Shown here piece by piece: positions 1 to 64,000 of a DNA stretch of 64,000 bases. This DNA comes from Paraspadella gotoi. Its lineage: Eukaryota > Animalia > Chaetognatha. Below the pieces are notes generated by a model. That model was not told the DNA's origin, made no database searches, and saw nothing but the letters and a program-made list of their open reading frames with translations. The position numbers and the translations under genes are program-made. The stretch lies in NCBI GenBank assembly GCA_051294375.1, contig CM119267.1, positions 14,501,694 through 14,565,693 of the forward strand, read 5' to 3'. Every line of letters starts with the position of its first letter. Within the stretch, counting starts at the first letter, position 1.

Positions 1-220
1 ATTGTTTCAATTTCGTTTTGATAATAATTTCGTTGGTATTATTTTTAGTACATTAAATTAAATAGTGTATTTAGTTTTATGATAAAATTATGATATTACG
101 CTTTATTAAATTTGCGTTATTTTCCTTAGGTTTGCAAAATTCTTAAAAATAAGTTTAAAAAAAAAAAAAAGTGGAATAAAACGTTTCTAACATTTCGAGA
201 ACCCATACATATCTTTTGCA

Positions 221-1645
221 ATGCTACGCGAAAACTTGTCATCTCATTTTTCAACAGATTTTGAAGGGTGGGCTCTTCACGTTAAAGATTCCGATGTTTA
301 TTATTTGGCTCATGTCAGCTTTAATCGGACTGGTAGTTTTTGCATCCTGGTAGATTGTGTCGTAACGCTAATTCCACAAAAATTAAATCCGGAAACCATT
401 TTGGTCGAAGCCATGTATGTTGATGAATTTCATGAACAGCATTTTCTAAAAAGTGAAACAATTAACTTGGCTAAAAATGAGTTTTCTCTATCGCTTTTGA
501 CACTGCTTAAAAATCTAGAAAAAAGGAATTTTCTAGTGGAAAATAAGAGTCACGACTTTGAAAAAAAAGCAATAAGTTGTGAGTCTGACGCAATTTCCAA
601 ACGGGTTCATTCCCATCATGATGTGATTGAAACGAAGTTTTCGATTTTAGAACATAAATCAAAAATATTCAAGGAAAAAAACCTTGTCATCAAGCAAGAG
701 CCACTCAGTCGTAAGGAGCAAGATAGTCCAGCACGGAAACGAATTTCCAGGTTCTCCAAAGAATATTTAGCTGAAGCTTTAAACGATTCCGGTTCAGAAA
801 AGGAAGACAAATCAGTTGTTTATAAAAATAAAAGGTTAAAGAAAATAAGGAAGTTGAAGGAGGACGACAAGCCTTTCACAATCCCCGGAAAGAAGATCTT
901 GTATAACGAACTATCTTGCAATGACACATTTATTGGTCCCTGTCGCCTATGTCGCTTAGAATTAACTGTTAAAGACGCTGTTGATCATCATCGATTGCAT
1001 CACGAGGATCAGGTCAGCGAACATTACAAGTGTCCAATATGCGGAAAGACTGCGATGGCCATGTCTTATCACGTCCGAAAATTTCACGCTTCTAAACTTG
1101 AAAAGTGTGACCTTTGCAACAAATCGTTTGTGACCAAAACGGGAATAGAAAAACATAGAAAACGAGTTCATTTCCCTGAGAACCTTGAATTTAAATGCGA
1201 AATTTGCTTAAAGAAGTATGTTACTAAAAAACATTTGGAAATTCACGTTAAACTAGTTCACAAACGAGTAAGGGATTATATGTGTTACATATGCGGCGCC
1301 GGTTACGTCACTCCATCAAAGTTAAAAAGACACTTCATTAATGTGCACCATCTTTTTGAAAAACAACACGAGTGTAGTTTTTGCGGAAAAAAATTTGCTG
1401 AAGAAGAGGGACTCCGGCGTCATTTGATGACGCATAGCGATATATGTGAATATGAATGTTCCACTTGTGGGAAAACCTTCAAAACTCCAGGCAACTTGAA
1501 GCAGCACAAAGTTTGTCATGATCCTCCAAAACATGTATGTCTGTATTGTGGAAAAAAGTTTCTTTATTCCCAAGGTATGAGATTTCATGTGAAGCATGTT
1601 CACAAAGATGTAATAATTACTGATCCAGGAAAGAAGAAATTGTAA
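221..1645 (+). CDS. C2H2 zinc-finger protein (about 8 tandem fingers in the C-terminal half)
   Basis: 474-aa single ORF with repeated CxxC...HxxxH units (CPICGK, CDLCNKSF, CEICLKKY, CYICGAGY, CSFCGKKF, CSTCGKTF, CLYCGKKF). The true start is uncertain. Confidence 0.9.
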   Translation: MLRENLSSHFSTDFEGWALHVKDSDVYYLAHVSFNRTGSFCILVDCVVTLIPQKLNPETILVEAMYVDEFHEQHFLKSETINLAKNEFSLSLLTLLKNLEKRNFLVENKSHDFEKKAISCESDAISKRVHSHHDVIETKFSILEHKSKIFKEKNLVIKQEPLSRKEQDSPARKRISRFSKEYLAEALNDSGSEKEDKSVVYKNKRLKKIRKLKEDDKPFTIPGKKILYNELSCNDTFIGPCRLCRLELTVKDAVDHHRLHHEDQVSEHYKCPICGKTAMAMSYHVRKFHASKLEKCDLCNKSFVTKTGIEKHRKRVHFPENLEFKCEICLKKYVTKKHLEIHVKLVHKRVRDYMCYICGAGYVTPSKLKRHFINVHHLFEKQHECSFCGKKFAEEEGLRRHLMTHSDICEYECSTCGKTFKTPGNLKQHKVCHDPPKHVCLYCGKKFLYSQGMRFHVKHVHKDVIITDPGKKKL

Positions 1646-1699
1646 CTAGAGATTGCCACTAGGATTGTGCTTGTTGCAACGGTTATTTAGGAGAAAAAC

Positions 1700-1830
1700 T
1701 CGATAATAACCTTTCGATTCGTTGTGTTATGAGATTAGCAAAGAGAATTTGTCATTTGAAGACATTTGAAGACTCGAAATCCAAAGGAGTTGAAACATGT
1801 CCAATTGATTATTAAAAACTTTGTTGTAAA
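1700..1830. mobile_element. Degenerate Penelope-like pLTR fragment with a decayed hammerhead motif
   Basis: 1702-1751 nearly matches 40065-40113. It is followed by TGAAGACTC...GAGTTGAAACATGTCC (1767-1802), which lacks an intact CTGATGA core. Confidence 0.55.
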
Positions 1831-2326
1831 ATTACTCGCGGAGCAACTTTTCGGTCGGCATGTCAGTCCGTCGGTCTGTCCCACTTACTTTAAAAACGCT
1901 TATCACTTGCTTATAGTTTGTTGCTCATTGTTAAAAATAAAATCTAAGCGACTAATTTTGTTTTTAAAGAAATCTGATAAACTATAAGGAATAAATGATA
2001 AGTAAAAAGAAAAGTAATGCGGCGCAACACCTTGGAATAACCGTTCCTTCTTCCCCTTTAAATTTCACTCTAACAACAAAAAGAAAGTTTAACTACAACA
2101 CTGTCATTGTACGATTTTATATATATATATATCCCTCGTTTTATGTGGTCGAAGATGTCATGTAAATCTCGCTAAGTATATAATTTTTGTTACACACTTT
2201 TTCACAATGCAAATATCCGATGTTTTATTTTTGTTATCATCAATATCCGGATGGCTAACTTTTTTCCTTTATTTTTTTCACGTTTTCATATTTCACATTT
2301 CGATTCATTCAGACGGTTGAAAAAAA

Positions 2327-4210
2327 ATGACAAGTTTTGGTTCCACTCAACCTTTTTCCTTCGGCACTTCTACCGCGGCGCCGTCTTCCGTTGCAGCCAC
2401 ACCGTTCCCTTCATTTGGAGGTGCCACTTCGGCTCCAACGCTTTTCGGTGGTGGAACAAACGTTGCCACTACAACTTCGGCACCTTCCTTGTTTGGTTCC
2501 ACGACGTCCGCCTCGACGATGTTTGGTGGCTCGACATCGACGGCTGCGACGGCGCCTACTCTCTTCGGATCCACGGCGGCAAGTTCGACCTCGTCGACTC
2601 TCTTTGGTGGCACGGCAAACAAACCCACCGGTGCCGCTGCGCCTTTTTCGTTTAGCGTTCCACAAACTACCGCTGCTTCTTCTATGTTCGGTCAACCATC
2701 CACTGGATTGTTCGGGACTTCTACCACAGGTATAATGTATTTAAATTTTATGCTACATTTTTCGGTTTCGACTCTATACGCATATTTGTTTCTACCTTAC
2801 TTTTCAGCTCAATCAAACACTTTCGGATTCGGCACCAATCAATCTAAGCCAAATTTTTCTTTTGGCGGAACGCCTGCAACTGTACCAATTTTGACGACAT
2901 TTGCCCAGCCACAGCAACAAATTTTGCCACAGCAGCAGCCGCAAATGACACTATCGCCATTGCAATTACTTTTGAAGATCCTCCACTCTCCCGGTCGATT
3001 TCCTGGTGACGAAAGAGACGCTATTATCGCCAAATGGAACCAGCTTCAAGCCCTGTGCGGAACTGGCAAAGCGATGTGGTCCCCGGATGGTCAACAAGAA
3101 TTGTACCAGGACCTGAAGCCAGATAACCCTTTCTCAAAATTTAAAGCAGTTGGTTACGCCTATTCACCTCTTTTGGCGAATCTTGACACGAAGGTCAAAG
3201 AGTCGGACGGACATTTGGTCTTTGTCCTGTCAAAAGAAGCTAAGGAGGTTCAGGCTCTAGGGCAGCAGATCGTCGATGGGCTTCACCTGATGCTTACCAA
3301 CAAGAATCCTCAGTTTGCTTGGGGTTTTTCGGACGTGGAGACTCTCCCACAGGGTACGACCAAGATGATCATATTTTGCCACCGTAAGGATCCTACGACC
3401 GGAGCCACCGCTCCGATTCCAGCAAAAGATCTTCAGAAAGAAATAGAAGCTAATCAGAATCTGACCAACGCCCTGAAGTCACAGCTAGGAGTCGTCAGCA
3501 TCTTTCCTAATGTGCCAACAACGAAAGACGGAATCAAGGAGCAGTTGGAGAATTACTTGAAGACGCCACCGGTCGGAATCGACTCTCTTCTTTGGGACCA
3601 GGCCAAGAAAGACAATCCGGATCCGTCGCAGCTCATCCCCGTGCCGCTGTTGGGCTTCGACACCCTTCACGGACGGTTGGTGCAACAAGAAGCCCAGTGC
3701 GGCGCTCATCAGTCGCGCCTCGACGCCATCGCCAACGACATTAACTCGTTAAAGAGCACCGAATCTTCGACGCAGTCAAAGATGGCGCAGCTGAAGCGAA
3801 ATCAACTAGAGATGGGGCATCGCTTGCTAAAGATTATGGTCAAACAGGAGATAAGTCGCAAGACCGGCATGGCCATCACCCTCGATGAGGAACAGCTTCG
3901 TACTCGACTTGAAGCGCTGCAGACGGAACTCAACTCGCCGACGCAGTTCAAAGGACGCCTCAACGAGCTTCTCAGCAATTTACGTATGCACGGTGGTGTC
4001 GGAGACGTCGGTAGCACCGCGAGTGGTTCTCGCCTTGGTCTCGGGGACCCTGTGGTAATGACGCAGGTCAAACAACTCATTGCGGAGCAACATTCCGGGA
4101 TCAAAGCGCTTCTGGCCATCGTGAAAGAAGATTTGAAGGACTTGAAGACGATGGAGGACGGCTGGTCGGCGGCAGCGGCTTCACCAGTTGTTATTCCGAA
4201 GACGCGATAG
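2327..4210 (+). CDS. NUP54: Nucleoporin Nup54; exons 2327-2729 and 2808-4210
   Basis: N-terminal FG repeats. Motifs GDERDAIIAKWNQLQALCGTGK, PPVGIDSLLWDQAKKDNPDPSQLIPVPLLGF and EEQLRTRLEALQTELNSPTQFKGRLNELLS. A 78-bp GT-AG intron (2730-2807) is read through in the ORF track. Confidence 0.95.
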   Translation: MTSFGSTQPFSFGTSTAAPSSVAATPFPSFGGATSAPTLFGGGTNVATTTSAPSLFGSTTSASTMFGGSTSTAATAPTLFGSTAASSTSSTLFGGTANKPTGAAAPFSFSVPQTTAASSMFGQPSTGLFGTSTTGIMYLNFMLHFSVSTLYAYLFLPYFSAQSNTFGFGTNQSKPNFSFGGTPATVPILTTFAQPQQQILPQQQPQMTLSPLQLLLKILHSPGRFPGDERDAIIAKWNQLQALCGTGKAMWSPDGQQELYQDLKPDNPFSKFKAVGYAYSPLLANLDTKVKESDGHLVFVLSKEAKEVQALGQQIVDGLHLMLTNKNPQFAWGFSDVETLPQGTTKMIIFCHRKDPTTGATAPIPAKDLQKEIEANQNLTNALKSQLGVVSIFPNVPTTKDGIKEQLENYLKTPPVGIDSLLWDQAKKDNPDPSQLIPVPLLGFDTLHGRLVQQEAQCGAHQSRLDAIANDINSLKSTESSTQSKMAQLKRNQLEMGHRLLKIMVKQEISRKTGMAITLDEEQLRTRLEALQTELNSPTQFKGRLNELLSNLRMHGGVGDVGSTASGSRLGLGDPVVMTQVKQLIAEQHSGIKALLAIVKEDLKDLKTMEDGWSAAAASPVVIPKTR

Positions 4211-4469
4211 TGAAAAAGATTCCTGTAGGCAAACTCAGTACTACTGAACTTCTATGATGAGGATTCGAATTTTAAAAAATTGTGTCAGAAAATTTTTGAT
4301 TATTAAAATATATTCATTATTCTCATTCGCCAAACTTTACTGATTCTTTGTTCTTTTTTTTTTAGGATTGTATTGTTTATATACTGATTCAAAAACTCGG
4401 AGGAATTCTTTTCTAGAATAAATTTTGTTTTTGACGCGCGTCGTCCGTCCATCCAGTGTAAAAAAAAAA

Positions 4470-7091
4470 ATGGAAGACCTCGTCTGCGCGCTAGACGACG
4501 GTCACGTTTTTGACGTCGAAGTAGCCCTAGACAACCACGTGGGCGTGCTGCCTAATCCTTTCCCGGGAATGGACAAATCCACTTCGGCCCTCTGCAATTT
4601 TCATCTGACTGGCTACTGCCAAAGAGAGTCGATGTGTCCCAATCGCCATATTAGGTATGTAGGTTTGATGAACTATCTACTATCAATTGTTTTTAGTGTT
4701 TATTCCATATTTGGAACTATAGTATGTACTTTGTAATATTCTCAGTAAATTTGTATCTAGCCGAGATTAAGGATCGCCTCTTCTTCATTGTGACCGTCGT
4801 CGTCGTCGTCACGCTTTTTTATCATCGCAAATTTTAAAAATTTCTCTCTATTTCTCTCATTTAATTATATGTCACGCTCTCTCTCTCTTTTTTTTTCCAT
4901 CGCTGTTTCTTCTGATTCATCTAAAAACAAGTTAAGCTCTGCAGCGGCTGTCCAGCTTTTTTCTTTTATTCTCTCTTTTTCTCTCTTGCTCATACACATA
5001 TGTTTTATTTACGATGAATGACTCATCGCATCAATGAACGATTATCATGGCATCAATGAACGACTATCATCGTATCAATGAATGATTATCATCGCATCAG
5101 TCATTTGGTTATCATCGTATAAATAAATGACTATCATCGCATCAATCATTTGGTTATCATCGCATCAATATTTAGTTATCATCGCTTCAATTTTTGGTTA
5201 TCATCGCTTCAATTTTTGGTTATCATCGCATCAATATTTGGTTATCATCGCATCAATAAATTATTATTATATCAATCAATAAATTATTATTATATCAATC
5301 AATAAATTATTATTATATCAATCAATTAATTACTATTATATCATCTCTTTCTCTCATACACGCATGTTTTATTTCTGATTAATGATTCATCGCGTCAATG
5401 AATGATTATCATCGCATCAATGAATGATTATCATCGCATCAATGAATGATTATCATCGCATCAATGAATGATTATCATCGCATTAATGAATAAATATCAT
5501 TGCATCAATGAATGATTATCATTGCATCAATGAATAATTATCATTGCATAAATGAATGATTATCATCGCATCAATGAATAATTATCATTGCATAAATGAA
5601 TGATTATCATCGCATCAATGAATAATTATCATCGCATCAATGAATGATTATCATCAATTTTATTATATCAATCAATTACTATTACATCAAGCAATCAATT
5701 ATTATTATTACATCAATCAATCAATTATTATTATATCAATCAATCATTATTATTACATCAATCAATCAATTATTATTACTTCAATCAATCAATAATTATT
5801 ATTTTAATTATTATTACTTTAACAATCAATCAATTACTATTACATCAATCAATTACTATTGCCTCTATTATCAATCAATTATTATATCAATAAATCGATT
5901 AATTATTATTACATCAATCAATTATTATTAAATAAATCAATTACTATTACATCAATCAATAAATTAATATTATATCAATCAATCAATTACTATTACATCA
6001 ATCAATCAATCAATTACTATTACATCAATATTTTATTATCGCATTAATCATTTATATTTTTTTTCGAATTTTTTCATTAATTTTCTTTGATAGTAACGTC
6101 TGGCGAGATCACTATACTTTTAAGATTTTTTAATTGTGATTTCATTTTACTCTTTTATCGTCATTCTGCGCTTCCACCTGTTATATTTATCGACTTCAGG
6201 GGTGACAGAACCGTGGTGTGCAAGCACTGGTTGCGAGGCCTCTGCAAAAAGGGCGACGACTGCGAATTTCTGCATGAATACGACATGTCGAAGATGCCGG
6301 AGTGTTATTTTTACCAAAAGTTTGGAACTTGCCTCAACAAGGAGTGTCCTTTTCAACATATAGACCCGTCATCCAAGATTCGAGACTGCCCTTGGTACGA
6401 CCGCGGTTTTTGCCGTCACGGACCCTCTTGCCGTCATCGTCACACGCGTCGTGTTCTATGCATTAATTATTTAGTTGGATTTTGCCCCGACGGTGAGTTT
6501 TTAAATTAGGAAAGAAAACACTTTTTATTAGTCATAATAAGAAAAAAACATTTTTCACCATTTATACTCAAGTATCACATCAATCTATAATTCGAATTTT
6601 GTGTCTTGCTTCTCTACTTGAAACCTAAAATCTCAATCTACCTTTTTTCATCAGGTCCCACCTGCAAATTCGCCCATCCATCTTTCGACCTTCCTCAGCC
6701 CGATCCAATACAGAAGCAGCAAAAGCAGAACATAGTGTGCCACGCATGCTTAGAACCGGGCCACAAAAGCTACCAATGCCCCAAAAACCCTCAGATCGGC
6801 GTGCCTTCCGGATTCCCCTCTTCGACGCCTTCGGTCCCCCGGGAAATGGACCAGAGCCAAGACACTGGATTCCAGGCCGGCGATGCCAATGACTCAGGAA
6901 ACTTTTTCGCCCGACTCAACGCTTCCAAAAGCGGACAAACGGGTTACCGACATATGGATCGTCCCATACGCGGAGCCGAACACATTACATGTTACAAGTG
7001 CGGCGAATTGGGACACTTCGCTAACAGATGCCCACGAGGAGCACACGGATTTCTTCATAGAGCCGATCACAAGCAAGGGGATCACCAATAG
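4470..7091 (+). CDS. CPSF4: Cleavage and polyadenylation specificity factor 4 (CPSF30/Clipper); exons 4470-4654, 6200-6492, 6655-7091
   Basis: PFPGMDKS, then five CCCH fingers (VVCKHWLRGLCKKGDDCEFLHEYDMSKMPECYF, CPWYDRGFCRHGP), then two CCHC knuckles. GT-AG junctions keep the frame. Confidence 0.95.
5020..5655. repeat. Minisatellite, about 20-22-bp unit ATCATCGCATCAATGAATGATT, in two blocks
   Basis: Directly visible tandem copies at 5020-5260 and 5385-5655. Confidence 0.9.
5656..6030. repeat. AT-rich minisatellite ATCAATCAATTATTATTA(T/C)
   Basis: Tandem copies. The same unit occurs at 5260-5340 and 45785-46000. Confidence 0.9.
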
Positions 7092-7326
7092 CTCGCTTCG
7101 TGAGAATCGTCTGCTTCAATTTGTGTTCCGAGTCTGGCGGACTTTCTCATTCACGATTTCTCATTCCCATTCCTTATATACTTTTATTTAGGTTACCAAG
7201 TTTTTAAAAAAATAAAATAGTTTACCCAGTTGCATTTTTCTCCTCTCTTGCGATGATTTTTTTTTTTTTTTTTTTTTTTTGTTTCGTTGTTGATATCCCG
7301 ATTCACCTTTTCCCTGGACCTCAAGA

Positions 7327-9607
7327 ATGACGAAGCGCAAAAAAGCGGAGAAAAGAAACGAGTTGAAACCCACGACGACCAAGGTGGTTAAGGAAAAAAA
7401 TGATTGTCCAAGGGAGAAAAAGCGCGGGAATTCCTCCTTAACGACCAAAAAGTCGGCGCCTTTGTGTAAACTGCGCACGGTTTGGCTCTTTTTTTGTGCC
7501 GTCAGAATAGTATGGACTTTGTACGGACAAACTGGATACATTCATCCGGACGAGTTTTTTCAGGCCCCGGAAGTGGTGGCTGGGGATGTTTTTTCTTTCC
7601 AGGTGAGTGTCAACTGTGAGTTTGCCTGTTCATTCTGATATCCCATGAATGTTTTTGCCATTAATCAGGTGACCAAGTCCTGGGAATTCACCAGCGAATC
7701 TCCGATTCGTTCCATGATCATGCCATTTCTGACCGTTGGCATACCGTTTTACGTACTCCGTGATCTCAGCGGGTTGTCATTACAGAACGGCGGTAAAAAT
7801 AATTAAATTACCTTATTTGGGAAACCTTTTTATTATTTTTTTTTCCCAGGTCCTAATCTTGTGACGTCAGCGTCGGTTTTATTTGCCTCCCGATTTTCAT
7901 TTTGTTTGATGTCGTTTCTTGTCGATTGGTTTTTGTGGAAGATCTCAATAGTGTCAAACCTTTCTTGCTACTCGGTATTGACGGCTTTCGGTTCCAGTTA
8001 CATCGCTTTAGGTATGTCTTGTCAAATTACGAAATGCAATAAATAAAAATCCCTCGAATAAAATTTACTAAATAGATTTAATTATTCCTTTGAATTCTTT
8101 TCCACTAAAGTATTTTATACGCGGAGTCTTTCAAACAGCTTGGAAGCAATTTTCTTCTCTGCGCTGTTGTATTTAGTCATCTCAACGAAGGTCGTCATTA
8201 AAAACGTCTCAAATTCGTCGCCCGCACAAAACGAAACAAAAAGGTTTGACGAGCCAATCGAAAAAAGCGCCTATCCCCCCATCAACTAAAATTGAAACTT
8301 TTTTTCTAGAACCTCGAAATTCCCTACGATCTCCGCCGAAGGCGCCGTCCCGATCTCGATCGTTACAGCGTTTGGTTTCTTTAACCGGCCAACGTTTCTC
8401 GCCTTCGCCTTCGTCCCGCTTCTTTACTGGCTTCTCAGATCCTGCTTTCCTCTTTGCCGGCAGTCTGCCCTCGTCCTGGTTTGGAGAGCGGCGTCGCTGG
8501 TTCCCGGCACACTCGTCGCTTCCGCCGTCTGCATCGCCTTCGACTCCGTCTACTACGGACGATTATCCTTAGAAGAGCTGGGCGAGGCATTGCAAAGACC
8601 GACATATCTCTCGGTTAGTAAAATTAAAACTTATACTTTAGTTTCTTTAATCTCATGGTTTAATTCCACAGATTGTTTTCGGTCGTCTCGTTGTAACTCC
8701 CATCAACTTCATCTCTTACAACCTCGACCCTACGAATCTTTCCTCCCACGGCCAACATCCCTTTTATACTCACCTATTTAACTCCTTTCTTCTCTACGGA
8801 GTGGTCGGCGTTCTCGTCGTCACATCACTCATTCACCGGCTGTACTTCAGCGTTAAATCTTCGTCGCCTCACTCGCAAACGGACCTTCTGACGGCCTCTT
8901 ATCTTTTCCCGCTCTTTGTTCTATCTCTCTTCGCTCATCAAGAGCCTCGCTTTCTCATTCCGCTCCTAGCTCCTCTTTGCCTTCTTCATTCGGACCTCGT
9001 TTTCGGCTCCCGTGCTTCGCGTTTATTGGCCGTTACCTGGTTTCTCTGGAGCGTCGCAGGGGCGCTGCTTTTCGGCGTGCTTCACCAGGGCGGTGTGGTT
9101 CCTTCTTTGGCCTCCTTATCTCGACTCACTCGCGAAGGACAGTTGCGATGCCCAGCCAGGGTAGTTTATTATAAGACTTATATGCCGCCGCGTCATCTTC
9201 TGGCGTTGCCGAGCGATGTCCCTAAACATGGCGAGGACGAAGATTGCACCCATCTGGAAGTGGTCGATTTAAAAGGCTGCGCTCCGGAGATTTTGATGGA
9301 CGAGATAAGGCGCTCAAGGGACGAAGACGTTGGGGAGTTAGTTCTGATTACCCCGACAGAAATAGCCCGTCGCGTATTGTGCGATAATCGCGTCGGTTTT
9401 CTCGTCTTGGACACGATCTTTCCTCATTTTTCGATGGAAACGCCTCCTGGATTCGATATTTTCTCTACAGAGGGAGAGTGGCGCGGCTGTTTCGCCGATG
9501 ACGATACGAACCTTGCTCAGTCGGTGTTTGATAAGTTTAAATTTTTTTTGTCTTTATCAGTTATAAAGATTGATAAATTTTCGTTAGATATGAATTTAAG
9601 TTCATAA
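7327..9607 (+). CDS. PIGZ: GPI mannosyltransferase 4 (PIG-Z/SMP3, GT22); exons 7327-7602, 7669-7792, 7850-8011, 8111-8243, 8310-8613, 8672-9607
   Basis: Motifs GYIHPDEFFQ, WEF...PIRS, TRSLSNSLE, TPINFISYNL...NLSSHGQHP, HQEPRFLIPL, HQGGVVP and YKTYMPP. Short GT-AG introns join them. Confidence 0.9.
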
Positions 9608-9682
9608 ATAGATTTTTTCTCTGTGATTGATGTGATATTTTTTACGTGATCTGTGTTTTTTCCTTTCCCTTTAGATTTAAGC

Positions 9683-10183
9683 ATGGAAAGGACGGCATTG
9701 AAGAGCATTAAAAATGTTACGGACACTGACAAATTTAAGCCATTCTGTGCCGATTGTAACGCGTCGTTTTCTTCCAAATCTTCTTTAAATCGACATAAAA
9801 AAGACATTCATGAAAACGAACCGAGATTTCCGTGCATTCTTTGCGACCATTCATTTAAGAGGAGTGAGCATTTGAAAAGTCATCTCCTCTCACACACCGG
9901 AGATAAACCCTTGATGTGCGAATTTTGTAGCAAGCGATTCGCCGACGCTTCACACCTCAAACGTCATCAACGGTCCCACAAAGAAGAAAAACCATTTTCT
10001 TGTCCTATCTGCGAAAAAGGCTTTGCTCACTCGAAAACTCAATTGAAAAATCATTTGATGACCCACACTGGCGAAAGGCCGTTTGTGTGTCGGAAATGTT
10101 GTAAAGGATTCATCACGAAAATTCAGTTGACAAGACATTTTAAAAAATGTTCGCCCATTTTATCGTCGCTGACACAATCCTAG
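9683..10183 (+). CDS. Small C2H2 zinc-finger protein (5 fingers)
   Basis: HTGDKP, HKEEKP and HTGERP linkers. The ATG at 9683 follows a CCCTTTAG acceptor ending at 9674. Confidence 0.9.
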   Translation: MERTALKSIKNVTDTDKFKPFCADCNASFSSKSSLNRHKKDIHENEPRFPCILCDHSFKRSEHLKSHLLSHTGDKPLMCEFCSKRFADASHLKRHQRSHKEEKPFSCPICEKGFAHSKTQLKNHLMTHTGERPFVCRKCCKGFITKIQLTRHFKKCSPILSSLTQS

Positions 10184-10749
10184 GTACGATTGGAACAATA
10201 ACTAGTTTTGCTTTTAAGCCATTTGTTTCCCTGAGATTCCTATCAACCAACAGAACCAACGGAAGAAGCCAAACTGCCCTTTTTTGGTTTCCGTCGGTTG
10301 AGACCACCGATCTCAAGGGGAAATTTGTGATAGTCGGGTTTCAATCCTTGAATAATTTCTATTTGTGGGATTCTGTCCCCTTTATTTTAACACATCTATA
10401 CTATGTTTGTATGTTTGATACACATTTTAGTTTAAATATCATCTGTCCCTTGTAAAAATCGACCGCGGCAGCTGAGGGGCCGCTGCAGTTTCGTAAAAAC
10501 AAAGGACCTTGCTCCAAGACACAAGCCTGAAAAGATCAATGGGCCAAGAGCAGAATAGACGCGACTAAGTTATCTCTTTCAAGTTTCTGGCTTGACTTTG
10601 CAAAAACAAAAACAAAAATCCAATTTTTTCTTTTGTGATATCAAAATCCACGTGCAGATCTCTCTAAAACTAAGTTTTTATATAAATTTTAATTAGTCTA
10701 TTTTTTTAAAATTACATGTATATTTTTTTTTCCTAGTTCAGAAATTGTT

Positions 10750-12216
10750 ATGGTTATCGCGGGAAGAAATACTTGGCGTCTTTTAACTTCTGTCAATCCC
10801 ATCCGTCCAAGATTTCATCACAGTGCCCATAAAAAAATCTACGAAACTCTGTTCCTCTATTTAAGCTCAAAAATGACATTGACCACCCCGACCCATCTTG
10901 GCATCCAGGGCCCGCCACCCGACGTCAAGGGGATGTCCATCCTGAACCGAGAAGCGTTTCGCATGAGAGTCTCATATCCCGCTCTGCGCGTTGAAACGTC
11001 TTGGATAAAATCTCTTTTTCAATCGACCAAAAGGATCAAACTTCATCAGCGAAAAGTGAATTCGTTGATACCCGAGGACGGAAATGAAAAGGACGAAACC
11101 GGAAGTAAGCGGCTTCTGCTTTTGAACCCCAAATTGTGTCCAACTTTTGACGCCACGCTGTCCCAATTAGACTCGACAGGAAAATCTTTTTTCGAGCACT
11201 TTCAAATACAGGAGAAAAATTTCACGTATCACTCGGTCGAGCTGAATTACGACTGTTTTGACGCCGATACGGTTCTCCGTTGGATTCTTCCGGAGGAGGT
11301 CGGACCAGTCGTCGGTTTTACCTCCTGCGGTCACGTATTACACTTGAATTTGAAGGAGCATCACTGGCCCTATAAGAAACTGATCGGTCAGGTGTTCTTG
11401 GACAAAGTGCCGACGGCCAAGACGGTCGTCAATAAGACCTCTGAGATAGATAGCGTCTTTCGAAACTTTGAGTACGAGATCCTCGCCGGGGAAAACAATT
11501 TGATCACCTCTGTCCGCGAAAGCGACTGCTCCTTTGAACTCGATTATAGCAAGGTCTACTGGAATTCGCGCCTTTCTACGGAGCACGATCGCGTCGTTTC
11601 ATCTCTTCCGGTCGGAGCCGTCGTCTATGACGTTTTCGCTGGCGTCGGCCCCTTCGCCATCCCCGCAGCAAAAGCTAAAAAGTGTCGGGTTTTCGCCAAC
11701 GACCTCAACCCCGATTCGTTCAAGTGGCTCTCGCGAAATGTGCAACTGAATGATTCCAAGAGGAACCCCATTGCTTCTCGCGTCCACTGCTACAATATGG
11801 ACGGACGGGAATTTTTGCGTAACGTCGTACTTCCTGACGTGGAAAAGAGATGGAGAGAAGGTGGGGAGGAAGAAATGTTCGTGGTGATGAATCTGCCCGC
11901 TCTCGCCGTTGAATTCCTCGATGTTTTCGGCGGGTGTTTAAAGGAGACGGAGACGCGGGCGACTACGAAAACTCGGACCGACAAATTTTTGACGATCTTT
12001 TGCTATTCCTTTTCGAAGGCCGATGACGTGATCGTAGATACGAAGGCTCGAGTCGAGAGCCGTTTAGGAATCGCTTTGGACTCCGCGGATTGCGCCATTC
12101 GAAGCGTGCGAAACGTTGCTCCAAACAAATGGATGACCGTTGCAAGGTTCAAGCTGAGCGAGGATTACTTAACTTGTGCTTGCTCGCCCGCTAAAAAAAT
12201 TAAGCTCTCATGTTAG
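10750..12216 (+). CDS. TRMT5: tRNA (guanine37-N1)-methyltransferase Trm5, intronless
   Basis: Motifs GHVLHLNL, VVNKTSEIDSVFRNF, VYWNSRLSTEH, the SAM motif DVFAGVGPFAIP, ANDLNPDS and VMNLPA. The N-terminus resembles a mitochondrial presequence. Confidence 0.95.
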   Translation: MVIAGRNTWRLLTSVNPIRPRFHHSAHKKIYETLFLYLSSKMTLTTPTHLGIQGPPPDVKGMSILNREAFRMRVSYPALRVETSWIKSLFQSTKRIKLHQRKVNSLIPEDGNEKDETGSKRLLLLNPKLCPTFDATLSQLDSTGKSFFEHFQIQEKNFTYHSVELNYDCFDADTVLRWILPEEVGPVVGFTSCGHVLHLNLKEHHWPYKKLIGQVFLDKVPTAKTVVNKTSEIDSVFRNFEYEILAGENNLITSVRESDCSFELDYSKVYWNSRLSTEHDRVVSSLPVGAVVYDVFAGVGPFAIPAAKAKKCRVFANDLNPDSFKWLSRNVQLNDSKRNPIASRVHCYNMDGREFLRNVVLPDVEKRWREGGEEEMFVVMNLPALAVEFLDVFGGCLKETETRATTKTRTDKFLTIFCYSFSKADDVIVDTKARVESRLGIALDSADCAIRSVRNVAPNKWMTVARFKLSEDYLTCACSPAKKIKLSC

Positions 12217-12284
12217 ACATAGACTTGCCATGCATCTAGTTTAAATACATATATTTTTTCTTAATTTATGTTTCAGAGCCAACT

Positions 12285-13457
12285 ATGCCTCTTTCCTTAA
12301 TTGACTTGCCGCAAAAACTGTTGGCGTCCATCTGTCGTTATTTGGACCCCACCGAATTCGCGCGCCTTTCCTGCTCCTGCCGAACTTTTCGCCATCTCTT
12401 CGATTCCGATATTGTCTGGGAAGATTACATTCGTAGAGAATTTAATATCCCTAAGTTCTCGTATCAGTATCTCTCATCGAAAATTTTTTACAAAAGAATC
12501 TTGCGCAATTTCAAGTTCGCACTTGGCTTATGGTTCATGGATTTTCCCCACACTGGCGGCCTGATGAGAGTCTCCGTACACAATGGGACGCTGCTTGCCG
12601 AAGAGATAGTGGCTCCGGTTGTACAAAGTGACGTTTTCTCTCCCACTACCATGCGAAACTTATTTAGAGTTCGATACGATCGTCGGTCGAAAAGAGCCAA
12701 GATTGACTGCCTTCTCGGGAAAGAGTTGATGCCTTCTGTCGACTGCCTTCAAGGCACTCTGTTCAAAGTGATCGAACGTTCTGACGGTAGACTTTTTATG
12801 CGGTGCACGAGCGGGAAAACTCACACCGAAAAATTAGCTCTGGCAAACCTCGACGTACAGGATCCTCACAGAAAAAAGATCGAGTTTACTCGCGGATACA
12901 AGAGATGGGTTCTGAACAATTTCCAATGCATCTGCAAAAAAATTATCGTTCCGACATTTCCAACCCCGATCCGATTTCAACCCGGTTTTTTCAAGGGTTC
13001 GTTCAACGATCATGGCGTCGAGTTGCTAGTCTTGGCTTACGTTGATGGAACGGGTAAAGCGCTTCACGGGGCCAAGGTGACGGGGGATCCTAACGTACCC
13101 GCCATGCAAATGTCTTTTTTCGTTTATTTCAACCAATCTTACTTTCCTGACATATCTCAGCAACACTCGCTCAAATCTTTGAAGGAGATGCCGCCTACGT
13201 TTAATGACTTTCCACCGTCTTTCGAACCGCAACCTTTTTATATGCCGAGAAGGCTGCACGTCGAAGTCAGAGGATTTCGAGTCCCGGATACATGTATGGG
13301 AAGATTTAATTCTGAACTACTCGTAGCTGGTCCTAATTTTACGAATCCTTCCTATATTCGAGCTCAGATGATTTTTTTCAACTACAGTTTGTTGGGCATG
13401 ATTGTTTACGAAATGAATAGCATGCTAATTTTTCATCGTGCGGCCCATTTTTCATAA
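12285..13457 (+). CDS. FBXO31: F-box protein, FBXO31-like, intronless
   Basis: N-terminal F-box (LIDLPQKLLASICRYLDP...W). PGFFKGSFNDHGVELLVL and KVTGDPNVPA resemble the FBXO31 C-terminal domain. Confidence 0.8.
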   Translation: MPLSLIDLPQKLLASICRYLDPTEFARLSCSCRTFRHLFDSDIVWEDYIRREFNIPKFSYQYLSSKIFYKRILRNFKFALGLWFMDFPHTGGLMRVSVHNGTLLAEEIVAPVVQSDVFSPTTMRNLFRVRYDRRSKRAKIDCLLGKELMPSVDCLQGTLFKVIERSDGRLFMRCTSGKTHTEKLALANLDVQDPHRKKIEFTRGYKRWVLNNFQCICKKIIVPTFPTPIRFQPGFFKGSFNDHGVELLVLAYVDGTGKALHGAKVTGDPNVPAMQMSFFVYFNQSYFPDISQQHSLKSLKEMPPTFNDFPPSFEPQPFYMPRRLHVEVRGFRVPDTCMGRFNSELLVAGPNFTNPSYIRAQMIFFNYSLLGMIVYEMNSMLIFHRAAHFS

Positions 13458-13774
13458 TATTTTTACTAAACTTTTTTTAAATGGTTACTGGTTTATTTCA
13501 CCAAGTCTAATTGGTAAAAAATTCATTTTGAAAATTATTATATGAGAAATGTAAAATTTGCGACTCAGGTTATATTGCACATACATAATCTTGCGTCTTA
13601 GTAATTTTGAATTTTATATGTAGTTAGTACGAACTTTTTATATACCTAAAGTTATATTTTTACATTAAACAGTTCACTTTTAACCGTTTGTTTTTATTTG
13701 TGATATTTAAAGCAGATTTTTTTGAAATCATTGGTCTGTTTTTGACCTATAATATCTTTTTATTACTTATAGAA

Positions 13775-14278
13775 ATGCCGGGTCCATCCAACATTTTTGA
13801 TAAACTGTGGCTCGGTAATTGGGACGACGCTCGTAACGAGAAATTACTGAAATCGCTTTCAGTTTCTCACATTTTGACAGTGGGAAACCGAGCCTTGTCG
13901 GCCGAAGCTCGGGGTGGCTTCGTGTACAAATTTGTGGAGGCTTTCGACTGCGAATCACAAAACATTTTAGTTCATTTTCGCGATTGTTTTCAGTTTATCG
14001 AGGAGGGTCTCAGAGAGGGAGGCGTTTTGGTTCATTGCCACATGGGTTTCTCTAGAAGCGCCGCGATCGTGATGGGATTTCTTATGAAGTCCCGAAAGAT
14101 AGAATATTCTGATGCCTCTACAATTGTGAGAAAAAAGCGTCTAGTCGGTCCCAATCTCGGATTCGTGAAACAACTGAAACTGTTTGAATACGAAGAATTC
14201 AATACAGACTTAGATTATTCTTCGTGGGATTCGACGAAGGCCGTCCCGAGTTTACCTTACCAAGCAGGATTACCTTAA
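13775..14278 (+). CDS. Atypical dual-specificity phosphatase (catalytic domain only)
   Basis: Motifs LWLGN, active-site VLVHCHMGFSRSA and PNLGFVKQL. The ATG follows a TTATAG acceptor ending at 13772. Confidence 0.9.
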   Translation: MPGPSNIFDKLWLGNWDDARNEKLLKSLSVSHILTVGNRALSAEARGGFVYKFVEAFDCESQNILVHFRDCFQFIEEGLREGGVLVHCHMGFSRSAAIVMGFLMKSRKIEYSDASTIVRKKRLVGPNLGFVKQLKLFEYEEFNTDLDYSSWDSTKAVPSLPYQAGLP

Positions 14279-15012
14279 CTTAAGATTTTGCTTTTTTTGC
14301 TGTCTTTATTTGTATTTTTTATTTTTGATGTTAGTTGATTGTTTTTTGGCAACCGATTTTACCTTTTCAATGTCTTTTGGCAGTGATTTCAATCGAGGAA
14401 TTCAGCAAATAAAAACACTTTTTGCAATGTTGCTAGAATATTACCTACAAAATTAATTAAATTTTAACCCTAAAACAAAGTGGGCTAGACTACAAATTAA
14501 TTGAAATCATCTGCAGCATTTTCTAATCAAAAATCAATATCATTTTTGCTACTTTTAATAAAAAAAATTATGTCCATTTTTGTCCATTTTGACTTTTGTC
14601 TTGAGATTTGAATGCCAAGATGGTTTGAGAAAAAAAATTATTTCGGTTTTCAGCTCCTTTTTATCTTCCTTACCTCTGAGTCAGTTCATATTCAATTGAA
14701 AATTTGTTTGCCTTTGAATTAATTTTAAAATTGACTAGTCAAAAACTCACATTTTTAGTTTTTATTACAATTTATTAAACAAAAATTGATTTACTTACAA
14801 TTCTAGGCAAATATTCCTTATCAACTGAGCTTCCAACACCTAAAAAATTATGGCAAAATATTCAATACTTTGGCTTCGTGAAATTCCTTTCGTTTCGTTG
14901 TGTTTAAATTAGTAGAAGAAGTTTGAATTGGTTTACAACAACGATTTTATTGGTACATAGGGACATAGGGACTCGACCACATCGTCACTGCCTTTCATTT
15001 GCTTCAACCAAA

Positions 15013-15560
15013 GGGGGCCAGCTCATTTTGAGCTCTTTCTTAATTCTTAAATTTCACTTTCCACATTAATATCTTTCAAACTGAATTCTCCCTTTCCTTT
15101 CACATTTCAATTTCACTGTTTCATACTCAATTATTTATTAAGTAGTTTAATGTTAAAATATTTATTTCACTGTTAGTTTAAATCATTTATCTCTATTGTA
15201 CATTGCACAATGTATTGTTTCTAATGTTTCTTTTCTCTCTCTCTCTATCTCTCTCTCTCTATCTCTCTCTCTCAAAATTTTCACCACTTAATTTCTTTTC
15301 ACAATCTAGCTCAATCTGTCTTCACCTTAACCTGTCCTCACATCTGACCACTATTCTTTTCTCAACTCTGTGTTGGAAACTTTGCCCTCTCTCTGTCTCC
15401 CTCTCTCTCTCTCTCTCTTACTTTTCCTTTGCACAAATAGTTTGTAAAAATTCACAAACAATTTTTCTATGGCGCTGAAGGCTTGTAATTTAAAGCCGAA
15501 ACATGTACGTCCCATTGTACCAATAAAATCGTTGTTGTAAACAAATTCAAACTTCTTCTA
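15013..15560 (+). mobile_element. Penelope-like pLTR copy whose hammerhead lacks TGA in the core
   Basis: GGGGGCCAGCTCATTTTGAGCTCTTTCTT matches the reverse complement of 50858-50890. It has (CT)n tracts and CTGAAGGCTT...AAGCCGAAACATGTA at 15475-15507. A duplicate lies at about 32840-33140. Confidence 0.65.
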
Positions 15561-16704
15561 CTAATACTTTGGCTGTATAAAAAATTTTAAGCCAACTTTT
15601 AATTTGTGAGGTTTTGTAAGGTGCGTTTTTTATAAACTAAAACTCGTTTTTTAACTAATTTTATAGTTATATCTGATGAGAAACACACTTTTTTAAATAA
15701 AAAAAAAAACCGCATTCCTTTAATCTCATGGGAAGCTTCAGGACATTTTTTTCTCCCAATCGACACGTTTTTGCGAAAAATTTTTTTTCAAAAATCTGTC
15801 GATTTTTTAACCCTAGGCAACCAAACTTTCCGCTAAAATCTTGCACTACCCTATTTTTTTCTTACAATACATTCAGTATGATTTAAATTTAAAAAAATTA
15901 GTGAGAAGGAGAAAAGGTAAGAGAAGCAGAGTATGGGTGAAAAAAAGGGGCAGGGAGAGGGAGAACAAGTGAAAAAAAAATTATTATATGGGGAGAATAG
16001 GTAGAACGAGAATGATTAAGAGAAAAGAAAAAACAAGAAAGAAGGAAGAAAGAGAATCAGAGAGGGAGTGAAAAGCAGAGATAGAGCGGAAGGGAAATAA
16101 AGGTAAAGGAAGAAAAGAATGGATGACACAGATAATTATGAGGAGAGAAAAGTAAGAGAAAGGGAGAAAGACAGAGTGAAAGAGAGAGGGACAGAGAGAA
16201 AGTTCAAAAGAGAAAAGTAAATAAGAAAAGGAGTGGAAAAAAATAAAAAGTTTTATACTATAGCATACCGTTTTTTATTGTCGCAATCGCTTTGCGTTTG
16301 CGACGATATTGCTGTGGTTTTGCACATAAGTGGCGTCGTTGTCGTCGTCGGCGGCGTTCCAAATTATAGATCGCCTTTTTATCGTCGCTAACGCTTTTGC
16401 GCAAACGCTTGTAACGCTTTTGCGCATAAGTGGCGTCGTCGTCGGCGTTGTTGTCGGCGTTCCAAATTATAGATCGCCTTTTTTATGATTAAATTTGGGT
16501 GTATGAAGCTGAAAATTTATATACAGCTTCTCATCATCGATGTGCTTAAAATTGAGTCTGGATAGTTATTAAATATGTTTTGTTTATGTTTTATCAAAAA
16601 ATATCTTTTATTTTTATATTTCTTTCTCTCTCTCTCCTCTTTTAATTACATATCTCTCTCCCTCTCTCTTTTCCCTAGTCACTGATTCATAGGGGAAAAA
16701 ATGA

Positions 16705-16900
16705 GTCTGCAGCTGGCTCTGCAGGGGCTTATTCTTTTTCTCTCTTTTCTCCTGCTGCTTCTGCTGCTGCCTTTTGATTTCTTTTTCTGCAGCTGGCTCT
16801 GCAGGGGCTCTTTCTTTTTCTCTCTTTTCTCCTGCTGCTTCTGCTGCTGCCTTTTGATTTCTTTTTTTTCTGGGTGCCTCTGCTGCTGCCGCTGCTGATT
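16705..16900. repeat. About 80-bp tandem repeat (CTGCAGCTGGCTCTGCAGGGG...CTGCTGCTTCTGCTGCTGCC)
   Basis: About 2.5 copies. It also occurs at 34912-35110. Confidence 0.8.
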
Positions 16901-16966
16901 CGTCTGAAAACGATTTGGCTTCTCTCTATCTCTTGAATTGAGTACTGAGTAGGGGTAGGGGTAGAG

Positions 16967-19900
16967 TAGGGGTAGCCGCACTCAATGGGGTGAGTCAATA
17001 AATTTAGAGTGAGTACATGCTCAAACGAATATTTAGACATTTTTAAGAATCTTCCAATGGACAAAAAATTCTAATATGGCTCTATACCCTAGTAATTAAT
17101 TTTTTAATATTTATTTATAGATAGGAAGGCCAAAAATTTTTTTAGAATTTTTTAATTTTAAGACCAGATTCAGATACCTCATAAAAAGTTGTCTACACAA
17201 GTATAATTCTTTTTTAAATATTTTTACGATAAGTGTGTCAAAAATAGAAAAACCGTAAAAAATCATCATCATCATTAGACCTTGCCATATATGAAAAGTT
17301 TTGTCAAAAACGAGTATTGTGTAAAAGGTGCCATACATCAATAATAATTTTGAACATTTTTTTTCCAAAAAAATTTACAGTAAATGCTGCCAACTTTGAA
17401 AAAAATGAAAAAAATGGTAAAAAATGGACTTTTTGCTAAATATCTTTAAAAGCTTTATTGCTAGAGGGACGAAACCCAAACTATCTTGTAGAGTGGAAAA
17501 AATTGACTGTTACATACCTCGCATTATAAATTAAGTTAGTTTTTTACTAAGGAAAATTTTTTTTAAAACCTATTGTTTTGGTCAATTTTTGATAAAATTT
17601 TTAAAAAATGATATTTTTTTACAATGTTGGTGAAATATTTGTAAAAAAAATTATGGCAAATTGAATAAAGAAATAATTGCCTTTGTTTTGCTGAAAGAAT
17701 TTTTAAAAAGGATTATTGGTTAAAGAGTTATAATTTTTTTAAATAAAAAAAAATCACTTTTCTTAATCATTATTTTTATTTATAGGTTTGAACTAAGCTA
17801 AAGAGAAAAAGGGAATGCACTTTTTTCAGAGTAAATGAAAAAAATAGTAAATTCTGATTTGACAATGGGTAACTTTAATATTTTGTCTCACCAGGTCATT
17901 AAAGTTTTTTTAAATTTTTATCATTTTATAATGGAATTATGACTTTTAAATAAGGTAGTTTTTTAATTTTTTTTATATAAAAGAAAAAGAAAAATTGACA
18001 AAAGCGATTAGATGATTAAAAATTAAATAATGAGACAAAAAGAGTAAAATTAATGAAAGTTAAATAACTGAGAAAAGAGTTGCTTGTGCTTGCCGGTCGA
18101 GAAAAAAAAGGTTTAGTGCCAAAGAAAGAAACTAGTTATTCTGTTTTTTTTGTTATCTATTCATGATTTAAAGTTAATAATTAAGTCTATTGTAAATAGT
18201 CGATTTAGTTTAAAATATAATTTTTAATTCATCTTTGATTTTTATTAATTTCATATCTTTATAGTTGATGAATTTATCAACAAGTCGGATCTATTCTTAA
18301 ATTTACAAGCAAGCTTAATATATTTTTCCAAGTCTTTTACAACTTTTGATTAAGCAATATATTTAACACAAATTATAATTCAACTCAGTTCTGGAGAACT
18401 AGCTTGACAAAGGTAATTTATGAAAAAAATAGAATAACTAGTTTTTTTCTTTTGGTACTCTAGATGATGACTTTTTTTTTTCTCGATCGGTAAGCAGCAA
18501 GCAACTCTTCTCTCTGTTGCTTTTTTTGTCTTATTTTATCAATTTTTAATCATCTAATCGCTTTTGTCAATTTTTCTTTTTCTTTTATATAAAAAAAAAT
18601 TAAAAAACTACCTAATTTAAAAGTCATAATTCCATTATAAAATGATAAAAATTTAATAAAAAAACTTTAATGACACAGTGAGACAAAATATTAAAGTTAC
18701 CCATTGTCAAATCAGAATTTACTATTTTTTTTATTTACTCTGAAAAAAGTGCATTCCCTTTTTCCCTTTAGCCTAGTTCAAACCTATTAAATAAAAATAA
18801 TTATTAAGAAAAGTGATTTTTTTTTTAATTTAAAAAAATTATAACTTTTTAACCAATAATCCTTTTTTAAAATTCTTTCAGCAAAACAAAGGCAATTATT
18901 TCTTTATTCAATTTGCCATAATTTTTTTTACAAAATATTTCACGAACATTGTAAAAAAATATCATTTTTTAAAAATTTTATCAAAAATTGACCAAAACAA
19001 TAGGTTTTTAAAAAAATTTTCCTTAGTAAAAAAATAACTTTATTTATAATGCGAGGTATGTAACATAGTCAATTTTTTCCACTCTACAAGATAGTTTGGG
19101 TTTCGTCCCTCTAGCAATAAAACTTTTAAAGATATTTAACAAAAAGTCCATTTTTTACCTTTTTTTTCAAAGTTGGCAGCATTTACTGTATATTTTTTTT
19201 GAGAAAAAAATGTTCAAAAAATTCATATGATGTATGGGCACCAATTTTAACAATACATCGTTTTGATTTCAAAATTTTCATATATGGCCAAGGTCTAATC
19301 ATCATCTTCGATGATTTTATCAGTTTTTTATATTTTCACTTAGAAACGTAAGATTTTTAAAAGCTGTATTATTTTCTTGTTTTGACTTTTATGTCTATAA
19401 ATCATAAAAAAATTTTAAGATTTAAAAAAAATATTTTTTTGCTCTATATAGTAATATAATATTTTAATTAGCTAGTACCTCAGAAGAAAGCATTTTTGAC
19501 AAAAATATTTATAAATAATCTATGTCATGATAGATTATTTTAACGCTGTATACATTAGCATTTAAATTTCATTGTATGCTACCTAAGACGTAACAAATCT
19601 CCAATTACTTTTTGTTACCACGAGGATAGAACATCTAATCATTGTTATCTTAAATTTTACGGTTTTGATTGTCCTAACCACTAATTTTGAAATAGTTCTA
19701 CACTATTTACGTTATAATGTTTAGTATCTTAAATGTTGAACAATCATGTTGTTATGCGTAACGATATTAATATCTGAGCCAAAAGGCTACATAGGCTCAA
19801 TAGGCGTGCCCAAGGCCGTATTCGTTATATTTCATTCTCATTCTCTCTCTCTGCATTCGATAAACTGCTCGCTTATGCGGGCTAAAAGTAAAACAAAAGT

Positions 19901-20720
19901 ACCTTCAATAATGTCTCTCCAGACTTAGCATGCTAAAAATTAAATACGAAAATAAGTTATTTTACTGTTTTATATATATATTTTTTTTTTTTCTTTTGTT
20001 TATAAATTAATTTCTTTTCTTAAATTTGATTTTTTTTAGTATCAAATTTGTCGTCAATCCAGATTTTTCTTATGCGATTGCGACGATCCTTATGTTTTTA
20101 AGATTTTTGCCTAAGCTAGCCATAGCGATGAAATTTAAATGCTAATGTATACAGCGTTAAATAATTACTCATGACCATAGATTATGGTATTAAAATTTTT
20201 TTGTCAAAAATGCTTTCTTCTGAGGGTACTCGCCTAATTAAAAATATTATATTAACTATATTGAGCAAAAAATATTTTTTTAAAATCTTAAAATTTTTTG
20301 ATGGATTCTGATAGAGCATAAAAAGTTAAACAAGAAATATAATTACAGCTTTTAAAAATTCTTTACGTTTTTTAAGTGAAAATATAAAAAACTGATAAAA
20401 TCATTGAAAGATGATGATGATGATGATTTTTTATAGGTTTTTCTTATTTTTGACACACTTATCGTAAAAATATTTAAAAAAGAATCATACTTTGTGTAGA
20501 CAACTTTTTATGAGCTATCTGAATCTGGTCTTAAATTTAAAAATTCCAAAAAAAAATTTTGGCCTTTCCTATCTTATAATAAATATTAAAAAATTAATTA
20601 CTAGGGTAGAGCCATATTAGAAATTTTTTGTCCATTGAAAGTATTCTTAAAAATGTCTAAATATTCGTTTGAGCATTACTCACTCTAATTTTTTGATACC
20701 CATTGAGTGCGGCTACCCTA
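16967..20720. mobile_element. Inverted pair of an about 600-bp repeat ending TAGGGGTAGCCGCACTCAATGGGGTGAGTC
   Basis: Left arm 16967-19590 (interrupted) and right arm 20110-20720. The same pair lies at 35190-36955, a partial copy at 32575-32799 and a solo arm at 63230-63972. Confidence 0.8.
17276..19297. mobile_element. About 2-kb foldback element, possibly hAT-like and non-autonomous
   Basis: Termini TAGACCTTGCCATATATGAAAA / TTTTCATATATGGCCAAGGTCTA with inverted arms of about 870 bp. ATCATCAT flanks both sides. It is absent at the matching site 35484-35498. Confidence 0.8.
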
Positions 20721-21063
20721 CTAAGCAGTAGTATATCTAAATACGCGACAGATCTTACGAGAATCTTAAAAGTTGGTCTACCATGAAAAATCGTTTTAGT
20801 TTCTTCTAATTAAGACTGATACCGTAATTAGATTGATCGTCGTAAAAGAAATCATGTCTTACACGTATTTTTGAAAGCATAGAAATTCACTAGTGACTTC
20901 TATGTTATAAAGAAGATAACTATAGCCTACCGTTTTTTAAATAAAGGGTGTTTCATATTTATCAGTGGGAAAAAAAGTAATAATAGTTAGTAAAGTTCCA
21001 ATTCATTGTTGAAAATACCCGAATCAAAATCACTGCTTTTAGAAGCAGACAAAAGCTCATATC

Positions 21064-22306
21064 ATGAAACAAGAGACTTTCGTCAAAGGAGAGCGACTAA
21101 AATTGCTCATTCACGTTATAAATCCGGAAGAAAACTCTTTTGTGACCGCTGATGGATTGCTGTCGTGTATGAGGAATGAACCTCGGGATTGAATCGGATT
21201 ATAAAATCGACGACCTGATCGTTTCCAGGCGTAGTCGTTATCCGTTCTCAGTTCACCGCCATCTCGTGGAGAGAACGTACTTGGTTTTTATCAGGATAAT
21301 TTCTACCGAGCCATCGTGCTTGAGTCCGACGTGGCGTCGGCGAGGATCTGGTTTACCGATTATGGCAACATCGCAACTGTCGCTCTGAAGGATCTGCGCG
21401 TCTTACCGAGGAAATGGCCAAGGAGAAGGCCGTTTCCATTTTGTGCAAATAGACGGGAGTTTAGTTGAAAGTCAAGTCAGGGAATTCAACGATGAGTTGT
21501 CGAGGAAGAAAAGACCTATAGCCGAACTGAGGTTCATTGAAAAAATCGAGGATCTACACGGCGGGTACTCCGTAGAAGTGCTGTTGGATGCGAAGGATCA
21601 TATTTCAGTGTCACCTTCCAAAATTTTTTTCGCGTGTCATCGAATCGTTTGTCCATTTGGGAGATTTTTGATTTGCCCCTCCGTGGAGACAAACGAGCAG
21701 AAAACTTTAAAGAAAAACATGGCAAGTTTATAATTCAGAAGACATTCCTCTCTGCGCGGAACCACCGACCGTCGGCAGTTCGTTGCCGCAAAATATGAGG
21801 GAGACTACTATCGAGCCGAAGTTCTGTCCGTTTCGGGCAATAGCCTCCGTCTTGTTTTCATGGACTACGGAAATATGGCTAATACAGGATTTTCCAAAGT
21901 TAAGATTTTAAAAAGAACGACATCTACGCGGCCGTGCCGCAATCCACGAGGTGTTGTTTAAAAACTAACGAAGACGAGAGTCCAGTGGATTGGCCCGAAG
22001 ATAGGTGCCGAGCCGTTCTTAGGGATTTGCCCCACAAGTTGAGTGCCAGGTTCTTCGAACGATAAGACGGGGGAAAAGTCCATTGTCGAGTTATGGGTTG
22101 CGGGCAACCTTTTTCTGAGCAAATGAATCACAAAGGAACTGACGACACTTCGTTTGGAAAAAACCGCAAAAGAAGAAAGAGCAACACACTCTCATCCGAG
22201 GACGATCGAAGGCGAGCCACAAGCGCTCGATGAATTAGAGGATCGCATGAGAAGATTGGAGGAAATGTTGGCGACATTTACTAAAAGTAAATGCAACATT
22301 TACTAA
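21064..22306 (+). pseudogene. Frameshifted copy of the Tudor gene at 37307-38563 (likely sequencing-error copy)
   Basis: Near-identical DNA with many single-base indels and very few substitutions. Confidence 0.75.
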
Positions 22307-22507
22307 AAGTAAATGCAACATTTACTAAAAGTACTGTACAGATACCATATACACATTAATGAATTTATCTAGTTTTGCGCTTTATAATTATATTGTTTTT
22401 TCAACAAAATAATACTATAGTTTATGTATCTGCATGTATGAATAAATTTATTTCCTTCTTTTTTTTTTTTGCCTAATCGGCTTAGTGCCAGTAACAAAAC
22501 GACAATC

Positions 22508-23655
22508 ATGGCATCGGCGGCGGTTTAGAAACGCCTCTAATCGCCGAGGACAGGGCGATATCTTCTTTTTATTATCCTTCCTTTCTTTCTGAGCTTCTCG
22601 GTCTCGAGGTACCCGTCGAAAACATTTCCTCCCCATCTCGATCAACACGCTTAGCCACCTGGAGATGGTTACCGTGAATGCTTGAGCCGCGTTCGTGCCC
22701 ACGGATATTGGAAGGACGTCATTGTCGCCGCCGTAAAGTTATATCGGCCTGAGATTGGCCTCCTCGGATCGCTATGACGAGAGCGTCTGCGAGCTCATTT
22801 CCACATCGCATGACGCCATGTTCCACCGCGACTCTGGTCTCGCCTCTGCCACGATCACGTTAAAATCAACGAAAATTTTAACGGAACCGATATCTCCAAT
22901 CCCTTTGGTTGTGTACCACTTAGGGCACAAAAATGGTACCCCCTTTCAAAGTGGACCCCTCTCACCGATTCGTCTTCACGGCGGCCAGCGATAGTCCCGA
23001 GTCACGTGACCAACAATCAAACGAAAAAAACTATATTTTATTACAAAGAGCCAGTATGCCCTTAACCTCTATGGCGAGAACCCCGGCAAGGTTACCTGTC
23101 TCGAAATCAACGGCGACTTGTTGTTCGTCGGCTGCAAATCAACGGAACTGTCGCAGTGTGGAACTGGAAGACGGCCCGTCACATCAATCAGGTCGCCCAC
23201 GCGGCTGGGCATCCTCGCGCTGAAGGCTCGTCATCGCCGCCTCATGGTTGGCTGTCGAGACCACACCGCCTCTCTCTGGCGATTTTCCTCGGCCAACCGC
23301 TCCGGCTTCCATAGGGCGACTTTCCGTGTTACTCGTGGCCTCATCCGCGCGGTCGACTTCAACGCTACTCACGCCGTCATAGTTTCCGACAACACCGTCG
23401 GCGTCTGGTATCTGGAGAATGAGACGCAATTACGGACATTGCCAGGAATACAGTCACCTGCATGTCCCTTCACCGAAACCTCCTTATTGTCGGTCCATCG
23501 ATAGATCAGTTAAACTTTGGGACGTAGTATCTGGAAAATGTCTAAAGGTTTCTGGAAGAGTGCGCCGCTGAGGTCACCTGTCTAACCACTGATTGGAAGG
23601 AAAAACTCTTCACCGGCGACAGGAGTGGAACGTTAGAGTTTGGGATCTCAAAAAG
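22508..23655 (+). pseudogene. Frameshifted copy of F-box/WD40 exon 1 (likely sequencing-error copy)
   Basis: Near-identical to 38768-39925 with 1-bp indels. Confidence 0.75.
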
Positions 23656-23875
23656 GTGAGGAAAACTGGGTATGAAAGACTTTTTACGTAGGTGATTTAC
23701 CATTCATTCAAGTTTTCTTCATGCGCAATAAAATTAGTGCAACCATATAAATTATCCATTTATTCAATATGTACATTATCTTATTCGATAATAACCTTCG
23801 ATTCGTTGTGTTGTGAGATTAGCAAGAGAATTTGTTTTTATTACAACAAAGATTTATTTTAAACAATATGAAACA

Positions 23876-23909
23876 GACATGTTTCGACTCTAGTAAGAGT
23901 CTTCATCAG
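23876..23909 (-). ncRNA. Minimal type I hammerhead ribozyme (duplicate of 40157-40190)
   Basis: Minus strand reads CTGATGA-A-GACTC-ttacta-GAGTC-GAAACATGTC. Confidence 0.7.
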
Positions 23910-26900
23910 CGCATTTGTGAAAATTTAACTACAAATTATGGGAGAGGAGACAGAGAAAAAAGAGAGAGAGAGACGCAAAGTTTTCCAACAAAGAATTAAG
24001 GAAGGAGAGTGGTCAGAGGTGAGGACAGGTTAAGCTCAAGACGATTTGAATTTAGTTTGTGAAAGAAATTAAATTTTTGAGACAGAGAGAGAGAGAAATG
24101 AGACGGTAAATATACATTTAGTTAATGTAAAACAAAGTTAAATGTTATTTTTAACTAAAGTTTTGAAATTTATCAACAATTACCTAATAATAAATAGATA
24201 GTTGGAATGAAATAAGTGAAATTGAAAGAGTTGGAGGATGGAAAGGGATAGCTAAGCAAAAGAAAAAGTGAAATAAAGATTTCAATTCGATTTCTTTTTA
24301 AATTTTTATATTTTGCTGTTTTTACTGCAGTCAAATATATTTGCGCGGTCTTGTACTGATTTCGTTTCTGTTGGTTTTAGGCTATCTTCAGCCACTAACG
24401 AAAAAATAAAATTAATGTCATAGTATGAAATAATAAATGAGTTAAAATTTCTATCAAATTTTTTTCATTTTTTTTTTTTTTTTACTGTTTTTGCCAAATA
24501 TTTTTTTTAAATTAAAGACAACATGATTAACTAATGTAACTACAATGTTTTGGTATATTTTCTTGCCGGAACAAAGAAAATTCATTGACATTATATGTAT
24601 CAATATGGAGCCCTGAAATACCTTATTTTCTTTATAATATATCTCTTATTGATAAAGAAAACTATTTCACCATACCGCTACATTCATTTGCATATTATGA
24701 AAAGGCTGTAGTGGTTTTTTAAAATTCGTTTATACAGAAGGCTTCATATTATATGTGGTAACCCTTTTTTATGACCAGAATCGTGTTCCTACCAAAATAC
24801 CTGATCGAATTTCATGAAATTTTACATTTAGTCTTAATGACGTTATAAATGGAACTATCGAGCGCAATTTTAATATTCAACCCCTGACAAGAAGATACAG
24901 GGCCCTGGGGGTGGACCCCTGGGGGCCAAAAAACCTAAAATTGATATAAAAAAAATTTTAAAACTCAAATTGAAAAATTTTCAATATATCAGCATAGTTT
25001 GAAGATGCATGGTTCATCATTTTACTTCTAACTATTTATTACAAAAACTGACTTGAACTGCTGATGTTCATGAAGCTGAAAATTAAGGTAAACTAATATT
25101 TCTGTGATAATTAATGTTTTTGTTTAAAAAGTAAACGTCTATGCAACTGTTCAAAACAAAAATAATGAAAAAATTTAAAACAATTTTTGGCCATTTATTG
25201 GCCCCTAGGGTGACCCTCCGGGCCCAGGGCTCAGGTCAAATATGAATTTCGCCTCGATAGTTCTATTAGGATCGTTCATTCAAATTTCAATAAATTTGGT
25301 CCAGTAGCTTTCTCGGAACGTGTTCTGGATAATAAACATTTTATAATATGAAGCTTCTGTTATATTATTCATATTGAATATTCATATGCACCTAAAGATT
25401 ACCCAAATTTATAATTTAGCCTTTGTCTGTCATTTTTAAATATCAGACGGAACAAAGTTTTTATATTATAATTAATATATTATTTTATTATTTGTTATTA
25501 TTATATATTATAATAGATTGGAAAGTTGTGAGAGAACTTAGGAGTATGTTTTTGGATACCACGACCTATCTACAATTTTTAATCGTAAGGAAACCTTTAT
25601 CTCAAGATCTATACAATGAGAATACTGTTCTTCAGAAACTTATTCCGTTTTTTCAACATAAGAACATTTATTGTTTAAATTTAATTAATTAATTTTATTT
25701 AACTGTTTTTTTTCTCTCTATTTTATAATGTTTTTCGTTTGCTCAGACTTAGTCTGTTTGTTTATTTGTTGATGATGATTGTACTGAATCAACCTTGTTG
25801 TATTCGAATAAAATCGCATATATTTAAATAATGTTTTTTAAGGTTACTACATGAAATTTGTTTATTTTTTCTTTTCATCAAATTATAATTTATTATTCTT
25901 AGTATTTACTTATACGTATGAGGCATATAAAAATTTCGCTTATATGACAAACAAATTCAAGCTTTTCTCTTTCAGAAACTATAATTTTTAATTTTTTAAA
26001 CATTTTCCAAGTATGTTTAAATCAAATTCAAAAGTTGTTATACTTTTGACTAAAATAAAATTTAACGAACGTTGATTTGTTTTGAAAATTGGGCGTGGAA
26101 AATGACCTTTTTATGTGGATTATTTCTAAACGCTTGATCGATTGATTTGAAATGTTGTATCAACAATAAAGCGGTAGATATAAAAATCAAGTGGATTCAA
26201 AATTCGAATAATAATAAAAAAAAATTATTTTTCTTTTTCAATTTTCGCATACGCCCATATTTATCATAGTACTCACCATAGAAAATGTCGAATTTAGAAG
26301 GTTTTTTTTATTTTAAATCGCGATTCGAATTCCTCACAAAAAGTTTGATATAAAGAATATGTAAGTTCTTTAATAAAAATTCTTCATTAATGGTTGCATA
26401 AATTCTAAAAAACCTATTATAATTACTAATAATAAAATTTTTTAGGTTGAATTAAATAGTTTTTTGAAATTTTGAACCACTAATGAATAATTTTCTATAA
26501 GACGTTATATCTTCTAATATCAACTTTTGTTTGAGGAATTCGAATCTGCATTTTAAAACATAAAAAAAAAACCTTCTAAAATTCGACATTTTCTATGGTG
26601 AGTACTATGTATAATATGGGCGTATGCGAAAATTGAAAAAGAAATAATTAATTTTTTTTTTTTTATTATTCGAATTTTGATTCCACTTGATTTTATATTT
26701 TTGCTACGCTTTATTGTTGATACAACATTTCAATCAAATCGATCCAAGCCGTTTAGAAATAATCCACATAAAAAGGGTCATTTTCGCACGCCCAATTTTT
26801 CAAAACAAAATCAACGTTCTTAAATTTTTATTTTAGTCAAAAGTATACAACATTTTGCAATTGATTTACATACCTTGGAAAATGTTTTAAAAATTAAAAA

Positions 26901-29474
26901 TTATAGTTTCTGAAAGAAGAAAAGCTGAATTTGTTTGTCAATATAAGGCGAAATTTTATATGCTCATACGTATAAGTAAATTCTAAGAATTAATAATTAT
27001 AATTTTGATGAAAAGAAAAAATAAACAAATTTCATGTAGTACCTTAAAAACATTATTTAAATATGATGCGATTTTATTCGAAACAACAAGGTTGATTCAG
27101 TACAACATCATACAAATAACAAACAGACTAGTCTGAGCAACGAAAAACATATAATAGAAGAGAAAAAAACAGTTAATAAAATTAATTTAATTAAAATTTA
27201 AAAATTAACAATTGTTCTTATGTTGTAAAAAACGGGAATAAGTTTTTCTGAAAAGAAAGTATTTCCTCATGTATAGATCTTGAGCATAAAGTTCCTTACG
27301 ATTAAAATTGAGATAGGTTCGTGGTATTACAAACATACTCCTAAGTTCTTCTCACACTTTCCCAATCGTATTATAAATATTTAATAAACAAATAATAATA
27401 AATAATATATAAATTATAAACTATAAAAACTTTGTTCCGGCTGATTTAAAAATGACAGACAAAGGGCTAAATTTTAAATTTGGTATCTTAGGCAATTTAA
27501 AACCTTTCATGTATTCATAATACATTAATATGAATAATTGAATACAGAAGCTTCATAATTATAAAATGTAGGTACCCCTTTTTTTGACCAGAAACAGTTC
27601 GAGAAGCTTTAATCTCGGACCAAATTTATTGAAATTTTAGAATGAACGATCCTAGTCTATAAATAGAACTATCGAGGCGAATTTCAAATATTTGCCCTGA
27701 GCGAGATCTATGGGGGCCCCCCCCGGGAAAGGGGGTTTTTTTTTTTTCACCCTTTTGGGCGTAATAAATGGCCAAAATTTTTTTAAATTTTTTCATTATT
27801 TTTGTTTTGAACAGTTGCATAGGCGTTTACTTTTAAACAAAAACGATTAAATTATTCACAGGAATATTAGTTTACCTTAATTTTCAGCTTCATGAACATC
27901 AGCAAGTTCAAGGTCAGTTTTTGGAATAATATAGGAAAATTGGAAGTAAAATGATGAACCATGCATTTCAAACTATGGCTGAATTATTGAAAATTTTTAA
28001 TTGATTAAAATTTTGTTTTTATGTCAATTTTTAGGTTCTTTTTTGGCCCCCGAGGGGTCCACCCTAAGGGCCCTGTATCTCTTGTCAGGGGTTGAATATT
28101 AAAATTCGCCTCGATAGTTCCATTTATACGTCATTAAGATAATGTAAAATTTATGGAAATTCGATCAGGTAGTTTGGTAGAAACAGATCTGGTCAAAAAA
28201 AGGGTCTACCACATCTTTATAATATGAAGCCTTCTGTATAAAACGATTTTTATAAAAAAAAACCACGACAGCTTTTCATAACATGAAATGAATGTAGCGG
28301 TATGGGTGAAATAGTTTTCTTTTATCATAAAGAGATAAATTTACAAAGAAAATAAGGTATTTCAGGGCTTCCATTTGATACTATAATTGTCAATGATTTT
28401 CTTATTGTTTCCGGCAAGTGAAATATACCTAAAACATTGTAGTACATTAGTTAATATTATGTTTATAATTCTTTTAAAAAAATATTTTGGCAAAACAGTA
28501 AAAAAAAAATAAAAATTTGAAAAAATTCAATTCATTCTATTTCTATATGACTTATTTTTGTCATTGAAAGATAGCCTAAACCCAACAAACATCTCCGTGA
28601 AAATTACTGCATATAACCACATATAATTAACGTTGAAACGTTTTTTTGAAAACTTTATTATTTTTTCCGGGGCTGGATAGCAACTGTAATCTGATAATTT
28701 ATGGAAAGCTTGTTTTTTATTACTGCTTATGTGCTGAAAAGACTGCCTAGGAACCCAACAAACGATATTCAGAACCTGCTTCGTCTTGGAAATTTTTTGC
28801 TTGCTGCGGAAACGACAAATCTAAAATTTTAAAAAATCAATTATTTTCACTTTCTCTTTGCTTAGCTATCTCTTTCCATCCCTCCAACTCTTTCAATTTC
28901 ACTTATTTTCATTTTCCACATAATCATTATTATTAGGTAATTGTTTGATAAATTTCAAAATTAGTTTAAAAATAACATTTAACTTTTTAAAATGTATTAT
29001 TTACGTCTCATTTCTCTCTCTCTCTCTGTCTCAAAATTTAATTTCTTTTCACCAAACTAATTCACAATCTAGTTGAGCTTAACCTCCCTCGCACCTCTGA
29101 CGCACTCTCCTTTCCCTAATTCTTTGTTGGAAACCTTTGGTCTCTCTCTCTTTTTTTTCTCTCCGTCTCCTCTCCCATATTTGTGAGTTAAATTTTCACA
29201 AATGCGCCTGATGAAGACTCTTACGATAGGTCGAAACCATGTCTGTTTTCTATTGTTTAAAATTAAAATCTTTGTTGTAATAAAAAAAATTCTCTTTGCT
29301 ATCTCACAACAACAACGAATCAAAAGGTTAATTATCGAATAAGATAATGTACATATTGAAATAAATGGATAATTTATATGGTGCAACTAATTTTATTGCG
29401 CCTGAAGAAAACTTGATATGAATGGTAACATACACCTTAACGTAAAAAGTCTCTTATCCCAGCTTTTTTCCTCA

Positions 29475-30647
29475 CCTTTTTGAGATCCCAAACTCTAAGC
29501 GTTCCCACTCCTGTCGCCGGTGAAGAGTTTTTCCTTTCCAATCAGGTGGGTTAGCAGGTGACCTCAGCGGGCGCCTCTTCAGAACCTTTTAGACATTTTT
29601 CCAGATACTACGTCCAAAGTTTAACTGATCTATCGATGGACGCCGACAATAAGGAGGTTCCGGTGAAGGGACATGCAGGTGACTGTATTCCCTGGCAATG
29701 TCCGTAATTGCGTCTCATTCTCAGATACCAGACCGCCGACGGTGTTGTCGGAAACTATGACGGCGTGAGTAGCGTTGAAGTCGACCGCGCGGATGAGGCC
29801 ATGGGAGTAACACTAAAGTCCGCCTCATGGAAGCCGGAGCGGTGGCCGAGAAAATCGCCAGAGAGACGGCGTGTGGTTCGACAGCCAACCATGAGGCGGC
29901 GATGACGAGCCTTCAAGCGCGAGGATCCCAGCCGGTGGCGACCTGATTTGAGTGACGGGCCGTCTTCCAGTTTCCACACTGCGAAGTTCCGTTATTGCAG
30001 CCGACGAACAACAAGGTGCCGTGATTTCGGGACAGGTAACCTTGCCGGGTTTCTCGCCATAGAGTTAAGGGCATACTCGCTCTTTGTAATAAAATATAGT
30101 TTTTTTTCGTTTGATGTTGGTCACGGTGACCTCGGGACTATCGCTGCCGCGCCGGAAGCGTGACCGACGGAATCGGTGAGAGGGGTCCACTTTGAAAAGG
30201 GGTACCAGTTTTGTTGCCCTAAGTGGTACACACAAAAGGATTGGAGATATCGGTTTCCGTTAAAATTTTCGTTGATTTTTAACGTGATCGTGGCAGAGCG
30301 AAGACCAGAGTCGGACGTGGAACATGGCGTCATGCGATTGGAAATGAGCTCGCAGCGCTCTTCGTCATAGCGATCGAGGAAGGCCCAATCTTTCAAGCGA
30401 TATAACTTTATCGCGGCGACAATGACGTCCTTCAATATCCGTGGGCTACGAACGCGGCTCAAGCATTCAGCGGTTAACCATCTCCGGTGGGCTAAGCGTG
30501 GTTGGATCCGAGATGGGGGAGAGAATGTTTTTCGAACGGTTACTCGAGACCCGAGAGAAAGCTCAGAAAGAAAGGAAGGATAATAAAAAGAAGATATCGC
30601 GCTGTCCTGTGCGATTAGAGCGTTTCTAAAAACGCCGTCCGATGCAT
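29475..30647 (-). pseudogene. Inverted degraded copy of F-box/WD40 exon 1
   Basis: Reverse complement of 38768-39925 with dense indels. Confidence 0.7.
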
Positions 30648-30857
30648 GATTGTGCGTTTTTTACTGGTCACTAAGCCGATTAGCAAAAAAAATAAGAAGG
30701 AAAAATAAAATATTCCATAGCAATGCAGATAACATCAAACTATAGTATATTTAATTGTTGAAAAAACAATATATTATAAAGCGAAACTAGATAAATTCAT
30801 TAATGTTGTTATATGGTTATCTGTTACAAGTACTTTTAGTATGTTGCATTTACTTTT

Positions 30858-32227
30858 AGTTAAATGTTGCATTACTTTTAGTAAATGTCGCCAAATTTCC
30901 TCCAATCTTCTTCATGCGATCCTTCTAATTCACGAGGCGCTTTGTGCTGCCTTCGATGTCCTCGATGAGGTGTGTTGCCCTCTTTCTTCTTTGCGGTTTC
31001 TTCTTCCAACGAGTGTCGTAGTTGTGATTCATTTGCTCAGAAAAAGGTTGCCGCCACCCATGTAACTCGTCACAATGACCTTTTCCCCCGTCTTATCGTT
31101 CGAGAGGACGGCATCCTGGGCAAAACCTTAGCGGCACATCTTCGGCATCCTGGGAGGCCGTGGAATTGCATAGTGCCGCCGTGGGAAGACGCCACAGTGG
31201 TGGAATCCAGTCCTCCGCCGAAGGCCATAGCGCGGTGGGGGGGAATGCTCGGGAAGGTAGCGGTGGGGGTACTCTGCGTCTTTCGTAGTTTTTTAAAACA
31301 ACACCTCGTTGGATTGCGGAACGGCGCGTCAGATGTCGTTTCTTTCTTTTAAAATCTTTAACTTGAAAATCCTGTTATTAGCCATATTTCCTGTATCCAT
31401 GAAAACAAGAACGGAGGCTATTGCCCGAAACGGACAGAACTTCGGCTCGATAGTAAGTCTCCCTCATAATTTTGCGGCAACGAAGTGCCGACGGTCGGTG
31501 GTTCCGCGCGAGAGGAATGTCTTCTGAATTATAACTCTGCCATGTTTCTTTAAAGTTTTCTGCTCGTTTTGCTCTCCACGGAGGGGGCAAATCAAAAATC
31601 TCCAATGGACAAACGATTCGATGACAGCGAAAACAATTTTTGGAAAGGTGACACTGAATATTGATCCTTCGCATCCAACAGCACTTATACGGAGAGTACC
31701 CGCCGTGTAGATCCTCGATTTTTTTCAATGACCTTCAGTTCTGGCTATAGGTCTTTTCTTCCTCGCAAACTCATCGTGAATTCCTGAACTTGACTTTCAA
31801 TAACATCCGTCTTGTTTGCCACAAATGGGAAACGGCCTTCTCCTTGCCATTTTCCCTCGGCTAAGACGCGCAGATCCTTCAGAGACGACAGTTGCGATGT
31901 TGCCATAATCGGTAAACCAAGATCCTCGCCGACGCCACGTCGGACTCAAGCACGATGGCTCGGTTAGTAAATTAATCCTGATAAAACCAAGTACGTTCTC
32001 TCCACGAGATGGCGGTGAACTGAAGAACGGATAAACGGACTACGCTGGAGGAACGGATCGCAGGTCGTCGATTTTATAAAATCCGATTCAATCCGGAGGG
32101 TTCATTTCCTCATTACACGACAGCAATCCATCAGCGGTCACAAAAGCATTTTTCTTCCGGATTTATAAACGGGAATGAAGCAATTTTAGTCGCTCTCCTT
32201 TTGACGAAAGTCTCTTGTTTCTGATAT
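30858..32227 (-). pseudogene. Inverted degraded copy of the Tudor gene
   Basis: Reverse complement of 37307-38563 with dense indels and an unalignable GC-rich patch at about 31115-31270. Confidence 0.7.
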
Positions 32228-33681
32228 GAGCTTTTGTCTGCTCTAAAGGCAGTGATTTTGAGTTCGGGTATTTTCACCCATGAATTTGGAACTTTACTAC
32301 TATTATACTTTTTTCACACTGATAAATATGAAACACCCTTATTTAAAAACGGTTAGCTATGTATATTCTTCTCTTTATAACAAGAAGTTCATAGGTAATT
32401 TCTATGCCTTTAAATAGTTAAAGACATTGATTTCTTTTTCGCAGCGATCAATCAATTACGGTAATCAGTCTTAAATAAAAACTAAAAACGATTTTTCCAT
32501 GGAAGAACCAACTTTTAGAGGATAATTTTCGTAGAGATTGTCCGTATTTTAGTAGTATACTACTGGCTTAGGTAGGTAGCCGCACTCATGGGGTGAGTCA
32601 AAATTTAGGTGAGTATAATGCTCATACGAATATTTATGACATTTTAAGAATACTTTCATGACAAAAAATTTTCTAATATGGCTCTATACCTAAGTATTAA
32701 TTTTTTAATATTTATTTATAGATAGGAAAGGCCAAAATTTTTTTGGGAATTTTTAAATTTATGACCAGATTCCCGATAGCTCATAAAAATGTTGTCTACN
32801 NNNNNNNNNNNNNNNNNNNNNNNNTGTCAGAGAGATTCCTCTCTCAAAATTTCACCACTTAATTTCTTTTCACAATCTAGCTCAATCTGTCTTCACCTTA
32901 ACCTGTCCTCACATCTGACCACTATTCTTTTCTCACTCTGTGTTGGAAAACTTTGCCCTCTCTCTGTCTCCCTCTCTCTCTCTCTCTCTTCTTTCTTTAC
33001 TTTTCCTTTGCACAAATAGTTTGTAAAATTCACAAACAATTTTTCTATGGCGCTGAAGGCTTGTAATTTAAAGCCGAAACATGTACGTCCCATTGTACCA
33101 ATAAAATCGTTTGTTGTAAACAAATTCAAACTTCTTCTACTAATACTTTTGGCTGTAAAAAAATTTTTAAAGCCAACTTTTAATTTTTGTAAGGTGTTTT
33201 TTAAAACTAAAACTCGTTTTTTAACTAATTTTATAGTTATATCTGATGAGAAACACACTTTTTTAAATAAAAAAAAACCGCATTCCTTTAATCTCATGGG
33301 AAGCTTCAGGACATTTTTTTCTCCCAATCGACACGTTTTTGCTACAAAAATCTGTCGATTTTTTAACACCTAGGCAACCAAACTTTCCGCTTAAAATCTT
33401 GCACTACCCTAATTTTTTTTCTTACAATACATTCAGTATGATTTAAATTTAAAAAAATTAGTGAGAAGGAGAAAAGATAAGAGAAGCAAGAGTATGGGTG
33501 AAAAAAGGGGCAGGAGGAGGGAGAAACAAGTGAAAAAAATTATTAATATGGGGAGAATAGGAAGAACGAGAATGATTAAGAGAAAAGAAAAAAACAAGAA
33601 AGAAGGAAGAAAAGAATCAGAGAGGGAGTGAAAAGCAGAGATAGAGCGGAAGGGAAATAAGGTAAAGGAAGAAAAGAATGG

Positions 33682-34330
33682 TATGAACAGTAATGAGCGT
33701 AGAGAAAAGTTACATACGAATTCTAAAGTCAATTAGAACAACATACCATCAGTGAACATTATTTGTAAAAAAAATTCATTTTATCGTTTTTTTAATTTTT
33801 TTTGCAGTAGGCCTATATTTATATATAGTACTAATCCTTAATAAAATCGAAAATTTTCAAAAATAGGCTTTTCTTATTTTGATGCAGATTTGAAAATTCA
33901 TCGTCCAAAAGTTGATAAACAGAAAATATAATCATTTTTAAAAAATTCTTTCATTAGTGGGGTAAAAAAAAATTAAAAAACTAATGATTATATAATAAAA
34001 AATTAATTTCAGCTTAAAAATATAGCTTTTTCCTAAATTTTTGAACCCACTAATGAAGGAATTTATTCAAAAGAGTTATATTTCTTTTTAATCAACTTTT
34101 TTAATGACGATCCAAATCTGCAAAAAAAATCTTAGAAAAAAACTGTTTTGCAAATTTTAACATTTATTGGTTTAGTACTAGTATACAATATGGCTCACTG
34201 CGTAAATTGTAAAATTATTATAAATTTTTTTTTATTACATAAATGTTCATAGTAGTAATAATGTTGTTCGTTCTCACTTTTAGAAATGTTTAATTAAGTT
34301 AAATTTTAGAAAATTTTACCTACGCCTTAA
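33682..34330. mobile_element. Degenerate foldback insertion absent from the 16.1-kb duplicate
   Basis: The flanks GAAAAGAATGG and ATGACACAGAT are contiguous at 16112-16133. It has internal inverted arms and ends CTACGCCTTAA like 43093-43103. Confidence 0.6.
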
Positions 34331-37306
34331 TGACACAGATAATATGAGAGGAAAGAGCAGAAAGGAGAAAACAGAGGTAGAAAGAGAGAGGGACCAGAAG
34401 AAAGTTCAAAAGAGAAAAGTAAATAAGAAAAGGAGTGAAAAAATAAAAAGTGTTAATACTAAAGCATACCGTTTTTTATTGTCGCAATCGTTAGCGTTTT
34501 GCGACGATATTGTGTGGTTTATGGCAACATAAGTGGCGTCGTTGTCCGCGTCGGCGGCGTTCCAAATTATAGATCGCCTTTTTTGTCGCTAACAGCTTTT
34601 GCGCAGAGGCTTGTAACGGCTTTTGCGCATAAGTGGCGTCGTCGCGGGTTGTTGTCGGCGTTCCAATTATAGATCGCCTTTTTTATGATTAAATTTGGGT
34701 GTATGAAGCTGAAAATTTATATACAGCTCTCATCATCGATGTGCTTAAATTGAGTCTGGATAGTTTATTAAAATATGTTTGTTTGATGTTTTAATCAAAA
34801 AACAATTTCTCTTTTATTTTATATTTTCTTTCTCTCTCTCTCCTCTTTTAATTACATATCTCTCTCCATCTCTCTTTCCTAGTCACTGAATTCATAGGGG
34901 AAAAAAATGAGTCTGCAGCTGGCTCTTGCAGGGGGCTTATTCTTTTTCTCTCTTTTCTCCTGCTGCTTCTGCTGCTGCACTTTTGATTTCTTTTTCTGCA
35001 GCTGGTCTGCAAGGGCTCTTTCTTTTTTCTTCTCTTTTCCTCCTGCTGCTTCTGCTGCTGCCTTTTGATTTCTTTTTTTCTGGGTGCCTCTGCTGTCTCC
35101 GCTGCTGATTCGTCTGAAAACATTTTGCTGTAACCCTTCTAACATTTAGAGATCTGTCCGTATAATTGAATGATACTTGACTGACCTATATAGGTAGCCG
35201 CACTCAATGGGGTGAGTCAAAAATTTAGAGGAGTACATGCTCAAACGAATATTTAGACATTTTTAAGAATACTTTCAATGGACAAAAAATTCTAATATGG
35301 CTCTATACCCTAGTAATATAATTTTTTAATATTTATTTATAAGATAGGAAAGGCCAAAATTTTTTTAATTTTTAAATTTAAGACCAGATTCAGATAGCTC
35401 ATAAAAAGTTGTCTACACAAAGTATGATTCTTTTTTAAATATTTTTACGATAAGTGTGTCAAAATAACGAAAAACTATAAAAAATCATCATCATCATCTT
35501 TTCAATGATTTTATCAGTTTTTTATATTTTCACTTAGAAACGTAAGAATTTTTAAAAGATGTAAATTATATTTCTGTTTAACTTTTTATGCTCTATCAGA
35601 ATCCCATCAAAAAATTTTAAAGATTTAAAAAAATATTTTTGCTCAATATAGTAATATAATATTTTTAATTAGGCAGTACCCTCAGAAGAAAGCATTTTTA
35701 CAAAAAAATATTTTAATACCATAATCTATGGTCATGATAGATTATTTTAACGCTGTATACATTAGCATTTAAATTTCATCGGCTATGGCTAACCTTAGGC
35801 AGACGTAAAATCTCCAATTAATTTTGTTAACGCCACGAGGATACGAACATCTAATCATTGTTTATCTTAAATTTTATAAATTTTACGGTTTTGATTGTCC
35901 TAACCACACTAATTTTGAAATAGTTCTACAACTATTTACGTTATAATGTTTAGTATCTTAAATGTTGAACAATCATGTTGTTATGCGTAACGATATTAAT
36001 ATCTGAGCCAAAAGGCTACATAGGCCTCAATAGGCGTGCCCAAGGCCGTATTCGTTTATATTCATTCATTCTCTCTCTCTCGCATTCGATCAAACTGCTC
36101 GCTTATGCGGGCTAAAAGTAAAACAAAAGTACCTTCAATAATGTCTCTCCAGACTTAGCACTTGCTAAAAATTAAATACGAAAATAAGTTATTTTACTGT
36201 TTTATATATATTTTTTTTTCTTTTTCTTTCTGTTTATAAATTAATTTCTTTTCTTAAATTTGATTTTTTTAGTATCAAAATTTGTCGTCAATCCAGATTT
36301 TTCTTATGCGATTGCGACGATCCTTATGCTTTTAAGATTTTTTGCCTAAGCTAGCCATAGCCGATGAAATTTAAATGCTAATGTATACGCGTTAAAATAA
36401 TCTATCATGACCATAGATTATGGTATTAAATATTTTTTTGTCAAAAATGCTTTCTTCTGAGGGTACTCGCCTAATTAAAAATATTATATTACTATATTGA
36501 GCAAAAATATTTTTTTAAAATCTTAAAATTTTTTGATGGATTCTGATAGAGCATAAAAAGTTAAACAAGAAATATAATTACAGCTTTTAAAATTCTTACG
36601 TTTTCTAAGTGAAAATATAAAAAACTGATAAAATCATTGAAAGATGATGATGATGATGATTTTTTATAGGTTTTTCTTATTTTTGACACACTTATCGTAA
36701 AAATATTTAAAAAAGAATCATACTTTGTGTAGACAACTTTTTTATGAGCTATCTGAATCTGGTCTTAAATTTAAAAATTCCAAAAAAATTTTGGCCTTTC
36801 CTATCTATAAATAAATATTAAAAAATTAAATTACTAGGGTATAGAGCCATATTAGAAATTTTTGTCCATTGAAAGTATTCTTAAAAATGTCTAAATATTC
36901 GTTTGAGCATTACTCACTCTAAATTTTTGACTCACCCCATTTGAGGCGGCTACCTCACTAGCAGTAGTATATCTAAAATACGCGACAGATCTCTAAAATC
37001 TCTAAAAGTTGGTCTTACCATGAAAAATCGTTTTTAGTTTCTTCTTAATTAAGACTGATACCGTAATTAGATTGATCGTCGTAAAAGAAATCATGTCTTA
37101 CCGTATTTTGAAAGCATAGAAATTCACCTAGTGACTTCTATGTTATAAAGAGAAGATAACTATAGCCTACCGTTTTTTTAAATAAAGGGTGTTTCATATT
37201 TATCAGTGGGAAAAAAAGTAATAATAGTTAGTAAAGTTCCAAATTCATTGTTGAAAATACCCGAATCAAAATCACTGCCTTTTAGAAGCAGACAAAAGCT
37301 CATATC

Positions 37307-38563
37307 ATGAAACAAGAGACTTTCGTCAAAGGAGAGCGACTAAAATTGCTCATTCACGTTATAAATCCGGAAGAAAACTCTTTTGTGACCGCTGATGGAT
37401 TGCTGTCGTGTATGAGGAATGAACCCTCCGGATTGAATCGGATTTATAAAATCGACGACCTGATCCGTTCCTCCAGGCGTAGTCGTTTATCCGTTCTCAG
37501 TTCACCGCCATCTCGTGGAGAGAACGTACTTGGTTTTTATCAGGATAATTTCTACCGAGCCATCGTGCTTGAGTCCGACGTGGCGTCGGCGAGGATCTGG
37601 TTTACCGATTATGGCAACATCGCAACTGTCGCTCTGAAGGATCTGCGCGTCTTACCGAGGGAAATGGCCAAGGAGAAGGCCGTTTCCATTTTGTGCAAAC
37701 TAGACGGGAGTTTAGTTGAAAGTCAAGTCAGGGAATTCAACGATGAGTTGTCGAGGAAGAAAAGACCTATAGCCGAACTGAGGTTCATTGAAAAAATCGA
37801 GGATCTACACGGCGGGTACTCCGTAGAAGTGCTGTTGGATGCGAAGGATCATATTTCAGTGTCACCTTCCAAAATTTTTTTCGCTGTCATCGAATCGTTT
37901 GTCCATTTGGGAGATTTTTGGATTTGCCCCTCCGTGGAGACAAACGAGCAGAAAACTTTAAAGAAAAACATGGCAAGTTATAATTCAGAAGACATTCCTC
38001 TCTGCGCGGAACCACCGACCGTCGGCACGTTCGTTGCCGCAAAATATGAGGGAGACTACTATCGAGCCGAAGTTCTGTCCGTTTCGGGCAATAGCCTCCG
38101 TCTTGTTTTCATGGACTACGGAAATATGGCTAATACAGGATTTTCCAAAGTTAAGATTTTAAAAAAGAACGACATCTACGCGGCCGTGCCGCAATCCACG
38201 AGGTGTTGTTTAAAAAACTACGAAGACGAGAGTCCAGTGGATTGGCCCGAAGATAGGTGCCGAGCCGTTCTTAGGGATTTGCCCCCACAAGTTGAGTGCC
38301 AGGTCCTCTCGAACGATAAGACGGGGGAAAAGTCCATTGTCGAGTTATGGGTTGGCGGGCAACCTTTTTCTGAGCAAATGAATCACAAAGGAACTGACGA
38401 CACTTCGTTTGAGAAGAAAACCGCCAAAGAAGAAAGAGCAACACACTCTCATCCGAGGACGATCGAAGGCAGCCACAAGCGCCTCGATGAATTAGAGGAT
38501 CGCATGAGAAGATTGGAGGAAATGTTGGCGACATTTACTAAAAGTAAATGCAACATTTACTAA
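37307..38563 (+). CDS. Tudor-domain protein (two extended Tudor domains and a C-terminal coiled coil)
   Basis: Motifs GFYQDNFYRAIV...WFTDYGN and AKYEGDYYRAEV...VFMDYGN, then KRLDELEDRMRRLEEML. Confidence 0.85.
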   Translation: MKQETFVKGERLKLLIHVINPEENSFVTADGLLSCMRNEPSGLNRIYKIDDLIRSSRRSRLSVLSSPPSRGENVLGFYQDNFYRAIVLESDVASARIWFTDYGNIATVALKDLRVLPREMAKEKAVSILCKLDGSLVESQVREFNDELSRKKRPIAELRFIEKIEDLHGGYSVEVLLDAKDHISVSPSKIFFAVIESFVHLGDFWICPSVETNEQKTLKKNMASYNSEDIPLCAEPPTVGTFVAAKYEGDYYRAEVLSVSGNSLRLVFMDYGNMANTGFSKVKILKKNDIYAAVPQSTRCCLKNYEDESPVDWPEDRCRAVLRDLPPQVECQVLSNDKTGEKSIVELWVGGQPFSEQMNHKGTDDTSFEKKTAKEERATHSHPRTIEGSHKRLDELEDRMRRLEEMLATFTKSKCNIY

Positions 38564-38590
38564 AAGTAAATGCAACATTTACTAAAAGTA
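38538..38590. repeat. 22-bp tandem duplication spanning the Tudor stop codon
   Basis: CTAAAAGTAAATGCAACATTTA repeated about 2.4 times. Confidence 0.85.
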
Positions 38591-38767
38591 CTGTAACAGA
38601 TACCATATACACATTAATGAATTTATCTAGTTTTGCGCTTTATAATTATATTGTTTTTCAACAATAAATATACTATAGTTTATGTATCTGCATGTATGAA
38701 TAAATTTTATTTTTCCTTCTTTTTTTTTTTGCCTAATCGGCTTAGTGCCAGTAACAAAACGACAATC

Positions 38768-41700
38768 ATGGCATCGGCGGCGGTTTTAGAAACGCCTCTA
38801 ATCGCCGAGGACAGCGCGATATCTTCTTTTTATTATCCTTCCTTTCTTTCTGAGCTTCTCGGTCTCGAGGTACCCGTTCGAAAACATTTCCTCCCCCATC
38901 TCGATCCAACCACGCTTAGCCACCTGGAGATGGTTAACCGTGAATGCTTGAGCCGCGTTCGTGCCCACGGATATTGGAAGGACGTCATTGTCGCCGCCGT
39001 AAAGTTATATCGGCCTGAGATTGGCCTCCTCGATCGCTATGACGAGAGCGTCTGCGAGCTCATTTCCACATCGCATGACGCCATGTTCCACCGCCGACTC
39101 TGGTCTCGCCTCTGCCACGATCACGTTAAAATCAACGAAAATTTTAACCGGAACCGATATCTCCAATCCCTTTTGGTTGTGTACCACTTAGGGCAACAAA
39201 AACTGGTACCCCTTTTCAAAGTGGACCCCTCTCACCGATTCGTCTTCACGGCGGCCAGCGATAGTCCCGAGGTCACCGTGACCAACATCAAACGAAAAAA
39301 ACTATATTTTATTACAAAGAGCCAGTATGCCCTTAACCTCTATGGCGAGAACCCCGGCAAGGTTACCTGTCTCGAAATCAACGGCGACTTGTTGTTCGTC
39401 GGCTGCAATAACGGAACTGTCGCAGTGTGGAACTGGAAGACGGCCCGTCACATCAATCAGGTCGCCCACCGGCTGGGCATCCTCGCGCTGAAGGCTCGTC
39501 ATCGCCGCCTCATGGTTGGCTGTCGAGACCACACCGCCTCTCTCTGGCGATTTTCTCGGCCAACCGCTCCGGCTTCCATGAGGGCGACTTTCCGTGTTAC
39601 TCGTGGCCTCATCCGCGCGGTCGACTTCAACGCTACTCACGCCGTCATAGTTTCCGACAACACCGTCGGCGTCTGGTATCTGGAGAATGAGACGCAATTA
39701 CGGACATTGCCAGGGAATACAGTCACCTGCATGTCCCTTCACCGAAACCTCCTTATTGTCGGGTCCATCGATAGATCAGTTAAACTTTGGGACGTAGTAT
39801 CTGGAAAATGTCTAAAGGTTCTGGAAGAGTGCGCCGCTGAGGTCACCTGTCTAACCACTGATTGGAAGGAAAAACTCTTCACCGGCGACAGGAGTGGGAA
39901 CGTTAGAGTTTGGGATCTCAAAAAGGTGAGGAAAAAAGCTGGGTATGAAAGACTTTTTACGTAGGTGATGTTACCATTCATTCCAAGTTTTCTTCATGGC
40001 GCAATAAAATTAGTGCAACCAATATAAAATTATCCATTTATTCAATATGTACATTATCTTATTCGATAATAACCTTTCGATTCGTTGTGTTGTGAGATTA
40101 GCAAAGAGAATTTGTTTTTATTACAACAAAGATTTTATTTTAAACAATATGAAACAGACATGTTTCGACTCTAGTAAGAGTCTTCATCAGCGCATTTGTG
40201 AAAATTTAACTACAAATTATGGGAGAGGAGACAGAGAAAAAAAGAGAGAGAGAGACCAAAGGTTTCCAACAAAGAATTAAGGGAAAGGAGAGTGGTCAGA
40301 GGTGAGGACAGGTTAAGCTCAAGACAGATTTGAATTTAGTTTGTGAAAAGAAATTAAATTTTTGAGACAGAGAGAGAGAGAGAAAATGAGACGGTAAATA
40401 ATACATTTAGTTAATGTAAAACAAAGTTAAATGTTATTTTTAAACTAAAGTTTTGAAATTTATCAACAATTACCTAATAATAAATAGATAGTTGGAAAAT
40501 GAAATAAGTGAAATTGAAAGAGTTGGAGGATGGAAAGGGATAGCTAAGCAAAAGAAAAAGTGAAATAAAGATTTCAATTCGATTTCTTTTTAAAATTTTT
40601 ATATTTTGCTGTTTTTACTGCAAAGTCAAATATATTTGCAGCGGTCTTGTACTGATTTCGTTTCTGTTGGGTTTAGGCTATCTTTCAAGCACATAACGAA
40701 AAAATAAAATTAATGTCATAGTATGAAATAATAGAAATGAGTTAAAAATTTTCTATCAAAATTTTTTTTCATTTTTTTTTTTTTTTTTTACTGTTTTTGC
40801 CAAATATTTTTTTTAAAAGTATAAACATAATGATTAACTAATGTAACTACAATGTTTTAGGTATATTTCGTTGCCGGAACAAAGAAAATTCATTGACATT
40901 ATAGTATCAATATGGAGCCCTGAAATACCTTATTTTCTTTATAATATATCTCTTTATTGATAAAAGAAAACTATTTCACCATACCGCTACATTCATTTGC
41001 ATATTATGAAAAGGCTGTAGTGGTTTTTTTAATAAAAATCGTTTATACAGAAGGCTTCATATTATAAAATGTGGTAACCCTTTTTTATGACCAGAATCTG
41101 TTCCTACCAAACTACCTGATCGAATTTCATGAAATTTTACATTTAGTCTTAATGACGTTATAAATGGAACTATCGAGGCGAATTTTAATATTCAACCCCT
41201 GACAAGAGATACAGGGCCCTGGGGGTGGACCCCTGGGGGGCCAAAAAAACCTAAAAATTGACATATAAAAAAAAATTTTAAAACTCAAATTGAAAAATTT
41301 TCAATAATTCAGCATAGTTTGAAGATGCATGGTTCATCATTTTACTTCCAATTTTCCTACTATATTATTCCAAAACTGACTTGAACTGCTGATGTTCATG
41401 AAGCTGAAAATTAAGGTAAACTAATATTTCTGTGATAATTAATGTTTTTGTTAAAAAGTAAACGTCTATGCAACTGTTCAAAACAAAAATAATGAAAAAA
41501 TTTAAAACAATTTTTGGCCATTTATTGCCCCTAAGGGTGACCCCTCCGGGGCCCCATATCTCGGCTCAGGGGTCAAATATTGAAATTCGCCTCGATAGTT
41601 CTATTTAGGGATCGTTCATACTAAATTTCAATAAATTTGGTCCAGTAGCTTTCTCGGAACGTGTTCTGGTCACAAAAAAGGGGTACCACATTTTATAATA

Positions 41701-43563
41701 TGAAGCCTTCTGTATTCAATTATTCATATTGAATTATTCATATGCACCTAAAGATTACCCAAATTTATAAATTTAGCCCTTTGTCTGTCATTTTTAAATC
41801 AGCCGGAACAAAGTTTTTATATTTATAATTTATATATTATTTATTATTATTTGTTATTATTATATATTTATAATAGATTGGAAAGTGTGAGAGAACTTAG
41901 GAGTATGTTTGGATACCACGACCTATCTACAATTTTTAATCGTAAGGAAACCTTTATCTCAAAGATCTATACAATGAGAAATACTGTTCTTCAGAAACTT
42001 ATTCCGTTTTTTACAACATAAGAACAATTGTTAATTGTTTAAATTTTAATTAATTAATTTTATTTAACTGTTTTTTTCTCTCTATTTTATAATGTTTTTC
42101 GTTTGCTCAGACTTAGTCTGTTTGTTTATTTGTTGATGATGATTGTACTGAATCAACCTTGTTGTATTCGAATAAAATCGCATATATTTAAATAATGTTT
42201 TTTAAGGTTACTACATGAAATTTGTTTATTTTTTCTTTTCATCAAAATTATAATTTATTATTCTTAGTATTTACTTATACGTATGAGGCATATAAAAATT
42301 TCGCTTATATGACAAACAAAATTCAAGCTTTTCTCTTTCAGAAACTATAATTTTTAATTTTTAAAACATTTTCCAAGTATGTTTAAATCAATTTCAAAAG
42401 TTGTTATACTTTTGACTAAAATAAAATTTAACGAACGTTGATTTGTTTTGAAAATTGGGCGTGGAAAATGACCTTTTTATGTGGATTATTTCTAAACGCT
42501 TGGATCGATTGATTTGAAATGTTGTATCAACAATAAAGCGTAGCAAAAATATAAAAATCAAGTGGAATCAAAATTCGATAATAAAAAAAAAAATATTAAT
42601 TTCTTTTTCATTCGCATACGCCATATTTATACATAGTACTCACCATAGAAAATGTCGAAATTTTAGAAGGTTTTTTTTTATTTTTAAAAGCCGATTCGAA
42701 TTCCTCACGAAAAGTTGATATAAGGAAATTATAACTCTTTTAGAAAATTATTTCATTAAGTGGGTCAAAATCCTAAAAAACTATTATAATTAACCTAAAA
42801 TTAAATTTTATTATAAAAATAGTTTTTTGAAATTTTGGCTAACTTAATGAAGGAATTTTTGATTAAGACTACATTTTCTTTTTTTATCAACTTTTTATGA
42901 GGAATTCGAATCTGCATTAAAAACTAAAAAAAAATTATTTTAAAATTCTGACATTTTATATAGTAAGTACTATGTATAAATATGGGCGTTTGCGAAAGTT
43001 GAGAAATTTAAAAAAAAATTGTTTATATATCATTGTTCTTTAGTACAAGACTGTTCATGAACAACTATTCGAATTTTGATCTGCAACTTTCACTACGCCT
43101 TAATCAACAATATTGACATCATTTTCTATCAGTAAATGTAAAAATATTTAAAACTTGCCTATCTAGATTAAGGAAAAAATCCAAAAATGAGCTGGTAGTT
43201 AAATTTTCACAAATGTCAAAAATGCGCTGATGAAGACTCGTACTAGAGTCGAAACATGTCTTTTTAATATTAAAATAAAATAAAATAAAAATAAATTCTC
43301 TTTGCTAAGTATATTATCTTATAATATTCAATCCACAGATCACCGACGTGGGCAGCAACGTCGTCACTACTGTGATAACTGATTTAAAGTTGAAAGGCTC
43401 CATTATACAAAGCCTCAGCTTTGACGGTGTGTCTCTTTTCTGTACAATGAAGGAGAGTGACTCCGTCAATCACAAAAAGCTGGCCATCAAGATTTTGGAT
43501 TACGCATCCCCCCTTGAAGACGTTGGGAGATTCTCTATCGCTGAAAAATGCTCAATTTCATAG
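38768..43563 (+). CDS. F-box/WD40-repeat protein; exons 38768-39925 and 43339-43563
   Basis: F-box-like segment (FLPHLDPTTLSHLEMVNR...YWK) and WD repeats (GTVAVWNW, DRSVKLWDV, GNVRVWDL). The donor AAG|GTGAGG and acceptor CACAG| join in phase 0 to the ORF ending at 43563. Confidence 0.85.
40060..40570 (-). mobile_element. Penelope-like pLTR in the WD40 gene intron
   Basis: Contains a hammerhead, (GA)n tracts and AGTGGTCAGA.GTGAGGACAGGT shared with 50560-50582. Confidence 0.7.
40157..40190 (-). ncRNA. Minimal type I hammerhead ribozyme (PLE type)
   Basis: Minus strand reads gcg-CTGATGA-A-GACTC-ttacta-GAGTC-GAAA-CATGTC-tgt. Confidence 0.75.
41048..41712. mobile_element. Tc1/mariner-type MITE (copies at about 24736-25360 and inverted at about 27545-28237)
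   Basis: TA|CAGAAGGCTTCATATTATAAAATGTGGTA...TACCACATTTTATAATATGAAGCCTTCTG|TA, with imperfect inverted arms of about 190 bp and TA flanks. Confidence 0.8.
42534..43103. mobile_element. Imperfect foldback MITE
   Basis: Termini TAAAGCGTAG / CTACGCCTTAA. Inverted arms include ATACATAGTACT/AGTACTATGTAT and GATTCGAATTCCTCA/TGAGGAATTCGAATC. Confidence 0.65.
43227..43260 (+). ncRNA. Minimal type I hammerhead ribozyme, sense to the host intron
   Basis: CTGATGA-A-GACTC-gtacta-GAGTC-GAAACATGTC. Stem I pairing is weak. Confidence 0.65.
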
Positions 43564-43836
43564 GTTCTTCGATTTTTTAAAAGAAGTTTTTTATGCTTAT
43601 TCTGTGATATAATGTATAAATTTTATTTCCACGTTCGCTATTCATCGACTCTCTTTCACCTCTCACGCCTTGGATTACCGTGCAGTTACTTTTGAGTGCC
43701 CGTTTGTTTCGACTAATAAAAATTCTTTTATTCCTATTAAAAAGATTGTAGTGCCGTTTTAAAAGTTTATTTTCTACATTTTTTTATTTTAATTCAGCTG
43801 AAATGTCTGTCCTCCATCAGAGGAAACGAATGTAAG

Positions 43837-44739
43837 ATGGCCATCGTCCAAATTTATTCTCATCCACACACGCAGACATTTCGTTCCAGCCTTTGCTCCA
43901 AAGCCACCCTCTTCGGCCTTTTCTCCCTACTTCTCGCCGTATTGCCGCCCTTCTTCGTCGCCTACTCCGGTCGCTCCTTTTGGCTCAAAGAAGATTTTTA
44001 CTTGGAGACGCCCAGAGTGCACTTTCTCCACCAGGTCTTGGCCATTCTCCATTCGGCCGACGACGCACGCACCTTCAGCACTTACGACAATTTTAACCAG
44101 TTGCATTCAGATAGTTTGGTTCCAACTGCCGTTTCCGTGGACGAGGAAGCGACGGAAACAACGGTACGACTGGCGTTTAGTACGGGCTCCGACTTCTCTG
44201 TCCGCTCGATCTCGCTCATTCTCCTTTTTCGATACGAACTTGACGATTTCGTCGAACTGACGTTGGAGGGAATGGCCTTTGCTCAGCAGTCTACAGCCGT
44301 CGCATCGTCCGGTCTCTATTTTGATGGGGAACTGCGTCTCAAGCAAAACTTTCCGGTGTCGCACTCCGGTCGCGATGCGACCTTTAACGTCTCTGTCGTC
44401 GACATTAACTCCATCGACCTCGAAAATTGGGCACTGAGTCGCCTGATGAAGAGATACAAGGACCGTGACCTTCGCTTAGAGCTCACATCGGCTGACTACG
44501 TCTGGACACCCAAAACTGTGAATGACGGGTTTGTCGTCGAGGGGCGTTTACGTTTCCCCGAACAGCGCGTCGCCTACCGTCCGGGACTGGCTCAGCTTCT
44601 CAAATGGGCGTGGATTCAGTACGTCAGCATTTTGGCGATTTTCGCCTTTATCGTCGAAAGAATTAGGGCGTTTGTGTTTTTGAATCAAGTCATTCCAACC
44701 ATCGTGGAGTCGAGAATTAAAAAATTCAAGCGCGGTTGA
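43837..44739 (+). CDS. TMEM231: Transmembrane protein 231 (ciliary transition zone), intronless
   Basis: N-terminus IYSHP...RSSLCSKA...PPFFVAYSGRSFWLK, then FDGELRLKQ and YRPGLAQLLKWAWIQYVSILAIF...FVFLNQVIPT. Confidence 0.92.
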   Translation: MAIVQIYSHPHTQTFRSSLCSKATLFGLFSLLLAVLPPFFVAYSGRSFWLKEDFYLETPRVHFLHQVLAILHSADDARTFSTYDNFNQLHSDSLVPTAVSVDEEATETTVRLAFSTGSDFSVRSISLILLFRYELDDFVELTLEGMAFAQQSTAVASSGLYFDGELRLKQNFPVSHSGRDATFNVSVVDINSIDLENWALSRLMKRYKDRDLRLELTSADYVWTPKTVNDGFVVEGRLRFPEQRVAYRPGLAQLLKWAWIQYVSILAIFAFIVERIRAFVFLNQVIPTIVESRIKKFKRG

Positions 44740-44869
44740 TATAAAATTTTAATTTACATCTGTTTATTCTCCTATTTATCCTTTTGAATAAATACTGTTG
44801 CTTATGCAAATTCCAAAGCAAAGAGGTTTTTGGTCTTGAGAATTAAACTTGTTTTCCCCCCTACCCCAT

Positions 44870-45169
44870 TTTTATCTCGTCTTGGCGCAATAATCGTTTA
44901 GAATTGCTTCTTTGTGCCGTCGTCGTTACGCATATTTTTTTAATATAAAAACTACTACGGTTTATATAAGATTTTTTTTACATAAAAACTACTACGAATT
45001 ATGATTATGATGCGTAATCCCTCTGAATTAAACTCTTATATTTCAAATTTCATTCATTTCAATTTTTCAAACTTCAAAATTAATTTATTGCAATTTTGTT
45101 ATTAGACACACAAATCAAGTTTGTTTAATTTTATCTTTGTTGTACATTGCTCAAATGTAATTACTTATT

Positions 45170-45208
<39 letters not shown>

Positions 45209-45332
45209 TTCACCAAATTTCATTTCTTTTCACCACTTATTCTATCTTGCCTAAACTAAATCTGTCCTCTAAACTGACCACTAATCTCTCTCAATTCTTT
45301 GTTGGAAACTTTAACCTTTTCTGTCTCTCTCA

Positions 45333-45394
<62 letters not shown>

Positions 45395-46082
45395 AACTCA
45401 CAAATTGTCCCATTATTCACAACTGTCAAAAGCGCTGATGAAGACTCGAAAATCTCTGAGTCGAAACATGTCTGCAACTTATTAATAATAAAATCGTTGT
45501 AAAAATTCAAATTTCCTTGTAAATCTCTATACAACAACGAAAAGAAAGAATATACCATGGATTGATTTTTATAAAAGTATGCTATCATAATAAGTTAAAA
45601 ATTTAGATATGGTTTTTCATCTTTAAGATCTTTAAAACAAAAAATACTTGAATCCATATGAAACGTAATAATTTTAATTTTTTTTCATTATTACATATCT
45701 GTTAAAGAAAAGTTTAATAGTAGTGATATAAGCATTTTATTTTGCTATTTGAAGGAAAATTACACTTTTTATTATAATTAGTAAATATCAATCAATTACT
45801 ATTATATCAATCAATTATTATTATATCAATCAATTACTATTACATCATTCAATTACTCTTACATTAATCAATTACTAGTACATCAATCAATTATTATTAT
45901 ATCATTCAATTATTATTACATCATTCAATTATTATTACATCAATCAATTATCATTATATAAATAAATTATCATTATATCAATCAATTCGTTATCGCATCA
46001 ATCGTTTTTTTTTCCGGATTTTTTTATTAATTTTCTTTGATAGTAACTTCTGGCGAGATCACTATACTTTAAGATTTTTTTT
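44870..46082 (+). mobile_element. DINE/HINE-like element related to 4750-6130, with a nested Penelope-like pLTR (about 45040-45545)
   Basis: Shares the 3' end and the ATCAATCAATTATT minisatellite, and has GTCGTCG near the 5' end. Confidence 0.55.
45435..45472 (+). ncRNA. Minimal type I hammerhead ribozyme
   Basis: gcg-CTGATGA-A-GACTC-gaaaatctct-GAGTC-GAAA-CATGTC-tgc. Confidence 0.75.
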
Positions 46083-46615
46083 TATCACGAAAACATCCGT
46101 CCATGTATCAATGCAGTAGTTTGGAATAATTTTAACTTTTTTTGAGCCAAAAAATTGTATTTATTTACTTCATTGAAAAACAAAAATGATTATAAGACGG
46201 ACAGTAAAGTGGAGATCCTGATTATTATTATTAGTAAGAAAGTAAATAAAATCGCCGGCCGAATTCTTTAAAAATTCCAATGCCCGCTAAGAAATATTTT
46301 GCTCCCTCTGTTCAAACGCCGGTCGCAAAACGTTACCTTATTTGGAAGTATTTTTAGAATTGTTTACTTTACAAATGTAAACCAAATTTTCTCTCTCTCG
46401 CCATATAAAAATGAATGCCACTTTGTACAATTAGCCAATTCGATTCCATTCGCTTTTCTGATTTCAATAAATCGATTCATCTCATTTTGTTCGCCATTTT
46501 TATCTCGACCACCTCCACTGTAACAAGCAAAATTCGAGAATTATGATCACTGAACGCTCGACAAAGGACTAAATAAAAAATAATTAAACAATTAAACAAT
46601 GTTTTATTCATTGAC

Positions 46616-47281
46616 ATGGCTTTGTGGCATCATCGAACTTTGTTGTTGAACTCTCAAGATCTAGGGTTCTATGCAAAACTACGTTCTGTTCGTTGTTTTA
46701 GTTCAGCAAGGCCGCTGTTTTACTTTCCGGACCACTACAAGGAATTAAACTTACCCATTGACGCTTCTGCGGGTGAGATTAAGAAAGCCTATTACCGTCT
46801 TTCTAAAGTGCACCATCCAGATATTACCCGCCACTTGACCGGAAAAATCGACGACCAGGCATCGAAGTTCAAAGCTCTTTCTGTTGCCTACGAGGTTCTC
46901 GCAGATCCTGTCAAACGAGACAACTACGACTACGAGCGCAACCGGCGCTCTTATGTCAACCCCTCGGCCAGAAAGTCGCACTATCATGGAGATGCCGGGG
47001 ATGAGACCACTAAAACACATGATGGTGCATCAGAAGGCCCTACACTAAACTGGGATACTTATGTCCGTCGAACGACTATCAAAAAAAAGGGCACGAACGG
47101 TTCGAGTTTAAAGTATTTTTGGCATATTTTTTGGGGATACTTGATTGCGTGGATCGTCGTCACACTGTCTATATTTTGGTCTGATAAGAAGCTATTTGGA
47201 GGAGTACACGAAGATTTGAAAAGGGAGTTTCTTAAAAAGGAACTCGCGAAAATGAAAGAATTAAGGAGAAAAAAGGAGTGA
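46616..47281 (+). CDS. DnaJ-domain protein, probably mitochondrial (DNAJC30/DNAJC4-like)
   Basis: Presequence-like N-terminus, J-domain DHYKELNL...IKKAYYRLSKVHHPD...AYEVLAD, and a C-terminal transmembrane helix. Confidence 0.85.
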   Translation: MALWHHRTLLLNSQDLGFYAKLRSVRCFSSARPLFYFPDHYKELNLPIDASAGEIKKAYYRLSKVHHPDITRHLTGKIDDQASKFKALSVAYEVLADPVKRDNYDYERNRRSYVNPSARKSHYHGDAGDETTKTHDGASEGPTLNWDTYVRRTTIKKKGTNGSSLKYFWHIFWGYLIAWIVVTLSIFWSDKKLFGGVHEDLKREFLKKELAKMKELRRKKE

Positions 47282-47409
47282 TTACTGAGCAGATATACCT
47301 GAAAAATAGCCGTGCCTCGGTAATTTTTTTTTTTCCATTATCAGATAATTTAATGTACTTTAGAGATTTTACGAAATCACAAACTCGGCAAACCGTCTTT
47401 TGACGAACG

Positions 47410-47997
47410 ATGTCGAGCGACGAAGGTGAAACGGAGGCCGCCGCCAAGGTTCTCTCCTGGTGGACTGGCCCTCGTCCCGACGTCAACTACCCGCTCTCCG
47501 TCGTTTACTGCGGGGAATGCTCCATGCCCCTCGAATATTGCGAATACTGGCCTCAGCCGGAAAAGTGCAAGGAGTGGGCCGTCCGCAACGCGCCCGACGC
47601 TTTGGAGAAACTGAAGGTCGACGACACCGACGGCGCCGGCGAAACCGGAGACGTCGACGGGGACGATAAGAAGCGGCAGACGCGCGGCGGGAAAGGTATG
47701 ATGCGCGCCAAGAAGAAGAAGGAGACGGGACCGAAGAAACTCGTCATCTCCCGTAGTCAGCGTAACAAGAAAAAATACGTGACCGTTGTTGCGGGACTGG
47801 CCACCTTTGGTGTCGACCTCAAGGCAGCGTCTAAGAAGTTTGGCGCCAAATTTGCCTGTGGATCCTCGGTGACCGGAGATGATGAGATCGTCATCCAGGG
47901 CGACATCACTGACGAGCTCATTGACTTTATCTCGGACACGTGGCCCGAGATAGACGAGGACCTTATCGTCGATGGAGGTGACCAGAAAAGGTCGTGA
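47410..47997 (+). CDS. DENR: Density-regulated protein (SUI1 domain, reinitiation factor), intronless
   Basis: Motifs [30 protein letters not shown] and [19 protein letters not shown]. Confidence 0.95.
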
Positions 47998-48595
47998 CGA
48001 TTGGGAATCTTTTCGTTTAGGATTTAAATGCGACTAATGGAAAATGAACGCTGTCTCGGTGTTTTACGGGATTGCGATCCCAGTTATTCGGAATTTCTTT
48101 TTCTCGTTTAGTGCTTCCGATGCTGTTCGGTTTCGTAGTCCATCTAAGTTAAGCTTTTTATATTATTTTTATAACTTATAATATAAGTTTGAAAAAAATT
48201 AATTTAATTTAATTTTTTTTTATTATAAAACGGATAAAATTCTATTAGGACGGATTATATCAATTTGTAAAACCGTTAATTAAAATTTTAGTATTTTTGC
48301 AAAGCTGTTTTTTTTTTTCGAAATTCTTTTTGGCACTTTAACTCTATAGATTAACTTTATTCCTCTCCAAATTTGAAGTGAAATACATTAATTAAGTGAC
48401 ATGTCATTATATTTTTTATTTTAGTTTTTATTTTAAAAACTAGAGTAAAATGAACTTGTGACAGGAAAATAGTAGTAATGTATCGAAGACTATGATGTTG
48501 AAAAGTAAGTAAGAAGAATGTGGTATTTTTAAAAGGCATTAGTAATAAGACATCCTAATAATTTCATAAATTCTCATTAAGCTTTGTGCAAATTC

Positions 48596-50499
48596 ATGGT
48601 CGGTTGTGAAGATGGTGGTTATGCGTGGATTTTTGCCGGATTAGCAGGTAGCTTATTTGATTCATTTGAAATTAAACAGCCCGTGTGACTTATTAAATTA
48701 AATCAAGCTTTTCTAACTTTGGCAAAAATTATTGAGAAGAAACTGCTGCGAAAGTATATTTGGGAAAGAAAGGGGGCACTCTCAGAAAAAGTGCCAGAAA
48801 CTCGCTTTAAAATAAATAAAATCCATGAAGGGTATAGGTTCCCAACTGATGACCTTCCCATTGTATAAACTTAAAAAATAAAAAATATTCAAAAAAGAAA
48901 TAATTAAAAAATAGGATAAAGAAAAAATAAATTTTTCTGTTCAGCCTCTTAGATCTTATGATTTTTCATTAATGACTTTCTAACAGAAATGATGTGTGAT
49001 ATCTATTAGAAAACTAGGACAGATAGTAATCTAACCTTGTGTTGTATAGATGCTCCCTCTATTTCCAGAAGACAACACTGACTTCCCCTTCCCAAATTGA
49101 ATTATTAGATAAATAAAACATTTTTAAAAAAGAAAGCAATATATGTTTAAATAAATAATATAGATTAAATACTAAATCCTTCATAAAAATATTAAAATAG
49201 AAAAATGAAAAATAGTGAAACAAGTAATTTACAAATTTTCATATATATAATGGGTAGGGAAGTGTGTGATTGAGCTGGATATAAAGCTTCGATGGAATCG
49301 TCCGAGTGGAAATGAGTTTAAATGGAAAAAAACAAAAAATATAATTCACTATTTGAACACCAATTGACCTAGAATTTTGTATGTGAGTAGGAAAGTGTGT
49401 GATTGAACAGGAAACCAGTTTCGATGGAATCGTTTGAGTGGAAATGAGTTTAATGGAAAAAAAAAACAAAAACCTGTTTCACTAATTGATTATGATTTTT
49501 TCCTTTTATATTAAATGTATATGCAGGATGTATTAATAAATCAAATAATTAATCAGTTAATTAATCAATTAGTCAATTAATTAATCACGAATTAATTAAT
49601 CAGTCAATCAATCCGTCCATCCATCCCAACTGAGCAAAAAGCCCAATAACTCGTGATTGGCTGGTTGGATCGGAATGAAATTTTGTGTATGGGTAGGAAC
49701 ATGTGTGATGAAGCTGGATATAAAGTTTCGACGGAATCGTGTGAGTGGATATGAGTTTAAATGGAAAAAACATAAGTCGCATTTACTAAAATCTTTTTAC
49801 TTATTTTAACCAATAAATATTTAATTAATCATAATTGGATGGATAGATTGAGTTCAAATTTTGTGTGTGGGTAGGAAAATGTGTGACGAAGCTTGACATA
49901 AAGTTTCGGTACGAGTGGAAATGAGTTTAAATGAAAAAAATATGAGTCACATTTACTTGACTCTTTTTACTTATTTTAACCCATTATAGATTGAGATGAA
50001 ATTTTGTGAGCGGGAAGGAAAGTTTGTGAAGAAGCTAGATATAAAGTTTTGACGGAATTGTGCCAGTGGAAATGAGTTTAAATGGAAAAAATATAAGTCA
50101 CATTTACTTTATTTTAAGGACATCGATGATGATAAGCTGTATATAAATTTATAATTAATTATTAAATATTAAAATTAATTAATTAATCGATTAATTAATT
50201 AATTTTCGTAGGCAGATCCGACATTGTTTGCTCAAACTTGTTTTAGAAAAGAATCGACTCCTACACTTTCACTTATATTTTTTTTAATTTAATTATTCAT
50301 AATTATTATATTTATTTAAAATCTTATGGATGAATTTAGACATTGTATTAATCCTTTCTTTTGTTGTTTGTTGAGATTAATTAAAAACGAAAATTTTCGT
50401 GGAACAACAATACAGTTTTTTATTAACTTTGGACATGTTTCGGCTTACAACTCAAGCCTTCATCAGCATTTGAAATCACAAATAATTTATTTCACAAAC

Positions 50500-50536
<37 letters not shown>

Positions 50537-53500
50537 CAACAAAGAATTTAGTAAAGGAAAGTGGTCAGATGTGAGGACAGGTGAAGATGAGGACAGGGAT
50601 GAAAAGGAGAGTGAATGTGAAATTGGTGAAAAGGGAGAGAGAGAGGGAGAGAGAGACACAGAGAGAGAGAGAAATAATAGTATACATTAGGCAATGTACA
50701 ACAAAGATAAATAGTATTATAAACTAGACATAACAAAGATTGAAATAAATTAAATTAGGCTGTTTGTGCATTTTTGAAATAGTGAAATATTGAAAATGAA
50801 ATGGAAAAGGATAGTTTGTGAGGGATAGTTAAGATAAAGAGGTAAGAGAAAAATAAGTAAAGAAAGAGCTCAAAATGAGCTGGTCCCCCCCCAGCCGGGC
50901 AAATGAGGGATATTACTGATGAATTTCGGTTCATAGGCCTGTCATAGGTTGAGAGAGTATTGTGGTGGAGTTAGTTAGGCTGGGATCTGGTAATGACCCA
51001 CCTGGAAAAATGCCCAGTGCCACTCGAATGTCTCTCTGACCTGATAAGCCTGCCGAATGCCCTCCTCTCACCTGACGGTGAGGCGGGCGATTGCCTGTTC
51101 TGGCCTGTTTTGGTACAGGAGATTCAGACTCCTCCCCCTCCTCCTGCAGCCGTCGTTTTGGGCGACGCTCGGTACGAGGAGAGTCGTGCCAAGTTGCTGC
51201 AGGCTTGGGTGAGGCATCAGGTATCCATTGCCTGCTGAGAGGTCTCAGCCTGACCCGTTGAGTGGGGACAGGGGAGTCACCGTGCGGCTGAGGTGGTGTT
51301 GGGTGCTCCACCACAGTTTTGATAAGCGAATCATAGCTTGGAGGGAGGTCGAATCGTCCTCCACGATTCAAAGAGGGCTCGAGGGCTTTGATGTAAATTG
51401 CCTCTCTAATACCTCTTGAGAACCAATTTTGGTCATGGGACAGCACGAGACAGTCTTCCTCTCTAAACAGAGTTGTAAGCCGAAACATGTCCAAAGGATG
51501 AATTTAGATAAAATGTTGATTTTGGTCGATTTCTTCTAAACCCATTGGCAAATTTTGACGCAACTTAAGATTTACATTATTCCAGTCATTCTCTATCCAA
51601 AAATATAAAAATATTATGAAACAAGTTTGAGCAAACAATGTCGGATCTCTTGGTAGGTTCCAGTCGGCAAAAGTAAAATTATGCCAAATAATCTTTTTAT
51701 CAGAACATTTACTCAATACTAATTGTAATTTACAGGTCTTTATATGAGCTTTGACGTGGCATATTATCTACGCGGCGCTTGTTCGATGGTGGCTTGGACG
51801 CTCATTCCATGGATGAGAGGCGTTCGTATTTTGACGTACCGAGAATTGCGCCAGTCTTTGCTGACACCGTCATTGACGAGCGGCCTTTGTTGGTTCACTG
51901 ATCTCGACTTCATGTTCCATATGAACAACGCCCGTTATCTCAGAGAGTGCGACTTTGCTCGATTCAAGCTATTTTCTTCAGTGGGCATTGGAATCGCGCT
52001 TAGACGCACTGGTTACTCTATGGTTTTAGGTGAGCGAAAGTGTAACCAAAAAAAATGAAATACAGAGTGTCTCAAGCGTACTGTCACTTTACAAATAAGC
52101 GCTGTATCAAATTGGTAAGGTAAATTTTTATTTGATTGAAAGATAAGTTCATACAGTTGTTTTTGGTATCTATATTATCATGTTTATTTGTATTTTTATT
52201 GACATAATGCAAATTTCAAATGAAAGGAAATTTTGTTTTGACAGTTGATCAAAAGATTTTGGTAGTATCAAATTTATAAAGTAGTCCTGCTTTTAGTAAA
52301 AAATATAATTTTACATATTATATTACAGTAGGCCACTATGTTTATTATGCCCTTGCCTAAGATTTTTGTAATTTGGAAATGATTGACGATGATGATAATG
52401 ATTTCAGAAGAGAAGATGCAAAGAATGATTACGAAGATAATTTGTTTTTATAGCCACTCATTAAGTTTACCTTCCGGAAAATGATGAACGCTACAAATTT
52501 AGTCTCCATGATTCAGCATTTGATGGTAAATGCATAGAGTATATTTTACTGCTAAAACTATTTTTCAGCTGACTGCTGCTTTACTAATGTAATTGGCTCT
52601 GTCAAACCAACTGCATGTCTGTAACAATCTATCAATAAAAACCAATCGAATACTCTCAAATCCGGAAGGACTATTGCAAAATTCTGTCAGGAAAGGCCTG
52701 TGACCATCACTGTACCATGGCGACATATTATTATTTAACTTAGTAGGTGAAAAAAAAAATCTTTTGGGTAGTTGGAAAGATTTGAATATTTTAAAATTGA
52801 CAACAATTATTTTCGACATTGGCTTTGAGTGCTGATAAAATGTGATATAATAGTTTGATTTTAAAAATAAAGATTTCATATAAAAGTTAGCAGATTCGAA
52901 AACGAAAGTTTTAGTATTTTTACAACGATTTATTACAAAGTATTGGACATGTTTCGACTCTTGTTTTCGAGTCTTCATCAGCAAAATGCTTTCGTTTACG
53001 AATCTGCTATCTTATTGAACAACGAAAAGAGAGAAAAATTACACAATGTCTACATATAAAAGTTAAAACTGTAAGAACTTCAGGATCCAACTGTCAGGAA
53101 CAAACTCTTGTGGAATCTCGATTGGATCTTNNNNNNNNNNNNNNNNATTAATAAAAAATCATAATATCTAAGAGGCTGAACAGAAATGGGAATGGATAAT
53201 TTTTTGAGAGGGGACCAAAGTTATATATGATTTTTTTAACAATAGGGATAAGACTACCATGTAGAATTGTATGTTCTGATAGGGATACATACTGGGGAAA
53301 GGTCTATAGGGGCACCTTTATGTCATGAACATAATTTTAAACTACTTGAATGAAAATTATACTATTTCTTCTTTATCCAACATTTTAATTATTTCTCTAT
53401 TGAATATTTTTTTATCTTTTATGTTTATACAATGGGAAGGTCATCAGTTGGGAACCTATACCCTATACCCTATACTCTATACCTATACCCTATACCCTAC

Positions 53501-56500
53501 ACCCTATACCAGACGGCAACCTTTCAGGTTTTTATCATTCCGGAGATGGTGTGTTTCCATTTTCTTTTTCCTCCTATAAAAGGAACCGTGTAAGGGTAGT
53601 ACTATATAATAAATATATATGANNNNNNNNNNNNNNNNNNNNNNNNNNNNNNNNNNNNNNNNNNNNNNNNNNNNNNNNNNNNNNNNNNNNNNNNNNNNNN
53701 NNNNNNNNNNNNNNNNNNNNNNNNNNNNNNNNNNNNNNNNNNNNNNNNNNNNNNNNNNNNNNNNNNNNNNNNNNNNNNNNNNNNNNNNNNNNNNNNNNNN
53801 NNNNNNNNNNNNTGAGCAAACGAAAAACATAATAAAATAGAGAGAAAAAAAATGGTTAATTAAATAAAATGTTATGGTGGACTAATCCACCAACCGTTCA
53901 TCAGCGGCCTTTGGTACCGGAGGCAAGTCTTTTGCCTTCCCATCCAAAGGTCTGGGGTTCTAGCCTGGTGGTTGCCTAGCAGTTAAGAGGGACGGGGCGC
54001 TTAACCNNNNNNNNNNNNNNNNNNNNNNNNNNNNNNNNNNNNNNNNNNNNNNNNNNNNNNNNNNNNNNNNNNNNNNNNNNNNNNNNNNNNNNNNNNNNNN
54101 NNNNNNNNNNNNNNNNNNNNNNNNNNNNNNNNNNNNNNNNNNNNNNNNNNNNNNNNNNNNNNNNNNNNNNNNNNNNNNNNNNNNNNNNNNNNNNNNNNNN
54201 NNNNNNNNNNNNNNNNNNNNNNNNNNNNNNNNNNNNNNNNNNNNNNNNNNNNNNNNNNNNNNNNNNNNNNNNNNNNNNNNNNNNNNNNNNNNNNNNNNNN
54301 NNNNNNNNNNNNNNNNNNNNNNNNNNTCTGAAGAACAGTATTTTTCATTGTATAGATCCATGAGATAAAGGTTTTCTTACAATTATTAAAAATTGTAGAT
54401 AGGGTCGTGGTATTCAAACATACTCTTAAGTTCTCACAAACATCGATTATATCAAAAAAAATTTTGGACACCATCATTATATAATATATATAATATGTCA
54501 TTATCTTGTAAGAGTGATGGAGGCCTTAAACCACCAAAGCCTGTCCAAAGTCAGGGGCAAGATAGCTTATTTATTAAATGATGGATAATTTTTATATTGG
54601 TTGTACCAATTTCATAAATTCAGCTCCTTGTATTTTGATGCTAGTGCGGGAGTACAATAAGTATCCCCGATCTAATACTTAAGGGAGTGGTCTTTTCATA
54701 CAATTGAAACATTCTTTGAAATATTTTCCACTTCATTGATAGGGAAGCCAGGTACTCTGGGAGTGAATAAACGGGACTGTGAGAGAGTCTTGATTGAAAG
54801 CTTGCAGGGACCTGCTATGTCATTATCTTGTAAGAGTGATGGAGGCCTTAAACCACCAAAGCCTGTCCAAAGTCAGGGGCAAGATAGCTTATTTATTAAA
54901 TGAATGGATAATTTTATATTGTTGTACCAATTTCATATAATATATATATCATATATACAAAATATATACAAAATAAGCTGACTGGGCTACAATATACAGT
55001 AATATTGTACAATGTAAAGTATATTATACATATAAAAAATAACTACTGATTAGTATTCACTAATATTATAGATTTCAAGATATATCTGCTAAATTTTGAT
55101 TCCAAACTTTCACTTCACCCTGCTGTATATTGTTTCAGACTTTTGTATTTTGAGTTTTAAAGTAGGAGTCTACGTCGTTCTTAGAAATCGAGGAAGACTT
55201 TTTCAATGGAGATTTTCGTTAAATCTGTCTACCAAATAATGTCAACGCCCCTGGGAAAATTCAGGTAAAAAATAGATGTAAAAACACTCGATTCCGATCC
55301 TGTTGCATCTGAAGGGCTCGCATTTTTTTTCTCTTGACAAAATACCATCATTTTGACATTGAACCACTTCGATTCAAATTGACTGGTCCGCTCGGGAAAA
55401 TATTTTTGACGCAATTTTTTATATAAAATAAAGGGATTTCTCCCTTCAATACAATGTCAACGCATTTAAGGTATGTTGTCATTTTACAATAAACTTCGAA
55501 TTCAGGAATATGATAGCAATATGTCTGAAGGGCTCTCAAAATTTTTTACTTTTCATTTGGTTATTTAATATGATACGATCATGTTAATAGTGAATTAGTC
55601 CATTTTGGAAAATTTTTATTTAAAGTATAAGTAAAAGAAGAGCTAACAATCGGAATTCTAAGAGTTTTCAACCGGGACACAGGGATCCAAATGACCTTAA
55701 TTTCCGGATAAACCTCTCTTTTTTGGCAAAAAAACTTTTTCTCGTATGCTGATTATCATATATGCCCTCTGAGGTTGTTAGAAACGTTTCAGATAATTAA
55801 AAGTGATTTGAAAAAATAGAAAAAAAAATTCATTTACCGCCAAATTTGGTTCTTAAAGAAATCATTTATGGTAGTTGAACAACTTTTGATTATAATTTTT
55901 GATATTAAAAGAAATTGACCCAACTTAATATTTTTTCTTTATTATATTATAAGTAATAGGTGTAATATTGCTAAATATAAAATCATTAATTTAATCTTTT
56001 TAAAAGTGCGTTAAGCAAATTAAGTTCGGAAATACGGTCAAAGAAAAGAATCATATGGTATTTCTGAAGAATATCGAATTCTTTTTTATTATTTTTTGAA
56101 CGAAAAGCATTTTTAAATTTCTCAAAGGGCGGACAAATGCGGATGAGATTTAATTAATAACTGATTAGTAATAAGATGTATCATTAGGAACTAAATCTGG
56201 TTGATTGAAATCGGTTGAAATTCGATGAGTTTTTACTATGTTTTTCATATCATACATAGTGACATAATATAAAAATCTTTTTTTATTTGTTAACAAACTA
56301 GACAAAAAGCTATATTCATAACAAAGTCAAATAATTTTTCTCTTCCACCCATCTGGGTGAAACAAACCTCTCAAAGACTCACCCGAAATAGAGATTTGCT
56401 TATAACTTGAGAAAGAATAATTTTTGGAAACTGTTATCTTACATAAGACTTTGTACCATTACTATGGAAAGACTGAATATGCATTTATGCCCGTATGTTC

Positions 56501-57212
56501 AGGTGGCTTTATCCGGTTTTAATTTTTTTTTGGATCACTGTCGGGAGTCAGATTCGGAAAAAATCTTTATATGGCGAAAATCTTCCAAAGAAGGTGGATT
56601 TTCCAAAGATTTTGGTTAAATTTTCTATATTTATAGTCGGATTTTTTTGAAACTTAAAAATAGCAATATTGCCATCATTCTACATTGGCCGGTCAAGAAT
56701 ATATTAAAAAACTCTGCTTTTTTCGTCAGAGCTTAGTCCTATTTAAAGGTGTAGCTAGCATTTGTAGTTATTTTTTTTAGCTTCGTACCTTTTACTAAAT
56801 ATGTAAAAACCATTCAGGTGCATCCACCATTCGGTATCGCAGGTCGTTGGGCCTATTCGATCGCTTTACTGTTTCCACGCGAGTTCTCGGTTGGGACGCG
56901 AAGAATTTCTATATCGAGCACAAGTTTCATCGCGTTAGTGACGGATTTGTTTGCGCCATCGTCCTGATCAAACAGTCACTCGCGCGCGGCGATGTTCCTC
57001 ACCTATTGAAGGCTGCAGTCCTCGCCAAGGGTGGGCTTTTTGACGACCGTCTCGATGTACTCGGCGACAGCCCCGAGTTTCCCGATGAACTGCATCTATG
57101 GAACCAGAGCAACGAGGTTTCCAGTCAAAAGCTAAATCCGAAAAAGATTCTCGCCGAAGAGACGGCAGCTCCGTTTACCGACGTTGTCCCCGAGAGTAGG
57201 CTCAATTTTTGA
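48596..57212 (+). CDS. THEM6: THEM6-like thioesterase; exons 48596-48647 (predicted), 51736-52029, 56818-57212
   Basis: Motifs DLDFMFHMNNARYLRECDFAR, IRYRRSL...TRVLGWD...FYIEHKF...DGFVCA and PEFPDELHLW...NEVSSQKL. Phase-1 junctions are compatible. Exon 1 is less certain. Confidence 0.88.
48830..48960 (+). repeat. Dispersed repeat end with an inverted copy at about 53160-53470
   Basis: GGGTATAGGTTCCCAACTGATGACCTTCCCATTGTATAAAC and TTTCTGTTCAGCCTCTTAGAT recur as reverse complements. Confidence 0.75.
49240..50150. repeat. Array of five related units (GGGTAGGAAAGTGTGTGA...GAGTGGAAATGAGTTTAAATGGAAAAAA)
   Basis: Units lie near 49250, 49385, 49690, 49868 and 50010. 50121-50150 is the reverse complement of 16513-16542. 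Confidence 0.8.
50214..51648 (-). mobile_element. 5'-truncated Penelope-like retroelement: GIY-YIG C-terminal fragment, pLTR with hammerhead, inverted ends
   Basis: ORF 50931-51494(-) has VLSHDQNWFSRGIREAIYIKALEPSLNRGG, typical of the end of the PLE endonuclease. The pLTR lies at about 50330-50890. Inverted repeats are 50214-50243/51619-51648 and 50427-50453/51470-51496. Confidence 0.8.
50432..50466 (-). ncRNA. Minimal type I hammerhead ribozyme, stem II variant
   Basis: Minus strand reads tg-CTGATGA-A-GGCTT-gagttgt-AAGCC-GAAA-CATGTC-ca. Confidence 0.8.
52946..52981 (-). ncRNA. Minimal type I hammerhead ribozyme
   Basis: Minus strand reads ttg-CTGATGA-A-GACTC-gaaaacaa-GAGTC-GAAA-CATGTC-caa. 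Confidence 0.75.
53905..54006 (+). mobile_element. Possible tRNA-derived SINE head (truncated by a gap)
   Basis: A-box-like TGGTACCGGAGG and B-box-like GGTTCTAGCC with tRNA-like spacing, in a GC-rich island between gaps. Confidence 0.35.
54495..54937. repeat. About 120-bp direct repeats flanking an about 200-bp spacer
   Basis: ATGTCATTATCTTGTAAGAG...GTACCAATTTCATA at 54495-54616 and 54818-54937. Confidence 0.85.
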
Positions 57213-57670
57213 GTTTTGTTCACAAAATGGAGCGGGTCATATTTGTTTATATCATTATGAAAAATAGTAGAAAGTAAAAGCACATCATCATAATATTGGT
57301 GTTTGCGAATTTAATTTGATAGCCATTTTGTGAACAAGCTTTTGGCAATAATTGTATCGAGAGAAAAATTTGACAAGTTCTACTCCCTGTGTTCGACCCC
57401 AAGTGAAAACATATATTCCTACCCGGAAAATACGAAATTGAAGGACACGCCGCTAAAATTAGAAATTGGATTTATTACCCCGGTACAAGGTCTTTGTTCA
57501 CATTTTTTAAAAAACGGTCTCGTTTCTATCTCAATTTTTATTTACTATACTTTAATTAATTTAACAACTATTTCTGATATTTCAGATTTTTCGAATATAA
57601 GTTGTAATATAAGTAATATAAGTTGTATCGCAACCGTCAGAGTGTGATCAAAGTCCTTTCTTTCGCGTGA

Positions 57671-58714
57671 GGTAATTTCAACAGTCATTGTTCAAGCGGT
57701 ACGCAATCTGAGCGTTTATCTTCTCTCTCTCGTCTCGAAAGAGTTTCCAACGAAGCGAGATTTCTCAGTAACGAAAGCAGAGCTCGTCGCAAATCACGTG
57801 ACAAAGTTGTTCCATCAACTCCTTGTTTTACGGGAAGTGATGGTTATATCGATGACGATTACTTCGACAGTTCATTCTCAATCGCTGCCGACAGATTTCA
57901 GTATTCTTCGTTTCCCGGGGTGAGACATGGCGATGAGGGCCTTCGACCCCAGAACCCTCTCGGTTGCGGCGTCGATTGCGAATCGTCGGGCGAAGCTAAA
58001 AGCGTCCCGATAGTCACAGTGGACGAGATTTTCTCACGCCGTAAAAAACCGCGAGACTCTGACGAAGAAGGATCGATATCGAGCCGAGAGAGAGACGAGC
58101 GCCCTCGTCGTCATCGTCTTATCTCCCGAGAAATTAGCGACAACCGACGTGATGGATCACAAATTATCTCCAAACAGGGAAATCAAACTTCTTTTTTGTT
58201 GTCTTATCCATCGCTCAACGTGGAGAACGAGTCGGGCAGAAACGGTAGCGATGGTCGAGAATCGCAGTTTTTGATGACTCATGGAGCGTTGGACCGCAAG
58301 GAGCGGAGATTGTCGGACAAAGTTTCGGTGGTAGATTGCGCCAACCAGACCTCGTTTTTGACGTATCCTTCTTTGGAATCTGACGAGGAGCTCCTGTTGA
58401 AATCGAGTGACGAGGGTCTCTCCGAAATTCGGCGTCGTCGATCCCTGAGAGGCTTCCGTCGGGAAGCGAAGGTGCCGCACGGAACTCAGGCGATGTTCGA
58501 AAAGGGCAAAAGATCAAATTCCGGCTCCGTGAGAGAGAAATCGACAGAGAATTCACGCCCGGAAAGATTGGTGGACGAGTTGCGAGGCAAGTGCCGAAGG
58601 GCGAGGAAAAGGCTAGAAAGCGGCTCCTGTCACTCTCCCTGCGACGTTTGGACGCCGACCGGGGACGCGGTTCGAAAAGATTTGATGGTTAGACAGGGTA
58701 CCAAAATCCGTTAA
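57671..58714 (+). CDS. Orphan Ser/Arg/Glu-rich reading frame, probably an exon of an unknown gene
   Basis: Stop-free frame of about 347 codons with exon-like GC content and an internal repeat, NQTSFL(L)(S/T)YPSL. There is no early in-frame ATG. Confidence 0.4.
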   Translation, partial: GNFNSHCSSGTQSERLSSLSRLERVSNEARFLSNESRARRKSRDKVVPSTPCFTGSDGYIDDDYFDSSFSIAADRFQYSSFPGVRHGDEGLRPQNPLGCGVDCESSGEAKSVPIVTVDEIFSRRKKPRDSDEEGSISSRERDERPRRHRLISREISDNRRDGSQIISKQGNQTSFLLSYPSLNVENESGRNGSDGRESQFLMTHGALDRKERRLSDKVSVVDCANQTSFLTYPSLESDEELLLKSSDEGLSEIRRRRSLRGFRREAKVPHGTQAMFEKGKRSNSGSVREKSTENSRPERLVDELRGKCRRARKRLESGSCHSPCDVWTPTGDAVRKDLMVRQGTKIR

Positions 58715-58927
58715 GTTGCGAAATTCTTTCGAAACGACGGTGCTGAAGAAACTCTCCCCTCCCACCACTATTCCAGTATTGTATCTCATAACCTCTGTGA
58801 TAACGTATTATTGTGATGGCATTTTAGGTATATTTTTCTCATTTTCTCAATGAATTTAAATAATATAGATAAACATAAACGTTAAGCATTTAAATGAAAC
58901 CCACTTCTATGAAATAGAACTTTTGTT

Positions 58928-59534
58928 ATGATCGATTGCCACGCTCACCTCGCCGACGAAGCGTTTGCGGCAGATCTTGACCGCATTGTTTCTGATGCCA
59001 AGGACGCCGGTGTTATCGCTTGCGTGGTCGTCGCAGAAAATCACAACGAATTCCAAAGGGTTCTAGACATTTGCGAAAATCATGTCGGATTTCTGTATCC
59101 ATGCTTCGGCCTACATCCAGCCCAACCCATCAGAGATGAGGTGCTTTAACGATTTTTTCCGATTGTTATATATAATTGTATTATTAATTATTATTATCGT
59201 TGTTTTAGTGAACTAATGACAAGTGAACATTTTTTTAGACGAACCAAGTGATTGGTTCACGAAGCACGGATGCCCTCAACGACGGTCTTGACGAAGTGCT
59301 CATTTCGATTCGACTTCATCGTGATCGACTGGTGGGTGTGGGCGAGGTTGGCCTAGACTTTTCCCCACGTATCTGTTCTCGCGGAGAGACCGACAAAGTT
59401 TCGCAGAGGGAGGCTTTGACGAAACAGGCGCTCGTCGCTCTCGAGTGCGAGCTTCCACTGAACGTTCATTCCCGATCAGCGGGCAAACCAACGCTGAATT
59501 TGCTAAAGGTTTGATGCTGGGTTGGCAAAAACCT

Positions 59535-59568
<34 letters not shown>

Positions 59569-60081
59569 GTACATTGATGGCAAAAAAATAATCTTTTTAA
59601 GATATTAACTTAACTTTTTAATTTTGGCATTGAGATTAATGTTATTATTACTTAGGAAATTGGTGTTAATTCTGCTGTGCTACACGCTTTTGACGGAAAC
59701 GACAAATCTGCCCGGATTGGCATAAAACAAGGATATTATTTTTCTGTTCCTCCTTCCATTGTGCGTAGCGACCAGAAGTCCAAACTCGTTCTAAACACTC
59801 CTCTGACGCAATTGCTGTTAGAATCTGATTCTCCGGCTTTGGGTGAATTTAAATTTTCTTATGCTCACGTTGATTGTTTTTTTGTCTATTTGGAAGAAAT
59901 CGTATTGACTCGGAAATTTTTAGGTCCGGTTAAAGACGGAAGGAACGAGCCAAAGAATGTGAAACTATCTTGTGAATATATTGCAAAATTAAAAGGCTTG
60001 ACTGTAGATCAAGTGGCACAAGCAACTACTGAAAACGCCCTTCGCCTTTTTCCTAAACTCAAATCAATTGTTAAAAATTAA
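58928..60081 (+). CDS. TATDN3: TatD-family DNase 3; exons 58928-59140, 59239-59508, 59656-59842, 59924-60081
   Basis: Motifs IDCHAHL, PCFGLHPAQ, GVGEVGLDFSP, LPLNVHSRSAG, LHAFDG, SVPPSIVRS, LESDSPALG|P and RNEPKN. Confidence 0.93.
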
Positions 60082-60141
60082 CTGTAAGCTGGAAAATCTG
60101 TGGCATTAGCAATGTTTATTGTTTATGTATTTAACTGTAGA

Positions 60142-61617
60142 ATGAGTTTACGATTAAATCGAATGATCCTACCCATGGTGTTGCCGGAGATCTCGTGTTT
60201 TACGAAATCGCATTCTTTTATGACTGTCGCCGAATCCGTGAATGAAATTTCGAATTCTACAATTGAGCTAAATACACCCATTGCCAAAGCTATCGACGCC
60301 GCATTCGAAATTAAAAACCCAACTCTGGTTCAGCAAATTTTCTCTGTTTACCCGTCTTTAGGAAATTATGCTGAAAAAGATTTCAACAAAAAATTAGTTG
60401 CATTGGAACACCGCGGTTTCACTAGGGTCGAGTTGCTAGAGAATCTGGAATTATTTTTTTTTCCCGATAATAAGTTGGATCGAAGATATAAAGACCTGAT
60501 CGAGAGAGGAGTGTCCGAGACGGAGATAAACGCCCCCATGATGGTCAATCCTGATAAGCAAAGTTTGTATCCTGAATACTGCCGACCTTGTCGGAGCAAC
60601 TGCCAATATCTTTCCGACACTTTCCGAGTGACTCGTGCCGAGATATTCGACGCTTCTGCTCACTGCTTTGGTATATTAAAACGTTCTGCCGAAATCGGAC
60701 GTCTTTTGGAAATGCTCTGGGAGGCAGGTATGACCTCCGAAGCACTCCTGAAACGATTCAAGAAGATCTTTATTCGAGCGAAAAAGATTGAAAACCGGTT
60801 GATAATTTTGAATTCGATCGCAGAGCCGCAACTAGTGCAAAAATATCTTAAATCGACTGCCATCTATCAATCAGAGACGTATTTTACCGCGAGCGTTTGG
60901 CGTCTGCAAGGGAAGATCAATCGCCGCAGTATTCAAAATCCTCTTAGTGAAAAGGTGAAATTTCTCTCGGAGCTTTTAGAGGTTCCTGACGCCTCAGTTT
61001 ACGACATGCTGGAAGGGAGCAAATCTTCACACGTTATGATTCAACTAAATGATGATAAGCTCAAGGACACGGTCTCGACATTGAAAAGTTTGGGATTATC
61101 CGGTAGAGATATTTTACGCAACGCACCCTTTTTGAGATATTCGCGGAACAATTTAACTGAAGCCGTCTCAATCTTGAAATTAACTGCCGAAGATGTTTCT
61201 ATCAACATTCTAGATTTAAAAAACATTTTATTCACAGGAGAAAGACCTCAAAGAAATAAAGTTCCAAATTTTCTATTTTGCGAATTGGCCGGGTGTTTAG
61301 ATTGCTGCGGAAAGGATTTACGTTTCGTTACCCGGGGATATACTCAGAAAGTTTTTAGTAGATATGTTAACGAACATGGTTATTCGTCTGTAGAACATAT
61401 TGTTTGTGTGACCAAAAAATTGTTGCATAGAGGCTTTTCACCGGCGTCCGTTAAATATGCCTTATTCATTGCTGTTCATAGCACAGATAACATTGAAAAA
61501 GCGCTTGTCACCGTGTCTTTTAAGTTTTTTTCGAACAAAAAAATATATGAAATGACGTTAAAGGAGCAAATTGTTTTGCTTAATTTAGTTCAGTATCATA
61601 TTGAACGCCATTTATAA
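60142..61617 (+). CDS. mTERF-like helical-repeat protein, probably mitochondrial
   Basis: Intronless ORF with mTERF-like repeats such as LKDTVSTLKSLGLSGRDILRNAPFLRYS and KLVALEHRGFTRVELLENLELF. Family call is by eye. Confidence 0.6.
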   Translation: MSLRLNRMILPMVLPEISCFTKSHSFMTVAESVNEISNSTIELNTPIAKAIDAAFEIKNPTLVQQIFSVYPSLGNYAEKDFNKKLVALEHRGFTRVELLENLELFFFPDNKLDRRYKDLIERGVSETEINAPMMVNPDKQSLYPEYCRPCRSNCQYLSDTFRVTRAEIFDASAHCFGILKRSAEIGRLLEMLWEAGMTSEALLKRFKKIFIRAKKIENRLIILNSIAEPQLVQKYLKSTAIYQSETYFTASVWRLQGKINRRSIQNPLSEKVKFLSELLEVPDASVYDMLEGSKSSHVMIQLNDDKLKDTVSTLKSLGLSGRDILRNAPFLRYSRNNLTEAVSILKLTAEDVSINILDLKNILFTGERPQRNKVPNFLFCELAGCLDCCGKDLRFVTRGYTQKVFSRYVNEHGYSSVEHIVCVTKKLLHRGFSPASVKYALFIAVHSTDNIEKALVTVSFKFFSNKKIYEMTLKEQIVLLNLVQYHIERHL

Positions 61618-61772
61618 TCGTTTCATCCTCATTTCACACAATAAATGACTTTATTTTCATGGTTTTTTACAGTCTATTTCATAGAAGTTACTTTATAACA
61701 TTCATATTTTTCTCTTTAATTTTAGATAAGTTATAAATTGGTGAATAGTGCTAAAACTCTTGGAATTAGACA

Positions 61773-63065
61773 ATGTTTCTTATTGCTCGAAGATTTTATT
61801 CCGTTGGGAAACATATTTTCGATCAGGAAGTTATTAATTTCGTCGCAAACGAACTAAAGATTTCAAATAAATTAGCTCAGTCATTCTGTAGATCAAAGAA
61901 TCTGTACAGTTTTGCTAAAGAAAAACCTCAAATCTTTCAAAATAAGTTGAAAATGTTACATTATCAAGGAATATCATTACCAGAAATAGTTGAAAATGGA
62001 AAACTACTTCTTCTTTCTCAAAAGGAAATCGAAAACAATAAAAAGTTGTTAAACATGAACCCAGTTTCAAAAGACTTGATTTGTGGGGAAATTATTTTAA
62101 ATCCTAAGCAAGTTTTAGAACTGTCGAAAAAGATCTCTTTTCGTCAACAGTTTAAAGCTTACGCTCCTTGGTATGCTAATGAGTTACAAGTTGACATTCA
62201 AGTTATTTATGATAATACATCAGACATCCTTGTTTTAACTCGTCACCCAAACTTAAAACTTTTCGTTATTCGATTAATGATTGAAAACGGTGTAGCTGCA
62301 GAAAATGTTATTAAACGTCTAGCTTTGCTCAATTCTTTATCATTGAAAAATTTGCAAGATCGAGTTTCGAAGATTCGCATATTGGAAAAAAATAATATGC
62401 TACGAAAAAATCACAATATATTTAAAAAATCGATTTGGTTAAAAGATGATCATAGTTTTAACTATTACATCCTCAAACAAACGCAGTATTTCGAAAGGAA
62501 TGGTTTTCCACCCGACATCGTCGACAAAGCGAAATTTGTCGCTCACGAGTTGGGATTAAGCGAAAATTTGGTTCTGAATAGCGTACAGGAGAAGCGATCG
62601 ACGGGAGTCATGATTTTTTTGCCGCGTCATAAAATAACTGGCGTTGTGCAATTGTTTCGCAACGCAGGGTTAAGTGGAGAAGAAATATTAGAACTTTCAA
62701 GATGCTTTTTCTACAAGGAATCATCTCTTACGAGTGCTTTGTCGTCCGTGCAAAAAGCGTATGGAGTTACAACTTTAAATCAAAGCCATCTCTCTGACAT
62801 CTGGTGTTTTCTGGTTAAAGGATCTTTTCGGACTAAAACTGGAAGACATAAGAAACCTACTAAAAAATTCGTCCTTGAATATTTAATTGGAATAGGTTTC
62901 GACTATCGACTTTTGTACAATAGTTCATTACCAAACTTTCCACTCGAAAAAGTAAAAATCGCCGCGACAAATTTGAAACTCGAAACTACAAACCTTCGAG
63001 AGATGAGTTTTTTATGCCAAAAAAGACTATTGAATTTATTACATTATTACACTGAAAAACTTTGA
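61773..63065 (+). CDS. mTERF-like protein, divergent tandem paralog
   Basis: Presequence-like MFLIARRFYS. DKAKFVAHELGLSENLV...VVQLFRNAGLSGEEIL aligns with EKVKFLSELLEVPDASV...TVSTLKSLGLSGRDIL in the upstream gene. Confidence 0.6.
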   Translation: MFLIARRFYSVGKHIFDQEVINFVANELKISNKLAQSFCRSKNLYSFAKEKPQIFQNKLKMLHYQGISLPEIVENGKLLLLSQKEIENNKKLLNMNPVSKDLICGEIILNPKQVLELSKKISFRQQFKAYAPWYANELQVDIQVIYDNTSDILVLTRHPNLKLFVIRLMIENGVAAENVIKRLALLNSLSLKNLQDRVSKIRILEKNNMLRKNHNIFKKSIWLKDDHSFNYYILKQTQYFERNGFPPDIVDKAKFVAHELGLSENLVLNSVQEKRSTGVMIFLPRHKITGVVQLFRNAGLSGEEILELSRCFFYKESSLTSALSSVQKAYGVTTLNQSHLSDIWCFLVKGSFRTKTGRHKKPTKKFVLEYLIGIGFDYRLLYNSSLPNFPLEKVKIAATNLKLETTNLREMSFLCQKRLLNLLHYYTEKL

Positions 63066-63229
63066 TGTCCATTGTTTTTTTTCTATGAAAATTATTAAAA
63101 TTATTAAAATTATTCTGATTAACGTTAAGATTGAATTGTTGATAAATCTTTATGAATCTTTTTTTTCTCTCCCAGGCTTTGAATTGTTACGTGATAACTT
63201 GGAAATAAATTATTCAGCAAAGTTGCTTT

Positions 63230-63972
63230 TAGTAGCCATAGCCTAAGTTGTAGTTCATTCAAATAGCGATGTCGCCGGCGATTCACGCACGAGTTGCAGG
63301 TGTGGTTCTAGTTGGTTGGCGACTTCGCCATGGCGATATCGCCATGGCGAAGTCGCCAACCAACTAGAACCGATGAAATTTAAATGCTAATGAATACAAC
63401 GTTAAAATAATCTATCATGAGCATAGATTATAGTATTAAAATATTTTTTGTCAAAAATTATTTTTTCGGAGGGTACTAGCCTAATTAAAAATATTATATT
63501 ACTATATAAAGCAAACAATTTTTTTTTGAAATCTTAAAATTTTTTAATGGATTCTGATAGAGCATAAAAAGTTAAACATGAAATATAATTACAGCTTTTA
63601 AAAATTCTTACGTTTTCTTAGTAAAAATTTTAAAAAACTGATAAATCATCAAAAGATGATGATTATGACGATTTTTTATGGTTTTTCTTATTTTTGACCT
63701 ACTTATCATAACAATATTTAAAAAAGAATTATACTTTGTGTAGACAACTTTTTATGAGCTATCTGAATCTGGTCTTAAAATTTAAAATTTCTAAAAAAAA
63801 ATTTTGACCTTTCCTATCTATAAATAAATATTAAAAAATTAATTACTAGGGTATAGAGCCATATAAAAAAATTTTTGTCCATTGAAAGTATACTTAAAAA
63901 TGTATAAATTTTCGTTTGAGCTTGTACTCACTCTAAATTTTTGACTCACCCCATTGAGTGCGGCTACCCCTA
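63230..63972 (-). mobile_element. Solo copy of the GGGGTAGCCGCACTC-terminated repeat, interrupted at about 63244-63369
   Basis: Matches 36350-36955 and ends CCCCATTGAGTGCGGCTACCCCTA. Confidence 0.8.
63304..63371. repeat. Perfect 68-bp palindrome with no spacer
   Basis: GGTTCTAGTTGGTTGGCGACTTCGCCATGGCGAT|ATCGCCATGGCGAAGTCGCCAACCAACTAGAACC. Confidence 0.95.
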
Positions 63973-64000
63973 CTTTTAGAATATAATTTCGCACTCGAAT

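What the first reader, a model, noticed from the sequence alone, without database searches (positions are those of the whole stretch)
221..63065. Co-directional array of 17-18 unrelated housekeeping genes: candidate animal operon(s) resolved by SL trans-splicing
Seen: every recognisable host gene is on +; for 17 independently oriented genes the chance is about 2^-16. Stop-to-start gaps are as short as 60 bp (TATDN3-mTERF), 68 bp (TRMT5-FBXO31), 75 bp (PIGZ-ZF) and 128 bp (DnaJ-DENR). A pyrimidine-tract AG with no obvious upstream donor precedes most ATGs (AG ending at 2312, 4365, 7191, 9674, 10741, 12276, 13772, 37285, 38745, 43797, 47363, 48581, 60140, 61725). Established: this layout marks SL-trans-spliced operons in nematodes, tunicates, flatworms and chaetognaths, usually only a few genes long. 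Inference: these are polycistronic units, unusually long if they run across the repeat blocks, and possibly in a lineage where operons are undescribed.
Basis: partly seen in the sequence, partly recalled or inferred. Interest (0 to 1): 0.85.

Follow-up and report, generated by a model that had tools for sequence, protein, structure and literature searches.

The report
Arrow-worm housekeeping gene operons
Seventeen housekeeping genes face the same way in three or four tight clusters of what is likely an arrow-worm genome, and spliced RNA reads through two gene gaps and starts at splice acceptors with extra letters in front, so these are likely ordinary spliced-leader operons of a kind already known in that group rather than one giant transcript.

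Summary
Observation largely confirmed. 17 intact genes lie on +, the four short gaps are exact, and all 14 AGs exist. A spliced RNA assembly laid on 6050-15100 crosses 2 of 5 gene gaps. CPSF4 shows the same 5-letter surplus by inference. The letters were not displayed, but the last cannot be G, which fits chaetognath leaders (all 26 published forms end TTAAA) and not the nematode, tunicate, Hydra, flatworm or copepod leaders checked. NUP54 groups only with unnamed environmental sequences, so chaetognath is likely, not shown. About 17.5 kb of the middle is likely long-read gap-fill duplication. The genes form 3-4 clusters; the largest holds 7-8 genes, within the published chaetognath maximum of nine (18% of genes are operonic, PMC12460157). 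Same-strand chance for 3-4 clusters is 0.125-0.25, not 2^-16. The scan noted another long operon elsewhere in this genome (e1-10588163, unchecked). Verdict: new member of a known kind; interest 0.25.

The parts
221..1645 (+). C2H2 zinc-finger gene (ZF1); 667 bp from its stop to the NUP54 acceptor, so possibly outside cluster I
2327..4210 (+). NUP54; candidate acceptor AG 2312
4470..7091 (+). CPSF4-like (CCCH + CCHC zinc fingers), 3 exons; acceptor AG 4365, RNA contig has 5 surplus letters by inference; RNA ends 7212
7327..9607 (+). Glyco_transf_22 gene (PIGZ-like), 5 GT-AG introns spliced in RNA; RNA starts at 7326 after AG 7325 with 5 unaligned letters
9683..10183 (+). C2H2 zinc-finger gene (ZF2); AG 9674; same RNA contig as PIGZ, ending 10629
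10750..12216 (+). TRM5 methyltransferase (TRMT5); RNA starts at 10737 after AG 10736 with 5 unaligned letters
12285..13457 (+). F-box + Cyclin_D1_bind gene (FBXO31-like); AG 12276; 5' part on the same RNA contig as TRMT5; RNA ends 13722
13775..14278 (+). Dual-specificity phosphatase; AG 13772; RNA contig 13779-14459 with no leader letters
15267..32824 (.). Likely assembly artefact: indel-rich direct copy and then inverted copy of 32839-43038, ending in 25 N; holds broken Tudor/WD40 copies on both strands
37307..38563 (+). Tudor-domain gene; AG 37285 (start of cluster II)
38768..43563 (+). WD40 gene resembling FBXW/beta-TrCP; AG 38745; exon 38768-39925 plus a likely last exon 43339-43563, which brings its stop to 234 bp from the TMEM231 acceptor
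   Evidence: exon join inferred from phase-0 GT/AG sites and length, no direct homology
43803..44739 (+). TMEM231; AG 43797
46616..47281 (+). DnaJ-domain gene; 1,876 bp after TMEM231, no strong acceptor next to the ATG; likely first gene of cluster III
47410..47997 (+). DENR; AG 47363; 128 bp after DnaJ
48596..57212 (+). Thioesterase-like gene (THEM6-like), 3 exons with long repeat-filled introns; AG 48581, 584 bp after DENR stop
57671..58714 (+). 347-codon stop-free frame, no early ATG, no homolog; gene status unresolved
58928..60081 (+). TatD DNase (TATDN3-like), 3 exons
60142..61617 (+). mTERF-like gene 1; AG 60140; 60 bp after TatD stop
61773..63065 (+). mTERF-like gene 2 (paralog of gene 1); AG 61725

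Best explanation
The 17 genes sit on one strand in three or four tight clusters that are likely separate operons of a likely chaetognath genome, each predicted to be transcribed from its own upstream promoter and cut into mRNAs by spliced-leader trans-splicing at the AG before each gene. Shown: gene layout, gaps and acceptors; spliced RNA crossing the PIGZ-ZF2 and TRMT5-FBXO31 spacers; RNA contigs starting right after AG 7325 and AG 10736 with 5 unaligned letters. Inferred: the 5 letters are the shared end of two leader forms (published chaetognath SL1 and SL2-4 share exactly TTAAA, so an assembly graph would branch 5 letters upstream of the exon); cluster I is NUP54 to DUSP (7 genes, 8 with ZF1), cluster II Tudor-WD40-TMEM231, cluster III DnaJ-DENR with or without THEM6-TatD-mTERF-mTERF; in the 60-82 nt spacers without AATAAA/ATTAAA, part of the RNA stays dicistronic until a leader is added at the internal AG.
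For: Transcript-to-acceptor distances in cluster I are 155 (NUP54 stop to AG), 113, at most 67, 107, at most 60 and 50 nt, all under the 250-bp operon criterion of PMC12460157. RNA run X1 holds 0.85 of sampled words and shows six GT-AG introns with zero cover plus one alternative GT-AG skip, yet covers two spacers without a break. 2 of 3 directly seen contig starts follow an AG (AG frequency 0.044; about 0.6% by chance) and CPSF4 has 294 minus 289 = 5 surplus letters. The aligner extended over matching AG at the CPSF4 joint, so a leader ending in G would have shifted these starts; C. elegans, Ciona, Hydra, Schistosoma and copepod leaders end in G, all 26 chaetognath forms end TTAAA. NUP54 and DENR have 69-79% unnamed environmental relatives; the best named hits are 46% (NUP54) and 66% (DENR); the NUP54 clade is 100/100 on a long stem with no named member. 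Chaetognath operons are established.
Against: The 5 letters were not printed, so their identity and sameness are unseen. The DUSP contig starts 6 nt after its AG with no extra letters; no leader branch is visible at AG 9674 or 12276; 3 of 5 gaps are not bridged; a contig across two genes does not prove a single transcript. One run, one study, possibly the same biological source as the assembly. No named chaetognath sequence was among the hits or cluster members. The SL1 form that makes the suffix 5 letters long is under 1% of leaders in Spadella. Clusters II and III have no RNA test. No promoter data.
Confidence: 0.78

Rival explanations
1. All 17 genes form one polycistronic unit of about 45 kb (after collapsing the duplicated block), a trypanosome-like directional cluster about twice the longest annotated chaetognath operon.
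For: No intact minus-strand gene found. Collapsing the artefact shrinks the span to about 45 kb, and the extra WD40 exon closes the 3.8-kb gap to 234 bp, leaving only two gaps over 700 bp.
Against: Gaps of about 5.3 kb (DUSP-Tudor) and 1.9 kb (TMEM231-DnaJ) with several AATAAA sites remain; the DUSP contig ends at 14459; three to five units share a strand by chance with probability 0.06-0.25; published maximum is nine genes.
Confidence: 0.08
2. The genes are mostly monocistronic, each with its own short promoter; leaders are added to outrons, and the two bridged pairs are long 3' UTRs overlapping the next gene.
For: 3 of 5 gaps unbridged and no leader branch at two internal AGs; in P. gotoi nearly half of genes are trans-spliced but only 18% are operonic; the 553-681 bp gaps before NUP54, TRMT5 and THEM6 could hold promoters.
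Against: Spacers of 59-82 nt from stop to AG leave almost no room for a 3' end plus promoter; spliced RNA crosses two of them.
Confidence: 0.08
3. These are SL-resolved operons in another animal lineage without annotated genomes (for example a gastrotrich or other meiofaunal group) where operons are undescribed.
For: No named sequence falls in the window's clade; the leader letters are unseen.
Against: A non-G leader end with a 5-letter shared suffix matches the published chaetognath set and none of the leaders checked from five other groups. Leaders of other phyla were not surveyed.
Confidence: 0.06

Closest known systems
Paraspadella gotoi operons (PMC12460157; passages, sections 5, 10 via passages and 12 part 1 read)
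   Same: Co-directional housekeeping genes under 250 bp apart, leader trans-splicing, several leader forms per gene; cluster I (7-8 genes) is near the reported maximum of nine.
   Different: Here three or four such clusters follow each other on one strand over about 45 kb; the leader is inferred, not read. The paper's gene table (xlsx) could not be read, so whether this locus is listed there is unknown.
Spadella cephaloptera RPS14-PCNA operon (PMC2481426; passages and section 12 read)
   Same: Very short spacer before an unpaired acceptor; leader forms ending TTAAA; the paper notes further same-strand clustered genes on the BAC.
   Different: Two genes with a 3-nt gap there; up to 7-8 genes with 50-155 nt gaps here.
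C. elegans and tunicate (Ciona, Oikopleura) operons (PMC7986045, PMC2776167; passages read)
   Same: Unrelated housekeeping genes, about 100 bp or shorter spacers, resolution by a spliced leader; Ciona operons reach seven genes.
   Different: Their leaders end in G, which the contig starts here exclude; no SL2-like specialisation is reported in chaetognaths.
Trypanosomatid polycistronic gene clusters (one sentence in PMC7986045; otherwise recalled)
   Same: Long run of same-strand unrelated genes with leader addition.
   Different: Here kilobase gaps with polyadenylation signals split the run; continuous transcription is not shown.

Membership tests
SL-resolved animal operon (chaetognath criterion, PMC12460157) | Two or more same-strand genes under 250 bp apart | tested here: met
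   6 of 6 gaps from NUP54 to DUSP are 50-155 nt from RNA end or stop to next acceptor; also Tudor-WD40 182, WD40-TMEM231 234 (inferred exon), DnaJ-DENR 82, TatD-mTERF 59, mTERF-mTERF 108.
SL-resolved animal operon | mRNA of a downstream gene starts at an unpaired acceptor AG with letters not encoded just upstream | tested here: met
   PIGZ and TRMT5 contigs start after AG 7325 and 10736 with 5 unaligned letters; CPSF4 by inference; DUSP does not show it.
SL-resolved animal operon | The added letters are one common spliced leader | tested here: inconclusive
   Length 5 and non-G end fit the shared chaetognath suffix, but the letters were not displayed.
SL-resolved animal operon | Polycistronic RNA across gene junctions | tested here: inconclusive
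   Contigs cross 2 of 5 gaps while introns have zero cover; contigs do not prove single molecules.
SL-resolved animal operon | Single upstream promoter per cluster | not testable with these tools
   Needs CAGE, ATAC or H3K4me3 data.
SL-resolved animal operon | SL RNA gene elsewhere in the genome | not testable with these tools
   No whole genome was available; the window holds no Rfam match and only one short leader-end-plus-GT match, on the minus strand without the leader's start motif.
Phylum Chaetognatha (host) | Proteins group with named chaetognath orthologs | tested here: inconclusive
   Window groups at 100/100 with unnamed environmental proteins only; no named chaetognath in hits.
Trypanosome-like single long polycistron | Continuous transcription across the whole same-strand run | not tested
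   RNA laid only on 6050-15100; DUSP contig ends at 14459; gaps of about 5.3 and 1.9 kb remain.

The most novel reading that the evidence does not exclude
The whole 17-gene run, about 45 kb once the duplicated block is collapsed, is a single transcription unit resolved by spliced leaders: an animal polycistron about twice the longest annotated chaetognath operon, missed by the 250-bp rule because long introns and repeat insertions break it up.
Probability: 0.08. Interest if true: 0.65.

Novelty: new member of a known kind. Interest (0 to 1): 0.25.

Why it matters
As read here it is a good but ordinary example: a 7-8 gene operon near the top of the known chaetognath range, handy for testing how very short spacers without a canonical polyadenylation signal are processed. 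It would matter more if the clusters proved to be one unit, since that would show trypanosome-like directional transcription in an animal and that distance cut-offs undercount operon length. It also warns that the apparent 63-kb span and the extra Tudor/WD40 copies are likely assembly products.

Tried and rejected
No holder listed as RNA on record; X1 was treated as RNA only because its contigs skip GT-AG introns. X2 and X3 gave 1 and 0 laid records. A metagenome scan with the DENR alignment returned 29 loci, at most 61% identical, none from the close clade, and 0 of 29 begin with a chaetognath-like leader end, so gene order in relatives is untested. A DnaJ homolog search meant to test for shared DnaJ-DENR contigs found nothing at E 1e-15. 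Cluster look-ups gave no names for the close relatives; the Atlas gave only generic DENR clusters. Rfam found nothing in the window or in 1600-15300 at E 0.5. A minus-strand host gene threaded through the clusters was looked for and not found; short or AT-rich exons could be missed. Real duplication of Tudor/WD40 was rejected as less likely: 3 and 2 substitutions against 21 and 25 indels in the direct copy, 10 and 11 against 122 and 78 in the inverted copy, while two natural repeat comparisons gave 34 and 31 substitutions against 18 and 24 indels; a third control inside 35-37 kb was also indel-rich (6 against 32), so that flank is probably gap-fill too. DNA or nascent-RNA carry-over as the cause of bridging was rejected: 7 of 9 bins checked match zero cover over introns and gaps exactly, and 2 show a small unexplained excess. 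The acceptor rule passes only 1 of 8 cis-intron acceptors, so it is not a general acceptor test. The last WD40 exon alone finds no WD40 structure.

Full report
Observation. All 14 listed AGs are present and the four short stop-to-start gaps are exactly 60, 68, 75 and 128 bp. Pfam, run on 29 translated pieces, supports C2H2 (twice), Nup54, CCCH/CCHC, Glyco_transf_22, TRM5, F-box plus Cyclin_D1_bind, DSPc, Tudor, WD40, TM231, DnaJ, SUI1/DENR_N, 4HBT_2, TatD and, just under cut-off, mTERF, all on +. The last gene is a 21%-identical paralog of the mTERF gene. Of 102 minus-strand stop-free stretches of 65 codons or more, none reaches a Pfam cut-off. The 18th candidate, 57671-58714, lacks an early ATG and has one marginal hit among 1.8 billion proteins (E 8e-4). 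So 17 intact genes on one strand is right. Ten of the 14 AGs pass a pyrimidine/YAG rule met by 30 of 954 non-coding AGs, eight of them within 50 nt of the ATG where chance is 5%; the rule was set after seeing the data.

The middle of the window. Self-comparison shows 15267-26640 is a direct copy of about 32839-43006 and 26206-32799 an inverted copy of 43038-36729, ending in 25 N. In coding sequence the copies differ almost only by single-base indels (Tudor 3 substitutions to 21 indels in the direct copy, 10 to 122 in the inverted one), unlike two natural repeat comparisons (34 to 18 and 31 to 24). This is the error pattern of unpolished long reads (established knowledge), and long-read gap filling is known to overfill gaps and duplicate genes (PMC3504050 and PMC9635638, passages). 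The block is therefore likely an artefact. It puts broken Tudor/WD40 copies on both strands, and its removal shrinks DUSP-Tudor from 23 kb to about 5.3 kb and the array to about 45 kb. The WD40 gene likely has a last exon at 43339-43563: donor and acceptor are both phase 0, and its 74 codons match the roughly 70 residues by which beta-TrCP-type chains extend beyond the aligned part, although the exon alone finds no homolog. Its stop is then 234 bp from the TMEM231 acceptor.

RNA. One run, X1, holds 0.85 of the sampled words. Laid on 6050-15100 it shows seven GT-AG joints. Depth in 7 of 9 bins checked equals exon cover with zero cover of introns and gaps; two bins have a small excess. One contig runs from 7326 through spliced PIGZ, the 75-bp spacer and ZF2 to 10629; another from 10737 through TRMT5, the 68-bp spacer and into FBXO31. 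The other three gaps are not bridged, with 113, 107 and 50 nt between an RNA end and the next acceptor. Both bridging contigs begin immediately after an AG (7325, 10736) with five unaligned letters in front. The CPSF4 contig has 294 letters before exon 2, five more than the 289 from AG 4365 to the donor. DUSP starts 6 nt past its AG with no extra letters, and no leader branch shows at 9674 or 12276. The letters were not printed.

What the five letters likely are. The aligner extended through matching AG at the CPSF4 joint, so a leader ending in G would have pulled the starts back into the acceptor; it did not. The C. elegans, Ciona, Hydra and Schistosoma leaders (PMC7986045, passages) and the copepod leaders (PMC4664967, passages) end in G. 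All 26 chaetognath forms in PMC2481426 Table 3 end TTAAA, and SL1 differs from the other 25 at the sixth letter from the end (section 12). Two such forms on one gene would make an assembly graph branch exactly five letters before the exon. This is inference; SL1 is under 1% of leaders in Spadella, and trimmed adapter or another phylum's leader is not excluded.

Taxon. DENR's 11 best hits are unnamed (69-77% identity, full length) and the best named hit is 66%. NUP54 has three unnamed hits at 76-79%, then annelids and others at 46% or less. In a 33-row tree the window and seven environmental rows form a 100/100 clade on a long stem with no named member; the rows were 32 chosen, and no nematode, rotifer or flatworm was among the 120 hits listed. 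None of the close clusters carries a name. This shows a lineage without annotated genomes in the collection; together with the leader signature, chaetognath is likely. The species was not determined. Earlier scan notes on this genome also say arrow worm; they are unchecked and not counted as support.

Mechanism. Three or four operons: I, NUP54 to DUSP (7 genes; ZF1 is 667 bp away and may be separate); II, Tudor-WD40-TMEM231; III, DnaJ-DENR, followed after 584 bp by THEM6, the unresolved ORF, TatD and two mTERFs. Each is predicted to have one promoter and to be resolved by leader addition at the pre-ATG acceptors. The four shortest spacers hold no AATAAA or ATTAAA, and the two tested are crossed by spliced RNA, which suggests that some upstream mRNAs stay dicistronic; contigs cannot prove that. 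With 3-5 independent units the chance of one shared strand is 0.06-0.25, so the 2^-16 figure shows that the genes are not independent, not that all 17 are one unit.

Comparison with what is known. In P. gotoi nearly half of genes are trans-spliced, 18% are in operons defined by gaps under 250 bp, and the longest has nine genes (PMC12460157, passages; sections 5 and 12 part 1; its gene table was too large to read). A Spadella operon and further clustered same-strand genes were reported in 2008 (PMC2481426). Ciona operons reach seven genes. The Flaccisagitta genome preprint (part 1 of 2) says nothing on operons in the part read. A search for 'longest operon' with trans-splicing returned only PMC12460157. 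Cluster I thus lies inside the known range.

Verdict. Real co-directional clustering, likely SL-resolved operons in a phylum where they are described; new member of a known kind, interest 0.25. The most novel reading left open, one 45-kb polycistron, has about 8% probability. RNA was examined only for 6050-15100, so clusters II and III rest on sequence layout alone.

Noticed in passing
window 13077-13160: An in-frame 84-nt GT-AG segment inside the FBXO31-like reading frame is skipped in one RNA contig and retained in others: an exitron-like event removing 28 residues within the Cyclin_D1_bind domain.
   Followed up: partly
   Followed up: partly
window 57671-58714: 347-codon GC-rich stop-free frame with no ATG until about residue 203 and no homolog; could be a spliced exon, a fast-evolving disordered protein or a frameshifted gene.
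   Followed up: partly
window 50934-51503 (minus): 190-codon frame in the THEM6-like intron that by recall resembles the end of a Penelope-type retroelement; no Pfam hit.
   Followed up: no
window 35145-36997 and 63370-63974: About 600-bp repeat present as an inverted pair upstream of Tudor and again after the last gene, about 90% identical; flanks clusters II and III.
   Followed up: no
window 4979-6056 and 45758-46080: The same 19-23 nt AT-rich satellite lies in the first CPSF4 intron and between TMEM231 and DnaJ.
   Followed up: no
window 10184-10629: The ZF2 3' region is covered by RNA for 446 nt and holds a GC-rich inverted-repeat-like patch near 10460-10490; no Rfam match.
   Followed up: partly
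window pre-ATG acceptors versus intron acceptors: 10 of 14 pre-ATG AGs but only 1 of 8 cis-intron acceptors pass a rule that needs T at -5; trans-splice acceptors may have a tighter TTYAG-like consensus than introns here.
   Followed up: partly
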